Assembly (NCBI GenBank): GCA_030834185.1 | Contig: JAURFT010000004.1 | Coordinates: 1-62,634, forward strand | Source: Candidatus Nanopelagicales bacterium | GTDB lineage: Bacteria; Actinomycetota; Actinomycetes; S36-B12; UBA5976 | Direction of reading: 5' to 3' | Length of the DNA stretch: 62,634 nucleotides | Shown: positions 1 through 62,634 of the stretch, piece by piece | How the letters are laid out: every line of letters begins with the position of its first letter | Position numbering within the stretch: position 1 is the first letter of the stretch | Made by a program: the position numbers and the translations under genes | Notes under the pieces: generated by a model | What the model was told of the DNA's origin: nothing | What the model saw: the letters and a program-made list of their open reading frames with translations, nothing else | Databases searched by the model: none

Positions 1-357
1 GCAGGGAGTTTGTGCAGCAGGTAGCTGTACCTGTGTGATTGGGGTCGTTGTTTGAGTCGTAGTTGGAGTTGTTATAGGCGACGCGGCTGGTTTTGCAGCT
101 TTTTTGGCTTGTATTCGCCAAGTCAGTTTCTTACCACTTTTTTTACAAACAAAAGTTTTACCAGATTTAACAATTTTGATACTAGCTTTAGTGCAGACAG
201 CACCAGCCTTAACTTTAGTAGCAGGAGTTGCCATTGGCACTGCTAGCGAGAACAGCATCACAGCTGCAGTTCCGATCGAAAGCACTTTTGTAGTTTGGGG
301 TTCCAGGCCAATTGAGTCGGCGATAGCAACCCCATTTTGAACGCAACTCACGCACAT
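1..357 (-). CDS. Secreted protein, 5' part only (runs off the window): signal/TM segment, Cys-pair Lys-rich module, Thr/Pro-rich linker
   Basis: Absent from the ORF track because no stop lies in the window. Manual translation from ATG at 357: MCVSCVQNGVAIADSIGLEPQTTKVLSIGTAAVMLFSLAVPMATPATKVKAGAVCTKASIKIVKSGKTFVCKKSGKKLTWRIQAKKAAKPAASPITTPTTTQ...; GGGGG SD-like sequence upstream. Confidence 0.85.
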   Translation of the reverse strand, partial: MCVSCVQNGVAIADSIGLEPQTTKVLSIGTAAVMLFSLAVPMATPATKVKAGAVCTKASIKIVKSGKTFVCKKSGKKLTWRIQAKKAAKPAASPITTPTTTQTTTPITQVQLPAAQTPC

Positions 358-459
358 ATCAATTACCCCCTATGGGCTAACTTCTGGCAACATCATCCGG
401 CTCAAAATCAGCTTAGTTGAAATCACCTAGTTGATACTAGTTTATAGAAACTGCTTTAA

Positions 460-1212
460 TCAATTATTTGGCTCAAGCTCAGGTTCACCCTTATTGGCAA
501 CAAATGTCCGCCAGATCATCAGGGAGATAATATAAATTGGTGCGATCAGCAATATTGGCTTTAAGACATCAGGTCCGGTTGGATACTCAAGCGAAAGCGC
601 TGTCATTGCTAGAAAATAGACTGCTGCCAAACTCAAAGTCAAAGGACGCAGGGTTTTTACTTTAATCAAGTGTGGAAATTTTAAATTCGTTAACTGCAAT
701 AGACAAATAACAATAGAGCTAATAATTACCCAGCTGCTGTTGATCTCAAGAATTAGCATTGTTGGTATGACCAAGTTCCATGAGGCTGGAAAGCCATTAA
801 ACCAAAAATCTTCAGTTTCTTGATCGCTACGTGCAAACCAAAGCGCGTAGGTGAAGAAAATAAGGGAAGCAATAACTATGTCCCAACCAGGTGGCAGCAT
901 CTGTAGCTCAATCATCAAAACTACCGGAACTACCACGCAAGTTGCATAATCAATTACTAAATCAAGGGTATGGCCATTAAGTTGTGGAGCATGGGTTTTA
1001 ACATCTAATTTTCTTGCAATTGGGCCATCAAATCCATCAAGCAGCTGACAGACAATTAACCAGATCAAACCTTCTCTGATTCGGCCATCCAAGATGGCAG
1101 CTAGCGCTAATAAGCCAGCAATTGCGCCCAACGCGGTAAAGGCATGCACGCTAAATCCAGCAACTACCAGTCTTCGCTCGGTTAATTTCATAATGTCGAA
1201 CAGTAGTGCCAA
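460..1212 (-). CDS. pcs: Phosphatidylcholine synthase-like CDP-alcohol phosphatidyltransferase
   Basis: CDP-alcohol motif DGFDGPIAR...G..LDLVID, N-terminal VHAFTA and FNGFPASWN typical of Pcs; multi-TM; true start may be the internal ATG (MKLTERR). Confidence 0.75.
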   Translation of the reverse strand: MALLFDIMKLTERRLVVAGFSVHAFTALGAIAGLLALAAILDGRIREGLIWLIVCQLLDGFDGPIARKLDVKTHAPQLNGHTLDLVIDYATCVVVPVVLMIELQMLPPGWDIVIASLIFFTYALWFARSDQETEDFWFNGFPASWNLVIPTMLILEINSSWVIISSIVICLLQLTNLKFPHLIKVKTLRPLTLSLAAVYFLAMTALSLEYPTGPDVLKPILLIAPIYIISLMIWRTFVANKGEPELEPNN

Positions 1213-1294
1213 TTGTTTAAGGCGATTTTTTAGATCAGGCAGAAGGATAGAGGCTAGAAAGTGCTTTATTTGTGTTGATATCTAAAAACTCTTG

Positions 1295-1552
1295 TTAGTT
1301 AAGCAGCGGACTGCACACTGACTCTGCTTCACCTTGAGCTGCCTCAGCTGGATCTCCCCCATTGGGGGTCATGCCATTAGTGAATGAGTCATCAACATAA
1401 TTTTTGACACAAGTTTCAAATTTACTCTGCGAGTTAGCAGGATCTGGGTTATTAGCTGAATTTGCACAACCCGATGTCAGTAACAAAGCCGATGCTGCCA
1501 GCAGCGCAATTTTTAATAAGCTGCCAAACCCGTGCTTCATAATTTCAATCAC
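1295..1552 (-). CDS. Small putative lipoprotein
   Basis: Signal peptide ending LLTSGC (lipobox), two further Cys. Confidence 0.65.
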   Translation of the reverse strand: MIEIMKHGFGSLLKIALLAASALLLTSGCANSANNPDPANSQSKFETCVKNYVDDSFTNGMTPNGGDPAEAAQGEAESVCSPLLN

Positions 1553-1799
1553 CTATTCGCTGTTGCTGCTCCTTGATGGGAACTAATTTACTGCCTACAG
1601 CCATAGTTGCACCAATTAATATCAAATTTTTAATACTGTCTTGACCCTCTAACCTGCAAGTTGGCCTTATTCATCCCTATCTTTAATATCTCTAACCAAA
1701 AATTTGAAGGATTTCCTCTAAAGACACTAGCTGCTAATAATCAGAACTGCAGATTCTGACATATTTAACTGATCACAGAAACTGCTGAATTTGATTTTG

Positions 1800-1886
1800 T
1801 TATAACCATAAATAAATACTGCCAAGAATGGTTAAAAAGGCAGTCACTAGAAATACATCCCAAAGTGGATCTCTTGGGGCCTTCAT
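1800..1886 (-). CDS. Putative 28-aa single-TM small protein (MKAPRDPLWDVFLVTAFLTILGSIYLWL)
   Basis: Manual translation; AGAGGGAG SD 6 nt upstream of ATG; one hydrophobic helix; below the ORF-track cutoff. Confidence 0.55.
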   Translation of the reverse strand: MKAPRDPLWDVFLVTAFLTILGSIYLWL

Positions 1887-1944
1887 GCTTCGCTCCCTCT
1901 TGCTCTAGGCGCTAAATTCTAAATCAGGTTTGCAAAATTGCATA

Positions 1945-2532
1945 TTACTTTGGCACCGGCGAATAGCCCAGCACCTTTAGCGCTCCTTGTTTATTAGCTT
2001 TCACTAATACCCCTTCGCCAGAATCTAGTGAAACCCCAGTAAGTGCTGCGACGTTAACAAAGTGTCCAACCATAACTAGCAAACCACTTTTTTGACGGTG
2101 TTTAATAATTCGCTGCTTGATCCTTGCGGTTTGAATGTTATTTACTGGATCGGCAACTTGAAACAGCGAATCCAGATTCTTATTTAATCTCACTTTACCC
2201 AAATCAAGCAGCTTTGCAGTTTCGTTAGCCCGGCACCATCTGCTGGATTCAACACGAAGCACTTTTACCTGCTGGCTCTTAAGCCAGCTACCAATTTCAG
2301 CTGCATCTTTTCGACCACTGGCAGAAAGATTTCGCTGGGTAGTGCAATCTCCTAATTTGAAATTTGCTGGATCTCCACCTCCTGGCGCATAGGCATGGCG
2401 CATAAGAAGAACATAGCCTTTTGGATTGCCGCTTTGTAGTTTCTCCCAAACCTCCAACTCGTTGGCAGAAGTTGTAGTTGGTGATAGCGCAACTGAAAGC
2501 GCTGTAAGCAGGGTTAGGACTAGCTTGCGCAT
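1945..2532 (-). CDS. Secreted histidine phosphatase (phosphoglycerate mutase-like) family protein
   Basis: LLMRHA catalytic motif, SSRWCRANETA, LVMVGH; signal peptide. Confidence 0.85.
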   Translation of the reverse strand: MRKLVLTLLTALSVALSPTTTSANELEVWEKLQSGNPKGYVLLMRHAYAPGGGDPANFKLGDCTTQRNLSASGRKDAAEIGSWLKSQQVKVLRVESSRWCRANETAKLLDLGKVRLNKNLDSLFQVADPVNNIQTARIKQRIIKHRQKSGLLVMVGHFVNVAALTGVSLDSGEGVLVKANKQGALKVLGYSPVPK

Positions 2533-2773
2533 TTACTCCCCCTACTAGCTATGTTGGTAACGGAACTGTAATAGCGAAATTTGAAATCTGCATCAGCACT
2601 TTAAAGGGGTTTAAATCTGAAGTCACCATTAACATCAAGCAAACCAATTTCAGGGAACTCAGCCTTCCTGCCCAAAGCGGTTGCCTAAATCCCTCAACAG
2701 AATATTTCATGGTACTCAATGAACGCAAATGAGTTATCAGTTAATTGGAAGCTCGGACACTGGTGATTCTTTA

Positions 2774-4066
2774 CTAAAGGTCAATAACGCTATATGGTTT
2801 TGATTTGTTACGAGAATGCGTATCTAGGCTAATCAAAATGACTACAATCGAAACTAAAATTACAGATACTCCCCCAAGCATTAATGTTTCTTGTGGTCCA
2901 AAAAGATCAGCAAATAAACCTACCGCCGGCCCACCAATAGCCATACTGCCGCTAAACACAACTGTGTAGATGCCAAGAATTTTGCCTCGAATTGCATATG
3001 GCGTGTGATGTTGGATAAGCGAGTTTGCAGCGATTGTTGTGAGCAGCGCAAATAATCCAGAAAGCCCCAGCATCGCGGCATAACTCACAAGTGTTGGCGA
3101 GGCTCCTGCTCCCAATTGCCACACTCCAAACAACAGCGCAGTGGCAGCAAGTTTAACAACTGGCACACTGGAGTTTCTGTGTGCTGAAATCAATCCACCA
3201 AATAGTGCACCAATTGCAGTAGTTGAACTCAGTAAGCCGTAACCGGCAGCTCCTAGTCCAAAGATATTTACTGCAACTAATGCAGTTGTAATTTGAAAGT
3301 TAAGTCCAAAATATGCCAGCGTAGCAACGATGAACATTGCTTTAACAATAGCTTTGTCAGCCCAGATAAATTTTAAAGTCGCAAAGAAATTAACATCATC
3401 TTTAGCTACCTCATGAGTTGTATGCAAACTACCATTTCGAGCACTTAAAATCAGTACAGCAAAAAACGCGTAGGCCAATGAGCTAGCAAATAATGACGCC
3501 GGCACTCCTAATACACTAACCGTAATACCCGCTATGGCTGGTCCAATAATTCGGGCCAGATTGAAATTCACCGAATTCAAACTCACCGCATTTGATACAT
3601 TTTGTTCACCAACTAAATCTGACATTAGTGAATGACGAATAGGCATATCAATTGCCGAAAATATTCCCACAACCAGAGCAAAGGTATACACAATCCAAAC
3701 CTTTTGATTCTCGGTGAAAACTATTGCAGCCAAAGTCAAGCCACTTAGTGAAATTACAGCAGAGCAGATTGCCAATATCTTCTTTTTGTTATATCTGTCT
3801 CCAAGGCTTCCGCCATAGAAGCTAAAGAAAATTGCAGGTGCAAACTGCAAGCCGGTGATAATGCCCAGCGCAACTCCGCTGCCCGTTAACTCAAGAATTA
3901 ACCAATCTTGGGCAATGCGATGCATCCAGGTGCCAAGATTCATCACAAAAGTACCAGTTGCATATTTGCGATACTGTCGAAAATCCAAAGACACAAAGGT
4001 TCGCTTTGAAGCAGTTTTTATCGATACTCTTTCAGAGGCCCGATTAGCACTTCGCTTAATTTGCAT
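2774..4066 (-). CDS. MFS transporter (MFS_3/DHA3-like)
   Basis: About 12 TM; GTWMHRIAQDWLILELTGS, GSLGDRYNKKK motif A; paralogue of 48776..50041. Confidence 0.9.
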   Translation of the reverse strand: MQIKRSANRASERVSIKTASKRTFVSLDFRQYRKYATGTFVMNLGTWMHRIAQDWLILELTGSGVALGIITGLQFAPAIFFSFYGGSLGDRYNKKKILAICSAVISLSGLTLAAIVFTENQKVWIVYTFALVVGIFSAIDMPIRHSLMSDLVGEQNVSNAVSLNSVNFNLARIIGPAIAGITVSVLGVPASLFASSLAYAFFAVLILSARNGSLHTTHEVAKDDVNFFATLKFIWADKAIVKAMFIVATLAYFGLNFQITTALVAVNIFGLGAAGYGLLSSTTAIGALFGGLISAHRNSSVPVVKLAATALLFGVWQLGAGASPTLVSYAAMLGLSGLFALLTTIAANSLIQHHTPYAIRGKILGIYTVVFSGSMAIGGPAVGLFADLFGPQETLMLGGVSVILVSIVVILISLDTHSRNKSKPYSVIDL

Positions 4067-4084
4067 TAAATTTTCAGTCAGAGA

Positions 4085-4888
4085 TTACTTGTTGTAATCC
4101 CTGACCAGTTCAGCCTTGAGGTCAGTTGTCCAACCACGTTGGAAGTAGTAGGAACTTACGATTTCGGTTGGCTGAAAGGCTTCTAGCTCCTCATTGCTGC
4201 CATCTAGGAAATTAACAAAACCATCACCTTTCCAGGCATTAATCGTGGTGGCATTGCCCAGGTTTAGTCCAAATAAATGCTTGCTATCTGGTACATCAGG
4301 AGATGGCGATGGCAGGTATCGATATGTGTAGATACGGTGGCCGTACGACGGAATACCATCATCTGGCAATTTCTCAGTTAGCGTGATTCCCATATCAACA
4401 ATTCTGGTACCAAAGCGATCTACTTGACCACGAAGTCGGGTACCAACTCCAAGCTTTGGCAATCCTGGGTTTGCTGGCTGCAGTTTGGTCTTAAATACCT
4501 GAGCTTGTTTTTTTGCAAAACCCATGTAATGACCAAATACCACTGACCATTCTTCGGAGACCCAAATAAATGCACTGAATCGTCCTGGCACGTTGTCGTA
4601 CTTAACGTAAAAGCCAACTAGGCCCTCGTTGTATTGAGTGCGTTGTGGTTCGTCAAATTCTTGACCTGGATGTGATTCGCTGACTTTCACCATATCGGCA
4701 ACATATACATAGCCTAAACAATCATCTGTTAATGATAAGCCTTCTGGCAAGTAAGGGGTGACAACTTTTGGATCAACGCGGAAGTTAACTTGAATTGCAT
4801 CTGCACTAATGTGGTGTGGCGGGTTTTCAACTAGTGAAGCTTTGCCATTTGGTGATACTGGATTTCCAAAACCGATTGGACCAACCAT
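4085..4888 (-). CDS. Acetoacetate decarboxylase (ADC)-like family protein
   Basis: QYNEGLV segment, GHYMGFAKK Schiff-base Lys region, YRYLPSP, size about 270 aa. Confidence 0.75.
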   Translation of the reverse strand: MVGPIGFGNPVSPNGKASLVENPPHHISADAIQVNFRVDPKVVTPYLPEGLSLTDDCLGYVYVADMVKVSESHPGQEFDEPQRTQYNEGLVGFYVKYDNVPGRFSAFIWVSEEWSVVFGHYMGFAKKQAQVFKTKLQPANPGLPKLGVGTRLRGQVDRFGTRIVDMGITLTEKLPDDGIPSYGHRIYTYRYLPSPSPDVPDSKHLFGLNLGNATTINAWKGDGFVNFLDGSNEELEAFQPTEIVSSYYFQRGWTTDLKAELVRDYNK

Positions 4889-4926
4889 GCTGAAAGCTCC
4901 TTTTCATAAGTACAAAAAAAATGATT

Positions 4927-4942
4927 TGTGACTTGGGTCACA
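4927..4942. promoter_or_regulatory. CRP/GlxR-family binding site
   Basis: TGTGA-CTTGGG-TCACA, perfect TGTGA-N6-TCACA, in a divergent intergenic region. Confidence 0.7.
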
Positions 4943-4964
4943 ACCTTTAAAACCCTGCGCTTTT

Positions 4965-4994
4965 AGTATAGGCTTCCACGAAGTTCGAGGTCAA
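4965..4994 (-). promoter_or_regulatory. Housekeeping-sigma promoter for the ADC-MFS operon
   Basis: Minus strand TTGACC-N18-TATACT. Confidence 0.55.
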
Positions 4995-5045
4995 GAGTAT
5001 TTAATCTGTTATCGACAAACCAGAACCAACTCTGAAGGGTTTGAA

Positions 5046-6068
5046 ATGAATATTGACACGCATTCACACTATTGGCCAAAAAGTTTTCTTCAAGCCATGC
5101 ACTCTGGAAAGGATTTTTTTGGCTGGAAGCCAGAAAAAGTTGGCGGCAAATTAGCAATCTCACTTGGTGAAACCACACTCACATTTCCAGTGCCTGAGAC
5201 TGATCTAGACGATTTAGATACAAGATACGAAACTCGAAATGCTTATCAACCCATTTCAATGGAAGCTCTTCAAATTGTTGGTTTTCTTTGGTGCCAACAT
5301 TTAGATGAGACAGATGCAGCAAAATACACATCTCTTGTTAACGATGAGCTCAGCGCAGTCCAAGCAAAGCGACCAGATCGCTACCGCGGCTTAGGGCTTG
5401 TGCCAATTCAAAGTGTGGAACTAGCAGAGCGAGAAATTAAGCGGTTGAAAAATGAATTAGGAATTACTTCACTAGCAATGCCAACTTCATATCGGGATCA
5501 AAATTCCGATGAAGGCAATCTACTAAAAATCATTGAAATTGCAGCAAAAGAAGATATGTCAATGTCATTTCATGCAACTTACTTAAATCCTGTTGGCAAC
5601 GATCGGTATCCAAGGTATTACTTCATGAATAGCTTTGGAGCTCCAGCTGAAACATCACTTTCTTTAATGTCACTTATTTATTCTGGCTTTTTTGATCGCT
5701 TCCCAGAAGCTCGAGTTCAATTCATGCAAGGTGGTGGCTGCGTGCCATACAGCGTGATGCGGTTTACGCAACGTTACGAAGAACGTGAAGACTGCCGCGT
5801 AATGGCAGAACCGCCACATAAGTATTTAAATAAAATCTATTTTGACTGCCTAACCCATGATGATCTATCACTGCGCTTGCTGATTAATCGTGCTGGAATT
5901 GACAAAATTATGATTGGCACTGACTATCCATTTAAGAGCGATCATCCAGGTGGATCATCAAATTGGATTCGCTCTGGAGTGTTAGAGCCAGACGAAATCG
6001 AGCAAGTTGCTTATAAAAATGCAGCTAGATTCCTAAAACTACCAAAAGATCTTCTTCCTGCCTCATGA
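5046..6068 (+). CDS. Amidohydrolase_2 family protein (ACMSD-like decarboxylase/hydratase)
   Basis: DTHSH, SFHAT, MQGGG (His replaced by Gln), IYFDCL, GTDYPF. Confidence 0.9.
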   Translation: MNIDTHSHYWPKSFLQAMHSGKDFFGWKPEKVGGKLAISLGETTLTFPVPETDLDDLDTRYETRNAYQPISMEALQIVGFLWCQHLDETDAAKYTSLVNDELSAVQAKRPDRYRGLGLVPIQSVELAEREIKRLKNELGITSLAMPTSYRDQNSDEGNLLKIIEIAAKEDMSMSFHATYLNPVGNDRYPRYYFMNSFGAPAETSLSLMSLIYSGFFDRFPEARVQFMQGGGCVPYSVMRFTQRYEEREDCRVMAEPPHKYLNKIYFDCLTHDDLSLRLLINRAGIDKIMIGTDYPFKSDHPGGSSNWIRSGVLEPDEIEQVAYKNAARFLKLPKDLLPAS

Positions 6069-7294
6069 GCGTAAAGCACCTTGACTATGTTGGTGATCGA
6101 ACCGCTGCCAACAGTGCGCTAATTGTGATAGATGTGCAGTGCGCATTTACCGAAAGCTCACTGTTTGGCATCGCTTCAGCTCAAAGCGTGCTTGACAATA
6201 TAAATAGTGCAGTTGATCGTGCTCGAGGGCTTGGTATGCCAGTGATCTGGGTGCGTTATCAAGTTCGCACCGAGGTTGGACTAGGACTAACCAGTAAGCG
6301 TTATGGCGTTGAGGATCTGCATACTGGCGAAGGCACTGAGCTGGATCCACAGCTGCATTTTGTGCCTGGTGATGAAGTGATTATCAAGCCAAGACAGAGT
6401 TCGTTTTACGCCACCGATTTAGAGTATTTGTTGCGCAGCAAGGGTATTAAGTATGTCTGCATAGCAGGAGTGACAACAAATGTCTGTGTGCTTGCAGCTG
6501 TAAAAGATGCCAGTGAGCGAGATTTCGCCGTTACGATGTTAGAAGACTGCACAGCAGCTTTACCAATTCTGCGCGATGAGGTTGAAGTCATGAGTGCCGC
6601 AGAAGTACAAGCTGCCGCTTGCAACTTCATACGTTGGGCATATGGTCCAGTTGAAGATCATAAGAGCGTATTTGATCAGATTGAAGCCAATGCAAACTTT
6701 CAAGCAGCACCAGTTGAACAAAAATCTGCGCTAATCATTATCGATCTACAAAACACTTTCACTCAGCCAACGTCACCACTTTCAGTTGAAGCCGCTCATG
6801 AACTCATTGATAGCATCAATAAGTTAGCTGAAAAAGCGCGTATCCAAGGAGTTCCAGTTATCTGGGTAAAACGCGAAGATCGCAGCTCAGTTGGGCCAGG
6901 AATCACTGCAAGCAGATATGGAAGAACTGGAATTCACCGTGATGGCGGTGCTCAATTTGATAGCAAGCTCGATTTGCAGCCTGGTGATTTAACCCTAACT
7001 AAGCGTCGACAGAGTTCGTTTTATTCCAGCGACCTTGAGATTGTGCTGCGCGGGCTAGATGTCACCAGACTTTACTTAGTTGGGGTCACAACAAATGTAT
7101 GCGTACTCGGTACTGCGAAAGATGCTGCTGAGCGAGATTTTGATGTGAATGTGGTTGTTGATGCAACAGCATCACTACCGATAGTTGTGGATTCAGAAAC
7201 TAAATTATCTACAGCTGACACGCAATTTGCCGCTGTTAATTTCATTGCTTGGGCATATGGAAAATTGGTAAACTCAAAAGACATCTTCAACTAG
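6065..7294 (+). CDS. Tandem two-domain isochorismatase-family cysteine hydrolase
   Basis: Two repeats, each with the Asp-Lys-Cys triad: IDVQ/IDLQ, KPRQSSF/KRRQSSF, GVTTNVCV. Confidence 0.9.
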   Translation: MSVKHLDYVGDRTAANSALIVIDVQCAFTESSLFGIASAQSVLDNINSAVDRARGLGMPVIWVRYQVRTEVGLGLTSKRYGVEDLHTGEGTELDPQLHFVPGDEVIIKPRQSSFYATDLEYLLRSKGIKYVCIAGVTTNVCVLAAVKDASERDFAVTMLEDCTAALPILRDEVEVMSAAEVQAAACNFIRWAYGPVEDHKSVFDQIEANANFQAAPVEQKSALIIIDLQNTFTQPTSPLSVEAAHELIDSINKLAEKARIQGVPVIWVKREDRSSVGPGITASRYGRTGIHRDGGAQFDSKLDLQPGDLTLTKRRQSSFYSSDLEIVLRGLDVTRLYLVGVTTNVCVLGTAKDAAERDFDVNVVVDATASLPIVVDSETKLSTADTQFAAVNFIAWAYGKLVNSKDIFN

Positions 7295-7303
7295 GAGCCG
7301 AAC

Positions 7304-8656
7304 TTGTATAAATCACCGCTTGGAGATCTGCGCAAATCAGTTGATGAGATTGCGAGCTATCAGGATCAAGCACTGGCCAAAATGACTAAATTAATAGCTC
7401 AAAACCACCCTCACTACAAAGCCAAATATTCTCAGCTTGGGCTAGATATCGCGAGCATAACCACTTTAGCCAAGCTGGAATCAATTCCTGTTACTGAAAA
7501 AATGGAGTTTGTAAATAGCCCAGAGAACTTTCGAATGCAGTCAGCTATTGATGCGCCAGATGAATATGTAATTTGGGATATTGTTTATACAGCAGGCACC
7601 AGTTCCTCGCCCACTCCGATCTACCAAACCAGCTACGACTTCCGCGGTATTTTGTTGGCCCAGGTTCGAATGGCTGAGATTCGTGGGATGAGTAACAAGT
7701 CACGAATTATGAATCTGTATCCAATCACTGCCCATCCGCATGGAGCTTGGTTGCGAGCAAACAATGCTGCTGCTGCACTTGGTTGTGCCATAACTGCTGG
7801 TATGAGTGGCAGGGACTTTGGTTCGTTTGAGCTAACTCGAAAAACTGCTGAGATTGTTGAATTGACACTGCAATCAAATCCAACTGCGCTCTGGGGCGTG
7901 CCTTCATATATCCGCGAAGTGTTAAGTCAGATCTTGGCAAAAGGTGGCAAACTGCCTGCGTTGGACATGATTGCCGTTAGCGGCGAGCCTTGCACCCAAG
8001 CAATGCGAGCTTCGCTTACTGAATTAGCTGAAAGTGTTTCTGATGTCCCAGTTGTAGTTTCAGACAGCCTTGGTGCCTCTGAGCTGCAGTGTGGATTAGT
8101 TGAATGTACCCTGGGTGCTGGTTTTCATAATCCCGCACCCGAACTATTCTTACTAGAAGCACTGGATGAGAACGGCAAGCGAGTATCTGAGGGTGAAATT
8201 GGTAGTTTGGCAATTACCCATCTTGATCGACGTGGCACTGTTTTGCTGCGTTATTTATTAGGTGACAAAGTTCAGATTACTTATGAAAACTGCGATAATT
8301 GTGGTCGCGGTGGCGGCAGAATTGTGGCGCATAAGGGCCGCGAAGGTCGCTTTACCAAAATTCGTGGCAATATGGTAAATCTTGATGAACTGTTAAAAAT
8401 ATTGGCTGATGATAAAGCAATTGTCGAGTACCAAATAGAGATTCATAAGCAGTCAAAAACTGATCCACTTTCACTAGATGAACTAACTGTTCGAGTTGTG
8501 CCTGGTGCGGGCTGTGACACAGCTGCAATTGGAAAACGGGTTGCTGCCGCAATCAGGATTACTCCTGTGGTGCAAGAAGTAACTCGAGATCAGATTTGGG
8601 GAAACAACACAAGTTTGAAAGCAACCAGAATCATTGACTCTCGTGACTACAACTAA
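7304..8656 (+). CDS. Phenylacetate-CoA ligase (PaaK)-like adenylate-forming enzyme
   Basis: YTAGTSSSP P-loop, SGEP, LGASE, LLRYLLGD, CDNCGR, C-terminal KATRIIDSR. Confidence 0.85.
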   Translation: MYKSPLGDLRKSVDEIASYQDQALAKMTKLIAQNHPHYKAKYSQLGLDIASITTLAKLESIPVTEKMEFVNSPENFRMQSAIDAPDEYVIWDIVYTAGTSSSPTPIYQTSYDFRGILLAQVRMAEIRGMSNKSRIMNLYPITAHPHGAWLRANNAAAALGCAITAGMSGRDFGSFELTRKTAEIVELTLQSNPTALWGVPSYIREVLSQILAKGGKLPALDMIAVSGEPCTQAMRASLTELAESVSDVPVVVSDSLGASELQCGLVECTLGAGFHNPAPELFLLEALDENGKRVSEGEIGSLAITHLDRRGTVLLRYLLGDKVQITYENCDNCGRGGGRIVAHKGREGRFTKIRGNMVNLDELLKILADDKAIVEYQIEIHKQSKTDPLSLDELTVRVVPGAGCDTAAIGKRVAAAIRITPVVQEVTRDQIWGNNTSLKATRIIDSRDYN

Positions 8657-8682
8657 GTAAAAGCCTAATTAAGGACCTAAAA

Positions 8683-9708
8683 ATGACCTCAGTTCAGCCA
8701 ATAGGTGAAGTAATTGATACCCACTCCCACTATTGGCCAGACGGCATGGTTGCGCAGTTAAAAGCTGGGAAGTTATGGCATGGCTGGGAGTTAACTAAAA
8801 CATCAACTGGCAAATCAGCTGTTGCACGCGGAGCTCGCGTAGCTCCTTTTGAATTTGATGAATACGCTGGAGATCTAACCCTACGTCGAGCTAAGCGGCT
8901 TGAACTAGAAAATATCTCAGCTGAGCTGCTGATGGTGCCTTCTTTTTTATGGGGTTATGAAATGCCAGCAGCTGATGCAGCACCAATGTGCCGCGATATC
9001 AATCGTGAAATGGCTCAAGCCAGCATAACTACAGCCGGAAAAGCCATTGGGCTAGGAGTAGTTCCGCTGCAAGATCCAAAACTCACTGCTACAGAAGCTG
9101 AGTTTGCAGTAAAGGAACTTGGTATTACAGCATTTGCAATTGGTACCAGTGTGGATAAAAAATCCTTTGATGACCCAACTGTGCAAGCCTCGCTATCGGT
9201 GTTGTTTGAAACTGGGTTACCCGTTTTAATCCATGGTGTTTATTTTGACCGGATTGCAGCTGAACGGCTGCCAAATTATTATTTTGGTAACTCGTTTTCC
9301 GTACCGTTAGAAACCAGCGTTGCGCTAATGTCGCTGATCTTCTCAGGTCTACCAGACCAATTCCCAGACCTTCGCCTAGCCACCTCGCACGGCGGAGGTT
9401 GGATTCATTATGGCTTGGGTCGCTTTGAGATGCGATTAGCTCATGGTCACGATCGGGGAAAGATGCAAGGCATGCCATCGGAATATTTAAAGCGTTTCTA
9501 CTACGACTGCTTGGTGCATGATCCAGATACTTTGGCATATTTGATAAGCAAAGTAGGTATTGATCAGATTCTTATCGGCACAGACTTCCCTTTTGGTGGT
9601 GACATTATTGGTGGTTCATCGAATTGGATTAATAATATGCCATTCTTGGACCAAATCGATAAGCAAAAAATCTTCTCTCAAAACGCCAAGAGATTTATGG
9701 GTTGGTAG
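8683..9708 (+). CDS. Amidohydrolase_2 family protein (ACMSD-like)
   Basis: DTHSH, LIHG, SHGGG, YYDCLVH, GTDFPF. Confidence 0.9.
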   Translation: MTSVQPIGEVIDTHSHYWPDGMVAQLKAGKLWHGWELTKTSTGKSAVARGARVAPFEFDEYAGDLTLRRAKRLELENISAELLMVPSFLWGYEMPAADAAPMCRDINREMAQASITTAGKAIGLGVVPLQDPKLTATEAEFAVKELGITAFAIGTSVDKKSFDDPTVQASLSVLFETGLPVLIHGVYFDRIAAERLPNYYFGNSFSVPLETSVALMSLIFSGLPDQFPDLRLATSHGGGWIHYGLGRFEMRLAHGHDRGKMQGMPSEYLKRFYYDCLVHDPDTLAYLISKVGIDQILIGTDFPFGGDIIGGSSNWINNMPFLDQIDKQKIFSQNAKRFMGW

Positions 9709-9736
9709 TCTGTCAAGAAATAATCAAATATATTTT

Positions 9737-10552
9737 TTATCGAGTTGCCAAGAACCGACCCAGATCTTTTTCAGGATCCAGCACTGCACTTAGTAATTTC
9801 TTTGTGTATTCCTGCTGTGGATTGCCAAACAATGCTTCGACTGGCCCCTGTTCTACGACTTTTCCTGACTCCATCACCACAATGTCATCAGAGATAAAGG
9901 CAACCGTGCCCAAGTCATGTCCAATAAACAGATAAGTGAGTTGAAATTTTGCTTGTAGTTCTTTTAGCAGATTCAAAATCTGAGCCTGAATTGATAGATC
10001 TAGTGACGAAATTGGTTCATCTAAGATGATGAATTCAGGTTGTAGTGCAAGGGCTCGAGCAATGCTCACTCGCTGTGCCTGGCCTCCAGAAAGCTGATGT
10101 GGATAACGCATGGCGTAACTTGGCTCTAAGCCAACCATGACTAGTAATTCTTCAACTCGAGCTGACCGCTCCTCTTTACTACCAACTGCATGCACTACTA
10201 ATGGTTCGGAAATGGACTTCAAAACCGTCATTTTTGGGTTAAGTGATGAAAACGGATCTTGGAAGACAGTTTGCACTCGTCTACGGAAGGCCTTAAGTGA
10301 AGCACCACTTAATCCTGTTACGTCCTGACCATCAAACATAACACTGCCACTAGTAGGGGCTAACAATTTGGCCAAAATGGAGGCAACTGTGGATTTACCA
10401 GAACCCGACTCTCCAACTACACCAAGCGCTTTACCCTTTTTGATTTCAAAATCCACATGGTCAACAGCTCGAAGATTTACGCGCGACCCACGCTTTCCAA
10501 TCTTGTAGTCTTTAACTAAGTCTGTAACTTGAATTAGTGGTGCAGTTCCCAT
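9737..10552 (-). CDS. oppF: Opp/Dpp-type ABC transporter ATP-binding subunit
   Basis: GESGSGKS, FQDPFSSLNP, LSGGQAQR, ILDEP. Confidence 0.93.
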   Translation of the reverse strand: MGTAPLIQVTDLVKDYKIGKRGSRVNLRAVDHVDFEIKKGKALGVVGESGSGKSTVASILAKLLAPTSGSVMFDGQDVTGLSGASLKAFRRRVQTVFQDPFSSLNPKMTVLKSISEPLVVHAVGSKEERSARVEELLVMVGLEPSYAMRYPHQLSGGQAQRVSIARALALQPEFIILDEPISSLDLSIQAQILNLLKELQAKFQLTYLFIGHDLGTVAFISDDIVVMESGKVVEQGPVEALFGNPQQEYTKKLLSAVLDPEKDLGRFLATR

Positions 10553-11550
10553 CAGGCACCTTCCGCTGGGTTATGACATGAGAAGATGTGATTTACACTT
10601 TGCTTCGTTGGCTCAAGCCTTGGCACATCTGTTTTACATTTTTCAATTGCTCTTGTACATCTGGGGTGGAATGCACAACCCGATGGAATAGTGGCCAAAG
10701 AAGGTGGTGTGCCTGAAATAGTGGTCAATAGTTCTGCTTTGCTAGCACCGATTCGTGGCATGGAGGAAAGAAGTGCCTGAGTGTAAGGATGTTTTGGTGA
10801 TCGAAGCACTTCCTGAGCAGTGCCAGTTTCTACAATTCTGCCCGCATACATAATTGCAATTCGATCTGCAATTGCTGCTGCCACTCCAATATTGTGAGTG
10901 ATTAAAACAACTGCCATATCACGCTGATCACGGAGCCGTTGAATCAGCTCCAGCACAGCCACTTGGACTGAGGCATCAAGTGCAGTCGTTGGTTCATCAG
11001 CAATTAAGAGTTTAGGCTCAAGTGCAATTGCCATGGCAATCATCACACGTTGCCGTTGACCGCCTGATAGTTGATGTGGAAACTGGTTCGCGCGGCGTTC
11101 TGGATCTGGAATCTGCACTGAATCAAGCAATGAAACTGCTTGATTCCATGCTTCATCCTTGGACATGCCCCGGTGGACCTGAAAAATCTCAGCTATTTGT
11201 GCACCCACCTTGAAGCAAGGGTCAAGTGAAGTTAGCGGATCTTGAAAAATGACGCCAATTTTTTCCGCACGCAACTTTCGCAGCGATTCTTGATCTGCAC
11301 CAAGGATCTCATTTCCTTCAAACTCAATTGATCCAGTAATCCGAGCAGTGCTAGGAAGGAGGCCTGAAACGGCATGCACCGAAACGGATTTACCAGCACC
11401 AGACTCCCCTAATATAACGAAAGTTTCACCAGGAGCCACAGACCAGTTGGTAGTGTGAATGGCTTGCAACGGACCACTAGCAGTGTTAAAAACAACATCC
11501 AAATTTTTGATCGATACGACTGTGTCAACTTTTTGCTCAGCAAGATTCAC
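10552..11550 (-). CDS. oppD: Opp/Dpp-type ABC transporter ATP-binding subunit
   Basis: GESGAGKS, LSGGQRQR, IADEPTTALD, HPYT, C-terminal GCAFHPRC. Confidence 0.93.
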   Translation of the reverse strand: MNLAEQKVDTVVSIKNLDVVFNTASGPLQAIHTTNWSVAPGETFVILGESGAGKSVSVHAVSGLLPSTARITGSIEFEGNEILGADQESLRKLRAEKIGVIFQDPLTSLDPCFKVGAQIAEIFQVHRGMSKDEAWNQAVSLLDSVQIPDPERRANQFPHQLSGGQRQRVMIAMAIALEPKLLIADEPTTALDASVQVAVLELIQRLRDQRDMAVVLITHNIGVAAAIADRIAIMYAGRIVETGTAQEVLRSPKHPYTQALLSSMPRIGASKAELLTTISGTPPSLATIPSGCAFHPRCTRAIEKCKTDVPRLEPTKQSVNHIFSCHNPAEGA

Positions 11551-11551
11551 G

Positions 11552-12457
11552 TTAGATTTCCTTTGTTTGTGGATCTAATCGATCGCTGAGCCAATCACCA
11601 AACACATTCACGCAAAGAACTGTGAGCATAATTGCAACGGCAGGAAAAGTTGCAATCCACCAAGCAGTCTCTAAGTAATTTCGCCCCTCGCTAAGCATGG
11701 ATCCCCAAGTTGGTGTCGAGAGCGGCACTCCGAGGCCAAGGTAACTCATGGAACTCTCCGCAATGATGGTCTGAGCCACCACGAAGGTCCAAACTACCAT
11801 CATGGCACCGGTGATATTTGGCACGATGTGTTGAAATACGAGTCCGAATCCAGAGCGACCTGAAGAAATCGCTGCCCGATAAAATTCGCTCTCCTTTACG
11901 CTTAAAGACTTTGCATGCGCAAGTCGTGCAAATGGAGTCCAGAGCCAAATTACTAAGGTGAAGATGATTGTGTTAACTCCTGCGCCAACAATAGATACAA
12001 TTGCAATAGCCACAATCAAAAATGGAAATGCCGTTTGGATATCAACAACTCGAAGTATCACTGCCTCTTGCCAGCCTCGAAAATATGCGGCAATAAGCCC
12101 TAAAAATCCACCAATTAACATAGCTAAAGTTGCTGTTGCAAGACCTACTGCAAACGAGACCTTCCCTCCATGCACCAGCCGACTAAATACATCGCGACCT
12201 AACTGGTCGGTGCCGAGCAAGTAACTAACTCCTTCGCCAATTTCGAAAGGCGGCACTAGTCGATAGAGTAGATCTTGGTACGTAGGATCCTGAGGAACCC
12301 AAAGATTTGCCCCAAAACTCAATAGGGCGGCAGCACCAAGGAACGCTAAACTAATGGGGCCCGCTTGCCTGAACCATTTTTTGCGTCCAGGGCCTTTAGG
12401 CAGAGCATCAGACTTTGCTCCAACAAAAAAACTAAACGCTGACATTCGCTGACTCAT
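11552..12457 (-). CDS. oppC: Opp/Dpp-type ABC permease
   Basis: LGTDQLGRDVFSRL, ESSMSYLGLG, PTWGSML. Confidence 0.93.
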   Translation of the reverse strand: MSQRMSAFSFFVGAKSDALPKGPGRKKWFRQAGPISLAFLGAAALLSFGANLWVPQDPTYQDLLYRLVPPFEIGEGVSYLLGTDQLGRDVFSRLVHGGKVSFAVGLATATLAMLIGGFLGLIAAYFRGWQEAVILRVVDIQTAFPFLIVAIAIVSIVGAGVNTIIFTLVIWLWTPFARLAHAKSLSVKESEFYRAAISSGRSGFGLVFQHIVPNITGAMMVVWTFVVAQTIIAESSMSYLGLGVPLSTPTWGSMLSEGRNYLETAWWIATFPAVAIMLTVLCVNVFGDWLSDRLDPQTKEI

Positions 12458-12459
12458 AG

Positions 12460-13383
12460 CTAGTTAACCTTTGCCCTTAGCCTTGGGTCTACAAATTGAT
12501 ACAACAGATCTACGATCAAGTTAACTAGAACCACCATTACTGCAACTGTGAAAACCCCTGCTTCTAGCATTGGGTAATCTCGAGCCTTAACAGCGTTTAC
12601 CATCAGAGATCCAATTCCTGGCCAGGCAAACACAGCCTCAATAATCACCGCGCCACCTACAAACTTACCGAGGTCAATTCCAATTAGCGAAAGCATTGGC
12701 ACTGAGATATTGCGAAGGATATGCTTAAAACGAATTCTTCTATTGTTAAACCCGAGTGATTTTCCAGTCCGAACATAGCCACGGTTCATTTCCTCAATAA
12801 AGTATGCCCGTACCAAGCGGGTGTGCCTGGCCATCAATACAGCAGAAAGTGCAATAGCTGGCATGATGATGCTTGTTGGCTGCTCATTTCCAAAGCTTGG
12901 CAACCACTGCAGCCAAACTGAGAAAACCAAAATCATAAAGATTCCGATAATAAATGGTGGAATCGATTGACCCAACATCGACATCGACAAAATAAATCGG
13001 CCAGATGCATTCCGGCGCTTCACTGCTGCGAAGATACCCGCAGGAATGGCAACGAGCATGGCCAATGCAAACGCTACAAAGCTTAAATAAAGAGTTGATG
13101 GCAGGGCTTCCAAAATTAGTGGCATTGATGGCTGCAAATATATATATGAGTCGCCAAAGTTCAGTGTTGCTAATTTAATAAGGAAGGCAAAATATTGCTC
13201 AAAAATCGAGCGATTTAAGCCCAGTGACTCTCGAATGATTTCAATGTCTTCGGTAGTTGCTTCACTTCCAGCAACTGCCAAAGCCGGATCGCCACTTACC
13301 CTAACCAAGAAGAATAAAAGAGTGGAGATCCCGAGCACTACAAGTATTAGTTGTAGTGCTCGGGATCCTAGGACTCGCAGCAT
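12460..13383 (-). CDS. oppB: Opp/Dpp-type ABC permease
   Basis: GDPA...LGLNR, KHILRN, IEAVFAWPGIG, RDYP, DPRLR. Confidence 0.93.
   Translation of the reverse strand: MLRVLGSRALQLILVVLGISTLLFFLVRVSGDPALAVAGSEATTEDIEIIRESLGLNRSIFEQYFAFLIKLATLNFGDSYIYLQPSMPLILEALPSTLYLSFVAFALAMLVAIPAGIFAAVKRRNASGRFILSMSMLGQSIPPFIIGIFMILVFSVWLQWLPSFGNEQPTSIIMPAIALSAVLMARHTRLVRAYFIEEMNRGYVRTGKSLGFNNRRIRFKHILRNISVPMLSLIGIDLGKFVGGAVIIEAVFAWPGIGSLMVNAVKARDYPMLEAGVFTVAVMVVLVNLIVDLLYQFVDPRLRAKVN
13327..13367 (-). repeat. Perfect 17-bp inverted repeat inside the 5' end of oppB
   Basis: GATCCCGAGCACTACAA-gtattag-TTGTAGTGCTCGGGATC. Confidence 0.9.
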
Positions 13384-13394
13384 CTAGTTCTTTC

Positions 13395-15080
13395 TCAATT
13401 ACCGATGCTTACAAGGTCAATATTGCCACCAGCATCAATAAAGAATCGCTTGGTTGCCTTTTTGCCTGCCCAAATATCTGGAGTATGGATACCCCACAGG
13501 ATTGGTGCATTTTCCTTCAGAATCTTGCCAGCCTCACAGAAAGCTCGAGTTCGAGCAGGGCTTCTGGTTGATAGTGAAGATGCTTTAGCAATCAACTCGT
13601 CATATCGGGGATCTGAATGGCCAATGTTGTGAGTCGAGTAATTTGTGGTGTAGCGCGCCATCTGCACACCAGCATCTAAGTCAGGACTTGATGACATTCG
13701 CCAAGCGAATAAGTCCTTACGTGGAATAGCTCCACGAAGATAGTAAACATCCAGGAACTTAGAAAACTCCAGAACCTCTACTTCAACCTTGTCCACTGCG
13801 TCCAAGCGCTCGATCATTTGAGCGATTGCCTGTGCCATCAATACGTCATTAGTTATGTAGGCAGTGGATGTTTGGAATGTTAGTTTCAGATTGGATACGC
13901 CAGCCTGCTTCATGAGGTCATTGGCTTTCTTCATATCATATGGATAGGCCGTAACTTCGCGGCAATATCCAGTCAGATTGCTCGGCACAAGTTGTGCTTG
14001 TGCAATAGAGCCTAAACCACTATTAACGCGATCAATCAATGCCTGCTTATCGACGGCAAAATTCAGCGCTTGCCTTACACGCTTGTCAGCGAGTGGGCCC
14101 GATTTTGCCATGATACTCATGTGATAGGTCGCTGGCTCAATGATTGAATTCACAGCAAAGCTTCTACGCAATGAGGCAATGTCGTCAGTTGGAACTTTGT
14201 TCACAACATCTAAGCCACCTGACCTAAGTCCAGACATACGTGAGGCATCTTCAGGAATCACTTTGAAGACAATCTTGGTCGCGGCAGGAACTACACGAAG
14301 TGATGATGGATTTGGCTCAAGCACTAGCTCCACGTTTGGTGTAAAGCTGGTTGCAACAAATGGGCCAGTACCTACTGGTGCTCGCCAGAATGCTGCAGCA
14401 CCTTTGGCCGCAAATTCCTTTGGCGGCAAAATAGGTACAGTACCTAGAGCACGAGGCAATAGATATCTTGGTGCAGACGTAGTGATTTTTACCTTGTACT
14501 CTGACATAACTTCAATTCGAGTTATTTCAGAAATCTTTGCTCGCAAGCCTGCTCTGTTGGCTGGATTCAAAACCCACTCTAACGAGGCTTTAACTGCAGT
14601 GGCATTGACTGGTTCGCCATTAGGAAAGGTCTTACCTTGAATTAAATTGAATACCCAGGTTTTTGAATTGCCTTCCTGTGACCAAGAGTCAGCAACATTT
14701 GGCTTAACAATTGGCGTTCCGGTAGAGAGATCAACTCGGGTTAGCGCTGAGTAAATAGCACCCACGATAAATGAACGAGGTGGGGCACTAGCTGCATAAG
14801 CTTCCAGCGATGGCGGCAATGATCCGATACCAATGGTTACGGTTTTACCAGATCCACCTTTAAAGTACTTTTTCCAAACGCGCTTACCTTTTTTGGTAGC
14901 TTTGCAAATAAGAACAGTGTTGTTTACGTACTCTTGTTCTTTCAAATTGGTGCACTTAGCTCCTGCAACTGCAGTATTTGCTGAGGCACTGGTATTGAAA
15001 GCAGTTAAGACTGCGAAAGCCATAACAAAAGTTATGACAGCACTCACAGACTTTTTTGCAAATCCTGCTTTTGTTGCCAT
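13395..15080 (-). CDS. oppA: Family 5 (Opp/Dpp/Nik) solute-binding protein with extra N-terminal Cys-pair module and no lipobox
   Basis: FPNGEPVNATAVKAS, PVGTGPF, DKRVRQALNFAVD; signal ends TSASA. Confidence 0.92.
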   Translation of the reverse strand: MATKAGFAKKSVSAVITFVMAFAVLTAFNTSASANTAVAGAKCTNLKEQEYVNNTVLICKATKKGKRVWKKYFKGGSGKTVTIGIGSLPPSLEAYAASAPPRSFIVGAIYSALTRVDLSTGTPIVKPNVADSWSQEGNSKTWVFNLIQGKTFPNGEPVNATAVKASLEWVLNPANRAGLRAKISEITRIEVMSEYKVKITTSAPRYLLPRALGTVPILPPKEFAAKGAAAFWRAPVGTGPFVATSFTPNVELVLEPNPSSLRVVPAATKIVFKVIPEDASRMSGLRSGGLDVVNKVPTDDIASLRRSFAVNSIIEPATYHMSIMAKSGPLADKRVRQALNFAVDKQALIDRVNSGLGSIAQAQLVPSNLTGYCREVTAYPYDMKKANDLMKQAGVSNLKLTFQTSTAYITNDVLMAQAIAQMIERLDAVDKVEVEVLEFSKFLDVYYLRGAIPRKDLFAWRMSSSPDLDAGVQMARYTTNYSTHNIGHSDPRYDELIAKASSLSTRSPARTRAFCEAGKILKENAPILWGIHTPDIWAGKKATKRFFIDAGGNIDLVSIGN

Positions 15081-15157
15081 GCTGGTATTACTCCTTCTTG
15101 GAACGCTGACAGTCCCCTATTTGGAAAACATTCTTTGGACACCCAAAGAGTGCCATA

Positions 15158-15186
15158 AGGCTAATCAAGGACTGAAGCTGAGTCAA
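15158..15186 (-). promoter_or_regulatory. Housekeeping-sigma promoter for the opp operon
   Basis: Minus strand TTGACT-N17-TAGCCT, about 80 nt upstream of the oppA ATG. Confidence 0.55.
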
Positions 15187-15209
15187 TGACAATGTACTGG
15201 CAGAATTTT

Positions 15210-16166
15210 CTAGAAGCCAAGCTTGCGGTCATAAAGGCCAAGCAACTGTTGATTGGTTTTCCACCGGCCCAGATTGTTGCAAAATTGCTCTACCACTCGC
15301 TCGGCTCGCAATGGTGATCCACCTGCAATATGTGGGGTAATTACTAACTTTTGATTACTAAAAAGTGGGTTTATTCCTTTAATTGGCTCTGTTTCCAGCA
15401 CATCCAGCCCTGCGCCGTACAAGTGCCCTTCGTCTAACAATCGTAGAACATCTTCTTGCACTAGCAGCCCTCCGCGCGAAACATTTATCAGAACTGCTCC
15501 GGGTCGCAATTTAGACAGTCTCTCGTAGTTAAACCAACCATTATTTTTGGACGTCACCGGCAGTGTGAGACATATCACATCAAGCTCACCAAGGTAGTTT
15601 TCTAAGTGGTTGTTATCAATAAGCAAATCGACATGTTGCTTACTAACATTATTTAAAAGATCCACTCCAATAATTTTATGAAATTCGAAACTACGTGCGC
15701 GCTTTGCTACAGCTTGGCCGGCAGAGCCCATTCCTATTACACCAATTGTCCGATCTGTGAATTCCCATTGCTTTATCCGAATTTCTTCTCGATGCTCCCA
15801 GCCTGGATTGCGAACAGCTTCAGCTACACCTCGAGTAATGCTAAGCAGTAATGCAAAAGCGTGTTCAGCTAGATGGGACCCAACTAGACCGCGAGCAGAA
15901 ACTAATTTAATCGGCTTATTGCCAATGTATTCTACAATCTTATTTACACCAGCACCGACAGATTGCACCCAATCCAATTTGTTACCAAGCTCGATAAATT
16001 CTGGTTTGATATCACCAAAAATTACTTCTGCTTCTTTACTCAGTTCCATAGCTTCACTCAAGTCCCGAGTCAATTTGACCTCTGTGCCAGCGGCAGCGTT
16101 AATGATTTTTTCAAATTCAGAATCGGTAATTGGTGCAATTAAATCTAATGGGTAAACTAAAATCAT
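15210..16166 (-). CDS. D-isomer-specific 2-hydroxyacid dehydrogenase
   Basis: GMGSAG Rossmann motif, INVSRG, LDVLETEP, TPHIAG. Confidence 0.92.
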   Translation of the reverse strand: MILVYPLDLIAPITDSEFEKIINAAAGTEVKLTRDLSEAMELSKEAEVIFGDIKPEFIELGNKLDWVQSVGAGVNKIVEYIGNKPIKLVSARGLVGSHLAEHAFALLLSITRGVAEAVRNPGWEHREEIRIKQWEFTDRTIGVIGMGSAGQAVAKRARSFEFHKIIGVDLLNNVSKQHVDLLIDNNHLENYLGELDVICLTLPVTSKNNGWFNYERLSKLRPGAVLINVSRGGLLVQEDVLRLLDEGHLYGAGLDVLETEPIKGINPLFSNQKLVITPHIAGGSPLRAERVVEQFCNNLGRWKTNQQLLGLYDRKLGF

Positions 16167-16185
16167 AATTGTGGCCTTGTCCGGT

Positions 16186-16785
16186 TTATTTAAGCCTAGC
16201 TTTAGTTTCTGAACTGTGAATCATTTCTCCAACTGCATAATCAGCAATTACGCTGGTAAATTTATGAACTTCATCATCAGTATATGTCTCATCTTTATGT
16301 CTAGTGGGCAAAGTGCCACAAAGATCTGCTACAAACTTAACTCGATAATCGTGAGCAGCAGCATCGAATGCAGTGGCCAATATGCAAACATTAAAGGTAA
16401 ATCCACTGAGCCATACTTCATCGATTGAATTTTCTTTCAGTACGATATCCAGATCAGTGGCATAAAACGAACTATGTCTGGGTTTGAAAATGACGTAATC
16501 TTGTTCCAAAATTTCTAGTCGGCCATCCAGTTCGGCCCATTCCCCCAAGAAGGCTGCGTTCATCCCAGCATATTTCTCTGAGGTTCGTGTACCGAGTGAT
16601 AACTGTGGTCGAATTAGTCGGCTCATCCAAATTACGGGAAGTTTCCTACTTCGAAAATTACGCGCAGTCTCATTTATGCCAGCGATAATTTCATCTGAGC
16701 CTTTGACTGAAAATGGTGCGTTCGGTGCAGAAAAACGTCTAAGTGGATCAACCACAATAAATGCTTTTGATTTAGTTTCAGACAC
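16186..16785 (-). CDS. Isochorismatase-family cysteine hydrolase
   Basis: VVDPL, KPRHSSFYATDL, GFTFNVCI. Confidence 0.9.
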   Translation of the reverse strand: MSETKSKAFIVVDPLRRFSAPNAPFSVKGSDEIIAGINETARNFRSRKLPVIWMSRLIRPQLSLGTRTSEKYAGMNAAFLGEWAELDGRLEILEQDYVIFKPRHSSFYATDLDIVLKENSIDEVWLSGFTFNVCILATAFDAAAHDYRVKFVADLCGTLPTRHKDETYTDDEVHKFTSVIADYAVGEMIHSSETKARLK

Positions 16786-16894
16786 TGGAGAATTATCGCG
16801 ATATATCCGAGGCTTGTCCAGCCTATTGATTTCAATATGATTCTACCAACATGAGCAGCAACTGCTTTGTTTAGATTACTTAGGCCGAGAGTGG

Positions 16895-18283
16895 GTGCTT
16901 ATGGCTATAGAAGATTTGGAACAACTAATATTTAGAGATGAGCAAATAATAAATGCTGATCCAGCGCAGGTATTATGTTTTCAAGAGCAGCTCATGAAAA
17001 ATATGTTGCAATTGATTGCAAAGCAGCACCCGGTGTATCGCACCATGATCGCTGCCAAGCAAATTGAAATTCTGGATATAAAGTCTTTTGCAGATTTAGA
17101 TGAAGCATTTCCAGTAACAACCAAGGAAGAGTTTGTTGCCACCCCTATGTCTTATGTTCTGGAGGCTGATCCAGCAAATCAGAAGGATTATTTAAATTGG
17201 GATGTCACTTACACGGCTGGTACAAGTGGAGTTCCTGCACCAGTTTTTCAAAGTGCTTACGACTTTAAAGGTGTCCTGTTTGCTCATTTACGCATGGCTA
17301 AGTTACGTGGTATGGATCGTACTGACACGATATTCAATCTTTACCCACTGGCACCGTATCCACATGGTGGCTGGATTCGTCCATCACAAGCCGCCGCAGT
17401 GATTGGTGCCTCTGCGGTGGTTGGAATGTCAGGCAGCACATCTTCGTCTTTTCCAGTTTTGCGAAGGTTTGAAGAAGTAGTTGACTTAGTTGCCGCAAGT
17501 AACCCGTCCGTAGTATGGGGTGTTCCGAGTTATGTGTTAAAAGTATTGCGAGAGCTGGAAAAAAATAAGGTTCAAATTCCGCGGTTACGCTTAATTAACG
17601 TTAGCGGGGAGCCTTGTGGACCTAAATTGCGCGCACACCTATTGCAATCTGCCCAACATGTTTCAAATTTGCCCGTAACAGTCTCTGATAGTTTAGGTGC
17701 AACCGAAATGCAGTTCTCGTTAGTGGAATGCAGTGGTGGATTTGGGTTCCATAACCCAGTTCCTGAGATAGCTAGATTAAGTGTGATAGATCACAATGGA
17801 ATCGAGTTGCCTGATGGCATTGCTGGCAAACTGCAAGTGACACACCTAAATCGACGTGGCACAGTTCTGATCAAATATCTATTGGGTGATATCGCAATCA
17901 TGGACCAATCGCCTTGTCCGGGCTGCGGTTGGACAGGTGGCAGAATTATTAAACACCTTGGCCGTGAAGGAAAGTTTGTAAAAGTCCGCGGCCAAATGGT
18001 TAACACTCAAGCAATAATGGATTATCTAGAATCACTTGACTACATTTTGGATTACAAGGTGTCAATCAGCCAAGATGTGTCAACTGGCCTGGATCAAATG
18101 TCAGTTGACTTGGCTACCAAAACTGGTAACCTCTCAGTTGATGACAGGACAACCTTGTTAGCCCAATTAAGTGACCTAGCCGGACTGCGACTAAAAGTTG
18201 ATCTAGTTGAGTTAAATCAAATCTGGGAGCCAGAAGCAGGGATGAAGCCAAAACGCTTCGTTGATCTTCGAATTGCAAACTGA
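16895..18283 (+). CDS. PaaK-like adenylate-forming CoA ligase (paralogue of 7304..8656)
   Basis: YTAGTSGVP, SGEPC, LGATE, KYLLGD, CPGCGW, KPKRFVDLR. Confidence 0.85.
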   Translation: MLMAIEDLEQLIFRDEQIINADPAQVLCFQEQLMKNMLQLIAKQHPVYRTMIAAKQIEILDIKSFADLDEAFPVTTKEEFVATPMSYVLEADPANQKDYLNWDVTYTAGTSGVPAPVFQSAYDFKGVLFAHLRMAKLRGMDRTDTIFNLYPLAPYPHGGWIRPSQAAAVIGASAVVGMSGSTSSSFPVLRRFEEVVDLVAASNPSVVWGVPSYVLKVLRELEKNKVQIPRLRLINVSGEPCGPKLRAHLLQSAQHVSNLPVTVSDSLGATEMQFSLVECSGGFGFHNPVPEIARLSVIDHNGIELPDGIAGKLQVTHLNRRGTVLIKYLLGDIAIMDQSPCPGCGWTGGRIIKHLGREGKFVKVRGQMVNTQAIMDYLESLDYILDYKVSISQDVSTGLDQMSVDLATKTGNLSVDDRTTLLAQLSDLAGLRLKVDLVELNQIWEPEAGMKPKRFVDLRIAN

Positions 18284-18313
18284 TTAACTATCTCCTCATT
18301 CCCCCCAACACGA

Positions 18314-19180
18314 TTGGAAGCGAATCAAGAAATGATTATTGATGCCGTGTGCAACATGTTTACGCCTGAAATTTACCAATCTCGGCCAGATTGGACTAGA
18401 AAATTTCATACTCAGAAAATGAAAGTTGCTGGAGCAGTGCTTGATGGTGTCAGTATAAGTGAGCACGTTGAACTGCTAAATAAAGCTGGAATTAGTAAAG
18501 CCTTATTGATTGCAGCAAAACTTGGTAGACGTGGACTAGAAGACTCTTGGGAGTTAGATGCCGCAACTGTGGCATCTGCTTGTGAAGCTGAGCCAGATGT
18601 CTTTAAGGGATTAATGGGCATCAATCCATTTGATAGCGTTAAAGGAACCAAGGAGCTAGAAATATTTGTTAAGAATTATGGCTTTGTTGGTGCACATCTA
18701 TATCCACACTGGTTTGAAGAAGCTCCAGATAACAGAATATATTACCCATTTTATGCAAAATGTGTTGAGCTGAATATTCCAATTCAGATGCAGGTAGGCC
18801 GCTGCCAGCGCTATGCACATGAACGACCAATGCGAAATGTTGGCTTCCCCAGCAGTGTAGATCGAATAGCTTGCCATTTTCCTGACCTGAAACTTATTGG
18901 CATCCACGTTGGCTGGCCATGGACTGAGGAGATGATCTCAGTTGCTGACAAGCACGAAAATGTGTTTATTGGCACTGATGCTTATGCGCCAAAATATCTA
19001 GGTGACTCGTTAATTAATTACATCAACTCATGGGGAATGAAAAAAGTTATTTTTGGTACTGATTGGCCAGTAATTCCATTTGATCGAGCAGTAAAAGAAA
19101 CAAAGGATTTAGGGCTAAGCGATGAAGCACTGGAGCACCTGTTTACATTGAATACTCAACGAATTTATGGATTGGAATAA
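18314..19180 (+). CDS. Amidohydrolase_2 family protein, short CouO-like subfamily, lacking HxH
   Basis: IIDAVCN, GAHLYPH, YYPFYAKCVEL, IHVGWPW, FGTDWP; start may be the ATG at 18332. Confidence 0.85.
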   Translation: MEANQEMIIDAVCNMFTPEIYQSRPDWTRKFHTQKMKVAGAVLDGVSISEHVELLNKAGISKALLIAAKLGRRGLEDSWELDAATVASACEAEPDVFKGLMGINPFDSVKGTKELEIFVKNYGFVGAHLYPHWFEEAPDNRIYYPFYAKCVELNIPIQMQVGRCQRYAHERPMRNVGFPSSVDRIACHFPDLKLIGIHVGWPWTEEMISVADKHENVFIGTDAYAPKYLGDSLINYINSWGMKKVIFGTDWPVIPFDRAVKETKDLGLSDEALEHLFTLNTQRIYGLE

Positions 19181-19183
19181 GGC

Positions 19184-20044
19184 ATGAGCGAATTAATTAT
19201 CGATGTATCAGTTCATTTAAATGACCAGTCAGCCAAAAGCGCACAGGCCCAATGGGAGCGTCCGCTTTTGAATCGAATTCATACTCCACACACGCATGGC
19301 AGCAAACCAATCTCACTTGATGACCAAGTAAGCCAGATGGACCAAGCTGGCATAACCGCAGCTTTATTAGTTGCTACAAAAGTTGGTCGAGCTGGTCTTC
19401 CTGGCAGCTGGCACGTTGATCCAGCTGTTGTGCTCGAAGCAACTACAAAATATCCAAAGCGATTTTTTGGTCTCATGGGAATTGATCCATTTGCTGGCAT
19501 GAATGGCGTAAAAGAACTAGAGCGCTATATCGTGGATCATGGCTTTGTTGGTGCTCATGTTGTTCCACACTGGTTTGGTCTTAGCCCAGATGATGAAAGA
19601 CTGTTTCCGTTTTATGCTAAGTGTCTTGAACTTGATATCCCAATTCAAATCCATATTGGTTCATCGCTAATTCACACACCAGCTCAACAGTTGCCAAGTT
19701 TAGGAAGTCCAAACAGCTTAGATGAGATTGCTTACACGATGCCATTTTTGAAAATGGTTGCAACCAATAGTGGTTGGCCATGGGTGGAAGAGTTGATTTC
19801 AGCTTCGAACAAGCATGAGAATATTTATGTTGTGGTAGATAAGCACCCAATCTCTGCTCTTGGTTGGCCCATGTTTAATTTCCTAAAATCATGGGGCATG
19901 AACAGGGTGCTTTTTGGTGCTGACTTCCCATCTCGCAGGTATGAAGAAGTGCTAGCTGAAGTTAATTCATTAGGTCTACCAGAAAAAGCAAGGCCAGGAT
20001 TAATGGGACAAAATGCAGTTGATCTCTACAAATTAAACTTTTGA
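19184..20044 (+). CDS. Amidohydrolase_2 family protein, short CouO-like subfamily
   Basis: IDVSVH, GIDPF, PFYAKCLELDIP, TNSGWPW, FGADFP. Confidence 0.85.
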   Translation: MSELIIDVSVHLNDQSAKSAQAQWERPLLNRIHTPHTHGSKPISLDDQVSQMDQAGITAALLVATKVGRAGLPGSWHVDPAVVLEATTKYPKRFFGLMGIDPFAGMNGVKELERYIVDHGFVGAHVVPHWFGLSPDDERLFPFYAKCLELDIPIQIHIGSSLIHTPAQQLPSLGSPNSLDEIAYTMPFLKMVATNSGWPWVEELISASNKHENIYVVVDKHPISALGWPMFNFLKSWGMNRVLFGADFPSRRYEEVLAEVNSLGLPEKARPGLMGQNAVDLYKLNF

Positions 20045-20902
20045 ATCTAATTTGTAGAGCTTCAATGCGTTATCAGTCTCTAGCTTTCTTGCAATAGCCG
20101 GATCTAGTCCAAGCGCCGTCATCTCTGTGCGGGCAACGTCATACGGAACTACTGGGAAATCAGTACCAAACAGCACCTTGTCTTGGCCCCATGAACTCAA
20201 GTAATCAACTAGCACCTTTCCCCATTTGCTTGGGGCATGTCGGTCGGTTCCGATGTAAACATTCTTGTGCTTGTCAGCAACCGAGATCATTTCCTCAGTC
20301 CATGGCCAACCAACATGGATTCCAATAATTTTTAAGTCTGGAATGTCGCATGCCAACTTATCAATTGCTGATGGCCGATCCACACTTGGCATACGCTGCA
20401 ATGGTTCATAAATTCTCGAGTAACCAACTTGAATCTGTACTGGGATATCTAATTCAGCACACTTGGTGTAAAACGGATAGTAAATTGGATCATCTGGTGA
20501 TTTTTCATACCAATGCGGATAAAGGTGAGCACCAATAAAACCATGGTCAACAACCATACGCTCAAGTTCTTTCACACCACTAATCGAATCGTAAGGATTG
20601 ATGCCGTAAATTGCTGAGAAGTAATCTGGCTCTGCCTGTACAACCTCGAGGATCTTTTCAGGTGCAAGTGACCATGAACCAGGTAGGCCTTTTCTGCCAA
20701 GCTGTGCGGAAATTAGAAGTGCATGACCAAAGCCGTTTTCTTTGAGCATTTGGATCATTAAATCTATGGGAGTGCCATCAATTAAATATTGTGGCAACTT
20801 ATTTTTATTAGCATGAAACTTTCTTGTCCATTCAGGCCTAGACGCCACAACCTCTGGGGTGAAAAGGTTCGCCACAATATCAATTCCGCCGTTGATAGCC
20901 AA
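20033..20902 (-). CDS. Amidohydrolase_2 family protein (close paralogue of 18314..19180)
   Basis: IDIVANLFTPE..SRPEWTRKFH shared with 18314; IHVGWPWTEEMISVADKH; FGTDFP. Confidence 0.85.
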   Translation of the reverse strand: MAINGGIDIVANLFTPEVVASRPEWTRKFHANKNKLPQYLIDGTPIDLMIQMLKENGFGHALLISAQLGRKGLPGSWSLAPEKILEVVQAEPDYFSAIYGINPYDSISGVKELERMVVDHGFIGAHLYPHWYEKSPDDPIYYPFYTKCAELDIPVQIQVGYSRIYEPLQRMPSVDRPSAIDKLACDIPDLKIIGIHVGWPWTEEMISVADKHKNVYIGTDRHAPSKWGKVLVDYLSSWGQDKVLFGTDFPVVPYDVARTEMTALGLDPAIARKLETDNALKLYKLDSKV

Positions 20903-20953
20903 AATAATCCCTATCTCTTAATTTTTAGATGTTTAAGACTAACTTACTGAAAG

Positions 20954-21898
20954 CTATTGGTGCTGCTTTAGCCATACATTTGCAATATCGATTCGGCGAG
21001 CAAACCAAACCTGACCTTTTGCTTGGGCATAGTCAATAAATTCACGCAGCGCACTCATCCGAGCTGGTTGACCAATTAGTCGCGCATGTAAGCCAATTGA
21101 CATCATCTTGGGCGTGGCTTCACCTTCAAGCCATAACTCATCAAATGCCCGCTTTAGGTGATCAAGAAAGCCAGCTGGATCCGAATAGCCGGGTGACGTT
21201 GCGAATCTACCGTCATTTAATGTCAAGGAATAAGGTATGACTAAATGCTTTTTGGCATTCACCTCAGTGAAATATGGCAGGTCATCATTGTAGGAATCTG
21301 AGTCATAAACGAATCCACCCTCTTCAACCAATAACTCGCGAGTGTGCACGGATGGGCTGTATCGGCTGTACCAACCTAGCGGTCGTTGACCACAAGCTTT
21401 TTCAATTGTTTCCACCGACATGCGAATCTGTTCGCGCTCTTGTTCGCGAGTGAATTCCCACATTCGATCCCAGCGATAACCATGTCCAGCTGGTTCATGC
21501 TTTCGCTCTCGCACATAATCAGCAAACTCATTATGGCGAGCTAAAGCCATAGCTGTAGTGAATAAGGTGATTGGAATTTGATATTGATCAACAAGACGAG
21601 CAAGTCGCCAAATGCCAACTCTTGAGCCGTACTCAAAAACTGATTCGGCTGCTAAATCTCGAACCGTAGGGCCAGTCGAGGCTGGGGTTTCAAGCAATCC
21701 TTGCGGGTTCATGCCATCGCCGTTAAAGAAGGATAACTCTGATCCTTCTTCCCAGTTGAGAATAATGCTCACCGCTACTCTGGCGTTATTTGGCCAAACC
21801 GTCAGCGGTGCCTTTGCCCCGTAGCCAATCAAGTCTCGGACAGGTCCAGCATTATCTACTGGACCTGCGCCGATGTCACTGTTGCTAAGCATCGGCAT
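20954..21898 (-). CDS. puuE: PuuE-like allantoinase / polysaccharide deacetylase family protein
   Basis: RDLIGYG, WPNNARVAVS..LNWEEGSE, ESVFEYGSRVGIWR, GHGYRW, YDSDSYNDDLPY, KMMSIGLHARLIGQPAR; substrate not certain. Confidence 0.75.
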   Translation of the reverse strand: MPMLSNSDIGAGPVDNAGPVRDLIGYGAKAPLTVWPNNARVAVSIILNWEEGSELSFFNGDGMNPQGLLETPASTGPTVRDLAAESVFEYGSRVGIWRLARLVDQYQIPITLFTTAMALARHNEFADYVRERKHEPAGHGYRWDRMWEFTREQEREQIRMSVETIEKACGQRPLGWYSRYSPSVHTRELLVEEGGFVYDSDSYNDDLPYFTEVNAKKHLVIPYSLTLNDGRFATSPGYSDPAGFLDHLKRAFDELWLEGEATPKMMSIGLHARLIGQPARMSALREFIDYAQAKGQVWFARRIDIANVWLKQHQ

Positions 21899-22872
21899 TA
21901 GCCAGTGTAAACAACTTTGCCATTTTCTACCAACAAGATTCCATCAACGTGAATTGTTGGCTTCATCATCAGAAGGTCAAGGTGAATGTCAGCTTTCACC
22001 GTACCGCCTACAACTGAGTTTCCAAGCGCGAAGTGTGATGTTCCAAGAGCTTTTTTATCCTCGGTGACATTTCCAGTGAAATCTGAAGCCGGATTAGTCC
22101 CAATAGAAAGTTCACCTAAGTTGTCACCGTTGACAATTGGAGCAATTATTCGCTTAAGTTCTTCGGCTTGTGGGCCTCCGGTGATCTCAACAGCTTTTCC
22201 TTTCTCAAATCGAACAGCAATTGGCTCAAGCAATCTTCCTAGCATGTGAGCTGATCCATCAGCAACTAAAATTCCCTCGCCAGTGCCTGGCACTGGACAT
22301 TGCCAAGATTCACCGCTTGGGAAACCAGAAACCTGACCTGGTTCACGGGCAAACGAAGCCCCACAGCCTGCAGTTACACCTTCGATTGAAGCTGTGAAGT
22401 CAGAACCAGCCTCACTTGTTACTTTAATAGTTTTGCCAGAAGTCATAATGTCAGAAAGCGGCTTAGTTATTTTATAAACTTCATCGTAATCTGCGAGACT
22501 TGACCCAGTCATTAAGAGGTCAGCCTTCATGCCAGTCATGACAATGCCTCGAGCGCCATTTTCTTTGAGTGCACGCCCAAACTCTTCTGTAAATCCAAGT
22601 CCAGTTGAAGTTGGTGAAATTATTACATCAGCACCCATGAGAGCCTGTGCCATGATTTTGGTTGCTGGCGCTCCAGCCAATACACGCCTGGGCATAATGA
22701 CCACGGTTGGCTCTGCTCCAACTGCTCTTGCAGCGGATGTGAGTGCTTGCACGATTGCGAAATCTGAATCATCATCTGCTGCGATCAATACCTGTTCATT
22801 GGGCTTTACTGCCAGCGACTGCTCTACTACTGCCTTTGCAGCCTTTGCTAGCTTGATTGCAATCCAGTCCAC
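21898..22872 (-). CDS. Peptidase M29 (aminopeptidase T)-fold protein
   Basis: FPSGE, LGELSIGTNP, EDKKALGTSHFALG, HLDL...PT..VDG. Confidence 0.8.
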   Translation of the reverse strand: MDWIAIKLAKAAKAVVEQSLAVKPNEQVLIAADDDSDFAIVQALTSAARAVGAEPTVVIMPRRVLAGAPATKIMAQALMGADVIISPTSTGLGFTEEFGRALKENGARGIVMTGMKADLLMTGSSLADYDEVYKITKPLSDIMTSGKTIKVTSEAGSDFTASIEGVTAGCGASFAREPGQVSGFPSGESWQCPVPGTGEGILVADGSAHMLGRLLEPIAVRFEKGKAVEITGGPQAEELKRIIAPIVNGDNLGELSIGTNPASDFTGNVTEDKKALGTSHFALGNSVVGGTVKADIHLDLLMMKPTIHVDGILLVENGKVVYTG

Positions 22873-23036
22873 AAGACCTCTTCCTATCTAGTTAATAGTG
22901 ACAACCCTATGGCATAATCGAGGTCTAGTAAATAGTTTGCAGAAATGTTAATGATCAATGAGTTATTGGTTTTTAAACAGCTAGCCGCAAACATTCCGAA
23001 AAGTTTTTTGATGCATTACCTGAGAGGCAGCTAGTT

Positions 23037-24074
23037 ATGATCCCGGCGATAGACCTACATTCCCACTTTTGGCCGAGGGGCTTTCTTGAATCTTTAGCGA
23101 GCGGTAAGGAATGGTTTGGTTGGCAAAAGGTTTCCAAAGATGGCTTCAAGACAAGTATCAAAATTGGTGACGAAACATTATCATTCAAAGTTCCAAAGCA
23201 GGACTTAGTTGATCCTGCTGCCCGAACTCAAACAAGAATTGCCACCCAAGGCGTATCTCTAGAAGCTCCTATGGTGGTTGGATTTCTTTGGAACTACCAT
23301 CTTGGCAGATCTGATTCAGTTAAATTCTGCCGTGAGGTAAACGAAGAACTTTCAGAGGTGCAACGAGCATATCCAGAAAATTATCATGGGTTGGCAATGC
23401 TGCCAATGCAAAACAAAGATGCTGCAATCCAAGAAATAAAACATGCAGTAGATAATTTAGGGTTAACCTCATTCGCTATTGCCTCACATGTCAATGGCTC
23501 AAATCTTGATGCGAAGGACTCACTTGAAATAATTGAAGTGCTAGCAAAGGAGAATTTATCGCTATCAGTTCACCCTGAATTTTTTAATAAAATTGGAGAT
23601 CGAGATCGCTTGACCAGATATTATTTCAAAAGCTCTGTAGGCGCGCCCGCAGAATCTGGGATTGCTTTGCTTTCATTAGTTTATTCTGGAATTTTTGATA
23701 AGTACCCAGATTTTCGGGTGTCCTTTACTCACGGTGGTGGTTTTGCTCCCTATTCAATTGGTCGTAATCGTATTCGCTGGGAAGCTGAACCCACAGCAAG
23801 CAGAGCAACACTAAAGAGCCCAGAACATTATTTGCGTAACTGTTATGTTGATTGCCTAGTCCATGATGACTCGTCTTTCAAGTTTCTGCTTGATCGGATG
23901 GGGTCTGACCGAATTCTGGTTGGAACTGATTACCCATTTGATTGGGATCATCCCGGGGGTGCGGCTAATTGGATTCGAAACATGACCGATATCACCGACG
24001 ACACAAAGCGTGATTTACTCTGGAATACAGCTGCAAAATTCTTAAACACTTCCGTCCCTTATCGAGAGCTATGA
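23037..24074 (+). CDS. Amidohydrolase_2 family protein (ACMSD-like)
   Basis: DLHSH, SVHP, THGGG, YVDCLVH, GTDYPF. Confidence 0.9.
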   Translation: MIPAIDLHSHFWPRGFLESLASGKEWFGWQKVSKDGFKTSIKIGDETLSFKVPKQDLVDPAARTQTRIATQGVSLEAPMVVGFLWNYHLGRSDSVKFCREVNEELSEVQRAYPENYHGLAMLPMQNKDAAIQEIKHAVDNLGLTSFAIASHVNGSNLDAKDSLEIIEVLAKENLSLSVHPEFFNKIGDRDRLTRYYFKSSVGAPAESGIALLSLVYSGIFDKYPDFRVSFTHGGGFAPYSIGRNRIRWEAEPTASRATLKSPEHYLRNCYVDCLVHDDSSFKFLLDRMGSDRILVGTDYPFDWDHPGGAANWIRNMTDITDDTKRDLLWNTAAKFLNTSVPYREL

Positions 24075-25693
24075 ATGTGACTACTTTAAATTATCCAATA
24101 AACACCACCCCCCGAGTTTTTTTGCCAGGTTCAAGTGATGTGACAGAAATTGGAGCAGCAATAACTCAGCTCTCAAATCAAGTCCATGAGCTCTCCTTGA
24201 TTATTGATGGTCGAAAGGTCAAGGGTGGTGGCGAACAGGTAAAGGTATTTTTGCCACATCGAAAAGATCAGCAATACGCTGAAATTGCGCTACCAACTAA
24301 AGCTCAGATCAACAGCGCTCTATCGAACACGCTAAAAGTCCGAGAAGCTTGGTCGAATACCAGCATGGCTGAGCGCGTCACCATATTTAACAAAATAGCA
24401 GATCTAATCGAATTTAAATACAAAAATTATCTTGTTGCAGCAACTATGGTGGGACAATCAAAAACTGTATTTCAAGGTGAGATCGATGCTGCTGCAGGAC
24501 TAATTGACTCAATTCGATTCAATACCAAATTTGCAGCTGAAATCGAGAAAATGCAACCACCTGAGAGTGAGATCACAAATATAACTTTAGATTATCGACC
24601 ACTAGAGGGATTTGTTTATTCAATAACACCTTTTAACTTCACCACAACAAGTGCAATTCTTTCTACTGCCCCAGCATTGATGGGAAATGTGGTGATTTGG
24701 AAGCCTTCGATCACTGCCATGCTACCAGCACATATCTTGATGGACATTTATCATGAAGCGGGTTTACCAGCAGGGGTTATCAATTTAGTTCCTGGTTACG
24801 GACCTGAAGTTAGTGAAGTGCTGTTAGAGGATGAGAATCTAGCTGGTATTTATTTCACTGGATCAACGAAAGTTTTTCGGCAACTTTGGAAAGACGTTGG
24901 CGACAATTTAGCTAAGTACCGAAACTTTCCCAGACTGGTTGGCGAAACTGGAGGTAAAGGTTTTGTGGTAGCACACCCAACTGCAGATCGCGACAAATTG
25001 GTATCGGCATTGATACGAAGTGCATTCGAATATCAAGGGCAAAAATGCTCTGCTTGTTCAAGAGCTTACATAGCCCAATCGGTCTGGAACGATATCTCTG
25101 AGCAACTAATTTCCACAATTGCCAACCTAAAATTTGGCCAGATCGAAGATTTTAAAAACTTTATGGGTGCGGTAATTGATCAAGCGTCATTTAACCGCTT
25201 ACACACTGTACTAAAAGAAATTGCTGGTGATGGTGATATCAAGGTCTTAGCTGGCGGTAAGACAAGCGATGAAGTTGGTTACTTTGTCGAACCAACATTA
25301 TTACTCTCCAATAACTTAGGCCACCGAATATTTTCAGATGAATACTTTGGCCCTATCTTGGCAGTTCATGTATTCCCTGATGAACAATATGAATCAATCC
25401 TTAACGCGATTGATTCATCTTCGCCATATGCTTTAACTGGTGCGATATTTGCTACCGATGAAGCTGCAATTAGATTTTCATTAGATAAATTACGCAATGC
25501 AGCTGGAAGCATGAATGTAAATGACAAACCAACTGGAGCTGTCATGGGAAAGCATCCGTTTGGTGGATCTAGAGCATCAGGCACAAACGACAAAGCAGGA
25601 TCCTTGCAAGGCTTGCTACGTTGGACAAGTCCAAGAGTTGTTCGTACCGTAACTAACTCAACAACTGAAGTTTTGCATCCCCATCAAACTTAG
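24071..25693 (+). CDS. pruA: L-glutamate gamma-semialdehyde (P5C) dehydrogenase-like aldehyde dehydrogenase
   Basis: YRPLEGF, PFNF, FTGST, GETGGK, FEYQGQKCSACSR, NDKPTGAV, PFGGSRASGTNDKAG. Confidence 0.85.
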   Translation: MNVTTLNYPINTTPRVFLPGSSDVTEIGAAITQLSNQVHELSLIIDGRKVKGGGEQVKVFLPHRKDQQYAEIALPTKAQINSALSNTLKVREAWSNTSMAERVTIFNKIADLIEFKYKNYLVAATMVGQSKTVFQGEIDAAAGLIDSIRFNTKFAAEIEKMQPPESEITNITLDYRPLEGFVYSITPFNFTTTSAILSTAPALMGNVVIWKPSITAMLPAHILMDIYHEAGLPAGVINLVPGYGPEVSEVLLEDENLAGIYFTGSTKVFRQLWKDVGDNLAKYRNFPRLVGETGGKGFVVAHPTADRDKLVSALIRSAFEYQGQKCSACSRAYIAQSVWNDISEQLISTIANLKFGQIEDFKNFMGAVIDQASFNRLHTVLKEIAGDGDIKVLAGGKTSDEVGYFVEPTLLLSNNLGHRIFSDEYFGPILAVHVFPDEQYESILNAIDSSSPYALTGAIFATDEAAIRFSLDKLRNAAGSMNVNDKPTGAVMGKHPFGGSRASGTNDKAGSLQGLLRWTSPRVVRTVTNSTTEVLHPHQT

Positions 25694-25699
25694 GGTGGA

Positions 25700-26443
25700 T
25701 TAATGGATTGTGACGCCACCATCAATAAATATGGTCTGGCCAGTCACCATGCCCGCAGCATCGCTGAGCAGAAACAAAACTGAATCTGCCACATCCTGCT
25801 GGGTAGCCATGCGACCAAGCGGAATCGAGGATATCTTGTCTTTCATGTATACGTCATTTGTTAAAAGTGGTGCGGTCATATCACTTGGCACAATTGTTGG
25901 CCCAACTGCATTAACTCGAATGCCATCTGCTGCCCACTCAAAAGCTAACACCTTAGCCATAAACATTACGCCTGCTTTACTGACCGAATAACCAACCGTG
26001 TTATGCACAGCAGAATGGCCGCTGGTTGATCCAATATTAACAATTGCACCTTTAGTTTTTTTAAGTTCAGCATAAACAGCCTGACTCATAAAAAAAGTGC
26101 CGTTTAAATTAATATCAATTACATCGGTAAAATCTTTTTCGGCAACTTCACTCGCTTTTGCTCGGCGCACAATGCCAGCATTATTTACTAAGTAATCAAT
26201 TCGGCCATGCTCAGAAATTACACTTTGTACTAAATCCAAACATGACTGCCTGGATCTCACATCAACAAAGTGCTTACTATTTGGCGCAGCTAGCTGGTTC
26301 TCCCATGATTGCGCTGGCAACAAATCAGCAGCAGCCACAACAGCGCCTCGGGCAATTAGTGAATTGGAGATGGTTGCACCAATACCGCGAGCGGCACCGG
26401 TAACAATTGCAACTTTACCTTCAAAATCTTGACTTAGACTCAA
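25700..26443 (-). CDS. Short-chain dehydrogenase/reductase
   Basis: TGAARGIG, NNAG, YSVSK, VTGQTIFIDGG. Confidence 0.93.
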   Translation of the reverse strand: MSLSQDFEGKVAIVTGAARGIGATISNSLIARGAVVAAADLLPAQSWENQLAAPNSKHFVDVRSRQSCLDLVQSVISEHGRIDYLVNNAGIVRRAKASEVAEKDFTDVIDINLNGTFFMSQAVYAELKKTKGAIVNIGSTSGHSAVHNTVGYSVSKAGVMFMAKVLAFEWAADGIRVNAVGPTIVPSDMTAPLLTNDVYMKDKISSIPLGRMATQQDVADSVLFLLSDAAGMVTGQTIFIDGGVTIH

Positions 26444-26445
26444 TC

Positions 26446-27228
26446 TCAGGTACCAATAATATTGCTGCTATCAGCCCAAAATACATAGCGCTTTTGCAGC
26501 GCCTTGATGATGATATGCGCGAAAATTCCCATTAGCGAGAGTACAATTAAAATCGCAAACATAGTTGGAGTTTCAAAGTTGTACTGCGATACCAAAACCA
26601 TATTGCCAAGCCCCGCCTGTGATCCTAGGAACTCACCTACCACAGCACCCAATATGCTTAGCAAAATTCCAACATCTAGACCAGCAAAGAAAAACGGCAT
26701 CGCACTTGGAACTTGCACTTTTTTAAAGATCTGAAATCTCGAAGCACCAAAAACTCGCAGCATCCGAATATGGTCGCTGTCAGCTGACTTTAGACCTTCA
26801 ATGATGTTAATTAAGATTGGGAAAAATGCAATTATCGCAGCCATTACAACTTTACTAGTTTGGCCAAAACCAAACCAGATAATAAAAATTGGGGCTAGCG
26901 CAATTTTAGGAATTGCCTGGAAACCAACTAGGTATGGCAGCAAAGTTTTTTCTACAATTTTTATCTGTGAAATAAAAGTTCCAGCTATTACAGCGAAAAT
27001 AGTTGCAGCCACAAAGCCGTAAAGGGCTTCTTGAGTTGTCACCCAAACATTGGTCCAGAAAAATGAAGTTTGCGATTGATAAATTAAGGCTTCACCAATC
27101 CGTGATGGCGTAGGTAAAATTGTTTCTTTAACCTCAAGGATATTGATTAAATTCTCCCAGGCCAAAATCACAACAATAAACAAGCCAGGGACCAAAATGA
27201 ATTCAGATCGTACCTTTAGAAACTTCAT
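26446..27228 (-). CDS. NitT/TauT-family ABC permease
   Basis: QAIPKIALAPIFIIWFGFG, GAVVGEF. Confidence 0.92.
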   Translation of the reverse strand: MKFLKVRSEFILVPGLFIVVILAWENLINILEVKETILPTPSRIGEALIYQSQTSFFWTNVWVTTQEALYGFVAATIFAVIAGTFISQIKIVEKTLLPYLVGFQAIPKIALAPIFIIWFGFGQTSKVVMAAIIAFFPILINIIEGLKSADSDHIRMLRVFGASRFQIFKKVQVPSAMPFFFAGLDVGILLSILGAVVGEFLGSQAGLGNMVLVSQYNFETPTMFAILIVLSLMGIFAHIIIKALQKRYVFWADSSNIIGT

Positions 27229-27238
27229 TTATCTCCCC

Positions 27239-28051
27239 TTATTCGATCACGTTAGCAGCACTGAAATAATGACGAATTCGCTGCACATAATGTCCTGAAG
27301 CATCACTTGTCATCATCTCAAGTGTTCTTGGTCTAGGAAGCTCGATATTAATAATTTCAGCAATTCGACCAGGTCTTGGACTCATCACAATTACGCGGTC
27401 AGATAAAAACACCGCTTCGGTAATTGAGTGAGTCACCAGCGCAATGGTCTGATTACTTTCTTTCCAAATTCTAAGCAGCTCTAGATTCATGTATTCACGA
27501 GTCATCGCATCTAGCGCACCAAATGGCTCATCCATCAGCAGAACTGAAGGTGAGTGAATAAGCGCTCGGCAGATGCCAGCGCGCTGCTGCATGCCGCCGC
27601 TGAGTTCATTTGGATATTTATTTTCAAAGCCATCCAGCCCTACTAGTTTTAATAGGTCTGCTGCAATAGCTTTGTATTCTGTTTTATTTCGTTTTTGAAC
27701 TTCTATTGGAATCATTAAGTTTTCTAAAATTGTCCGCCATGGGAGCAAAGTTGGTGCTTGAAAAACCATACCAATCTCTGACAGTGGTTTAGTTACCTCA
27801 TGGCCTGAAACCGCGGCGCTGCCTTCGGTTTTTGAAATAAGGCCAGCGAGAATATTTAACAGCGTGGTTTTACCGCAGCCTGAAGGTCCGACGATGGAGA
27901 TGAACTCACCGCGGCGCACATTGAAATTTATATCTGCCAAGGCATGGGTGGAGTCACCCGTTCGCGTGCGATAGACCTTGTGTAGCCCTTTTACGCTAAT
28001 CCAGGACGCCTCGTTAGAGGCGTCCTGGATGGCGTTGTTCTGTTGGGTCAT
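27239..28051 (-). CDS. NitT/TauT-family ABC ATP-binding protein
   Basis: GPSGCGKT, LLPWRT, LSGGMQQR, LMDEPFGALDAMTR. Confidence 0.93.
   Translation of the reverse strand: MTQQNNAIQDASNEASWISVKGLHKVYRTRTGDSTHALADINFNVRRGEFISIVGPSGCGKTTLLNILAGLISKTEGSAAVSGHEVTKPLSEIGMVFQAPTLLPWRTILENLMIPIEVQKRNKTEYKAIAADLLKLVGLDGFENKYPNELSGGMQQRAGICRALIHSPSVLLMDEPFGALDAMTREYMNLELLRIWKESNQTIALVTHSITEAVFLSDRVIVMSPRPGRIAEIINIELPRPRTLEMMTSDASGHYVQRIRHYFSAANVIE
27999..28030 (-). repeat. Perfect 14-bp inverted repeat inside the 5' end of the ABC ATPase gene
   Basis: ATCCAGGACGCCTC-gtta-GAGGCGTCCTGGAT. Confidence 0.9.
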
Positions 28052-28083
28052 ATTTAATTTTCCCTACAAGATTTCAACAATTG

Positions 28084-29313
28084 TTACTTACCTGCCTTGT
28101 CCGCAGCGGCCACAATTGGCTTACGATCAAAGTCATTGGCTCGGCCAATTCCCCGATTGTCGAAATGTTTAGCTCGAGAGATCGCTGCAACTGTGGTGCC
28201 AGCAGCACGGGTGTATGCCTGGCTCTTGCTCCAATCGCTTAGAGGTATGTCTCCAAGCATCTTCCATGACGCTGGAGTTCCAGTTGTTGGTGTGGCAGAC
28301 GCTAGCCATACCTTCAGCTGATAAGCACCCAACGCAAGTCTGGATTCAAGTGGCTGTCCAGCTAATGCAGCTGGGATCTCGGTGAAGCCCAATCGAGCTC
28401 CAGAGGTTGGGTTCTGACTTGAATAAGTTAGACCCTTAAATGCTGCTCGCAAGAAGCGCTCAAATACCTCTGGCTCTTTAGCATAGCGATCAGCATTTAC
28501 TACCCATGACAGTGAACGGACGCCGGTTAGCGCAGCTGGGTTGGGTAGGTAGTTGTACTTAGTTCCGGCAAATTCAGTTCCGGCATAGGCTGCTGTGTAA
28601 AATGCAATTGCATCAACATCGCCGCGCTCTAGCGCAACTGTTGCTGGACCAATTGAGCCACCTACTGCAACAAGCTTGACATCAGTTTCTTTCATGCCGT
28701 TACCAGCTAGCCAAGCTTTGGTGTACGGATAGCTTCCAGAACCAAAACCAATAATTCCGATGGTCTTGCCCTTCAGGTCACTTGGGCTCTTGATGTTCTT
28801 CTTTGGATCTGTTGCCATCAACCATGGGAAGTTTTGCACTAGGCCACCGATGATTTTGATGTTTGCACCGCGCTGAATGCCTTGCAGTGCGGAACCTAGA
28901 TCACCTCCAGCGATATCAATTCGACCCTGACCAACTAGGTTTATGGCGTCAATTGATCCACCAGTTGTAACGGCAGAGACATTTAACTTCTCCGACTTGA
29001 AATAACCAAGTTGCTTTGGAACGGCATAAACTGCAAATTCTTCCTTAGGTGCAAAAGCGGCTGAGGCGGCACCAAAAACAAGTGTTGCAGCTTTGTAGCC
29101 TTTCCACTTTGCTTTTCCTGCCTTGCCTTTGCAAGACAATGTGTTTCCGTTGGCTGCAACTCCAATTGCACCAACCTTTGCACATTTCTGACCAGCTCTA
29201 GCAGTTGCAGCTTGTGATGCTGGTGCAAGTGCGACTAGAAGTGAACCTGCTAGCGCAGCACTAAGTACCGCTGAATAAATCTTTTTAACCCGTGGGTTGG
29301 TTAATCCAAACAT
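28084..29313 (-). CDS. SsuA/NMT1-type solute-binding protein with N-terminal Cys-pair module and no lipobox
   Basis: LGYFKSEKL, GGSIDAINLV, DLKGKTIG, GDVDA; start moved from 29487 to the ATG after AAGGAG (MFGLTNPRVKK...PASQA). Confidence 0.88.
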   Translation of the reverse strand: MFGLTNPRVKKIYSAVLSAALAGSLLVALAPASQAATARAGQKCAKVGAIGVAANGNTLSCKGKAGKAKWKGYKAATLVFGAASAAFAPKEEFAVYAVPKQLGYFKSEKLNVSAVTTGGSIDAINLVGQGRIDIAGGDLGSALQGIQRGANIKIIGGLVQNFPWLMATDPKKNIKSPSDLKGKTIGIIGFGSGSYPYTKAWLAGNGMKETDVKLVAVGGSIGPATVALERGDVDAIAFYTAAYAGTEFAGTKYNYLPNPAALTGVRSLSWVVNADRYAKEPEVFERFLRAAFKGLTYSSQNPTSGARLGFTEIPAALAGQPLESRLALGAYQLKVWLASATPTTGTPASWKMLGDIPLSDWSKSQAYTRAAGTTVAAISRAKHFDNRGIGRANDFDRKPIVAAADKAGK

Positions 29314-29366
29314 CATTCTCCTTGGTTGTTTGGTGTGGCAGTTTTCGCTGACTTGAAAACTAAACA

Positions 29367-29397
29367 CAGTATCGAGCAAGACTAGTGCTCGATACTG
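29367..29397. promoter_or_regulatory. 12-bp inverted repeat (candidate operator) straddling the -10 of the tau-type operon promoter
   Basis: CAGTATCGAGCA-agactag-TGCTCGATACTG; minus strand TTGACA-N19-TAGTCT with the -10 in the spacer of the repeat. Confidence 0.55.
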
Positions 29398-29532
29398 CCA
29401 GGATGTCAAGGTGGTGACCAACTTTACAGCCCGCTTTAAAGTTTTAAGTAGTGCATTCCTGTGAACTTGAATTGCCCATGAGGCCATAGGGTCGGTACGC
29501 TTAAATCAAAATACCTAAATCAAGGACTGCTG

Positions 29533-31521
29533 GTGACCCCAAAAGTGCTCTCCCCCATTGCAATTGGGGGGTTATCGATCAAAAATCGAGTATTCCTGCC
29601 CGGGCACACAACCAACTTTGGCCGAAATAACCTGCCTACTCAACGAAATGCGCAGTATTTAGCGCAGCGAGCACGCGGCGGAATAGGTCTTATCTTCTCC
29701 GAAGCAATACGAATCCACCCCACCAGCGCCGGTCGTCCACTAACTATGGGCATCTTTGCTGATTCTGCAATTGACTCATATGCCATGCTCACCCAGAGCG
29801 TGCATGATGCTGGCGCTGCCATCTTTGCCCAGATCATGCATGCCGGCAGACAGGCCAACGGGGATTCATCCCACACTGCTGCTTGGTCTGCATCCGACAT
29901 TCCGTGGACACTTGGCGGACAGGTCCCGCATGTGATGAGCCACGCAGATATCAATCAAATGGTGAAAGCTTTTGGTGCAGCGGCAGTTCGAATGCGCAAA
30001 GCAAATTTTGATGGGCTTGAAATCCATCTGGGCCATGGCCATTTAATTCAGCAATTTCTTTCACCAATTAGCAATATCCGCAGCGATTCCTATGGCGGGT
30101 CGTTAGCTAATCGAATGCGGTTTGCCATTGAGGTGTTAACTGAAGTTTTTAATGCTGTGCCAGATTTGCCAGTTGGAATTCGAATCAGCGCTGATGAGTT
30201 TGTGGCAGGTGGGTTAGATCCTGAGCAGATGATTGAAATTGTTGCGGCGCTAAAAGATTACAACTTGAGCTTTATTCACACTTCACACTCTGCCTATCAT
30301 GGCTCTTGGAGCTTGCCAAGCCAATTTGCCGATATGAACTTTGGTCATGCACCATACCGACATCATGCGGGTATTTTTAAAGCAGCATTTCCAGAGCTAC
30401 CAATTTTAACAGTTTGTCGATTAGACACCATCTCTGAAGCTGCTGAGTTAATTGATAGTGGTGAAGCAGATATGGTCGGGCTGGCTCGCCCGCATATTGC
30501 AGATCCTGATTTAGTTATTAAATTCACCCAAAACCGCGAAGCTGAGATCACTTCTTGTATTGCTTGTAATCAAGAGTGCATAGGTAGAGTAGAGAAAAAT
30601 CTGCCAATTTCATGCGTTGTTAATCCAGAGGTTGGAGCTGAAGAACTTTGGTGCGAGCTAACTGGTCGCAACCAAACCAGTCAGCGCGTTTTAATCGTTG
30701 GTGGCGGACCTGCTGGGATGAAAGCAGCGCTTTCAGCTGATCGCAGCGGGCATAAAGTTAAATTAATTGAAGCTGGATCAGAGCTAGGCGGACAGGTGAT
30801 AGTTGCTGCCAGTTTGGCTAAGCGGGAACGATTTGGGCTTTTGATTAAAGATTTAATTCGCGATATTAAAAACTCAGATGTTCAAGTGCAGTTAAATAGC
30901 AAAGTAACCGATCTAACCGAGCTTGCAGTTAACTTTGATAGCGTCATTATTGCAACTGGCGCACACCATCTACCGCGTAGTTTTGGGCCAGGATTAGCTG
31001 CAATCTCACCGCAAAGCGCCATTGCACTTTATGCCGGTATGCCAGCTCAAACTCCCCAGCCAATTGTGATTGTTGATGAAGAGGGAACTTGGGTGGCTGG
31101 ATCAATCGCTGAGGAGTTGGCAGCTAATGGCTATCAAGTGCATTTAGTCTCACCCACCGCTTCGCTGTTTGCGCAAATTACAATGTATTCAAAATTAGCG
31201 TTGATTCCCAGATTGCGCAAATATGGCGTGCAGATTCATCTGACAGCTAAAGTTGAATCCAGCGATGCTGGTGTTTTGATAAAAAACAACTTAAACGAGC
31301 ATGAGTTATTGCTTGAAAACTGCAGCGCAATCATCGATTGCGGACCACGAAAAGCAAATGACCAGCTTTATCAAGCTGTTGAGCAGAACCCCAATCGCAA
31401 ATTTCAAGTAATTGGCGATGCGCTATCCCCTCGCAGCGCCGCTGAGGCTGTTTATGAAGGAAATGCAGTTGGCGCATTTTTAGATTTAGACTTAGCAACC
31501 GCGTCGCTTGACGCTCAATAA
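29533..31521 (+). CDS. Old-yellow-enzyme/FadH-type NADH:flavin oxidoreductase with 4Fe-4S and FAD domains
   Basis: IKNRV, QIMHAGRQ, HLGHGHLIQQFLSP..N.R.D.YGG, CIACNQEC...CVVNP, GGGPAG. Confidence 0.9.
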   Translation: MTPKVLSPIAIGGLSIKNRVFLPGHTTNFGRNNLPTQRNAQYLAQRARGGIGLIFSEAIRIHPTSAGRPLTMGIFADSAIDSYAMLTQSVHDAGAAIFAQIMHAGRQANGDSSHTAAWSASDIPWTLGGQVPHVMSHADINQMVKAFGAAAVRMRKANFDGLEIHLGHGHLIQQFLSPISNIRSDSYGGSLANRMRFAIEVLTEVFNAVPDLPVGIRISADEFVAGGLDPEQMIEIVAALKDYNLSFIHTSHSAYHGSWSLPSQFADMNFGHAPYRHHAGIFKAAFPELPILTVCRLDTISEAAELIDSGEADMVGLARPHIADPDLVIKFTQNREAEITSCIACNQECIGRVEKNLPISCVVNPEVGAEELWCELTGRNQTSQRVLIVGGGPAGMKAALSADRSGHKVKLIEAGSELGGQVIVAASLAKRERFGLLIKDLIRDIKNSDVQVQLNSKVTDLTELAVNFDSVIIATGAHHLPRSFGPGLAAISPQSAIALYAGMPAQTPQPIVIVDEEGTWVAGSIAEELAANGYQVHLVSPTASLFAQITMYSKLALIPRLRKYGVQIHLTAKVESSDAGVLIKNNLNEHELLLENCSAIIDCGPRKANDQLYQAVEQNPNRKFQVIGDALSPRSAAEAVYEGNAVGAFLDLDLATASLDAQ

Positions 31522-31533
31522 TAAGGAAGCCAA

Positions 31534-31905
31534 ATGAATGCAGCAGCGTTAATCGATAAGTTCTTGCAGCACAATGAAGATCGTGAGTTAGAGCAAGCTC
31601 AGGCGATGATGGCACCAGGTTGTCGAATTGAGTTTCCCGGCAAAAAAAATTACAGCTCATTAGCTGAGATGGTGGCAAACGCCAAGGGCCGCTACAACTG
31701 GGTGCGCAAACATCGAGATCGTTATTTTGTTGGCGAAGTTGGTGATGAAACTATTGTGACTTCAATAGGCACGCTTTATGGTGAAAACTTAAGCGGGGTT
31801 GCTTTTGAAGGTGTTCGATATGTAGATGTGTTTGTGATTAAAAACGGCCTGATTGTCGAGCAGATGGTCTGGAATGATTTTGGTGAAACCGGAGTGCTGA
31901 ATTAA
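31534..31905 (+). CDS. SnoaL/NTF2-like protein
   Basis: 123 aa, GTLYGE..G..FEGVRYVDVF...GLIVEQMVWND. Confidence 0.8.
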   Translation: MNAAALIDKFLQHNEDRELEQAQAMMAPGCRIEFPGKKNYSSLAEMVANAKGRYNWVRKHRDRYFVGEVGDETIVTSIGTLYGENLSGVAFEGVRYVDVFVIKNGLIVEQMVWNDFGETGVLN

Positions 31906-33260
31906 CTTGCTTTAGCAATTGCTTTGGCAGCTAAATAGGCAAATCCAACTGCAGCCAGCAATCCATTGCCAGCTAAATAACCAGCTGAACCATGTCCGCT
32001 AATTCCCACAGCTGCCCCGCCTGCGGCATAAAGGCCTGGAATCAAATTACCTGCTTTATCTAAAACTGCAGCATCACTGTTTACTTTCAATCCACCTTGA
32101 GTGTGAAACAGCGATGGGCGCAGCTTGATCGCACCAAATGGTGCTATCAATTGCTTCTCAAACCGAGCCCGACCAAATTCATCAACAGCCTTACCGCTGT
32201 GCACAGCTGCAGCAGCAGCTGCAGCATTAACTAGTTTCTCAGCTGGTAGCTCAATTAATTCTGCTAGCTGAGTTAATTCATCTGCCCAAATAATTGCGCC
32301 GCTATCAGCTGTAACTTCAAACTCTTTAAATGACATTGAGCCATCATGAATCTCTTTATCAATAATTAACCAACCGCTGCTTTCAGGTTGATTGTTTAAG
32401 ATTGCCGCATACTCTGAGTAACCAGCAGATTCATCACCAAATCGGTCGCCAGCTAAATTTAAAATAAAACCGCCTTGCATCACAGTTGCCCACCCAACCA
32501 ATGTGTTGGCATGGCTAGCAATTGCCGCATGGCCTTGATACGCATCTAAATAACCAGTTGCAGCGCCAAGCCGCTCACCTATTTCTAAAGCTTCGCCATT
32601 GGAATAAATCGAGCCGTGATAATAAACCTGGGCAATTTCAGCGTTATATTTATCTAACAGCGCTTGATTAGCGCCATAGCCATTTGTTGCCAGCAGCACG
32701 TTTTTAGTTGCGATCTCAGATCTGCTGCCATCTGGGTTCTCAACCACTGCAGCAGTTACTCCAGTTTTGTCCAAGATCACATCAATTAATCGCGTACTGG
32801 TTTTAAAATCAAAATTCCCAGCAGCTTTTGCGCTATCCCAAATTGGTTGCATAACTAGATAGCCTTTTCGGCCCGTAACAGTTAAGCAGCGATCAACGCT
32901 ATGTCCTGGGTAATGAAAATCAGTTACTAACTCCCATGGAACACCAAGTGCATCTGCCATCCACTCTAAAACTTCAACGCTTACTTCAGTTAATGCTTTG
33001 GTGGCAACGGGATCTGCTGAATTTTTAGTTTTCTTCATGATGTCTTGGGTAAAAATTTCAGGTGAATCTGTTATTCCTGCAGCTTGCTGCCAGCGTGATC
33101 CAGCAGCTGGAAACATTCCTGTTGTTTTTGAAGTATTGCAAGTGGTAACAAAATCAGGTGAAGCATCAACTAGTAATACCTTTAAGCCCAGCTCTGCGGC
33201 TTTAATTGCGCCAATTAAGCCACCACCAGCACCGGCAATTACAACATCATAAGTTGTCAA
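31902..33260 (-). CDS. FAD-binding oxidoreductase, flavocytochrome c / fumarate reductase / TcuA family
   Basis: DVVIAGAGGG, LATNGY, RFGDES, FHTQGGL, IPGLYAAG, GNGL. Confidence 0.85.
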   Translation of the reverse strand: MTTYDVVIAGAGGGLIGAIKAAELGLKVLLVDASPDFVTTCNTSKTTGMFPAAGSRWQQAAGITDSPEIFTQDIMKKTKNSADPVATKALTEVSVEVLEWMADALGVPWELVTDFHYPGHSVDRCLTVTGRKGYLVMQPIWDSAKAAGNFDFKTSTRLIDVILDKTGVTAAVVENPDGSRSEIATKNVLLATNGYGANQALLDKYNAEIAQVYYHGSIYSNGEALEIGERLGAATGYLDAYQGHAAIASHANTLVGWATVMQGGFILNLAGDRFGDESAGYSEYAAILNNQPESSGWLIIDKEIHDGSMSFKEFEVTADSGAIIWADELTQLAELIELPAEKLVNAAAAAAAVHSGKAVDEFGRARFEKQLIAPFGAIKLRPSLFHTQGGLKVNSDAAVLDKAGNLIPGLYAAGGAAVGISGHGSAGYLAGNGLLAAVGFAYLAAKAIAKAS

Positions 33261-33269
33261 ACCAGCTCC

Positions 33270-33890
33270 CTAGTTGGATGAAATTAATTGCAGTGCGAGC
33301 TCGGCTGGATCAACAACTTCTAGCCTTAAACGATCTTGCTGTACATTTACAGCAGAGCAGCCATTGATTACCACTGTCGCGCCTTGCGATGCCAGGCTGT
33401 CAACCGCTTTGGTTAATGCTTCATGCCAAAGTTCTTCATCATTTATGGCATCAAAACTTAAATTCAACACTTCTCGACCAGCATAGTTTTTTGCAAAGCC
33501 ATATTCAGCGACCCTGCGCTCAAGCTCAGCACCAATCGCTTCGTTGCGAGTTACCGCGCCAATTTTATGACCCTTCGCAGCTAAGTGTGCGAGCACATTT
33601 TGCAACATTCCAACCACTTGGCTCTCTGCTTCCAATCTAAATCCTGGATCAAGAACGCAATCTGGCATTACATAATCAGCTCCAGCTTCACTGGCACTAC
33701 TTAATTCGGTGAGCAAGCTGGCGTCACTTGCTCGAACATCAGTTGGGGTATCTAAAGCGGTAGGACTGCCCTGGGTCAAATTTCGCAGTTCGACTGTTAC
33801 GCCGCTTGGCGCAATTCTGTTGTAACGCTGCTGGCGGCGTTCAAGTTCAGCTGCAGTGACGTGAATTGGGGTGATGGAAACAATCTTCAT
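33270..33890 (-). CDS. Asp/Glu/hydantoin racemase family protein
   Basis: Two-Cys motifs DCVLDPG and NGCSA, VVDP; start moved to the ATG with AGGAG SD (MKIVSITPIH). Confidence 0.8.
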   Translation of the reverse strand: MKIVSITPIHVTAAELERRQQRYNRIAPSGVTVELRNLTQGSPTALDTPTDVRASDASLLTELSSASEAGADYVMPDCVLDPGFRLEAESQVVGMLQNVLAHLAAKGHKIGAVTRNEAIGAELERRVAEYGFAKNYAGREVLNLSFDAINDEELWHEALTKAVDSLASQGATVVINGCSAVNVQQDRLRLEVVDPAELALQLISSN

Positions 33891-34018
33891 TTGCGCTCCT
33901 ATGCGTTGGAATAAGCATACTGCGTGCTTGGCTGCTTGCAGCAACTTCCAAATTTCCAGAACCAAATTGCAAGCACTACGATATGAGGGAAAACCTCAAC
34001 TCAGGGAGCGATTAGCAG

Positions 34019-35206
34019 ATGACCCAAGCACTGCAGGATATAAAGGTAATAGATATGGCAACGCTGTTTGCCGGGCCTATGGCTGCCACCATGCTGGGAG
34101 ATTTTGGTGCTGATGTTATAAAAATTGAGCATCCAAAAAATGGAGACCCGGTTCGAACCCATGGCTCAAGTAAAAATGGGGTTGGGCTGTGGTGGAAGAT
34201 GTTGTCGCGCAATAAAAAATCTGTCACGTTATATCTAGGCTCCCCTGAAGGTCAAGAGATTTTTAAAAAGCTCGTAAAAGATGCTGATGTTGTAATTGAA
34301 AACTTTCGCCCCGGCACTTTGGAAAAATGGGGCTTGGGCTATGACGAATTAGTAAAAATCAATCCGAAATTAGTTTTAGCCAGAGTTACTGGCTTTGGCC
34401 AGATTGGCCCGTATGCCACTCGCCCAGGCTTTGGCACGCTAGCTGAAGCGATGAGCGGGTTTGCTTCAATTACTGGAACTGCAGATGGGCCACCAACCCT
34501 GCCACCATTTGGTTTAGCGGATGGTATCTCAGCGCTAACAACTGCCTATGCAATTATGACGGCGCTACATGCACGAAATATCACCGGCAAAGGTCAGGTA
34601 ATTGATTTAGCAATTATTGAACCGATATTAACCGTGCTAGGTCCGCAAGTAATTGCATACGATCAACTTGGTGAGATTCAAGAACGCCGGGGAAATCGCT
34701 CCAGCAACAACGCGCCACGAAACACCTACATCACTGCCGATGGCAAATGGGTAGCAATTTCAACAAGCGCGCAAGCAATCGCTGAACGAGTGATGCATTT
34801 AGTTGGTCGGCCAGAGTTAATTGATGAGCCTTGGTTTGCGTCTGGAGCTGAGCGCGCTAAGCATGCCGACGAGTTAGATGAAGCAGTTGGTGGCTGGATT
34901 GCGCAGCGAAATCGCGATGAGGTGATGGCGGAGTTTGAAGCAGCGCAGGCTGCCGTTGCTCCAATTTATGACATTACAGATATTTTTAAAGACGAACAGT
35001 TTTCTGCGCTTGGCACAATTAAAACTGTGCAAGATGAAGAACTGGGTCCTATTAAATTTCAAAATGTGCTGTTTCGATTATCAGATACGCCAGGGGCTAT
35101 CAACACTGCTGGTCCAAGCTTAGGTAAGCACACAAAAGAGGTGCTTAATAAATATGGCATCAGTGATGATCAAATTGCTGAGCTGAAAACTAAAGGCGTG
35201 GTTTGA
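34019..35206 (+). CDS. Family III CoA-transferase (CaiB/BaiF)
   Basis: AGPMAATMLGDFGADVIKIEHP..GD, RNKKS, ENFRPG, GFGQIGPY. Confidence 0.93.
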   Translation: MTQALQDIKVIDMATLFAGPMAATMLGDFGADVIKIEHPKNGDPVRTHGSSKNGVGLWWKMLSRNKKSVTLYLGSPEGQEIFKKLVKDADVVIENFRPGTLEKWGLGYDELVKINPKLVLARVTGFGQIGPYATRPGFGTLAEAMSGFASITGTADGPPTLPPFGLADGISALTTAYAIMTALHARNITGKGQVIDLAIIEPILTVLGPQVIAYDQLGEIQERRGNRSSNNAPRNTYITADGKWVAISTSAQAIAERVMHLVGRPELIDEPWFASGAERAKHADELDEAVGGWIAQRNRDEVMAEFEAAQAAVAPIYDITDIFKDEQFSALGTIKTVQDEELGPIKFQNVLFRLSDTPGAINTAGPSLGKHTKEVLNKYGISDDQIAELKTKGVV

Positions 35207-36057
35207 GCATGAATGAGTTAAATTACTTCAGAAGTTATTTATATGTGCCAGCGAGTAAGCCTGAGATTGTGGCTAAGGCTTTTAATTCTGATGCAGATTG
35301 TGTGGTTATTGACCTTGAAGATGCAGTTCATGTTGATAGTAAAACTGCAGCAAGAGAGTTTGTGGCAGAATTTCTAAAAACAAAAGCCCCAAAGCCATTT
35401 TTAGTTCGGATCAATGATCCAAATGGCGCCTGGGGAATGCTTGACCTGGAAGCTATTGCTTCTGAAAATCTATTTGGTGTTCGAATCCCAAAAATTTCAA
35501 GCATCGAAACGATCAAAACTGCAGCTAAAGTTTTTGATGCTGCCAAATCAAACGCGCAGATACATTTATTAATTGAATCAGCACTTGGTGTGCAGAACGC
35601 ATTTGAGCTAGCAACTGCAGATCCAAGAGTTAAAGCGATCTCATTAGGAGAAGCTGATCTTGAATCAGATCTTCGCGTTACAAATGATGAGGCACTTAAG
35701 TATTCTCGAAACGCAATTGTGGTTGCAGCAAGAGCTGCTGGGTTAAAACAGCCATCGCAATCAGTTTTTCCAAATACGAAAGATATAGCTGGCTTAACGG
35801 CCTCAACCATTGCTGGTAAAGCTGCTGGCTTTTTTGGCCGATCAGTGATTCATCCAAGCCAGGTTGCCGTTGTGAATGAAATTTTCACCCCTACCGCACA
35901 AGAAGTTGAGCAAGCTTTGCAGTTGCTCAGTTGGTATGACCAGATGCAGGCATCGGGAAATAGTGTGATGGCGCTACCAAATGGTGATTTACTAGATCCT
36001 GCAAATATTCATTATGCGCGTTTTCAAGTTTCGCTTAATCAGCAATTATTAAACTAG
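35203..36057 (+). CDS. CitE/malyl-CoA/citramalyl-CoA lyase family protein
   Basis: RSYLYVPA, IDLEDAV, LIESALG, LGEADL, GRSVIHPSQV. Confidence 0.9.
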   Translation: MSMNELNYFRSYLYVPASKPEIVAKAFNSDADCVVIDLEDAVHVDSKTAAREFVAEFLKTKAPKPFLVRINDPNGAWGMLDLEAIASENLFGVRIPKISSIETIKTAAKVFDAAKSNAQIHLLIESALGVQNAFELATADPRVKAISLGEADLESDLRVTNDEALKYSRNAIVVAARAAGLKQPSQSVFPNTKDIAGLTASTIAGKAAGFFGRSVIHPSQVAVVNEIFTPTAQEVEQALQLLSWYDQMQASGNSVMALPNGDLLDPANIHYARFQVSLNQQLLN

Positions 36058-36065
36058 GAGCACAG

Positions 36066-36875
36066 ATGGCAAGCCTAATTGTTCAAGCATTAAGTAATGC
36101 GGTGCAAATAATTGATTTATCACAGCCGCTTTACAGCGGTATGCCAACCTCCCCCAATCATCCTGAGTTTCGATTGTCATACCTTCGACGCCATGGCGAT
36201 ATGGTGCGAGCAGATGGTGGTTCAGCCGCAAATGAAATGATCGTGACCGGCGGACATGTTGGCACCCACGTTGATGCGCTAGCTCATGTCTCACAAGATG
36301 GCATGGTTTATGGCAATGTGCCAGTTTCAGATTGTTTTCAAAATGGCAAATTTGTTACCCACGGCATCGATCAGATGCAACCTGTTGTAACTCGCGGTAT
36401 CTTTTTAGATATTGCCGCTTTAAAAGGTGTTCATATTTTGCCAGGTGGCTACGCCATTACTGCTGACGATCTGCAAGCGGCCTGTGATCAAATAGGCGCA
36501 ACGCCAAACCCAGGTGATGCGGTAATTATTAGATCTGGCTGGGGTAAGCATTTTGCGGTTGATGCAAGAACTTATATCGGACATGACTCAGGGGTGCCTG
36601 GTGTTGATGAATCTGCTGGAAAATGGCTAGCTGAGCGCAAAATTAGTGTTACTGGATCAGATACAACTGCCTATGAACATATCGCAGCTGGCAAAGGCCA
36701 CAGCGTGTTACCAGTGCATCGAATTTTACTTGTTGATGCTGGTATTCATATTATTGAACATATGCATTTAGAAGATGCGCATGCTGCCAAGCTGACTGAA
36801 TTTATGTTTATTCTGGCTCCGCTTAAAATTCTTGGCGCAACAGGTTCGCCAGCTCGGCCATTGGCGGTAATTTAA
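36066..36875 (+). CDS. Cyclase family (kynurenine formamidase/isatin hydrolase-like) metal hydrolase
   Basis: HVGTHVDA, GSDT, PVH..LL...GIHIIE, GATGSP.RP. Confidence 0.9.
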   Translation: MASLIVQALSNAVQIIDLSQPLYSGMPTSPNHPEFRLSYLRRHGDMVRADGGSAANEMIVTGGHVGTHVDALAHVSQDGMVYGNVPVSDCFQNGKFVTHGIDQMQPVVTRGIFLDIAALKGVHILPGGYAITADDLQAACDQIGATPNPGDAVIIRSGWGKHFAVDARTYIGHDSGVPGVDESAGKWLAERKISVTGSDTTAYEHIAAGKGHSVLPVHRILLVDAGIHIIEHMHLEDAHAAKLTEFMFILAPLKILGATGSPARPLAVI

Positions 36876-38275
36876 TGTCAACAATTGCAGAGCAGCTTGG
36901 CGAAGTTGCATATCAAATCACCCAAAATGGTTTATCCGATGAGCTGCGTCGCGAATCAGCGCGTCGAGTTTTAGATGTAATTGGTAATTCGCTTGCTGCT
37001 AAAGATCAAGCTGCAACTGAAGTTGTTCGTAATGTTGTCTTAGCTTGGGAAGGGCCAGCAGATTCTTTTGCCATTGGTGCTGGCAAATTACCTGCTGCTG
37101 CAGCTGCGCTGCTTAATGGCACGCTGGCACATGCGATGGATTTTGATGACACACATCTGCCTTCAGTTTTACATCCCAGCGCATCGGTAGTTCCTGCAGC
37201 GCTAGCTGTTGGCGCAAAACTTAAGTCCAATCCAACTGATGTGATGGATGCAATTGCATTTGGTATTGAAGTCACTTGCCGATTGGGGATGGCAGGCTAT
37301 GACAAAAAATTAGGTAACTCAGTATTTTTTGAACGTGGTTTACATGCAACTTCCATCTGCGGCACACTAGGTGCGGCAACAGCTGCAGCCATGCTTTACA
37401 AATTAAGCGCAGCGCAGATTACTTCGGCAATTGGAATTGCTTCTAGCATGGGAGCGGGATTACTTGAAGCTAATCGCACCGGTGGCACAGTTAAACGAAT
37501 GCACTGCGGTTGGGCGGCCCACGGCGGTGTGGTGGCAGCTGAGCTTGCTAAAGCTGGGCTAACTGGTCCGCCAACTGTGATTGAAGGTCGATTTGGTTTT
37601 ATGCAGGCATATTGCGGTGATCAAGTAAATCTTGCCGAGCTAACCGATGACCTTGGCACTAGCTGGGTGCTGCCAGGATTATTTTTTAAACCATACCCTT
37701 GCAATCACTTCACTCACACCGGCATCGATGCGGCGCGACGAATGAAAGCTAACGGCATCACTCCAGATCGAATCGAGCGCTTAGAGCTTGGTGTTCCCAC
37801 CCCCGTGCTTAGAACTATTGCTGAGCCACGAGAAGCGAAAATTAAACCTGAGTCTGGTTATCACGCTGCCTTTAGTGGCCCATATACAGTTGCAGCTGCT
37901 TTTTATCGAGATCATGGACTTGGGTTATTCCATGAAGACTTTGAAGATGAAGCAGCTCATGATCCAGAAATTTTGGCATTAGCGGCAAAAGTAAATGTTT
38001 CAGCAAATGCTTCCTGCGATGAAATATTTCCGCACCAATTTCCAGCAGTGCTAACCGCATATCTAAAAGATGGCAGCAGCATTACCGAGCGGGTGCTCGT
38101 TAATCGCGGTGGACCGCAAGATCCGCTATCAGATGCCGAGCTTGCACTGAAATTTGAATCTAATGCGCGCTTAGCAATCTCTAGTGAGCAAGCAGCAAAA
38201 ATTGCGCAGAGTATTTTTGGTTTTGCCACTAATTCCAGCAGTTTGGACCAATTAGCCCAGCTGCTTGAGGGTTAA
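36875..38275 (+). CDS. MmgE/PrpD family protein
   Basis: NGTLAHAMDFDDTH, HPS, KRMHCG, EGRFG, KPYPCNHFTH. Confidence 0.92.
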   Translation: MSTIAEQLGEVAYQITQNGLSDELRRESARRVLDVIGNSLAAKDQAATEVVRNVVLAWEGPADSFAIGAGKLPAAAAALLNGTLAHAMDFDDTHLPSVLHPSASVVPAALAVGAKLKSNPTDVMDAIAFGIEVTCRLGMAGYDKKLGNSVFFERGLHATSICGTLGAATAAAMLYKLSAAQITSAIGIASSMGAGLLEANRTGGTVKRMHCGWAAHGGVVAAELAKAGLTGPPTVIEGRFGFMQAYCGDQVNLAELTDDLGTSWVLPGLFFKPYPCNHFTHTGIDAARRMKANGITPDRIERLELGVPTPVLRTIAEPREAKIKPESGYHAAFSGPYTVAAAFYRDHGLGLFHEDFEDEAAHDPEILALAAKVNVSANASCDEIFPHQFPAVLTAYLKDGSSITERVLVNRGGPQDPLSDAELALKFESNARLAISSEQAAKIAQSIFGFATNSSSLDQLAQLLEG

Positions 38276-38401
38276 CGGGCGGTTTCGGGTGATCTGGGCT
38301 GGAATTGAAGAAATAGAGATTTAGGTCACAAAGCTGTCGCCTTGCTACCTTTGTTAGCTATGCCCTAGCGTATCCACACCTCGACATTAGGAGACCCAAA
38401 A

Positions 38402-39865
38402 GTGACTGCCTTTGATTTAGTTATTAAAAATTCTTTAGTAGTTAAGCATGATCAGGCACAACCACTGGCAGTAGATATTGGTATCAAAGACGGCAAGATC
38501 ACCAAACTAGAAGCCAATATTGCAGCAAGTGATGCTAAAGAAGTTTTTGATGCTGGCGGCAAGTTGGCGTTTCCAGGTGTGGTTGATGGACATCAGCACT
38601 GGGGTATTTACAACCCACTCGATATCGACACTGCGTCTGAAAGCAAGGCGTGTGCGCAAGGTGGCGTAACAACTGCGCTTTCTTATATGCGCACTGGCCA
38701 TTACTACATGAACAAGGGCGGCTCTTATCTTGATGTGTTCCCAGAGGTGCTTGAGCAAACCGCTGGACGTGCTTATGTTGATTACGCATATCACCTAGCT
38801 CCGTTAAGCGCTGAGCACCTAACCGAGATTCCAGAGTTGATCTCTAAGCATGGCGTTAATTCATTTAAGATTTTTATGTTCTACGGCAGCTATGGCCTGC
38901 ATGGTCGATCAACTTCACAAAATGAATTTTTAATGATCCCAGAAGGTGAGCGCTACGACGTTGCTCACTTTGAATTTGTAATGCGCGCAATTCAAGCAGC
39001 TCGAGTTAAAATGCCTGAAATTGCTGACACAATTTCTTTGTCACTGCATTGTGAAACAGCAGAGATCATGACTGCCTATACCAAGATGGTTGAAGAATCT
39101 GGTCGACCAAAAGATCTTGAGGCTTATCACCTATCTCGCCCACCACATTCTGAAGGATTGGCAATCACAATTGCCTCTTACCTGGCTCATGAAACCGAGC
39201 TGCCAAATATCAACTTACTGCATCTAACATCATTTAAAGCAATTGATGCGGCAATGAAAATGACGCTCGCTTTCCCACATGTTAACTTTAAGCGCGAAGT
39301 AACTATTGGCCACTTGTTGGCAGATATCAAAAACTCTAAAGGCGTTGGCGGCAAAGTGAATCCACCGCTTCGCCCACGCGAAGATGTGGAAGCGCTTTGG
39401 GAGCATTTATTAGCGGGCAACATCGACTGGGTGGTTAGCGATCATGCCTGCTGTAAAGATGAGCTTAAGTTTGGTAGCCCACGCGAAGATGTCTTTGTTG
39501 CTAAATCGGGCTTTGGTGGCGCTGAATACCTGCTTCCGGGACTTGTTAGCGAGAGCAAAACGAGAGATCTCAGCTATCAAAAGATTGCTCAGCTTGCCTC
39601 TTGGAACACAGCTCAGCGCTATGGCCTAAAGAATAAAGGTGCGATTGCACTAGGTTATGACGCTGACATTGCAATTGTGGATCCAAACACTTCTTATGTG
39701 GTTAAGGCTGAAGATTCACTATCAGCTCAGGAGTACACCCCATTTGAAGGATTTGAGTTAACGGCAAAAGTAACTGACACTTTCTTGCGTGGAAACCAAA
39801 TCTTTGGTGGCGGCAATGTGCTTGGCGCACCACTTGGAAAGTATCAGTTCCGACCAACTGCTTAA
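38402..39865 (+). CDS. Cyclic amidohydrolase (allantoinase/hydantoinase/dihydroorotase family)
   Basis: PGVVDGHQH, SFKIFM (carboxylated Lys), LHCE, LHLTS, KVNPPLR, SDHA, KGAIALGYDAD. Confidence 0.88.
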   Translation: MTAFDLVIKNSLVVKHDQAQPLAVDIGIKDGKITKLEANIAASDAKEVFDAGGKLAFPGVVDGHQHWGIYNPLDIDTASESKACAQGGVTTALSYMRTGHYYMNKGGSYLDVFPEVLEQTAGRAYVDYAYHLAPLSAEHLTEIPELISKHGVNSFKIFMFYGSYGLHGRSTSQNEFLMIPEGERYDVAHFEFVMRAIQAARVKMPEIADTISLSLHCETAEIMTAYTKMVEESGRPKDLEAYHLSRPPHSEGLAITIASYLAHETELPNINLLHLTSFKAIDAAMKMTLAFPHVNFKREVTIGHLLADIKNSKGVGGKVNPPLRPREDVEALWEHLLAGNIDWVVSDHACCKDELKFGSPREDVFVAKSGFGGAEYLLPGLVSESKTRDLSYQKIAQLASWNTAQRYGLKNKGAIALGYDADIAIVDPNTSYVVKAEDSLSAQEYTPFEGFELTAKVTDTFLRGNQIFGGGNVLGAPLGKYQFRPTA

Positions 39866-39898
39866 TTTTCAACAGTGCATTAAATAGAGCGCGGCTTT

Positions 39899-40516
39899 CT
39901 ATTTATTTAATTTTGGTAAATGCCAATTGAATTTAATAGATAGTGAGCGAAAGGCAAAAACTAAACTACCAGCAATTATGCTGGCATAGGTTTGATTTAG
40001 CCCTAATTCAAGAGCTAACACAAAGCTGACTGCGCCCAAGAATGCAGATGTGCCGTTAGTTTCGCGGTGCAGCAAAGTTGGTTCAACTTGGCTTAATACA
40101 TCTCGAACCAAGCCGCCTAGCACCCCGCTAATTACTCCCAGCACAACCGCTGGAATAACACCTTTATCAAATTCAACAGCAAGTGCAACACCCGCAATAG
40201 TTGCGATTGCTAGGCCAATTGAATCCAGCAACTGGATAAAATTACCAACTGGCTTGGTCCATCTAAATGCGATTGTTAAAACTACCGCTAGCGCTATTAC
40301 TAGTAAAAGTGTGGGTTGATTAATCCAAGCTGGGTTTATATCCAAAATTACATTACGGAACGTTCCACCTGAAAGCGCTGCAGCGGCTGCCACAAATAAC
40401 AATCCGCCATAATCCATATTTCGCATAGCTGCAATGCGTGCGCCAACTAGCGCAAAAGCAAAAGTTGATAGGTGATCTAAAATCAGAATTAAATTAAAAT
40501 CTGCCAAATCAATCAT
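39899..40516 (-). CDS. TRIC/UPF0126 family membrane protein
   Basis: Internal repeats GGTFRNVI and GGLVRDVL, DSIGLA. Confidence 0.88.
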   Translation of the reverse strand: MIDLADFNLILILDHLSTFAFALVGARIAAMRNMDYGGLLFVAAAAALSGGTFRNVILDINPAWINQPTLLLVIALAVVLTIAFRWTKPVGNFIQLLDSIGLAIATIAGVALAVEFDKGVIPAVVLGVISGVLGGLVRDVLSQVEPTLLHRETNGTSAFLGAVSFVLALELGLNQTYASIIAGSLVFAFRSLSIKFNWHLPKLNK

Positions 40517-41403
40517 TAACTAACTGCCTTCTGCCGCTGGCTAATAACTACTCCTAGTACCACGATAGTGGCTCCAGCAAATTCATACCAATGTAGTACT
40601 TCTTTAAGTAGCGTCACTCCCGCTACAGCTGCAACTATTGGGGTGACATATGTAACGGTGCTGGCAATTGCTGCTCCAGCTTTAGCTGTTACTCGATAAT
40701 GCAAAACATAAGCCAAGCCAGATCCAAATCCACCAAGCATTAGTGACACGAAAATAATTTGAGGCGAAATAGCACTGCGCAACTCAAGATTGAACATTGC
40801 AAATGGTGCGATTTGCAAGGCGCTAATGGTGATTTGAAGCGCCATCAATGAAGTTGGTGAATAGTTCAGCGGAACGATATTTCTTTTGTAATAAGGCAGT
40901 GAGAAGCCATAGCCAACAGTTGCAGCTAAAACAGCTAGCACGCCAATTAATTGTCCAGATGCAACGCCAGTCCAGATACCAAGCACCACCAACACACCAA
41001 TAAATCCAGTGAGTAAGCCAATGATCTGAAATCGGGTAACTTTTTGATCGCGAAAAACTAACATCAAGAGTAAAAGTGTAACTAGCGGAGTTGATGCATT
41101 AATGATTCCTGCCAAAATACTAGAAATGTAATCTTGGGCAAATGCAAATAAAAATCCTGGCATTGAATTCATAAGTATTGCCATAAAAAAGAGTTTCTTC
41201 CAAATTTTAAATGGAAGTTTAAGTTTCATCGCTCTATTAATTACCAATAGCACAAGCGCACCAATAGTTAGGCGGACAAATGCAAGCAGTGTTGGATGAA
41301 ATGCAGTTAACAATACCTCAACAAAATAAAAAGATAAGCCCCAAATAACAGCTACAATTAAATAGCTAGGTAGCCAAACTTTGCTGCTAGTTGGTAGCGT
41401 CAT
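40516..41403 (-). CDS. EamA/DMT transporter
   Basis: IWGLSF, ten-TM pattern, VTYVTPIVA; start at ATG 41403 (ORF track extends to 41436). Confidence 0.88.
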   Translation of the reverse strand: MTLPTSSKVWLPSYLIVAVIWGLSFYFVEVLLTAFHPTLLAFVRLTIGALVLLVINRAMKLKLPFKIWKKLFFMAILMNSMPGFLFAFAQDYISSILAGIINASTPLVTLLLLMLVFRDQKVTRFQIIGLLTGFIGVLVVLGIWTGVASGQLIGVLAVLAATVGYGFSLPYYKRNIVPLNYSPTSLMALQITISALQIAPFAMFNLELRSAISPQIIFVSLMLGGFGSGLAYVLHYRVTAKAGAAIASTVTYVTPIVAAVAGVTLLKEVLHWYEFAGATIVVLGVVISQRQKAVS

Positions 41404-41881
41404 CGCACCAGCCGTAAAGTAAAAATACTTGGCCATTTACAGCAACAATTTCGCTTGAGATAATTTCTAGGTCAACTTCTAAATCAAATTTATAAACATC
41501 GCCATCAATTGATTCGCCTGCCAGCAGCCAATCAGCTGCACCCGATTGGCTGCCAACCCAATTGGAAACTAACTCAAGGGTTTCAACCCTAGGCAATCCA
41601 ATATTTACATTTTCATTTAAATATGGCTGCTTTGCCAATGCGCAAGATTGCAGCGCAGCTGGATCAAAAGCTCCCGGGTAGTTATTTGCAATTACAAAAT
41701 CAATACCCTGCGCAAATCCTTCCGCAAAAGCGGCATTGCCTTGGTCATAAAGCTCAACTATCGCCGCTGCAATATCCGCTGCAGTGGCAGTCGCCATTGG
41801 TGAGCCTGAAGGTGCAGCTGCATTACTGCCACAGCCAGCAAGCAAGCCCAAGGCCACGATCACAGACAACATTTTTCTCAA
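41387..41881 (-). CDS. Putative lipoprotein
   Basis: MRK...LLAGC lipobox followed by Ala/Pro linker. Confidence 0.75.
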   Translation of the reverse strand: MRKMLSVIVALGLLAGCGSNAAAPSGSPMATATAADIAAAIVELYDQGNAAFAEGFAQGIDFVIANNYPGAFDPAALQSCALAKQPYLNENVNIGLPRVETLELVSNWVGSQSGAADWLLAGESIDGDVYKFDLEVDLEIISSEIVAVNGQVFLLYGWCDDATN

Positions 41882-41968
41882 GAGGGCACCTTATTAGTTA
41901 ACTGGCTGAACAATACTGATTGGCAGCCAGGCCCGTTATGAAAGCCAGCCTGTTTGGCTTAATTTAGG

Positions 41969-42685
41969 TTAGAACTTATAGTCAAAAGCTGATATCCAGT
42001 CTTGATATGTTTTTGAGACCAATTCACGACTCTCCTCATTGAACAGCACCCGATGGTCTGGATAAAGCTGAGTCCAGCTACCTGCCTTAAGTCGAGGCAG
42101 TTTGGCTAAATCGGCTAAGTCCAGGTCAAGTTTTTTAATTACTGCTTCAATATCTGCTTGCAGACTTTCGTGCCTGATGTAGTAATCCAATGGGTGCCCA
42201 GTTAATAAGAATTTCTCAACAGCAGGTCGCTTGGTTTCTTTAAGCATTTGGGTAAAAAGCAGCTGTAGCTGTGGCAGCTCAGGAATAGTTTCACTTGCAG
42301 GTGCTCCCTGCTTTAGTTGTAATACTGCTCCACGATCACTTACCCATGGTCGGCGCCAGAAAAATTGTGAGACCGCTCTAGTAAATGGATTGCGGACATT
42401 AACAAATTTAAAATAATAATTCCAGGTGTCAATCCCAATGTGTTCAATAATTCGAACGGCTGGCATATGATTGAAAAAAGTGTAATTCGAGGATGTAGAT
42501 CCACGAGCACCAACTATTCCAACCTCGCTGATCTGTTCGTCACTGTAGTGCAGCTCTTCAGCAGTTTTTTCAGAAATAGAACCAGGTACACACCATCTTT
42601 GAAAGAGCACCTCGGTGCTGGTGCCAGCTGTTTTTTTAGTTTTAAGGAATATGAATTTTTTAGGGTGACTTAATAACATTGTCAA
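41969..42685 (-). CDS. Sulfotransferase family 2 protein
   Basis: FIFLKTKKTAGTS (5'-PAPS loop), VRNPFTRAVS (3'-PB), YIRHESL..D, D...FDY. Confidence 0.8.
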   Translation of the reverse strand: MTMLLSHPKKFIFLKTKKTAGTSTEVLFQRWCVPGSISEKTAEELHYSDEQISEVGIVGARGSTSSNYTFFNHMPAVRIIEHIGIDTWNYYFKFVNVRNPFTRAVSQFFWRRPWVSDRGAVLQLKQGAPASETIPELPQLQLLFTQMLKETKRPAVEKFLLTGHPLDYYIRHESLQADIEAVIKKLDLDLADLAKLPRLKAGSWTQLYPDHRVLFNEESRELVSKTYQDWISAFDYKF

Positions 42686-42754
42686 ACCATAGCAATTGAT
42701 ACCCCAGATATACTTTAAAGAATTCGGACATAACGGGAATATTTACTCAATTCA

Positions 42755-43684
42755 TTATTTTTCTTTTGCGGTTTCAGCAACAATGACACCAAGTATCACA
42801 GCAAGCCCACCTAATAGCTGAATTGCAAGTAATGACTCATTTAACAATACAAACGCAATAGCTGATGCAGTTACTGGTTCAAGTGTGCCAACAATTGCTA
42901 CCGTTCGCGCTTTTAAATGTCTAAGGGCTACAAATGATAAGAAGAATGGTGCAATAGTTCCCATAATTATCATCCAAGAAATAAGAGTCCAGGTTGGGAA
43001 AGTCGAATTAAAATCTGCTACAAGATTGACCTGGCCACCCAGTAGTGCTGAGTTAAAATTCCACCATGGCTCAAGAATTGCCCAGAAAATCACACTGGCT
43101 CCAAATGCCAAAGTAACTACAGCCAGTGGAGAGCGCTTTGCAACTAACTTCTCCCCAGTGATGAAATAAATTGCTAATGAAATTGCAGCCAATCCAGCTG
43201 CTACAACTCCAATACCATCAAGTGTAAATCCGCCCCAGAGATTAGTTACTAAGGACAAGCCAAGAATTGTGATTGCTAAGGCATACCAAACTCGCTGCTT
43301 AACTTTTTCTTTTTCGCCAAATCTCGCCCAAAGCGCGACTAAAACTGGAGCGGTGTACTCAATTACTAACGCAACTCCAATATCTAGTCTATTTATTGCT
43401 ACAAAATATAAATATTGAACCAGCGCAACGCCAACGATGCCATAGCTCAGGAACTTTGGAATCTCATTTAATTTAAGTTTTAATTCTTTTCTTACAAATA
43501 TAAGTGCTAGCACAATCAAAATAGCGAAAGCGCCTGTTACTCGAATTTGACTTAGCTGGGCGGCATCAATGCCTGAGATTAATAATGATTTAGATACTGA
43601 TCCATTTGCCGCAAACAGCGTAACTGAACTTAGGAGTGCAATATGTCCAACAATTGGACGCTTAACAAATTCAGATGTTGGCAT
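42755..43684 (-). CDS. EamA/DMT transporter
   Basis: YFVAINRLDIGVALVIEYTAP, TLEPV, ten-TM pattern. Confidence 0.9.
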   Translation of the reverse strand: MPTSEFVKRPIVGHIALLSSVTLFAANGSVSKSLLISGIDAAQLSQIRVTGAFAILIVLALIFVRKELKLKLNEIPKFLSYGIVGVALVQYLYFVAINRLDIGVALVIEYTAPVLVALWARFGEKEKVKQRVWYALAITILGLSLVTNLWGGFTLDGIGVVAAGLAAISLAIYFITGEKLVAKRSPLAVVTLAFGASVIFWAILEPWWNFNSALLGGQVNLVADFNSTFPTWTLISWMIIMGTIAPFFLSFVALRHLKARTVAIVGTLEPVTASAIAFVLLNESLLAIQLLGGLAVILGVIVAETAKEK

Positions 43685-43719
43685 AAGGAGCTGAGCCTAG
43701 TGGGCTGAGGTGATGAAAC

Positions 43720-45618
43720 TTAGCGAGGCACGGTCAACGATTTTGCCAATCCTTCGCCAATAACGTTGATCGCAACAATGGAAATCTTGCTTCCTGGCTT
43801 TAGCTTGCCCACCTTGGTAGAGCAAGCTGTTGTACTGGCAGTAACTCGGCAGATTGCCTTCCCGTCACTGCCACTTACTCGGTACCCAGTTAATTCTGAA
43901 CCACCAGTATCCGTTGGCGCTTGCCAGGAAATTATGTAATTAGAAGACTTGATATTTTTTCTAATTTTTGCTTTCTTAACTTTTTTAGGAATACTTGTTG
44001 CAATTTCCAAAGCTGCTAATTCAATGCGTTCAGAGCGACCAAGAGCAGTGTCTGCAAAAATTGCTAATCGATACTCTCCAGGGGTTGCGGTGATTGTGCA
44101 CTTATAGTCTGTTAACACTGCGTCACAAAGTATTTGCTCTGTTGTTGAATCAATTACTTTTACTCTGATTTCCGATTTTGGCACGCTGCTAACTCGTAGC
44201 GGATCACTCCAAGTTACTTCTATCGCTCCCGATACTGGAGTTAGTTTGATATTAGAAGGTGGACCACCAGGGCCCACTTCAACAGTAAATTCGTATGAGG
44301 TGCCATCACCTTTAGCTGAAAGCGCATAAAGCCGATACTTTGTTTTACCAGGATTGGTTGTAACCTGACAGCTTAGTGAGGAGGAACTTGTTTCACACAC
44401 CTTGTTGTATCCTGTTACATCACCAACTTCACTTAATCGCACCTCAATATTTACAATCTCACCACTTGATTTACGAATTCTAAAAGTAACTAGTTCGCCA
44501 GAAGATTTCTTTCGCATCTCAGCTAACATGGCATCCATATTTGCAACTGAAACTCCACCAACTGCAAGCACAACATCTAGTGCTTCAATTTTTGCGTAGT
44601 CAGCTGGGGTGTCTGTAATTACATTTGTAATTGTGACACCACCATCCGGAGCGTCTTGCACATAAACCCCAAGATAGGCACGCTTACTTTCTAAAACTTC
44701 TTCAACTCGGTATCCAGTAATTGCAGTAGATTCTGTTGTTGGTGCTTGCCAGCTGATGTTTAAATTGCTACCAAGAATTTCATATTTAACTTCTCGTGGT
44801 TCAGCAGGAGTTGAATTCGCAACTGAGGCAATTCCTTGATTGATGATATTTTGATAAAAGCTTGCCACCATTCCAGTTGCAATATTTGTACCCCGAAATG
44901 AAGGTATACAAGAAGTATCGCCACCAGCATTCACTCCAACTAATACCAATTCATTTCCAATTTGAGTCACCATCGGCCCACCAGAATCTCCTGGACAAAT
45001 TGACTGTGTTGAAGTTCCGGTGGTTTGAATAAAGCTGCCTGCTGGATATTGGAAACTAAGCACACTTTGACGAGCCCGAAGTTCGATTTTGCGCGGAATA
45101 CCGTCGTTATCTTGGTCCAATTTCAATTTGCCATAACCTAAATGAGTTATTGGCCCACGATTAGTTTGCAGGTCACGAATCTCAGCTGCTGATGCAACTC
45201 TAGCTAATACTGGAGTGGCTAAAACTTTGTCTAGCGTTAAAACTGCAAAGTCGTTGGGTTCAATTGTGTCAGATCGGTTTTGATATCCCCTTACCCAATT
45301 TATCTCAGTTACTCGAGCGCGCCCTGCAATTGAATCGCGATTTAAATCAGCTCCAGGTGTTGCAATAAATAGGCCATTTGGATAATTGATAGTGTCGCCA
45401 TTTTGAATGACACAGTGCGCAGCAGTTACCACAATGCGCGGTTGCAACAGCGCTCCTGAGCAAAATGCTCGAGTTGCCGTTCGGCCATGGATTAACGCAA
45501 CCACAACTCCATCGCTTGTTGCCACCTGACCGCCTTGCACAGCCGTTGCTGGCGGCACAAAGATCAGCCCTGAAACTAAACTCAGAGCTATTGCAACTAG
45601 TCGGATCCTTGGCTTCAT
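43720..45618 (-). CDS. Secreted trypsin-family serine protease with FN3 repeats and a PDZ domain
   Basis: TAAHC, DFAVL, CPGDSGGP triad; ISWQAP...TGYRV FN3 repeats; YLGV...TPA..A PDZ; start likely MKPRIRL (ORF track 45645). Confidence 0.88.
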   Translation of the reverse strand: MKPRIRLVAIALSLVSGLIFVPPATAVQGGQVATSDGVVVALIHGRTATRAFCSGALLQPRIVVTAAHCVIQNGDTINYPNGLFIATPGADLNRDSIAGRARVTEINWVRGYQNRSDTIEPNDFAVLTLDKVLATPVLARVASAAEIRDLQTNRGPITHLGYGKLKLDQDNDGIPRKIELRARQSVLSFQYPAGSFIQTTGTSTQSICPGDSGGPMVTQIGNELVLVGVNAGGDTSCIPSFRGTNIATGMVASFYQNIINQGIASVANSTPAEPREVKYEILGSNLNISWQAPTTESTAITGYRVEEVLESKRAYLGVYVQDAPDGGVTITNVITDTPADYAKIEALDVVLAVGGVSVANMDAMLAEMRKKSSGELVTFRIRKSSGEIVNIEVRLSEVGDVTGYNKVCETSSSSLSCQVTTNPGKTKYRLYALSAKGDGTSYEFTVEVGPGGPPSNIKLTPVSGAIEVTWSDPLRVSSVPKSEIRVKVIDSTTEQILCDAVLTDYKCTITATPGEYRLAIFADTALGRSERIELAALEIATSIPKKVKKAKIRKNIKSSNYIISWQAPTDTGGSELTGYRVSGSDGKAICRVTASTTACSTKVGKLKPGSKISIVAINVIGEGLAKSLTVPR

Positions 45619-45737
45619 ACGGTTAATATTTGCATGCATACCCAATAACTACCAGTTGAGACTGTCAAAATTCTTAGAAACCCCACTCTTGCTGGAAATG
45701 AGCTAACACCTCTGGCTGCTGGGCTATTGTTCACACG

Positions 45738-46649
45738 GTGAAATCAATCAGACGCCTCGTTTTAGCAATTACTGCCATCGCTGTTGCTATTCCCCTGCTA
45801 CCCAGCGCAACTGCCAGCGAACTTGGTGGCAGTCAACTAAATAACAGCGGAATCATTGTTAACTTAACTGAAGAGATTCCAGCAATTCCAAAAGCAAAAG
45901 TGAGATCTTTTTTGATCGTGAACATGACAACTGGTGAAGTGCTAGCTGCTAAGAATCCACATAAAAAACTACCTCCAGCAAGCACAATAAAAGCACTAAC
46001 TGCGATTACATTATTTGACAAGCTAGATCCGCAGCGCAGCTATACAGCCAGACGGGTAGATGCACAGACGTATGGAACTCAAGTTGGGATTGTGCAGGGT
46101 CGCAAGTACACAATTGAGCAACTTTTTTACGGCTTACTACTGCCCTCTGCTAACGATGCCGCAATGGCGCTCGCAAATGCCAACGGCGGAATTGCAAATA
46201 CTTTGCAGCAGATGAACCAAACTGCAAAATCATTAAAAGCATTTAATACTGTTGCAAAATCACCACATGGACTTGATACCGCTGGCCAAGTGTCAACAGC
46301 ATTTGACTTGGCATTAATTGGTCGCGCTGCGATCAATAATGAAACATTTCGCAAATATGCCAGAACCCCGCGATATGAGTTCCCTCGAGTTGGCCGAGAT
46401 GCAGCAAGCCGAGAGATAGCAAATACCAACAAATTGCTCTCAAGTTACCCGGGCACTATTGCTGGAAAAACTGGCTTCACTACTCAAGCTAGAAATTCCT
46501 ATATTGGCGCTGCTCGTCGAGAAGGTCAAACTATTTTGATCACTTTTTTGGGAGCCGAATATGGCAGAGATGCCCTTGCGACAAAGCTGTTTGATTGGGG
46601 TTTTGCAGTAACTGGATTTATTGAGCCCGTTGGCAAACTTCCTGATTAA
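45738..46649 (+). CDS. dacB: D-alanyl-D-alanine carboxypeptidase (peptidase S11)
   Basis: ASTIK (SxxK), SAN (SxN), PHGLD, KTG. Confidence 0.9.
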   Translation: MKSIRRLVLAITAIAVAIPLLPSATASELGGSQLNNSGIIVNLTEEIPAIPKAKVRSFLIVNMTTGEVLAAKNPHKKLPPASTIKALTAITLFDKLDPQRSYTARRVDAQTYGTQVGIVQGRKYTIEQLFYGLLLPSANDAAMALANANGGIANTLQQMNQTAKSLKAFNTVAKSPHGLDTAGQVSTAFDLALIGRAAINNETFRKYARTPRYEFPRVGRDAASREIANTNKLLSSYPGTIAGKTGFTTQARNSYIGAARREGQTILITFLGAEYGRDALATKLFDWGFAVTGFIEPVGKLPD

Positions 46650-46700
46650 TCTGCAGTTATTAGCCGCCAATGGGAGCTACTCATCTAGTAGATTAATGAG

Positions 46701-47384
46701 GTGAAAACTAGCCCAAAGCAGCTCAAATTTATATTTGGCCTAAATGCCTTATTCGCTATCACTGGCTTTGCTATTCAGTTTGTAATTAATTTATTTGATC
46801 TGGTGCAATATGTTGATGTTGGCGATTACCCAACCCTGCTTGGCGGTCACCCCGCAGGAGCTGCTGGTGCCGTAGGGAGATTAACTGATTCATTTAGCTA
46901 CTTCACTATCTGGAGTAACTTAATTGTCTTTGGCGTTATGTTTGCGCTTTATCGCAATCCGAATCGGGATAGTTTTGTTTTTAGAGTGCTAAGGCTTGAT
47001 AGTTTATTGATGATCACAGTCACTGGGGTTATCTATCACATATTAATTAGACCTTATTTCCCACCAATCAGTTGGAATGTGTATTCAGATATCTTTTTAC
47101 ATACCATAACTCCGCTGTTCACAGTTTTAGTTTGGTTATTGATTGGGCCAAGAGGTTGGCTTAATCTACAAATTGTGTTTTATTCGCTAATAATTCCAAT
47201 TATTTGGTTGATTTATTCCATGCTTAGAGGTGTGGTTATTAGTAAATATCCTTATGACTTCTTAGATGTAATTACGCATGGTTATTTAACGGTTTTAATA
47301 ACAATTCTGGTCTTGCTAGTAATTGGCTTACTTGTGGCGATGTTTTATTTATTGCTTGATAAATTGCTCTCTACCAAAAAATAA
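46701..47384 (+). CDS. Pr6Pr-like integral membrane protein
   Basis: FSYFTIWSN, TGVIYH, LHTITP, YPYDFLD. Confidence 0.8.
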   Translation: MKTSPKQLKFIFGLNALFAITGFAIQFVINLFDLVQYVDVGDYPTLLGGHPAGAAGAVGRLTDSFSYFTIWSNLIVFGVMFALYRNPNRDSFVFRVLRLDSLLMITVTGVIYHILIRPYFPPISWNVYSDIFLHTITPLFTVLVWLLIGPRGWLNLQIVFYSLIIPIIWLIYSMLRGVVISKYPYDFLDVITHGYLTVLITILVLLVIGLLVAMFYLLLDKLLSTKK

Positions 47385-47389
47385 ACTAG

Positions 47390-48736
47390 CTACGCCCCAA
47401 CATAGTAATGTGATATTTCAGTTAAACCTTCATCAATAATTGCTATTCCTTCGGCTATTTCAGCTGCCGAAACATTGCATGGCGGCACAATATGCATACG
47501 GTTAAAATGCACAAACGGCAATAAGCCACGCTTTTTACAAGCTGCAACTAGCTCAGACATTGCAGTGCTGGTGCCACCATAGGGAGCTAGTGGAGATTTA
47601 GTTGCTCGGTCAGTTACTAAATCCATACCCCAGAACACGCCTAGACCTCTGATATCTCCTATCAATTTATGCTTTTGAGCAAGTTCGTTCAAAGCTGGGC
47701 CAATTACGCTTTTGCCAATTTCTTTAGCATGCTCAATAATTTTTTCATCTTCCATAACTTCAATTGCAGCAACAGCTGATGCGCACGCTAATGGATGGCC
47801 TGAATAGGTAAGCCCACCAGGAAAAACTCGCTGATCAAATGTTGCAGCAATCGCATCTGAGATCACAACTCCACCTAGTGGCACATATCCAGAATTGACG
47901 CCTTTAGCAAACACAATTAAATCTGGCGTTTGATTCCAATGCTGATAGGCAAACCATGCTCCAGTCCTACCAAAGCCAGCCATAACTTCATCAGCGATCC
48001 AGACAATTCCATATTTGTCACATAGCGCCCTCACTCCTGCTAAATATTCAGCAGGTGGCACCAAAATGCCATTAGTGCCAACTACTGATTCAATCAATAT
48101 GGCAGCAATGGTGTTTGGTCCCTCAAAAATTATTACCTGTTCAAGATGCTCCAGTGCCCGCTGCGCTTCTTCAGCTTCAGTTTTTGCCCAAAATGGTGAG
48201 CGGTACAAATAAGGGCCAAAGAAGTGCACATGTCCGTAAGCAAATTCATTAGGCCAACGGCGTGGATCTCCCGTTGCACTTATGGCAGCACCCGTATTGC
48301 CGTGATACGAACGATACATGGATAAAACTTTGTGCCTTGAAGTGTGGATGCGAGCCATACGAATTGCATTTTCAACAGCATCAGCTCCACCATTTGTGAA
48401 AAATACTTTGTTTAAACTCGATTCAGCATGATCAGTTATCTTCTTTGCTGCCAGCGAACGAGCTTCATTTGCTTGCTGTGGTGCGATTGTGGCAAGGGTT
48501 GCCGCTTGATCAGCAATTGCTTTAACTACTTTTGGATGCTGAAAGCCGATATTAGTAAAAACTAATTGACTCGAGAAATCCAGATATTTTTTACCATCAA
48601 AATCCCAGCAGTAGGATCCAGCGCCACCAGCTATTGGCATTGGGCTGATCTGACCTTGCGCTGACCAAGAGTGAAATACATGGGCACGATCTAGCTCATA
48701 TACAGCTTTACCCCGGGCTGGATCTGGACTAAACAT
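47390..48736 (-). CDS. Class III PLP aminotransferase (omega-amino acid type)
   Basis: SYHGNT, ADEVMAGFGRTG, FAKGVNSGYVPLG, GLTYSGHP. Confidence 0.92.
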   Translation of the reverse strand: MFSPDPARGKAVYELDRAHVFHSWSAQGQISPMPIAGGAGSYCWDFDGKKYLDFSSQLVFTNIGFQHPKVVKAIADQAATLATIAPQQANEARSLAAKKITDHAESSLNKVFFTNGGADAVENAIRMARIHTSRHKVLSMYRSYHGNTGAAISATGDPRRWPNEFAYGHVHFFGPYLYRSPFWAKTEAEEAQRALEHLEQVIIFEGPNTIAAILIESVVGTNGILVPPAEYLAGVRALCDKYGIVWIADEVMAGFGRTGAWFAYQHWNQTPDLIVFAKGVNSGYVPLGGVVISDAIAATFDQRVFPGGLTYSGHPLACASAVAAIEVMEDEKIIEHAKEIGKSVIGPALNELAQKHKLIGDIRGLGVFWGMDLVTDRATKSPLAPYGGTSTAMSELVAACKKRGLLPFVHFNRMHIVPPCNVSAAEIAEGIAIIDEGLTEISHYYVGA

Positions 48737-48775
48737 ATCTGGGCCTTTCGCTCTGCCGCAATGTTATTACCGCTG

Positions 48776-50041
48776 TCAACTAATAATTGGAGGCTCTTCA
48801 ACGGAGAACTGCTTGATTACTAAATTATTCTGCCGCCTAAACCATATCCAGATGACAAAAGCTGCTAACGCGCTAATAATTCCCCCGATTGCAAGGCCGA
48901 ACCTAGCGCCAAAATCTTGGGAAATTTTGCCAATAATTGGTGACCCCACCGGCGAGCCCCCCATAAATACCATTAAATATAAACCTGTCACCCGGCCACG
49001 TAATTTATCTGGAACGGTTGATTGGATGTAGGAATTTGCACTTGCCATTACCATCATTGCTGCATAACCAGCAAGCGGTAAGACTGCTGCAAACATCCAA
49101 TAAGTTGGCATCTGCGATGCAACAATTTCAATTACTCCAAAGGCTATAGCTGCTTTTAAAATAAAATCTAACTTTGGCGCTTCTAGAAACCTCGCCACAA
49201 CTACAGCTCCAGTTACAGTTCCCAGCGCAATCATGGTGCCAAAAAGTCCAAATGATGTTGCACCTAGCCCAAATTCAACTCGTGCCATTAGCGCGGTCAC
49301 AACTTGAAAATTAAATCCAAAAGCTCCAACGATTAAAACTAAAATCATTGTTGCAACCAGATCTGGTCTAGCTTTAACATAGCGCAGCGCAGATCGAACT
49401 CCATCTGATTTACTGGCTCTTCCAAAATTGTGCAATGTGGTTGTGTTCATCATCATTAGTGCTGTAATCACAATGGGATAAGTTAGTGCGTTAATTATGA
49501 ATGCCGGGCCAGTGCCAAATGCCGCAATTAATAATCCTGCAGCAGCTGGTCCAACTAACCTGCCAGCATTGAAGTTAGCTGCATTAAGGCCAATTGCATT
49601 TGGTAGATCTTCTTTACCCACTAATTCAGGAACAAAAGATTGCCTAATTGGTGCATCAACTGCGCTTGCAATTCCAAGCATCACTGCTAGAACCATCACA
49701 TGCCAGACCTGAACTAGATCTGTAATTACCAATATTCCTAAAGTTAATGCTGCAGAACCTGCCAAAGTGTTGGTTAATATTAGAAGTTTGCGTTTATTTC
49801 GACGATCTGCCAGTTTGCCGCTAGGCAAACTTAGAAACAGCGCTGGCAGAAACTGCAATCCGGTAACAATTCCTAAAATTGTGCCAGAGCCAGTAAGTTC
49901 AAGCACGAGCCAATCTTGCGCAATGCGCTGCATCCAAGTTCCAAGATTCGCCATCAGGTTTGCACTAAAAAACAACTTATAGTTGCGGTGCCTTAAGGAG
50001 CGAAAAGTTCGAGTATCAGCGACGGATTTTGGTTGAAACAC
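48776..50041 (-). CDS. MFS transporter (MFS_3/DHA3-like)
   Basis: GTWMQRIAQDWLVLELTGS, GKLADRRNKRK, about 12 TM. Confidence 0.9.
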   Translation of the reverse strand: MFQPKSVADTRTFRSLRHRNYKLFFSANLMANLGTWMQRIAQDWLVLELTGSGTILGIVTGLQFLPALFLSLPSGKLADRRNKRKLLILTNTLAGSAALTLGILVITDLVQVWHVMVLAVMLGIASAVDAPIRQSFVPELVGKEDLPNAIGLNAANFNAGRLVGPAAAGLLIAAFGTGPAFIINALTYPIVITALMMMNTTTLHNFGRASKSDGVRSALRYVKARPDLVATMILVLIVGAFGFNFQVVTALMARVEFGLGATSFGLFGTMIALGTVTGAVVVARFLEAPKLDFILKAAIAFGVIEIVASQMPTYWMFAAVLPLAGYAAMMVMASANSYIQSTVPDKLRGRVTGLYLMVFMGGSPVGSPIIGKISQDFGARFGLAIGGIISALAAFVIWIWFRRQNNLVIKQFSVEEPPIIS

Positions 50042-50060
50042 TTGCTTATTCTAGTGGCAG

Positions 50061-50098
50061 CCTATTGCCCCGCTGTATTTAAGCAGCGGGGCAATAGG
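50061..50098. repeat. Perfect 15-bp inverted repeat between divergent genes
   Basis: CCTATTGCCCCGCTG-tatttaag-CAGCGGGGCAATAGG. Confidence 0.85.
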
Positions 50099-50250
50099 TC
50101 TTAACTTGGCTCAAACCAAGAAATTAGCGAATTGCCAAGGATCAGGGTCTTTTGCTGAGCCATCAATGCTGCTACCTAATTGCTGTTTCTAACCTGCGAA
50201 ACCAATGGTTTATGTGGAATGGATTTCTTGAAATAGCATATCGTTGCCGT

Positions 50251-50721
50251 ATGAGCACAGTTCGAATAGGCATAGCAACTGCAGCGATCCTGATCACTGT
50301 TGGCTACGCCCTTGGATCAAGTGTCTGGGTCAGCAGTGATGCTGGTTGGTATAGATCGCTAGTGCAGCCCGCTTGGCAGCCGCCTGACTGGATATTTGGA
50401 GTGATCTGGCCCTATAACTTTATCGTTCTTGGAATTGTTGGATTTATGATTGCAAAACAAGCAACAATTTTGCAGGCATGGCTTTGGCTAGGTTTTTATT
50501 TTTTTAGCGTGATATTTGCTCTAGTTTGGTCTTACTTGTTTTATGTGCCGCACAATATTGGTGCATCAGCAATTGCGCTTGCCCTAGCTTCTTTACTAAC
50601 TCTACCAGTACTAATAATTACATTTCAAACAGATCTTAAATACGCTGTGTTTTTGCTGCCTTATCAAATTTGGGTAATTGTGGCTACATTTTTAGCATTC
50701 AGTTACGCTGCTAAAAATTAA
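50251..50721 (+). CDS. tspO: TspO/MBR tryptophan-rich sensory protein
   Basis: WYRSLVQPAWQPPDWIFGVIW, LLPYQIW; start at ATG 50251, 6 nt after TATCGT. Confidence 0.88.
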   Translation: MSTVRIGIATAAILITVGYALGSSVWVSSDAGWYRSLVQPAWQPPDWIFGVIWPYNFIVLGIVGFMIAKQATILQAWLWLGFYFFSVIFALVWSYLFYVPHNIGASAIALALASLLTLPVLIITFQTDLKYAVFLLPYQIWVIVATFLAFSYAAKN

Positions 50722-51605
50722 AGTTTAGGGCGAGCTCCAATATGCTGAACACACTCACTACCAGCAGCAACGCCTGCAGTAAGCGCTGTTAAAGCATCTT
50801 TAGTTTTTAACCAAGCAGCTAGATAGCCACCAGCAAATGCATCACCTGCACCAGTAGCATCAACTGCTTTCACTTTTGGTGCTGAAACTTTTAGCTCTGG
50901 TAAATCTCTAGAAACCTGCATAGCCCCAGCTGCTCCAAGTGTGATTACTACATTTTCGGCCAAATCTAATAATGCGTTAGCAGCTTTGGTCATATCTGTT
51001 TGTCCAGTTAAAACTCGTGCTTCATCTGTATTAGGGAAAATAATCTGCGTGCCGCTAATCCAATCTCGTACATGTTGAATTCCAGCTAACTCAATCATTG
51101 ATTCCGAAGATGGATCTACGCTTGTGCTCAGCCCAGCTGATTTTGCTTTAGCTAGTATCTCAATTGCTGCGGTGCGAGATGTTGGTTGCAAATAGGTATA
51201 GCCAGAAATATGTAAATGATTTCCCGCTTGTAATAGGTCATCTGTCAGGTGCGCAACGCAGAGCAAACTGTTTGCGCCTTGATCGGGAATCATGGTGCGC
51301 TCTCCACTTGGGTCAACTATGCAGATGCATGAGCCAGTGCTAACTTCATTACTTACGATCAATCGGGTATCAACCCCAAGATTTGTAAGCGCAGCCTGCG
51401 AGCTGCGCCCAGCTTCATCATCGCCAATTCCGCCAATGAAAATCGTTGGTGCGCCAGTATGCGCTGCCCATGCTGCTGAATTAGCCGCTGCTCCACCTGG
51501 CTGTTGAGAGATTTTTCCAGGCGCATCAGAGGCGTAATTGAGCTCAACTGAGATAACTGCCGTGATATCTACCATCACATCACCAACAATTATTAATTTG
51601 CTCAT
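50718..51605 (-). CDS. psuK: PfkB-family kinase, probable pseudouridine kinase
   Basis: GGAAANSA, PNTDEA, VDATGAGDAF; translationally coupled to psuG. Confidence 0.75.
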   Translation of the reverse strand: MSKLIIVGDVMVDITAVISVELNYASDAPGKISQQPGGAAANSAAWAAHTGAPTIFIGGIGDDEAGRSSQAALTNLGVDTRLIVSNEVSTGSCICIVDPSGERTMIPDQGANSLLCVAHLTDDLLQAGNHLHISGYTYLQPTSRTAAIEILAKAKSAGLSTSVDPSSESMIELAGIQHVRDWISGTQIIFPNTDEARVLTGQTDMTKAANALLDLAENVVITLGAAGAMQVSRDLPELKVSAPKVKAVDATGAGDAFAGGYLAAWLKTKDALTALTAGVAAGSECVQHIGARPKL

Positions 51606-52513
51606 CGGAGTTGACTCAATTCCAGCGCAATTTCAGCTGCTAGCTTGGCATTACTGCGAACCACATCGATGTTTACCCGCAGGCTCTCGCCTTTTGTTTC
51701 ACGATGGAAGAACTCCAATAAGAAAGGTGTTGCCTGCTTGCCTGATATTCCAGCCTTTTTAGCAGCAGCCATTCCTGCAAGCAACACGTCATCATGAAGT
51801 TGCTTTGGCAGCTCTAGCTCTTTTTTAACCGGATTTGCAACCACAATTGCACCGGTGCTCTGCAGGTTTGCATGCGTTTTTATCAAATCGGCAATTTCAG
51901 CGGCTGAATCAAAACACCATTCCAGGTCATAACCAGATTCGGTTTGATAAAAACCTGGAAATGCCAAAGTTTGATACCCAACCACTAACACGCCCAGAGT
52001 TTCTAGGCGCTCTAAAGTTGCCGGTACATCCAAAATTGATTTCACTCCTGCTGCAACTACAGCAATTGGAGTATTACTCAGCGTCGTTAGGTCTGCAGAT
52101 TCATCAAAGGTGTAATTAGCTTCACGATGCACCCCGCCCAATCCGCCAGTAGCAAATAATTTAATCCCAACACTTGCTGCAATATCTGAGGTAGATGCAA
52201 CAGTTGTTGCAGCACTTTCTTTTCTGGTAATCACAGCGGCTAGATCTCTTGGGCCAATTTTTCGGATATTGCTGCCGTGCGCGATGATTTCTAGATCAGA
52301 TTCATTAAGCCCAACTTTGATCTCACCATTAATCACCGCAATAGTTGCAGGCACTGCACCTATTGCCAATACATCTGCTTCGAGCTGTTTAGCAACAGCT
52401 AAATTATCTGGATAAGGCAAGCCATGAGCGATCAAGGTTGATTCCAAAGCCACAACTGCCCCGCCGGTAGCTAGAGCATCTGCAACCTGTGAACTTAACT
52501 TAGCCTCGATCAT
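51602..52513 (-). CDS. psuG: Pseudouridine-5'-phosphate glycosidase
   Basis: VALESTLIAHGLP, FATGGLGGVHR, DESADL, GVKSILD, GKQATPFLL. Confidence 0.95.
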   Translation of the reverse strand: MIEAKLSSQVADALATGGAVVALESTLIAHGLPYPDNLAVAKQLEADVLAIGAVPATIAVINGEIKVGLNESDLEIIAHGSNIRKIGPRDLAAVITRKESAATTVASTSDIAASVGIKLFATGGLGGVHREANYTFDESADLTTLSNTPIAVVAAGVKSILDVPATLERLETLGVLVVGYQTLAFPGFYQTESGYDLEWCFDSAAEIADLIKTHANLQSTGAIVVANPVKKELELPKQLHDDVLLAGMAAAKKAGISGKQATPFLLEFFHRETKGESLRVNIDVVRSNAKLAAEIALELSQLR

Positions 52514-52521
52514 GTTTCACC

Positions 52522-53076
52522 TTACCTAATTCGGTTATTACGAAACTGAAAAATTAAAACACCAAAACTAATAATTGAAACTAAAACGATAACTGCAGAC
52601 CATGGGGAGCTCGTTGATTCAATTTCAGCTGAAATTGGAACAATCTCTATGGAATCTTCTGATTCAGCAGTGCCAGTAGCTGGCAAATCGGATTCGCCGC
52701 TATCGAAGATAATTTCATAACTATCTTCGATTACATGTCCATCAGCTGAAACTACTCGGTAATTTACAAAATAAGATCCCAACGGCATCTGGGTTGGTAA
52801 TGAAACTGTCACTACATTGCCGCTCAGTGTTGAGTCTTGATTATCGATTTGCTTACCAGCAGCGTTGGTGACAGTTAAGAAGTTAACTTGTTGACCTGTT
52901 GCTTCAAGTAGATTTTCATTAAATGTCAAGGTCACAATTTCTGGCCAAGTTGTAACAATTTCATTTTGAGCAGGCGATGCGCTTACCAGATCTGAATGAG
53001 CGGAAACTGCTGGAGCGATTAAAAAACTAAAAAGCGTAGTTATGAAGAAGGCCGCACTAAACCTTAAGGCGCTCAA
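52522..53076 (-). CDS. copC: CopC copper-binding protein with C-terminal membrane anchor
   Basis: Signal ending AVSA then N-terminal His (HSDL..ASP), YRVVSADGH. Confidence 0.88.
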   Translation of the reverse strand: MSALRFSAAFFITTLFSFLIAPAVSAHSDLVSASPAQNEIVTTWPEIVTLTFNENLLEATGQQVNFLTVTNAAGKQIDNQDSTLSGNVVTVSLPTQMPLGSYFVNYRVVSADGHVIEDSYEIIFDSGESDLPATGTAESEDSIEIVPISAEIESTSSPWSAVIVLVSIISFGVLIFQFRNNRIR

Positions 53077-53313
53077 TTATTTGCCTTTACCTCGACCAAA
53101 CAATAAGAATATAGAAAATACTATCGATGCACCGGTAGCAATTACTCGCTGAATGCGTAAATTTCCAGCTTGGTCAAAGAAGAAATCTCGAATGCTGCTA
53201 GTAGCCTGTTGCTTGATACCCTCTTTAGAAAGTGCATCACTTACTTCATCTAAGCTTTCAGCTAATTTTTTCAAAGCCGCTTCGGCTTGATTTTCTAGAT
53301 CGTCGAGTGCCAT
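53077..53313 (-). CDS. Small coiled-coil protein with C-terminal TM (DUF3618-like)
   Basis: GGAGG SD; helical N-terminus and one TM; family guess only. Confidence 0.6.
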   Translation of the reverse strand: MALDDLENQAEAALKKLAESLDEVSDALSKEGIKQQATSSIRDFFFDQAGNLRIQRVIATGASIVFSIFLLFGRGKGK

Positions 53314-53342
53314 ATTTCCTCCGACTTCAATTCTACGCGTAG

Positions 53343-54095
53343 TTACTTTTTCGCTAACGATGGATCTAACCTAAAGCCAAAAGGTAGTTCCAAGCGGTGC
53401 TGTTTGATCAACGCATCATCGGTTAGAAGGTCATAGGTAGCACGGTCAGCCACAATGGCCCCCGCGCTTAAAATCACAGATCTATCACATAACTCAAGTG
53501 CATAAGGTAAATCATGAGTGACCATTAGCATGGTGATATCCAGTGATTCCAAAATTTCAGCGATTTCGCGTCTGGCTGCTGGATCCAAATTTGAGCTAGG
53601 TTCATCCAGAACCAATATTTCTGGTTTCATCGCAAGCACGGTTGCAATCGCAACTCGGCGGCGCTGGCCAAAAGACAAATGCTGCGGAGACCGATCAGCA
53701 AATTCGCTCATCCCCACAGCAGCAAGTGCCTCAGCTACAGTTTTTGCTAACTCATCTCCCACAATTCCCATATTGGATGGCCCAAAAGCCACATCATCTC
53801 TAACGGTTGGCATGAAAAGTTGATCATCAGGATCTTGGAAAACTACACCAACCTTTGCGCGAATTGCTTTTAAGTTTTCTTTGTTGACATCCATCCCTGC
53901 AATTCGAACGCTACCTGCACCTGGAAATAAAATTCCATTGACATGCAAAACTAAGGTTGTTTTTCCAGCACCGTTTGGACCAAGCAGCGCAATTTTCTCC
54001 CCGCGATGCACGTGCAGGTCAACGCCAAATAGTGCCTGATGGCCATCTGGATAGGCGTAGGCAACTTTGTGCATCTCTAAAACAGCATCGCTCAC
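53343..54095 (-). CDS. cbiO: ECF Ni/Co transporter ATPase (NikO/CbiO)
   Basis: GPNGAGKT, FQDPDDQLF, LSFGQRRR, LDEP; GTG start overlapping the cbiQ stop (GTGA). Confidence 0.92.
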   Translation of the reverse strand: MSDAVLEMHKVAYAYPDGHQALFGVDLHVHRGEKIALLGPNGAGKTTLVLHVNGILFPGAGSVRIAGMDVNKENLKAIRAKVGVVFQDPDDQLFMPTVRDDVAFGPSNMGIVGDELAKTVAEALAAVGMSEFADRSPQHLSFGQRRRVAIATVLAMKPEILVLDEPSSNLDPAARREIAEILESLDITMLMVTHDLPYALELCDRSVILSAGAIVADRATYDLLTDDALIKQHRLELPFGFRLDPSLAKK

Positions 54096-54868
54096 GCCAT
54101 CCTCCATGCTAGAACCAGAATTATTGCTGCTCCCATTGGCAGCAGCATGCCTGTTGCCCACTGTGCTTTTGTTGCAATCGCAAGTGAATAGCTTGGTAGT
54201 TTACCGTTGTATCCACGAGACAGCATCGCCAAATGAACTCTTTCACCGCGTTCATAGGCTCTAATAAATAATGCACCAGCGCTTCGCGCAATTACAGGCC
54301 AAGATCTAATTCCGCGCTCAAAATAGCCGCGGCTTTGACGAGCGATTTTCATTCGGCGCATTTCATCAACAATAACATCAACATATCGCACCATAAATCC
54401 AGCAATTTCCACCAACAGCGTGGGCACTTTCAACCTGGTTAAGCCAGAGAGTAAATCTCGCATTGGAGTTGTGGCTGCCAATGTGACAGAACTAAGCACT
54501 CCAATTGTCCCTTTACAAAGTAATCCAAAGCCCGCTATTAGTCCTGCTTCTGATAACTGCAATCCAAAATATTCTACATATGGGCCGGCGGAGAAAAATG
54601 GCATCAAAATCGCAAATATCACAAACGGAACTTCAATCACCATGCGTTTAACCACGCGAACTGGAGGAAGTTTTGCAGCAGCGATAACTGCAATAATTAA
54701 AAGCCCATAGACACCAAATGCCCACCACTGACCCAGCGGAGTGAGCACGACTAAGAAAACAAATGAAAGCATCGCAACTAGCTTTACTTCAGCTGGTAGG
54801 TGATGCACAACAGAATGACGTGCAATTAATAATTTGCCCGCGATATCGTGTTGTTGTGTTGTTCCCAA
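54092..54868 (-). CDS. cbiQ: ECF Ni/Co transporter T component (NikQ/CbiQ)
   Basis: HHLPAEVKL, ARQSRG, RAYERGERVHLAMLSRG. Confidence 0.92.
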   Translation of the reverse strand: MGTTQQHDIAGKLLIARHSVVHHLPAEVKLVAMLSFVFLVVLTPLGQWWAFGVYGLLIIAVIAAAKLPPVRVVKRMVIEVPFVIFAILMPFFSAGPYVEYFGLQLSEAGLIAGFGLLCKGTIGVLSSVTLAATTPMRDLLSGLTRLKVPTLLVEIAGFMVRYVDVIVDEMRRMKIARQSRGYFERGIRSWPVIARSAGALFIRAYERGERVHLAMLSRGYNGKLPSYSLAIATKAQWATGMLLPMGAAIILVLAWRMA

Positions 54869-54877
54869 GTTATTTTG

Positions 54878-55171
54878 CTATTTTCGCTTTGCTAAGAATT
54901 TGAATAGTAAGGTTGATCCTACCAGCATCAAAAGAACACCAAATGACCCTGCTAGGGCAACCGAAAGCCGATCATCTGCAACTCCACTAACGCCGTAATC
55001 TGCTAGCGGTGAATCGCCTAGCGAATGATCAACCGCATCATCAAGAAATCCTTTTTCTTCAGCGACTTTTTCCAAGCCATCTGGGTCGCCACTTGCATAA
55101 TATGAAACGACACTCGCCAAAATTAAGGTCACAAAAATACCAAGTGCTAAAAATTTATTTGATAATTTCAT
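54878..55171 (-). CDS. PDGLE-domain protein (NikN-type)
   Basis: YASGDPDGLEKVA, two TM. Confidence 0.9.
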   Translation of the reverse strand: MKLSNKFLALGIFVTLILASVVSYYASGDPDGLEKVAEEKGFLDDAVDHSLGDSPLADYGVSGVADDRLSVALAGSFGVLLMLVGSTLLFKFLAKRK

Positions 55172-55854
55172 TAGCTTACTTTGCTTTCTTTGATCTGAAG
55201 TTCAGTTTTTATTTTACCTCGTGCTCCAAAGACTAAATCTGGTCGCAGTACTAAAACTGCAGAAATAGTTAGTGCCGTTATTAAACCTTCACCAATTCCA
55301 ATTAAAACGTGCACCGAAAACATCGCCACTAAAACATCTAGGACATCCAAGGTGCCAGTGCCACCAATTGCATACTGGGAAACAAATGAAACTGCTGATA
55401 CTGGAACCGAGATTAGGGCAGCAATAAAAGCCGCAATCACTATTCCAGATCTGCCTTTGAGGAACTTGGTTAGTAAAATAAACACAAACCAACCAGAAAA
55501 TACGGTGATGATTCCCATATTAAATACATTGAAGCCCAGCGCAGTTAGCCCGCCGTCCGCAAATAACAGTGCCTGCAAAATTACAACCACACTAACTGCG
55601 ATCATCCCAGTCCATGGGCCAATCAAAATGGCAGCAAGTGCACCACCAAGTAAATGACCACTGGTGCCTAACGCAACGGGGAAATTCAACATCTGCGCTG
55701 CAAACACGTATGCCGCAACTAAGCCTGCCATTGGGGCGGCTTTCTCATCTAGCTCGTTTTTCGCCTTATTGAGCGCGATAGCCAAAATTGAGGCAGAAAC
55801 TGCACCGGTGCCTAGCGAAACTGGGGCATTAATAAAACCATCTGGGGCATGCAT
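55171..55854 (-). CDS. cbiM: ECF Ni/Co transporter S component (NikM-type)
   Basis: N-terminal MHAPDG metal site (NikM-like MHxPDG), GTSGH, DGGLTALG. Confidence 0.92.
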   Translation of the reverse strand: MHAPDGFINAPVSLGTGAVSASILAIALNKAKNELDEKAAPMAGLVAAYVFAAQMLNFPVALGTSGHLLGGALAAILIGPWTGMIAVSVVVILQALLFADGGLTALGFNVFNMGIITVFSGWFVFILLTKFLKGRSGIVIAAFIAALISVPVSAVSFVSQYAIGGTGTLDVLDVLVAMFSVHVLIGIGEGLITALTISAVLVLRPDLVFGARGKIKTELQIKESKVS

Positions 55855-55891
55855 AGAAATCTCCTTCTAGGAGAATCTTAGATGAGTATTT

Positions 55892-55918
55892 CCTTTTTGC
55901 AAATCATTTGCAAAAAGG
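55892..55918. promoter_or_regulatory. Nur-box-type operator upstream of the nikMNQO-type operon
   Basis: Perfect 13-1-13 palindrome CCTTTTTGCAAAT-C-ATTTGCAAAAAGG containing TTGCAA-N5-TTGCAA. Confidence 0.75.
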
Positions 55919-55963
55919 CCGCTGCACGGGTAAGCAGACCCTCCATTACCCTTAAGCCCCTGG

Positions 55964-56048
55964 GCGGAAGTGGCGAAATTGGCAGACGCACTGGATTTAG
56001 GTTCCAGCGCTTTCGGGCGTAGGGGTTCAAGTCCCCTCTTCCGCACCA
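55964..56048 (+). tRNA. tRNA-Leu(TAG)
   Basis: Acceptor GCGGAAG/CTTCCGC-A-CCA, anticodon arm CTGGA-TTTAGGT-TCCAG, long variable arm, GGTTCAAGTCC T-arm. Confidence 0.97.
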
Positions 56049-56049
56049 A

Positions 56050-56088
56050 AAAATAACTGGGTCAGAAATACTCTGGCCCAGTTATTTT
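56050..56088. terminator. Bidirectional intrinsic terminator between tRNA-Leu and hpf
   Basis: AAAATAACTGGGTCAGA-aatac-TCTGGCCCAGTTATTTT between convergent genes. Confidence 0.8.
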
Positions 56089-56104
56089 ATGTTAACCTCC
56101 AAAA

Positions 56105-56671
56105 TCAATTGCTTTGATTTTCCATCAAGATAATGCCGTAACTGTAGCCGCGACGGCGGTAAACCACAGCAGGTTTATTCGATTCAGCTTCTACAAAAAT
56201 ATAAAAATCATGATCAAGTAACTCCATCGCATCAATTGCTTCTTGTCTAGTCATTTTCTTCGCAATATGCGATTTTTCACGCACAATTTGATAATCATCA
56301 ACTACATCTGTTGTATCTTCTTCCTTATCCACACTAATTAACGGCATTTCTTTTAACGATACATGCTTTACATCTTTATTGCGTTCATGAGATTTTCTTA
56401 GTTGCAATTCGAACTTCTCTGCAGCGACATCAAAAGCTGAAATATTGTCACTTCCTGCAGCCTCTGACCTAACCTGAGGGCCAGCACCTTTGCTTGATAA
56501 CTGAATTTTGTGAGCCGCGTTGCCATGTCTTGGATTTTGCTCAACGGCTACTTCAATATCAACCCGATCAATCTTGATTCCAAATCGCTCCATTCGAGCC
56601 ATTCGCTCTTGTACTCGTTTTTTAAATGCATCATTCAGTTGAGCTGATTTGGTGTGGAATTGGATATCCAT
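56105..56671 (-). CDS. hpf: Ribosome hibernation promoting factor (long HPF)
   Basis: S30AE domain plus C-terminal MT..EAIDAMELLDHDFYIF...VVYRR.GYSYG. Confidence 0.92.
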   Translation of the reverse strand: MDIQFHTKSAQLNDAFKKRVQERMARMERFGIKIDRVDIEVAVEQNPRHGNAAHKIQLSSKGAGPQVRSEAAGSDNISAFDVAAEKFELQLRKSHERNKDVKHVSLKEMPLISVDKEEDTTDVVDDYQIVREKSHIAKKMTRQEAIDAMELLDHDFYIFVEAESNKPAVVYRRRGYSYGIILMENQSN

Positions 56672-56821
56672 AATTGCCCCCTAGAACTTATTTAGGTTGA
56701 CCCTAACTTACTCCTGTGCAGCCATGCTGTCACTTCTGAATAGAACCAGTAAAACGTATGTGAGTGGGGCAACTAAGACGCACAGGAAATAATGCATTGG
56801 GCATGACGAAAAAAGTCAACA

Positions 56822-58489
56822 TTAGGGGAAAGTTATAGCCTGAGCTGTACCAACCTGACTCCACATGCCTTTACTGCGAAACCAGATCTCTCCACTGCTA
56901 TTAATCACCGCTATGGATTGATTTGCATTTGCCACTAAACTCTTTGTTTCAGCTGGCAGGCGCAAGATAGTTTGTTCAGCTGTTGCAATATCTATAATTA
57001 ATGCAACTAAATCTTGCTGTGTTGGAAAGTTAACCAATAAAACCACTTGGGTTGGTGAATACCAATTCAAGTCTAAGACTTCGCCATTAATAGAAATCAA
57101 TTTTTGAATTCTTGCAAATTTGATCTCAGAACTAGCACGCTTGACTCGCCCAATAAGAAGACTTGATAGTGCACCAGCCTGGGCAACTAACGCGACTCTA
57201 ACATTGTCTGGGGCTACCATCGCATGGTTTAGAACATTGCCTTGAGGCAATTGAATTTGAGCTGGCAGTAAATTTGATCCATCAAAACCATATACATTTC
57301 TATTAGATCGATTCAAGAACCATAATGTTCCTGAAGCATCAAAATTTAAATCACTCAGATTTGCAACTCGAGCAACTAGGTTTGGATTTTGTAAGCGGTC
57401 TCCCAGATAAAGTTCAGATGAGTTGGGCAGATACCCCGCAAGCTGAGCTTCATTTGGTGAAATTGCTAAGCTGCTTGGGTTGGTAAATCGAACTAGCCAA
57501 GAATCAAGATTCTCATTCTCAAGCGGCTTATTCAATACCCCATCCGCGCTTAAGGCATAAAGCTTCACCTCGTTGTCAATTACCTGACCTAGCCAGCTCC
57601 CAGTTGTTAAATCAAGGGGATTTTTTACTCCTTGAATATTGAGCAATTGTCCACCTGTAGTAATTCGTAATCCAGTTAAATTGTCTACCTGCTTTAAGGT
57701 CTGAGCCATCTGGCTAATTAGCAAAACCCGCTGTTGATTAGTCATTCTTAAAATTTCAGCATCAAAATCTACTGTTACTGAATCCCCAATCCGCTGCGTA
57801 GTTGCCAGGCCACTTAAAAATTCAGGATCAAACATATTCACAATAGCTGGCTTGAGCCAGGTGCTACTGCCAGCAAATAAAGCTCTAATAAGCTGCGGGG
57901 CTAAATCACTTTGCTTTGCTACCACTAGAAAATCAGGAACCAACTGGGATTTGGATTCATCAAAAAACCACAGATTTGTAACCGCGTAATTACGTTGAAA
58001 AGCAAAACTTGACATCACAATACTACCTGGCGGGTTAGTAATACGCCATTCACCATTTTCTTTAACAAAATTTAACTCAAATGATTTCAGATCTGTTTGA
58101 GTTGGTAATTTTGGTCGACGTTGCTGATCAACTACTAAGCTTGGCACTCCTTGTGCTGCAACTACCGTTTCACTCACTTCTTTCAAGCTCAAAGATGTTT
58201 CAAATACTTGAATTTCTGCACTAGGTATCCATTCAAAGGCTAAAAAGCTTGCGAGATATGCTCTGGCGATTGAAAAATCGCCAATTGTGTTCTCGTTTGC
58301 AGCTAAAAAGCCAGCGGCAATCTCCAATTTAGTCATGCCAATGGTTGGACGCTTGGGAGAATCGCTGATTAAAGAGGTTCGCTCTACTTTTCCAATATCC
58401 AAACCATTATTTACCGGGCCAGTTATTGGCACAAAACTGCAACTAGAGATTAGCAACATGATTAGCAGCGCTACAAGATATTTTTTCAT
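56822..58489 (-). CDS. lpqB: Lipoprotein LpqB
   Basis: LISSC lipobox, GEWRITNPP, LVPD, APDNVRVA beta-propeller; follows mtrB. Confidence 0.88.
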   Translation of the reverse strand: MKKYLVALLIMLLISSCSFVPITGPVNNGLDIGKVERTSLISDSPKRPTIGMTKLEIAAGFLAANENTIGDFSIARAYLASFLAFEWIPSAEIQVFETSLSLKEVSETVVAAQGVPSLVVDQQRRPKLPTQTDLKSFELNFVKENGEWRITNPPGSIVMSSFAFQRNYAVTNLWFFDESKSQLVPDFLVVAKQSDLAPQLIRALFAGSSTWLKPAIVNMFDPEFLSGLATTQRIGDSVTVDFDAEILRMTNQQRVLLISQMAQTLKQVDNLTGLRITTGGQLLNIQGVKNPLDLTTGSWLGQVIDNEVKLYALSADGVLNKPLENENLDSWLVRFTNPSSLAISPNEAQLAGYLPNSSELYLGDRLQNPNLVARVANLSDLNFDASGTLWFLNRSNRNVYGFDGSNLLPAQIQLPQGNVLNHAMVAPDNVRVALVAQAGALSSLLIGRVKRASSEIKFARIQKLISINGEVLDLNWYSPTQVVLLVNFPTQQDLVALIIDIATAEQTILRLPAETKSLVANANQSIAVINSSGEIWFRSKGMWSQVGTAQAITFP

Positions 58490-59979
58490 GTCAGATTAAT
58501 CTTGCTAACAATTGGCAGTCGAATTGCAAAAACTACTCCGCTTGAATCTGGGTTATCTGTCACGCTAATTACTCCGTTGTGTTGCTTCACATCCTCAAGC
58601 GCAATTGATAATCCCAAACCAGAACCACTGTTATCACGAGCACGCGCTGGATCTGCTCGCCAGAATCGTTGAAATACTTGTATTTTTTGCTCATCAGTTA
58701 GCCCAATGCCAAAATCAGCAACTAGTACTTCACAAAAGCCATCATCAGATTTCATTGAAATATCAATCTGAGTTGATCCAGCGTGAGTTATAGCATTTAC
58801 AATCAAGTTTCTAAGAGCACGTTCAATTCGTCGACTATCGCATTCCACTATTAAATCTGCTGTTTTAGTTTCTAGCCCAATTTGCACACCCGCTGCTTTG
58901 GCTAGCGGACTTGTGGAATCTAAAACTCGTTGCACAATATCAACGATTTTGTGCTGAGCTAATTGTAATTGTGTAGCGCCAGCATCGATACGGCTGATTT
59001 CAAGTAGATCAGCCAGCATCACCTCAAAGCGATCCAGCTCTCCTTGTAATAACTCAGCAGCCCTTGCAACGTCTGGCGGAAATTGGTCACGTTTGGCGTG
59101 TAACAAATCCGCAGCTAGCCGAACAGTGGTAACTGGGGTTCTTAGTTCATGGCTGACATCTGAAACGAAGCGTTGTTGCACTACAGATAACTCTTTAAGT
59201 CGCAGAATCTGCTTTTCAAGCGAATCAGTCATCGAATTAAATGACTGCGCCCACCTTGCAACTTCATCTTCGCCGCGAACAATTAATCGTTGATCCAATA
59301 ATCCTGTTGCAATCTTTTGCGCAGTATCAGCGGCTTGTCGAATTGGCTCAGTAATTCTTCTGGTTAAGAGATATACTACAAAGATTAAACTAACAATTAA
59401 CAATACTGCGATAAATAAAATTGCCGATAGAACAACATCAAGTAATTCTTGCTGCTGAAGTGTTGGGTAGAGCAAAAAAAGACCATATTGCTGTTGCTCA
59501 GAAATTATTATTGGAGCACCAATGACAATTGCTGCAGTTGTTGTGCTGTCTACATAATTAATCTGCCCAAAAGACCATTGCTGATTATTTTCAGCAAATA
59601 TCTTCACCAATAGTTCAGCAGAAACCGAGCTAGTTAGCACTGCATTGGTTGAGCGCTCTGGGCCGCCACCATTTGAGAGTAATAAAACTTCATACGTTGC
59701 CGGTTCACCAGATCTTCGAGCTAGCGTTGCAACAATTGAGTCAACTACAGTTGCCGTATCAATAACGCTAGGTCCAAAAGAATCAACTACATCTCGTGCA
59801 AACTCCAACCCAACTACCGCATCTACTAAAGAGTCATTTACCTTGGCGTTAATTACGCCATTTTGCACTTGATTGAGCAGCAAACTTGAAGCTCCAATAA
59901 CGATACCAAAAATTAAAATACTGGTACTTATCAGCACTCGCAACGAAAGCGATTTACGCCATCGAGCTAGTGGACTCAT
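58486..59979 (-). CDS. mtrB: Sensor histidine kinase MtrB
   Basis: QQRFVSDVSHELRTP, RFWRADPARAR, GSGLGL. Confidence 0.93.
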   Translation of the reverse strand: MSPLARWRKSLSLRVLISTSILIFGIVIGASSLLLNQVQNGVINAKVNDSLVDAVVGLEFARDVVDSFGPSVIDTATVVDSIVATLARRSGEPATYEVLLLSNGGGPERSTNAVLTSSVSAELLVKIFAENNQQWSFGQINYVDSTTTAAIVIGAPIIISEQQQYGLFLLYPTLQQQELLDVVLSAILFIAVLLIVSLIFVVYLLTRRITEPIRQAADTAQKIATGLLDQRLIVRGEDEVARWAQSFNSMTDSLEKQILRLKELSVVQQRFVSDVSHELRTPVTTVRLAADLLHAKRDQFPPDVARAAELLQGELDRFEVMLADLLEISRIDAGATQLQLAQHKIVDIVQRVLDSTSPLAKAAGVQIGLETKTADLIVECDSRRIERALRNLIVNAITHAGSTQIDISMKSDDGFCEVLVADFGIGLTDEQKIQVFQRFWRADPARARDNSGSGLGLSIALEDVKQHNGVISVTDNPDSSGVVFAIRLPIVSKINLT

Positions 59980-60656
59980 GCAACGCTCGCCTTATATCCA
60001 ACTCCCCTGACGGTGAGCACAATGGTTGGATTCTCTGGATCCTCTTCGATTTTGGCCCGTAATCGCTGCACGTGAACGTTAACTAGTCTTGTGTCAGCTG
60101 GATGACGGTATCCCCAGACTTCTTGCAACAAGACTTCCCTGGTAAATACTTGACCTGGTTTTTTAATCAAGCAAACTAACAAATCAAACTCAAGCGGAGT
60201 TAATTGAATCGCCCGACCGTTTTTATTCACAGTATGGCCATTAACATCAATTATTAATTCGCCAAAAGTTAAGGCACTTAAATCTTTTGGCGATTCTCGA
60301 CGGGCGCGAGCTCGCAGCCTTGCTACAAGCTCACGAGGCTTAAATGGTTTGACAATGTAATCGTCAGCGCCAGCTTCTAACCCAAGCACAACATCTGAGG
60401 TATCCCCTCGCGCTGTTAACATAATGATTGGCGTTCCTGATTCAGCCCTAATCTCTCGACAAATTTCTACGCCATCTTTCCCTGGCAGCATGACATCTAA
60501 AAGTACGAGATCTGGCTTATGACTGCGAAACGAGCTCATTGCTGAAGCGCCATCTAGACAAAACAGCGGCTCGAATCCTTCCGCCCGCAGCACAATTCCC
60601 AACATCTCGGCCAGCGCTGAATCATCGTCAACCACCAGCACACGCACTACGCTCAT
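59976..60656 (-). CDS. mtrA: Response regulator MtrA
   Basis: VDDDSALAEMLGIVL, VWGYRHPADTRLVNVHVQRLRAKIE; start at ATG 60656. Confidence 0.96.
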   Translation of the reverse strand: MSVVRVLVVDDDSALAEMLGIVLRAEGFEPLFCLDGASAMSSFRSHKPDLVLLDVMLPGKDGVEICREIRAESGTPIIMLTARGDTSDVVLGLEAGADDYIVKPFKPRELVARLRARARRESPKDLSALTFGELIIDVNGHTVNKNGRAIQLTPLEFDLLVCLIKKPGQVFTREVLLQEVWGYRHPADTRLVNVHVQRLRAKIEEDPENPTIVLTVRGVGYKASVA

Positions 60657-60720
60657 GGGGGTAATGGTGTCACCTCCTGTTTCAGATCCGCCAGCACAGC
60701 CCCTAAGGAGCAAAGACTAA

Positions 60721-61695
60721 ATGGCAGAGCCAAGTAATGAACAGCCTTTTCCTGGATCAATTCCATTTCGAGAACTAGTTATTGGCGATATCTTCGCCGG
60801 CTTAGGTCGAACCGTTCGGATGACCTGGCGGGTATTAATTGCAGTTGGAGCGGTCGTTGGACTAATCGCTGGCTTGCTCTCGTTAGTTATCACTTTTGTA
60901 TCAGCCCTATTGGGGCTAGATGAAGTTGAGCAGGCAATTACAGATTCAACTATTGGAGCAACCAGCTCTGCTGACTTAACCCAAGCCTTAGTACAGCTCA
61001 ATGATGACATTTCCACGCTACTGCTGGGCTTTGCGTTAGCGCTAATCTCCGCGCTGATCATGCAGGTCATCGCTGCTGGTGTAATAACGCATATTGCCGC
61101 AGATGCAGTTTTAGGTAGAAAGATTTCTGGCACTGATGCTTGGGAGCGAATTAAGCCGCGCGTATTTGGATTAATTGGGTTAGCGCTAGCTGTATTTGGA
61201 CTTGCTATCGCAGCTGCTGCAATTGCGGTGATTCCAATTTTAGTGCTTGCGCCTTTTTCTTCTGGAGTTAGTTCAGGAATTTTAATTACTGGATTATTGG
61301 TTGGATTAATTATGGCGATTGTAGTAAGTATCAGATTAAGTTTGGCAGCTCCAATTTATGTTTTAGAGCACACCACAATTAGTAAAGCTATTGCAAGATC
61401 AAACCAATTAGTCAAAGGCAGCAGCTGGCGAATTTTTGGTTATCTGGTGCTCAGCTCAATTATTGCCCAATTCATCGGTGGCATCTTCTCGCTACCAACT
61501 CAAACTGCAGCAGTAGCCGCCGCTACAAATGATCCAACCTCAAGCACCGCGACCTTTTTTGAGAGCATCTCAACTGTTATCTCAACAGCAGTTGCGCTAC
61601 CAATTACTGCCATAGTTCTAACGCTGCTATACACAGATCTTCGGATCCGAAAAGAAGATTTCGCGCAAGAACTAAGGCGAGCAAGCGAGAATTAG
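60721..61695 (+). CDS. Integral membrane protein (glycerophosphodiesterase membrane-domain-like)
   Basis: [34 protein letters not shown]. Confidence 0.75.
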
Positions 61696-62634
61696 TAGCG
61701 GTAGTGATCTGGTTTGTATGGACCTGACTCAGCTACACCCATATAAGCTGCTTGATCAGTTGTTAGCTCAGTAAGCGTTACGCCCAGAGCTGGCAGATGC
61801 AATCTGGCAACTTTCTCATCTAAGAACTTTGGCAGGGTGTAAACGCCAACTGGGTAGGCGCTGGTGTTGCCATAAAGTTCAATTTGAGCCAACACCTGGT
61901 TGGTAAATGAAGTGGACATCACAAATGATGGATGCCCGGTGGCATTACCTAGGTTAAGCAATCTACCTTCAGAGAGCACAATTATTGATTTGTGGTCTGG
62001 GAAAATCCATTCATCAACTTGTGGCTTGATGTTATTTCGAACCACACCTTTAACTTGAGCTAGACCAGCCATATCAATTTCATTATCAAAATGCCCGATG
62101 TTTCCTAAAATCGCTTGATGACGCATTTTGCGCATATGCTCAACAGTTACAACATTTTTGCAACCAGTTGCTGTAATCACAATGTCGGCATCGCTAATAA
62201 CTTCGTCTAGCGCTTTAACAGTGTATCCATCCATTGCAGCTTGCAAGGCGCAAATTGGATCAATCTCAGTGACCACAACTCGAGCGCCTTGGCCACGAAG
62301 TGATTCAGCAGAGCCCTTGCCAACATCGCCATAGCCGCAGATAACTGCAAGTTTGCCAGCAATCAAAACATCGGTAGCGCGGTTAATGCCATCAATTAAA
62401 GAGTGGCGGCAGCCGTACTTGTTGTCAAACTTACTTTTTGTGACAGCATCATTTACGTTGATCGCTGGAAATAGCAGTTTTTGCGCAGTAGCCATTTCAT
62501 ACAACCGATGAACACCAGTTGTTGTCTCTTCAGTTACGCCTTTAATGTCAGCGGCAATTCTGGTCCAGCGCTGCTTATCAGCGACTAATGATGCAGCTAA
62601 GGTTTGCAGCACAACTGCGAACTCTTCAGAATCT
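61692..62634 (-). CDS. ahcY: Adenosylhomocysteinase, 3' part only
   Basis: [49 protein letters not shown]. Confidence 0.97.

What the first reader, a model, noticed from the sequence alone, without database searches (positions are those of the whole stretch)
118..29196. Shared Cys-pair, Lys-rich N-terminal module on three unrelated secreted proteins, in place of the lipid anchor on both ABC binding proteins
Seen: the same module of about 31 aa follows the signal peptide in three different proteins: AGAVC-TKASIKIVKSGKTFV-CKKSGKKLTW (118-207), AGAKC-TNLKEQEYVNNTVLI-CKATKKGKRVW (OppA-type, 14874-14966) and AGQKC-AKVGAIGVAANGNTLS-CKGKAGKAKW (SsuA-type, 29104-29196). Consensus AGxxC-x15/16-CK-x(7-8)-W with an internal GK. 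Both binding proteins end their signal in AxA (TSASA, PASQA) with no lipobox, although lipoproteins exist in the window (lpqB, 1295, 41387). Known: actinobacterial solute-binding proteins are usually lipid-anchored. Inference: a portable, disulfide-bonded, cationic mini-domain that tethers exported proteins to an anionic wall or surface polymer, i.e. a lineage-specific surface-display system grafted even onto accessory transporters.
Basis: partly seen in the sequence, partly recalled or inferred. Interest (0 to 1): 0.82.

Follow-up and report, generated by a model that had tools for sequence, protein, structure and literature searches.

The report
Lysine-rich two-cysteine secreted-protein module
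A small, unnamed lysine-rich domain with two fixed cysteines sits right behind the export signal of many secreted enzymes and of two nutrient-binding proteins in tiny freshwater actinobacteria, stands where related proteins carry a lipid anchor, and probably holds these proteins at the cell surface.

Summary
All three modules translate exactly as described, on the minus strand. They belong to a genuine domain family, G-x-x-C-x15-C-x8-W. The genome (1.34 Mb, 86.6% complete) holds 5 copies. A search of 1.84 billion cluster representatives found 519 carriers at E<=0.001. In the best 150 the first copy starts at residue 10-59, behind a hydrophobic signal-like segment in 148 of 150. No Pfam, NCBIfam or PHROGs model covers it, and no solved fold matches significantly. 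An alignment-based AlphaFold model (pLDDT 83) gives a three-stranded beta-sheet.

The carriers are peptidase-, esterase- and glycosidase-like exoenzymes behind Pro/Thr linkers, plus the two ABC binding proteins. In both binding-protein families the close homologues carry the module. The next homologues (38-46% identity) carry a lipobox plus an acidic linker at the same place.

The module is strongly cationic here (K 21% against 6% in the rest of the same proteins). High-GC relatives keep the scaffold without the charge.

Best reading (about 0.5): a disulfide-stapled module that retains exported proteins non-covalently at the cell envelope; its ligand is unknown. Binding is not shown. The family is lineage-restricted, expanded in two small-genome freshwater lineages, and apparently undescribed.

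The parts
1..357 (-). N-terminal fragment (119 aa, cut by the contig end) of a secreted protein. It has a long Cys-bearing n-region, a hydrophobic segment, the module, and a Pro/Thr/Ala-rich linker. Full-length orthologues in relatives are 400-505 aa with weak zincin-peptidase-like matches.
118..207 (-). Module copy 1 (AGAVC-x15-CKKSGKKLTW), a strong member of the family
   Evidence: domain E 5.5e-13 with the independent profile
13395..15080 (-). OppA/NikA-type (SBP_bac_5) solute-binding protein, 561 aa. Signal peptide residues about 1-34 (ASA|NT), module residues 39-69, then a short Gly-rich joint into the binding-protein core.
14874..14966 (-). Module copy 2 (AGAKC-x15-CKATKKGKRVW), a divergent variant conserved in all 11 close homologues that have an N-terminus
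9737..13383 (-). Cognate ABC importer genes downstream of the OppA-type gene: two permeases (BPD_transp_1) and two ATPases (ABC_tran, oligo_HPY)
28084..29316 (-). SsuA/NMT1-type solute-binding protein, 410 aa from the likely start M58 of the ORF that runs to 29487. It has a signal peptide ending ASQA and the module directly joined to the core.
29104..29196 (-). Module copy 3 (AGQKC-x16-CKGKAGKAKW), a divergent variant. A Cys pair plus Trp is kept in 82 of 94 homologues.
26446..28051 (-). Cognate ABC ATPase (27239-28051) and permease (26446-27228) downstream of the SsuA-type gene

Best explanation
The three stretches are copies of an undescribed extracytoplasmic mini-domain of about 38 aa, with core G-x-x-C-x15-C-x8-W. 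It is exported behind a type I signal peptide. It is predicted to fold into a three-stranded antiparallel sheet, and the N-terminal segment is probably stapled to the middle strand by a Cys-Cys disulfide. In the small-genome freshwater actinobacteria it is extremely Lys-rich. Most likely it acts as a non-covalent retention module that holds exported proteins at the cell's own envelope, meaning the wall or the outer face of the membrane; the ligand is unknown. Exoenzymes hang from it on Pro/Thr linkers. The two ABC binding proteins are joined to it almost directly, at the place where their lipoprotein homologues carry the lipid-modified Cys and a flexible linker.

Shown: the family is real, it sits at the N-terminus behind signal peptides, it is combined with many domains, it is cationic in this lineage, and it stands where a lipobox stands in related binding proteins.

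Inferred: signal-peptide cleavage, the disulfide, and any binding.
For: Family and position. The profile search of 1.84 billion representatives gave 519 proteins at E<=0.001. In the best 150 the first copy starts at residue 10-59 (123 at 20-29), and 14 of 150 have 2-3 copies. 148 of 150 have a hydrophobic 10-mer upstream. C-x15-C occurs in 161 of 162 modules and C-x8-W in 158 of 162. G, C, C and W are invariant in the 150.

Module-specific charge. K is 20.9% and D+E 1.8% in the modules, against 5.9% and 10.9% in the rest of the same proteins. The genome's long ORFs have K 4.5%. The net charge of the 26-aa core is +5.7 +/- 1.5.

Architecture. The following 40 residues are 48% P/T/S/A against 26% in the remainder. 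Partner domains are esterases, peptidases, PUD, GH16, SGNH and many unknowns. Repeats and a C-terminal copy argue for an autonomous binding domain rather than a sorting signal.

Lipobox replacement, OppA type. 11 of 11 homologues at >=67% identity with an N-terminus carry the Cys pair. 12 of the next 13 (38-45% identity) carry L-x-A-C plus an acidic linker; the 13th is N-terminally truncated.

Lipobox replacement, SsuA type. 82 of 94 homologues carry the pair, and the 5 with a lipobox are those at 41-46% identity.

Other support. Both binding-protein genes head complete ABC importer operons, so the proteins must stay near the membrane. The genome has VKOR and a DsbA-like protein for disulfide formation. 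No sortase was found in the 86.6% complete genome. The AlphaFold model from a 53-row alignment has pLDDT 82.9 with strands 17-20, 23-30 and 33-39.
Against: There is no binding evidence of any kind.

High-GC relatives (G283, G037, G239) keep the scaffold with a net core charge of only -1 to +5. Charge is therefore not the conserved feature.

In G239 the module sits behind a lipobox plus linker, so it is not simply an alternative to a lipid anchor.

Five of the 13 binding proteins in this genome have neither a lipobox nor the module, so binding proteins here can do without either.

The genome has Lgt and LspA and many lipobox candidates, so lipid anchoring is available.

No similarity was found to any known wall-binding family, and no solved fold matches significantly.

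A strongly cationic stretch just behind a signal peptide is generally held to hamper Sec export (recalled knowledge, not tested).

Profile A1 included residues of the signal-peptidase site, which favours N-terminal copies.
Confidence: 0.5

Rival explanations
1. The module is a carbohydrate- or substrate-binding module (CBM-like, perhaps a shortened relative of CBM5/12). On this reading it targets enzymes to polymeric substrates or particles such as chitin or algal exopolymers, not to the cell's own envelope.
For: An N-terminal small module, a Pro/Thr linker and a hydrolase is the classical actinobacterial CBM architecture (established knowledge; linker figures; hydrolase partners).

Two partly independent searches put the 45-aa chitin-binding domain of Bacillus circulans chitinase A1 (1ed7) on top: Foldseek E 0.92, TM 0.44, and the PDB sequence profile E 0.32.

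hhalign of the module alignment against 25 actinobacterial CBM_5_12 domains gives probability 60% over 17 columns, the central hairpin G-x-x-V-x-Y-x-G-x-x-Y-x-C.
Against: All these matches are below significance and cover less than half of the domain. Pfam CBM_5_12 does not hit any carrier.

The partners are mostly peptidase- or esterase-like or unknown, and few are glycosidases.

A particle-binding module on two ABC binding proteins, exactly where homologues carry a lipid anchor, makes no functional sense.
Confidence: 0.2
2. The module is a handle for covalent attachment to peptidoglycan. An L,D-transpeptidase would link one of its lysines or the new N-terminus to the stem peptide, as is known for Braun's lipoprotein and for outer-membrane proteins of some proteobacteria (recalled knowledge).
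For: The module sits at the mature N-terminus and has many conserved lysines. It replaces a covalent (lipid) anchor in the binding proteins.
Against: No evidence was gathered, and L,D-transpeptidases were not searched for. Internal and C-terminal copies and the Lys-poor high-GC variants do not fit a simple acceptor-site model.
Confidence: 0.05
3. The module has no anchoring role. It would be a folding or stability cap, an export-related pro-region, or a docking site for one specific partner protein.
For: The conserved residues (G, two C, the aromatic residue before the second C, L-V-W) look structural, while charge varies between lineages. Five binding proteins in the genome do without any anchor-like feature.
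Against: A mere cap would hardly be expanded to 12 carriers in a 1.4 Mb genome, occur in tandem repeats, or be followed by long flexible linkers. Its lysine content is extreme and module-specific.
Confidence: 0.15
4. The resemblance among the three window stretches is chance or a side effect of low G+C composition.
For: The modules are short. The two binding-protein copies score only E 2.8e-3 and 1.1e-2 with the general family profile.
Against: The spacing is invariant and G/C/C/W are invariant in 150 independent carriers. The copies are conserved in orthologues of both binding proteins. Lysine enrichment is confined to the module.
Confidence: 0.01

Closest known systems
Non-covalent cell-wall binding modules of monoderm bacteria (LysM, SH3b, SPOR, Cpl-7, WxL, CWB1, CWB2, SLH, ChW). 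The list follows the outline and sections 18 and 23 of Desvaux et al. 2018, PMC5817068.
   Same: It is a small autonomous extracytoplasmic module, combined with many enzyme domains, sometimes repeated, and joined by flexible linkers. The proposed role, keeping exported proteins at the surface without a covalent bond, is the same.
   Different: There is no sequence match to any of these families in Pfam. It is shorter (about 38 aa) and depends on a Cys pair. It lies almost always at the N-terminus directly behind the signal peptide. It is restricted to a few actinobacterial lineages. Its ligand is unknown and binding is untested.
CBM_5_12 (PF02839), e.g. the chitin-binding domain of Bacillus circulans chitinase A1, PDB 1ed7
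   Same: Similar size and a beta-hairpin core G-x-x-V-x-Y-x-G-x-x-Y-x-C. It is the top row, though weak, in both the fold search and the sequence search of the PDB, with hhalign probability 60%. The review cites a proposal that a chitin-binding-like domain of pneumococcal LytB binds peptidoglycan.
   Different: The match covers only 17 columns. The C-terminal half of CBM5/12 with its Trp platform is missing, while the Cys pair and the lysines are not CBM5/12 features. The Pfam model does not hit.
Bacterial lipoprotein anchoring (Lgt/LspA, lipobox Cys)
   Same: It occupies the same place in the protein, between the signal peptide and the binding-protein core, in two ABC binding-protein families. 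The presumed purpose, retention near the membrane, is the same.
   Different: There is no lipobox before the Cys. There is a second invariant Cys and a Trp, and an AxA site lies upstream. The genome uses true lipoproteins in parallel.

Membership tests
New family (G-x-x-C-x15-C-x8-W module behind a signal peptide) | Invariant Gly, two Cys 15 (rarely 16) residues apart, and Trp 8-9 residues after the second Cys | tested here: met
   The three window copies. The family: 161 of 162 modules have C-x15-C and 158 of 162 have C-x8-W. Invariant columns.
New family (G-x-x-C-x15-C-x8-W module behind a signal peptide) | Significant match to a profile built from independent members | tested here: met
   Domain E 5.5e-13, 2.8e-3 and 1.1e-2 among 12,685 ORFs. 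The two binding-protein copies are divergent members.
Bacterial lipoprotein (SPase II substrate) | Lipobox [LVI]-[ASTVI]-[GAS]-C at the end of the hydrophobic region | tested here: not met
   The residues before the first Cys are G-A-V, G-A-K and G-Q-K, and a Lys or Arg separates them from the h-region. This was judged by eye and by pattern; SignalP was not available.
CBM_5_12 (PF02839) | Match to the Pfam model at or above its gathering score | tested here: not met
   No hit at E<=1 in the 5 proteins of this genome. The model is not among the families listed for the 150 carriers (25 of 32 families shown).
CBM_5_12 (PF02839) | Profile-profile or fold similarity over the whole domain | tested here: inconclusive
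   hhalign probability 60.5% over 17 columns. Foldseek 1ed7 E 0.92, TMq 0.44. PDB profile 1ed7 E 0.32. VIA-align best Z 2.9, with 1ed7 not listed.
CBM_5_12 (PF02839) | Binding of chitin or related glycans | not testable with these tools
   This needs a binding assay.
Known wall-binding domains (LysM, SH3b, SPOR, CWB1/2, SLH, WxL, ChW, PG_binding) | Match to the respective Pfam model | tested here: not met
   None appears for the window or C91 proteins at E<=1. None is among the families listed for the 150 carriers.
ABC importer solute-binding proteins (SBP_bac_5; NMT1/SsuA) | Pfam domain above the cut-off and adjacent permease and ATPase genes | tested here: met
   SBP_bac_5 at 212 bits and NMT1 at 109 bits. 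Operon partners.

The most novel reading that the evidence does not exclude
The module defines a third general way for monoderm bacteria to keep solute-binding proteins and exoenzymes at the cell, using neither a lipid, a transmembrane segment nor sortase. It would be a cationic, disulfide-stapled mini-domain that binds an envelope polymer. It evolved or spread in the most abundant freshwater actinobacteria and repeatedly displaced lipoprotein anchors there.
Probability: 0.3. Interest if true: 0.75.

Novelty: new variant of a known kind. Interest (0 to 1): 0.55.

Why it matters
Small-genome planktonic actinobacteria of the AcAMD-5 and Nanopelagicaceae type are among the most abundant freshwater bacteria. 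They live on dilute substrates, which they capture with binding proteins and surface enzymes.

A dedicated, unannotated module on up to 12 exported proteins per 1.4 Mb genome, standing where relatives have a lipid anchor, points to a lineage-specific solution for keeping these proteins at the cell. It would give a handle for three things:
- predicting the surface proteome of these organisms;
- finding the envelope polymer that the module binds;
- building surface-display or labelling tools for organisms that are hard to grow.

It is also a candidate for a new Pfam or InterPro entry.

Tried and rejected
Library scans. Pfam, NCBIfam and PHROGs scans of the module and its carriers found no family over the module. 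A recalled resemblance to the KxYKxGKxW signal-peptide motif of Firmicutes was dropped. NCBIfam gave no such hit, and here the motif lies behind the signal peptide, not inside it.

Structure. The first AlphaFold job, on the whole OppA-type protein without an alignment, gave pLDDT 35 and was useless. Foldseek against the PDB gave nothing at E<=0.001. VIA-align against 48,161 chains gave a best Z of 2.9, with only generic small disulfide-rich peptides and beta-hairpins.

Phage link. The ESM Atlas listed structural look-alikes in clusters partly labelled viral. GenBank phages gave no tblastn match. One IMG/VR scan found nothing. A second found 13 contigs, and the 8 carriers I scanned showed no lysin or tail-fibre family: 2 of 8 hit Reprolysin_3 and 6 of 8 hit no Pfam family. 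This gives no support for a phage wall-binding role. Whether these contigs are truly viral was not tested.

Wider distribution. A profile that included the high-GC variants found no further families in 401 genomes of the class.

Literature. Six searches were made. The passages read in PMC11039613 did not mention such a module. I found no description of it in print by these searches. Supplements were closed, and subscription journals are not covered.


Full report
**Observation.** The window is a whole contig (C88) of a 1.34 Mb assembly with 142 contigs and 44.6% G+C, estimated 86.6% complete.

They lie in three genes:
- An ORF cut by the contig end (1..357, 119 aa left).
- A 561-aa SBP_bac_5 (OppA/NikA-type) binding protein (13395..15080).
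- An NMT1/SsuA-type binding protein (ORF 28084..29487; the likely start is at 29316, which gives 410 aa like its orthologues).

Each binding-protein gene heads a complete ABC importer operon. None of the first cysteines is in a lipobox. AxA-type sites precede the module. This was judged by eye, because SignalP was not available.

**Is it more than chance?** A three-sequence HMM found two more copies in the genome. They are tandem paralogues on contig C91 with a signal peptide, the module, a long Pro/Thr linker and a weak Peptidase_MA_2-like domain.

A five-sequence profile searched against 1.84 billion cluster representatives gave 519 proteins at E<=0.001 and 8 at E<=1e-10. In the best 150:
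- The first module starts at residue 10-59, and at 20-29 in 123 of them.
- 136 proteins have one copy, 11 have two and 3 have three.
- 148 of 150 have a hydrophobic 10-mer upstream.
- The spacing is C-x15-C in 161 of 162 modules and C-x8-W in 158 of 162.
- G, C, C and W are invariant.

One caveat applies. The query profile included residues of the signal-peptidase site, which favours N-terminal copies.

A profile rebuilt only from those database proteins recovers the window's copies at domain E 5.5e-13, 2.8e-3 and 1.1e-2, and the C91 copies at about 1e-18, among 12,685 ORFs. It recovers nothing else at E<=1. So the genome holds five copies, and the two on the binding proteins are divergent members.

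**What the module is.** No Pfam, NCBIfam or PHROGs model covers it.

AlphaFold2 with a 53-row alignment gives a confident small model (42 aa, pLDDT 82.9). It has three antiparallel strands, at residues 17-20, 23-30 and 33-39, plus a bridge at residue 10 next to the first Cys. The second Cys lies in the middle strand. That geometry fits a disulfide, but I could not measure the Cys-Cys distance.

Three further points fit a disulfide:
- Both Cys are invariant.
- The Cys count is even in 63 of 73 carriers of 250 aa or more.
- The genome has VKOR and a DsbA-like thioredoxin.

Fold searches found nothing significant: Foldseek's best E was 0.92, and VIA-align's best Z was 2.9 against 48,161 chains.

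One weak lead recurs. The 45-aa chitin-binding domain of Bacillus circulans chitinase A1 (1ed7) is the top row both in Foldseek (E 0.92) and in a sequence-profile search of the PDB (E 0.32). hhalign against 25 actinobacterial CBM_5_12 domains gives 60% probability over the 17-column central hairpin. This is a lead, not membership.

**Composition.** The module is 20.9% Lys and 1.8% Asp+Glu. The rest of the same proteins is 5.9% and 10.9%, and the genome's long ORFs have 4.5% Lys. The 26-residue core has a net charge of +5.7 +/- 1.5. The charge therefore belongs to the module and not to the low G+C content.

It is not conserved across the family, however. In three high-GC relatives (59-65% G+C) the same scaffold has a net charge of -1 to +5. 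In one of them it follows a lipobox and a Ser/Thr/Pro linker.

**What it is attached to.** The 40 residues after the module are 48% Pro/Thr/Ser/Ala, against 26% further on.

Among the 150 carriers, Pfam finds small numbers of esterase/alpha-beta hydrolases, peptidases (MA, M9, M10, S9), pullulanase-associated domains, PHB depolymerase-type esterases and beta-propellers. Relatives' carriers show GH16 and weak zincin matches.

In one complete 1.44 Mb genome (G262) with 12 matches, I scanned 10 carriers. They gave Lcl_C, Cyt-b5-like, SGNH and a weak M23 match, and six had no family.

The module can be repeated. One 157-aa protein is a signal peptide plus three copies. Once it is C-terminal. This is how an autonomous binding module behaves, not how a sorting signal behaves.

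**The lipid-anchor question.** This is the strongest new evidence.

For the OppA-type protein, all 11 homologues at 67-96% identity that have an N-terminus carry the Cys-pair module. Of the next 13 (38-45% identity), 12 carry a classical lipobox (L-x-A-C-G/S) followed by an acidic Gly/Ser/Asp/Glu linker. That linker joins the conserved core at the very point where the window protein's module ends. The 13th is N-terminally truncated.

For the SsuA-type protein, 82 of 94 homologues carry a Cys pair plus Trp; some have a shorter last loop. One of them is named Candidatus Planktophila sp. and has 60% identity. The five with a lipobox are the distant ones at 41-46% identity, one of them from Streptosporangium. 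The remaining seven are five fragments, one 30%-identity protein, and the window's own long ORF.

So in two unrelated binding-protein families the module stands in place of 'lipobox plus linker'.

The substitution is not general, though. I found 13 binding-protein ORFs in this genome with four Pfam models:
- 5 have a lipobox.
- 2 have the module.
- 5 have an AxA-type signal with neither.
- 1 has only an N-terminal hydrophobic segment.

Lgt and LspA are present. A recalled lipobox pattern gives 41 hits, false positives included. No sortase was found, but the genome is incomplete.

**Distribution.**
- Among 41 relatives, 13 genomes have a match. That is 12 of 24 in the own family besides G000 itself, and 0 of 16 in the other families of the order.
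- In an even sample of the class, 18 of 301 genomes match with the A2 profile and 27 of 401 with the broader A7 profile.
- The A7 matches are the own family (1 of 3 plus G000), family f7 (3 of 5), f12 (1 of 3), and 21 genomes of a single genus, g59, in another order. All of those are complete 1.3-1.5 Mb genomes with 1-12 matches, often in tandem gene arrays.
- Large families such as f11, f20 and f25 gave 0 of 22 each.

Names, where a source gives them:
- A same-genus genome encodes a protein identical to KGA09628.1 of 'actinobacterium acAMD-5'.
- Related loci are titled Candidatus Nanopelagicaceae bacterium.
- A preprint lists AcAMD-5 and Nanopelagicaceae as separate GTDB families (passages).

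I infer, but did not prove, that the window belongs to the AcAMD-5 group and that g59 is a Nanopelagicaceae genus.

**Mechanism.** The most economical reading is a retention module. After Sec export and cleavage at the AxA site, the mini-domain folds, is stapled by the disulfide, and sticks to a component of the cell's own envelope. Exoenzymes reach out on Pro/Thr linkers. Binding proteins, joined almost directly, stay close to their permeases.

The short joint in the binding proteins makes the outer membrane face or the innermost wall a more likely docking site than a distal polymer. The lysine load suggests an anionic ligand in this lineage: phospholipid head groups, lipoglycans, teichoic-type polymers or peptidoglycan carboxylates. 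The conserved aromatic residues and the weak CBM5/12 resemblance leave a glycan-binding face possible. The review read here cites a proposal that a chitin-binding-like domain of pneumococcal LytB binds peptidoglycan. All of this is inference.

The main rival is a substrate-binding CBM. It fits the enzyme architectures but not the binding proteins. Covalent attachment to peptidoglycan, and a purely structural or export role, remain possible.

**Novelty.** I found no family entry and no paper describing the module, within the limits of the libraries and searches listed. The general idea of non-covalent surface retention modules is well known (outline and sections of PMC5817068). I therefore class this as a new variant of a known kind: a new, lineage-restricted domain family whose inferred role is familiar. 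Its placement at the N-terminus, in place of a lipobox and on ABC binding proteins, is unusual.

Noticed in passing
window 220-357 (-); also L004, L005, L007, L009, L019, P0129: The protein-1 family has a conserved N-region of about 25 aa, beginning M-C-x-x-C-x-Q-x-G, in front of the hydrophobic segment. It is conserved with substitutions, so it is coding. This is an unusually long, Cys-bearing n-region for a signal peptide.
   Followed up: no
G000 contig C52: 3284-4018 (-) and 4117-4593 (-): A DsbA-like Thioredoxin_4 ORF lies directly beside lgt. VKOR is on contig C11 at 5513-5902.
   Followed up: partly
G131:C1 454-466 kb; G293:C1 412-420 kb; G277:C1 415-428 kb; G174:C1 441-476 kb: In the complete 1.3-1.5 Mb genomes of genus g59 the module-bearing genes form tandem arrays of paralogues at a similar chromosomal position.
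   Followed up: no
L080-L084 (G283, G037, G239): High-GC relatives carry the same C-x15-C-x8-W scaffold without the lysine load. In G239 (L084) it follows a lipobox and a Ser/Thr/Pro linker and is followed by an Ala/Lys/Asp repeat region.
   Followed up: partly
L037-L049 (IMG/VR contigs): Thirteen contigs filed as viral (locus G+C 32-45%) encode proteins with a signal peptide, the module and a Pro/Thr linker. Eight carriers were scanned: two hit Reprolysin_3, and none hit a lysin or tail-fibre family. Whether the contigs are truly viral was not checked.
   Followed up: partly
G000 contig C21: 13411-15030 (+): Another SBP_bac_5 protein of this genome has a different Cys pair (C-x10-C) directly behind its AxA signal peptide and no lipobox.
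   Followed up: no
window 460-1212 (-): A CDP-alcohol phosphatidyltransferase gene lies next to the truncated module protein. No link between the two was examined.
   Followed up: no

Follow-up and report, generated by a model that had tools for sequence, protein, structure and literature searches.

The window analysed in this study, a stretch of 62,634 nucleotides from a freshwater or brackish actinobacterium with a small, streamlined genome (Nanopelagicales-type), carries a 34-gene catabolic region at positions 2774-39865. On balance, and with a confidence only somewhat better than even for the reading as a whole, we interpret this region as a flexible genomic island that occupies a variable site of the chromosome and is built of two units of which the first was acquired laterally, that serves the uptake and breakdown of cyclic ureide, imide or heterocyclic carboxylic acids. 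The region thus most likely supports feeding on small nitrogen-containing ring acids, by a pathway not described so far. The first block, Unit L (21 genes; 2774..25693), appears to be shared horizontally with metagenome-assembled genomes (MAGs) of other families, and the second, Unit R (13 genes; 25700..39865), is common to some congeners.

Gene content of the region

The 34 open reading frames, which the ORF list gives as non-overlapping, account for 97.1% of the region, and the widest intergenic gap measures 164 bp. The inventory of the first-pass annotation was confirmed by the ORF list, Pfam and NCBIfam, and its view of the region as catabolic is supported: an Amidohydro_2 domain occurs in six proteins (starts 5046, 8683, 18314, 19184, 20033 and 23037; Pfam), three isochorismatase domains are spread over two proteins (6065 and 16186; Pfam), and five oxidoreductases (15210, 24071, 25700, 29533 and 31902), two ABC importers and one MFS transporter are present (Pfam/NCBIfam). 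As that annotation had also stated, no HTH, integrase, Rieske, flavin-monooxygenase or molybdoenzyme family was found in the region with Pfam (E<=1e-5); Rfam returned no riboswitch (E<=1), the sole tRNA of the window lies outside the region at 55964, and the island borders carry no mobility gene or tRNA marker. A tblastn search (E<=1e-6, coverage >=40%) of the 1.34-Mb genome, which is 86.6% complete, indicated that both Amidohydro_2 classes and the isochorismatase, PaaK-like, ADC, PuuE, M29, cyclase and PrpD families are confined to the region, and that the CitE, CoA-transferase III, FAD_binding_2, racemase, cyclic amidohydrolase and NMT1 binding proteins likewise have no second copy elsewhere in the genome. 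This clustering of special enzyme families goes far beyond chance.

Unit L begins with an MFS transporter (MFS_3/MFS_1; 2774..4066, minus strand; 69% identity to its counterpart in the MAG G041) and an acetoacetate-decarboxylase (ADC)-like, MppR-like protein (4085..4888, minus; PF06314, 116 bits; TIGR04460, 93 bits against a cut-off of 380), which is 89% identical in G041. Two isochorismatase-like cysteine hydrolases follow, one with tandem domains (6065..7294, plus; PF00857 twice) and one with a single domain (16186..16785, minus; PF00857); the Asp-Lys-Cys triad is complete in all three domains, and the nearest relatives are the ureido-hydrolases BiuH and RutB, whose NCBIfam models score under cut-off. 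The two PaaK-like adenylate-forming ligases (7304..8656, plus, for which the FlxY and PaaK models remain under cut-off, and 16895..18283, plus; Pfam, NCBIfam) share 41% identity. A Dpp/Opp/Nik-type ABC importer (9737..15080, minus; Pfam, NCBIfam) consists of two ATPases, two permeases and an SBP_bac_5 binding protein; among solved structures, this binding protein comes closest to an unnamed SBP, to the opine binders AgaA and AccA, and to NikA. Further members are a D-2-hydroxyacid dehydrogenase family protein (15210..16166, minus; PF02826) and a PuuE-like ring amidohydrolase of the polysaccharide-deacetylase fold (20954..21898, minus; Pfam, NCBIfam, PDB; TIGR03212, 345 bits against a cut-off of 424.6; PuuE in the PDB at E 6.7e-85). 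Adjacent to the latter is an M29-like metallohydrolase of an uncharacterised subfamily (21898..22872, minus; Pfam, PDB comparison). The absence of an oxygenase, as claimed in the first-pass annotation, holds at the level of Pfam families, with the limit that the best solved relative of this M29-like protein is the dioxygenase NicX; its metal ligands are nevertheless peptidase-type (Glu188, Glu254, His280, His297 and Asp299), and NicX has other residues at these positions. Unit L closes with an L-glutamate gamma-semialdehyde (P5C) dehydrogenase (24071..25693, plus; TIGR01236, 652.2 bits against 613.6), the only one of the 34 proteins that reaches an NCBIfam equivalog cut-off, the remaining enzymes scoring below theirs. 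With a literature search for the gene combination also finding no match, the claim that no described pathway fits is upheld.

The six Amidohydro_2 proteins, all assigned by Pfam, fall into two classes. Those at 5046..6068 (plus), 8683..9708 (plus) and 23037..24074 (plus) are related over their full length to C-C decarboxylases of the ACMSD type (E 9e-59), the first having Gln in place of the catalytic His of ACMSD. Those at 18314..19180 (plus), 19184..20044 (plus) and 20033..20902 (minus) have as their sole top relative the uncharacterised BB4693 (structure 3IRS), followed by decarboxylases and hydratases; the first of them lacks the HxH motif and is 90% identical to its G041 orthologue. Known relatives of the family include ACMSD, LigW, gamma-resorcylate decarboxylase and the LigJ hydratase, and the BB4693-like proteins are the three among twelve key hydrolase-like proteins without any characterised relative. 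Because three are kin of ACMSD-type decarboxylases and three match only 3IRS, the six cannot be counted as amide hydrolases. True amide hydrolases thus number six proteins among 34, and the description of the region as dominated by C-N hydrolases is not sustained. The paralogy, previously termed surprising, does not reflect recent duplication either: the paralogues are 33-53% identical to one another, and for every one of them a separate 1:1 orthologue exists in a different lineage (G041).

Unit R opens with an SDR oxidoreductase (25700..26443, minus; Pfam) and a NitT/TauT-type ABC importer of permease, ATPase and NMT1-like binding protein (26446..29487, minus; Pfam, NCBIfam), the last resembling, among PDB entries, a Bordetella exported protein and ThiY only weakly. 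A FadH-type OYE Fe-S flavoenzyme with FMN and FAD/NAD(P) domains (29533..31521, plus; Pfam, NCBIfam) bears the cluster motif CxxCxxxCx11C at residue 342. It is followed by a SnoaL/NTF2-like protein of 123 residues (31534..31905, plus), a weak assignment (PF12680, E 5e-4) with 80% identity in the congener G001 and 52% in Microbacterium, and by an FAD_binding_2 flavoprotein of the flavocytochrome-c/TcuA-like type (31902..33260, minus; Pfam, NCBIfam). The Asp/Glu/hydantoin-racemase family protein (33270..33965, minus; PF01177, 63 bits) represents a new subfamily; it has no PDB match at E<=1e-3, and its atlas clusters are labelled Asp/Glu/hydantoin racemase. A family III CoA-transferase (34019..35206, plus; PF02515, 416 bits) and an HpcH/CitE-type acyl-CoA C-C lyase (35203..36057, plus) precede a cyclase-family, kynurenine-formamidase-like metal amidohydrolase (36066..36875, plus; PF04199; motif HxGTHxDxxxH) and an MmgE/PrpD-family protein (36875..38275, plus) nearest to IRG1, IDS epimerase and cis-aconitate decarboxylase. 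The final gene encodes a cyclic amidohydrolase of the hydantoinase/allantoinase/dihydropyrimidinase-like type (Amidohydro_1; 38402..39865, plus; Pfam, NCBIfam) whose binuclear metal site is complete (HxH, Lys, His, His, Asp). Judging from conserved catalytic residues, the enzymes of the region look active.

Inheritance and occurrence of the two units

Although the region had been described as one 37-kb entity, its two units differ in inheritance, Unit L not being found in seven congeners and Unit R being complete in one. Island status, for which the first-pass annotation had proposed a pangenome comparison, is supported by flanks that match congeners. For example, 82% of the 19.9-kb right flank aligns with the congener G003 at 70-74%, and in G003 the left- and right-flank genes enclose, instead of the island, approximately 10 kb with a sugar ABC importer and two alpha-amylase genes. 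Among seven congeners, DNA of 2774-20000 is matched in one, by a 250-base ABC stretch only, and no match to 20000-39865 begins before 25,700. The second PaaK-like ligase (PaaK2) has a match in one of 40 relatives, at merely 26% identity, and the BB4693-like protein at 18314, a single marker for Unit L, has no close orthologue in 92 family genomes and a 35% homologue in two.

All 21 proteins of Unit L are collinear in G041 (63-92% identity, median 78%), and the unit is likewise collinear in G042 and G043. These three MAGs, one of them labelled Ca. Planktophila, lie outside the family of the window. The island DNA aligns with them over 56-63%, as against just 6-9.5% for the core flank, and of the flank proteins, LpqB and the trypsin-PDZ protease are either unmatched there or matched only in part, at 36%. 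The family of G042 is larger and different, and a match was seen in two of 401 sampled genomes, G042 included. This contrast in identities, drawn from MAGs that are 57-98% complete and not from tested phylogenies, suggests that Unit L was acquired sideways among freshwater or brackish actinobacteria. The 13 genes of Unit R are all collinear in the congener G001 (C13; 59-87% identity), the cyclase, PrpD and cyclic amidohydrolase genes adjoin the same right-flank gene in G004 as in the window, and G006 also holds parts of the unit; the cyclic amidohydrolase occurs in two of 92 family genomes, both congeners. Since Unit R sits in another context in G001, even its 'vertical' history is not simple.

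The gene set recurs in part more widely, which speaks for a functional coupling of its members. In G041, Unit L again adjoins seven Unit R genes. In Microbacterium, counterparts of the cyclic amidohydrolase, SnoaL-like, PrpD, cyclase, CitE and CoA-transferase genes lie within 21 kb of one locus (L027), along with those of a PaaK-like ligase, a BB4693-like amidohydrolase, the NMT1-type ABC importer and the FAD_binding_2 protein. A BB4693-like neighbour is present at 30 of 78 PaaK-like loci, and on Variovorax and Roseomonas plasmids this pair is joined by genes for isochorismatase, CoA-transferase, FAD-binding and PrpD proteins. Where parts of the set occur in Microbacterium, Dactylosporangium and Proteobacteria, IclR or GntR regulators accompany them.

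Near-identical DNA was found in runs of 12 studies, two of which are possibly the DNA's own source. Two metatranscriptome libraries contain short contigs that map to 14 and 16 of 30 bins, which hints at transcription only weakly, as RNA contigs could be DNA carry-over.

Additive and replacement islands have been described in Nanopelagicales, streamlined freshwater actinobacteria (Planktophila GI1-GI5): they comprise variable sets of 3-50 genes between conserved flanks and often carry ABC transporters and niche-specific metabolism (PMC12817590). In the available part of that source, the additive islands are tRNA-flanked and none carries such cargo as the present one. The present island resembles them in that its site has different cargo in a congener, but it has no adjacent tRNA, its cargo is a 34-gene enzyme set, and Unit L is common to several families.

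Known catabolic systems and rival readings

The region shares folds with several systems while departing from each. Its ACMSD-like gene at 23037 overlaps the aldehyde dehydrogenase gene at 24071, which recalls the pairing of ACMSD with aminomuconate-semialdehyde dehydrogenase in kynurenine and 2-nitrobenzoate degradation, and the zinc ligands and the equivalent of Arg235 are kept, although that of Arg47 is not (residue numbers which we take to be those of ACMSD). However, the NCBIfam cut-off identifies this aldehyde dehydrogenase as one for P5C, and the region has no dioxygenase able to make ACMS. In hydantoin utilisation (hyu) and reductive pyrimidine catabolism, a reductase, a cyclic amidohydrolase and an N-carbamoyl hydrolase act in turn, together with a hydantoin racemase. 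The region resembles this scheme in its cyclic amidohydrolase with full ligands, racemase-family protein, ene-reductase-type flavoenzyme and ureido-hydrolase-like enzymes, and the Microbacterium relative includes an M20 peptidase gene between its regulator and ABC-ATPase genes. The region itself, in contrast, has no M20 or CN-hydrolase carbamoylase, its reductase is FadH-type rather than a dihydropyrimidine dehydrogenase, its proteins miss all equivalog cut-offs of these routes, and the routes have no place for its additional PrpD, CoA-transferase and lyase genes. Maleamate-pathway nic/pic clusters for pyridine carboxylates combine the Amidohydro_2 decarboxylase PicC, the dioxygenase NicX, the isochorismatase-type amidase NicF and the maleate isomerase NicE. 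Four folds are shared (ACMSD-like decarboxylase, M29/NicX, isochorismatase-type amidase and racemase family), yet the M29-like protein retains the peptidase-type ligands that NicX does not, no hydroxylase was found in the region by Pfam, and among solved isomerases none was detectably similar to the racemase. Finally, the CoA-transferase adjoins the CitE/RipC-like lyase and shares an operon with the PrpD/IRG1-family gene, as in itaconate/C5-dicarboxylate degradation (Ict CoA-transferase, Ich hydratase, Ccl/RipC lyase), but scores lie under cut-off (RipC, 160 against 375 bits; mesaconate CoA-transferase, 226 against 700) and a MaoC-type hydratase is missing from the region.

Clusters in relatives contain IclR regulators, TPP enzymes, enoyl-CoA hydratases and branched-chain-type (Liv) ABC importers, sets typical of aromatic or organic-acid catabolism, and the substrates might therefore contain no nitrogen. 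The region could accordingly degrade nitrogen-free hydroxy-aromatic, alicyclic or branched polycarboxylic acids, e.g., lignin- or humic-derived. They would be decarboxylated non-oxidatively, ligated to CoA, reduced by the FadH-type enzyme and cleaved by the lyase, the 'amidases' being esterases, lactonases or side-group enzymes. This possible but unlikely reading draws on the decarboxylase and hydratase kin of the Amidohydro_2 proteins, the PaaK-like ligases, the TcuA-like and PrpD-like proteins, the TTT or TRAP carboxylate importers also seen in homologous clusters, and distant M29-like homologues that neighbour TcuA, PrpF, enolase-superfamily and carboxylate-transporter genes, a carboxylate-catabolic context and not one of amide substrates. 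It is opposed by the closeness of the PuuE-like protein to allantoinase, the full metal site of the cyclic amidohydrolase, the BiuH- and RutB-like cysteine hydrolases, a P5C dehydrogenase that points to an amino-acid end product, and the lack of ring-cleaving dioxygenase and beta-ketoadipate-type genes in Pfam searches. Taken literally, the first-pass annotation implies a single 34-gene, O2-independent, C-N hydrolase-dominated pathway for one class of N-heterocycle or ureide. The intact residues of the six amide hydrolases, the reductive and CoA enzymes, and the absence of canonical oxygenase families (Pfam) speak for it; the differing phyletic patterns of the units, the three transport systems, the parallel paralogous modules, and six Amidohydro_2 proteins that are decarboxylase-like or unassigned make it quite improbable. 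Its hydrolytic, reductive and CoA-based logic is plausible in view of the metal site, triads and FadH-type cluster motif, while the hydrolase dominance and the single entity are not retained.

The MppR-like and adenylating enzymes, the folds of the isochorismatase, SnoaL and cyclase types and the EntS-like MFS exporter might suggest that the cluster makes a secondary metabolite or siderophore. We regard this as highly improbable: the likeness to MppR, FlxY, BagE and EntS is weak and far under NCBIfam cut-offs, no carrier protein, NRPS or PKS was found by Pfam, the isochorismatase domains bear a cysteine-hydrolase triad, two binding-protein-dependent importers are present, and the P5C dehydrogenase and CoA-ester lyase are catabolic in character. 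Least probable of all is a chance mosaic, mis-binned contig or misassembly, for which the 142 contigs and 4.1% estimated contamination of the MAG and the borders without mobility genes might be cited. The contig, however, also bears mtrA-mtrB-lpqB and 20 kb syntenic with congeners, a 23,489-base contig from an independent metagenome run repeats positions 6000-25999 and departs from them at 99 letters, a few contigs of a second run suffice to cover the stretch, and gene order is kept in G041, G042, G043 and G001. The first-pass annotation had named combinations conserved nowhere, or misassembly, as grounds for rejection; since the combinations are conserved elsewhere and the contig was reproduced, this reading is already largely refuted.

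A proposed route

Under the favoured reading of a two-unit island for nitrogen-containing ring acids, gene content, intact active-site residues, the division into two units, conservation and the transfer signal are shown by the results above; the substrates and the order of steps we infer as follows. In Unit R, the NitT/TauT-type importer would take up a small unsaturated cyclic amide of the hydantoin, dihydropyrimidine or imide type, which the FadH-type flavoenzyme, SDR and SnoaL-like protein would reduce and adjust before ring opening by the cyclic amidohydrolase. The racemase-family protein may invert or isomerise substrate or product, and the cyclase-family metallo-amidase would remove a residual amide, carbamoyl or formyl group. 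The TcuA-like flavoprotein and PrpD/IRG1-like protein would then reshape a di- or tricarboxylate, followed by CoA activation through the family III CoA-transferase and cleavage by the CitE-type lyase to central metabolites. Unit L would add the Dpp/opine-type ABC importer, the MFS transporter and parallel modules for related substrates. In these modules, Amidohydro_2 proteins would partner the two PaaK-like ligases; the others would comprise three non-oxidative decarboxylases of the ACMSD type, three domains of the cysteine-hydrolase (ureido/amide) kind, the PuuE-like and M29-like hydrolases and the ADC-like Schiff-base enzyme, with the P5C dehydrogenase delivering glutamate. Such a route would proceed without a canonical oxygenase, its expression being probably constitutive, and in net terms it would set nitrogen free in the form of ammonia and glutamate, with CoA esters and keto acids as the carbon products.

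Two units at an exchangeable genomic site

The region occupies positions 2774–39865 of the 62,634-base contig C88, which is the whole window and part of a 1.34-Mb genome (142 contigs, 86.6% complete, 4.1% estimated contamination, 44.6% GC), and comprises 34 non-overlapping ORFs with a coding share of 97.1%, a widest gap of 164 bp and an operon layout of five divergent pairs. Its GC content is 44.6%, versus 42–43% in the flanks and 44.6% for the whole genome, and its special enzyme families are single-copy, with no second copy elsewhere in the genome. The gene inventory of the first-pass annotation was recovered item by item using Pfam and NCBIfam, and the absences it had listed held as well: no regulator, integrase, Rieske protein, flavin monooxygenase or molybdoenzyme was detected by Pfam at E ≤ 1e-5, HTH domains were likewise absent, and Rfam (E ≤ 1) returned no riboswitch within the island.

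Further right on the contig lie mtrA-mtrB-lpqB, hpf and the gene for S-adenosylhomocysteinase. Database proteins sharing at least 90% identity with products of the core genes there bear the source labels 'Candidatus Nanopelagicales bacterium', 'Actinobacteria bacterium' or 'freshwater metagenome'. At 50718–52513 in the right flank, a pseudouridine-5'-phosphate glycosidase of the Indigoidine_A family is followed by a PfkB kinase, a pair that looks like a pseudouridine salvage or catabolism system, while an ECF-type transporter (CbiM-CbiQ-ATPase, 53343–56048) adjoins a tRNA-Leu gene, with no riboswitch found there by Rfam at E ≤ 1. Between mtrA and the S-adenosylhomocysteinase gene (60717–61695), two long ORFs overlap on opposite strands, the plus-strand ORF encoding a GPDPase_memb domain and the minus-strand ORF matching no family; it is likely that one alone is real.

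The region had previously been regarded as a single 37-kb entity. A DNA search of seven congeners instead divides it into two units that differ in distribution, i.e., Unit L (2774–25693, 21 genes) and Unit R (25700–39865, 13 genes). The 2774–20000 segment matched only one of the seven congeners, over just 250 bases of an ABC gene, and the 20000–39865 segment had no congener match before about 25,700. Unit L was thus not found in the seven congeners searched (66–94% complete). At the protein level, the second PaaK-like ligase (16895) was detected in one of 40 relatives, at 26% identity, and the Amidohydro_2 protein at 18314 had no close orthologue among 92 family genomes, two of which hold a 35% homologue. 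All 13 genes of Unit R, by comparison, are collinear on a contig (C13) of the congener G001, with protein identities of 59–87% (median 79%). In the congener G004, the cyclase, PrpD and cyclic amidohydrolase genes (80–88%) lie directly beside the homologue of the window's right-flank gene, and additional pieces lie on two other G004 contigs; one Unit R piece is found in G006. The cyclic amidohydrolase is present in two of the 92 family genomes, both of them congeners.

All seven congeners align with the 19.9-kb stretch that flanks the region on its right; for example, 82% of the flank at 42700–62634 aligns with G003 at 70–74% identity. On contig C32 of G003, homologues of the left-end gene and of the right flank bracket approximately 10 kb in which the island is replaced by a sugar-type ABC importer and two alpha-amylase-family genes (locus L016, G003:C32:36000-53000, at about 3700–13600). 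The presence of this sugar cassette at the island site indicates that the site swaps whole substrate-use cassettes.

Outside the family, species-representative genomes were scanned with an alignment of PaaK-like proteins, which yielded 78 loci, whereas a single-ligase query yielded none. Unit L was identified in three MAGs, i.e., G041 ('Actinobacteria bacterium'), G042 ('Candidatus Planktophila sp.') and G043 ('Actinomycetota bacterium'), none of which is placed among the 93 genomes of the window's family, a search of that family having given no close match. Within 60 kb of G041, 28 of the 34 window proteins were matched (E ≤ 1e-20, at least 50% coverage): Unit L is complete (21/21) with its order kept, at 63–92% identity (median 78%), and seven Unit R genes are present in rearranged order at 35–68% (median 57%); the SDR, NMT1-type ABC genes, OYE and SnoaL-like protein were not found in those 60 kb. 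Pieces of Unit R genes also occur in G043, and Unit L adjoins Unit R genes both in the window's genome and in G041–G043. In the larger family of G042, the marker was present in two of 401 sampled genomes, namely G042 itself and one with a 56% homologue.

Alignable DNA shared with G041–G043 amounts to 56–63% of the island versus 6–9.5% of the core flank, one of these searches having used a stricter E-value limit that affects short matches alone. Core proteins of the flank behave accordingly: LpqB is 45% identical in the congener G003 and 25% in a same-family genome, with no match in G041–G043 (E ≤ 1e-10), and the trypsin-PDZ protease is 71% identical in G003, with only a partial 36% match in G041. 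Since Unit L is far more alike across these lineages than their genomes are, its sequence pattern is read as the probable outcome of horizontal transfer. The same flanks enclose other cargo in a close relative (G003), and the patchy distribution, judged by the Unit L marker and the alignable share, is at odds with relatedness; the borders carry no integrase, other mobility marker or tRNA, the sole tRNA being tRNA-Leu at 55964, 16 kb away. As a genomic object, the region is a flexible genomic island of the type represented by GI1–GI5 of Planktophila (PMC12817590). It differs from them, as far as the accessible part of that paper goes, in a cargo unreported there, in lacking a flanking tRNA and in the evidence for sharing between families.

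Enzymes of the region and their nearest relatives

The six Amidohydro_2 proteins split into two classes. The first (5046, 8683 and 23037; ~340 aa, mutual identity 33–46%) gives full-length PDB matches to human and Pseudomonas ACMSD (E 9e-59), and weaker matches to gamma-resorcylate, 5-carboxyvanillate, isoorotate and dihydroxybenzoate decarboxylases and to LigJ hydratase. All three proteins keep the ACMSD zinc ligands (His-x-His, His, Asp); at the position of the catalytic residue, those at 8683 and 23037 have the expected His and that at 5046 has Gln. Of the two substrate-binding arginines, Arg47 and Arg235 in human ACMSD, the Arg235 equivalent is invariant and the Arg47 position is occupied by Pro, Glu or Lys, so an ACMSD assignment fails at this point. 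The second class (18314, 19184 and 20033; ~288 aa, mutual identity 38–53%) lacks the HxH motif; its best match is the uncharacterised Bordetella protein BB4693 (3IRS, E 1.6e-23), and the decarboxylases matched by the first class come next (E ~1e-11). Searches of NCBIfam at E ≤ 1 returned nothing useful for the Amidohydro_2, M29-like, racemase or SnoaL-like proteins.

Because their relatives are decarboxylases or the uncharacterised BB4693, none of the six Amidohydro_2 proteins can be counted as a C-N hydrolase, and the earlier description of the region as dominated by such enzymes does not stand. Six other proteins do belong to amide-hydrolase families, namely the tandem and the single isochorismatase-like, PuuE-like, M29-like, cyclase-family and cyclic amidohydrolase proteins. 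The Asp-Lys-Cys catalytic triad is present in all three isochorismatase-like domains of the tandem and single proteins, whose nearest NCBIfam models are BiuH and RutB, with both equivalog cut-offs missed. The PuuE-like protein matches PuuE in the PDB at E 6.7e-85 over residues 21–313 and scores 345 against a TIGR03212 cut-off of 424.6, and the cyclase-family protein has the HxGTHxDxxxH motif. In the cyclic amidohydrolase (38402–39865), the set of residues that are presumably binuclear metal ligands, i.e., HxH, a carbamylated Lys, two His and Asp, is complete, and the protein falls below the NCBIfam equivalog cut-offs for AllB (213 vs 358), ErtD (204 vs 650), dihydropyrimidinase (180 vs 393) and dihydroorotase (179 vs 452).

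The best solved relative of the M29-like protein is the 2,5-dihydroxypyridine dioxygenase NicX (7CN3, E 1.1e-8), its match to aminopeptidase T reaching only E 0.004; PF02073 scores 60 bits and covers residues 129–288 only, with the five-ligand pattern kept. The mononuclear iron site of NicX consists of His265, Ser302, His318 and Asp320. In the alignment to 7CN3, the first two of these positions are Glu and Ala, and the His and Asp are kept; a NicX-type dioxygenase identity is rejected on the strength of the Glu and Ala in place of iron-site residues. Among 22 diverse homologues of the subfamily, conservation is complete at Glu254 and at least 90% at Glu188, His280, His297 and Asp299. As these conserved residues correspond to the M29 two-metal pattern, the protein is read as a putative hydrolase of an uncharacterised subfamily. 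The earlier claim that the region lacks an oxygenase thus holds in that no oxygenase family was found by Pfam and the M29-like protein has peptidase-type ligands, and is qualified by the fact that the best solved relative of this protein is a dioxygenase.

Homologues of the M29-like protein with 33–36% identity on plasmids of other organisms lie beside genes for TcuA, PrpF, enolase-superfamily proteins, aldehyde dehydrogenase, CoA-transferase and carboxylate transporters, and peptide genes are absent around them. On the haloarchaeal plasmids of Haladaptatus (L108) and Halorussus (L099), homologues with 34–36% identity follow tcuA-prpF or precede an enolase-superfamily gene, and on account of these haloarchaeal neighbourhoods the label 'aminopeptidase' is probably wrong for this subfamily. 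Neither the Amidohydro_2 nor the M29 label should be read as 'amidase' or 'aminopeptidase' in annotation.

The PaaK-like ligases (7304 and 16895) score 70 and 64 bits against the TIGR02155 cut-off of 646 and do not reach the score of a phenylacetate-CoA ligase. In an alignment of 30 members from several phyla (A3), Lys451 is invariant, as is a Cys279-His286-Cys341-Cys344 set which looks like a structural metal site; we know of no such Cys/His site in PaaK itself. The FadH-type OYE combines Pfam OYE and FAD/NAD(P) domains with a 4Fe-4S motif, CxxCxxxCx11C, at residue 342, and misses the named NCBIfam equivalogs (504 bits vs 793). The nearest solved relatives of the PrpD-family protein are IRG1, IDS epimerase and cis-aconitate decarboxylase, and the racemase-family protein carries only family-level labels in the Protein Atlas. 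The P5C (L-glutamate gamma-semialdehyde) dehydrogenase reaches its NCBIfam cut-off (TIGR01236, 652.2 bits against 613.6) and, judged by family models, is the sole family-level certainty among the island enzymes.

Each unit encodes a binding protein, of the SBP_bac_5 type in Unit L (13395–15080) and of the NMT1 type in Unit R (28084–29487). The nearest solved relatives of the former are an unnamed SBP, opine binders and NikA; the PDB matches of both proteins are too distant to name a ligand. These otherwise unrelated proteins have in common a short N-terminal stretch in which they are 35% identical over 102 aa. It contains two Cys, a run rich in Lys and a Trp, lies just downstream of the signal or membrane segment, and may represent a common anchor or mini-domain of exported proteins in this lineage.

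Recurrence of the gene combinations

Similar combinations recur in more distant bacteria. Within 21 kb, a Microbacterium locus (L027) encodes homologues of the cyclic amidohydrolase (65%), SnoaL-like protein (52%), PrpD (50%), cyclase (51%), CitE (33%), CoA-transferase (53%), PaaK-like ligase (44%) and BB4693-like amidohydrolase (55%), together with an NMT1-type binding protein and ATPase, FAD_binding_2 and, as extras, an IclR regulator, an M20 peptidase and a flavin reductase. ADC-like, ligase and NMT1-type ABC genes occur together at six other loci, five from Dactylosporangium and one from Microbispora, with a CoA-transferase where the contig extends so far and a BB4693-like amidohydrolase in five of the six; L021, the sole Dactylosporangium locus annotated with Pfam, has an IclR regulator. 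In Proteobacteria, the ligase-amidohydrolase pair is accompanied by Liv-type ABC importers and a TPP enzyme, or by an SDR and a FadH-type OYE, and on Variovorax and Roseomonas plasmids by MmgE/PrpD, FAD-binding, CoA-transferase and isochorismatase genes with IclR or GntR regulators. ORFs in high-GC loci were called with a GC3 filter, and annotation of these loci is partial. Among the 78 ligase loci, neighbours include BB4693-like proteins (at least 30 loci), CoA-transferase III (at least 15), ACMSD-like proteins (at least 13) and isochorismatases (at least 9), these counts being lower bounds because many loci lie on short contigs.

As judged from these neighbourhoods and those of G041–G043, the gene combinations are conserved and widespread, in answer to the concern that they might be a chance mosaic. 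The PaaK-like ligase and BB4693-like Amidohydro_2 protein form a widespread, uncharacterised pairing. Regulators accompany the combinations in larger genomes and are absent from the region in the streamlined genome described here.

All or part of 16100–26000 occurs in 20 listed sequencing runs from 12 studies, two of them possibly the source of the window's DNA, and 14 runs contain at least half of the sampled words of this interval; habitats are recorded as estuary, lagoon, 'marine' and aquatic, with one metagenome associated with a crustacean. In one independent DNA run, a single 23,489-base contig spans all of 6000–25999 with 99 differences, and in another a few contigs cover the same interval. 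Position 15118 lies in the intergenic spacer that separates the binding-protein gene from that for the 2-hydroxyacid dehydrogenase; the three runs covering it (one RNA, two DNA) all have an additional A after this position, which reflects strain variation or else a homopolymer error in the window sequence. Two metatranscriptome libraries yielded 20 and 22 short contigs, falling on 14 and 16 of 30 bins, where gaps over parts of 6000–25999 carry no meaning; given possible DNA carry-over in RNA libraries, this is a weak hint of transcription.

Possible substrates and significance

Five described systems, i.e., hydantoin utilisation, reductive pyrimidine catabolism, the maleamate pathway, the ACMSD step and itaconate degradation, share folds with the island, but the island fails a defining test for each of them, in agreement with the first-pass view that the set maps to no described pathway. 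Full-text literature, supplements apart, returned nothing relevant on the gene combination, BB4693, Nanopelagicales in connection with ureides, or microbial cyclic-imide enzymes; the accessible part of PMC4016543 concerns a different purine route.

Small nitrogen-containing ring acids, such as ureides, imides or heterocyclic carboxylates, fit the enzymes as candidate substrates, and to that extent the earlier proposal of N-heterocycles or ureides is retained. Unit R could then constitute a self-contained route, opening with substrate uptake, in which an activated double bond would be reduced by the FadH-type Fe-S flavoenzyme, the SDR and the SnoaL-like protein, and the ring opened by the cyclic amidohydrolase. 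The racemase-family protein may invert or isomerise the substrate or product, the cyclase-family enzyme may strip a residual amide, carbamoyl or formyl group, and the TcuA-like flavoprotein and PrpD-family protein may remodel the carboxylic acid before CoA transfer and CitE-type cleavage. Unit L would add two more uptake systems, parallel ligase-amidohydrolase and decarboxylase modules, ureido or amide hydrolases nearest to BiuH and RutB, a close PuuE homologue and an exit to glutamate. A serious rival is that the substrates are nitrogen-free aromatic or polycarboxylic acids, for which the decarboxylase relatives of the Amidohydro_2 proteins argue, as do, in other genomes, the IclR regulators and the neighbouring genes for TPP enzymes and carboxylate transport.

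Within the nitrogen-containing ring acids, a more specific and, in our estimation, very improbable reading is that Unit R and the recurrent ligase/BB4693-like/PrpD/FAD-binding/CoA-transferase set, found from Actinobacteria to Proteobacteria, represent an undescribed pathway for alkyl-substituted cyclic imides. Enzyme chemistry, the sole basis of this reading, would point to methyl- or carboxyethyl-maleimides such as hematinic acid as candidates; maleimides of the hematinic acid type are photo-oxidation products of chlorophyll, haem and bilins. The maleimide would be saturated by the FadH-type ene-reductase and opened by the cyclic amidohydrolase acting as imidase, with the cyclase-family or cysteine hydrolases as half-amidases. 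The resulting alkyl-maleate or alkyl-succinate would be converted by the racemase-family, TcuA-like and PrpD-like proteins, and the CoA-transferase and CitE-type lyase would yield pyruvate or acetyl-CoA.

Catabolic clusters without an assigned function are common. The region is nevertheless clearly bounded and conserved, and it provides a testable candidate for a catabolic route that has yet to be described in a highly abundant group. Actinobacteria of the Nanopelagicales type rank with the most abundant bacteria of fresh water, and their dissolved-organic-matter diet has largely been guessed from genomes. Of this 1.34-Mb genome, 2.8% is taken up by an enzyme set that lacks a regulator and corresponds to no described pathway; it is kept in several lineages, has probably been exchanged between families at least in part, and has near-identical copies in estuary, lagoon and other aquatic metagenomes. 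The two binding proteins, the cyclic amidohydrolase, the PuuE-like enzyme and the ligase-amidohydrolase pair offer leads to a new substrate class, and if the cyclic-imide reading were true, abundant lake actinobacteria would be tied to the turnover of tetrapyrrole debris.
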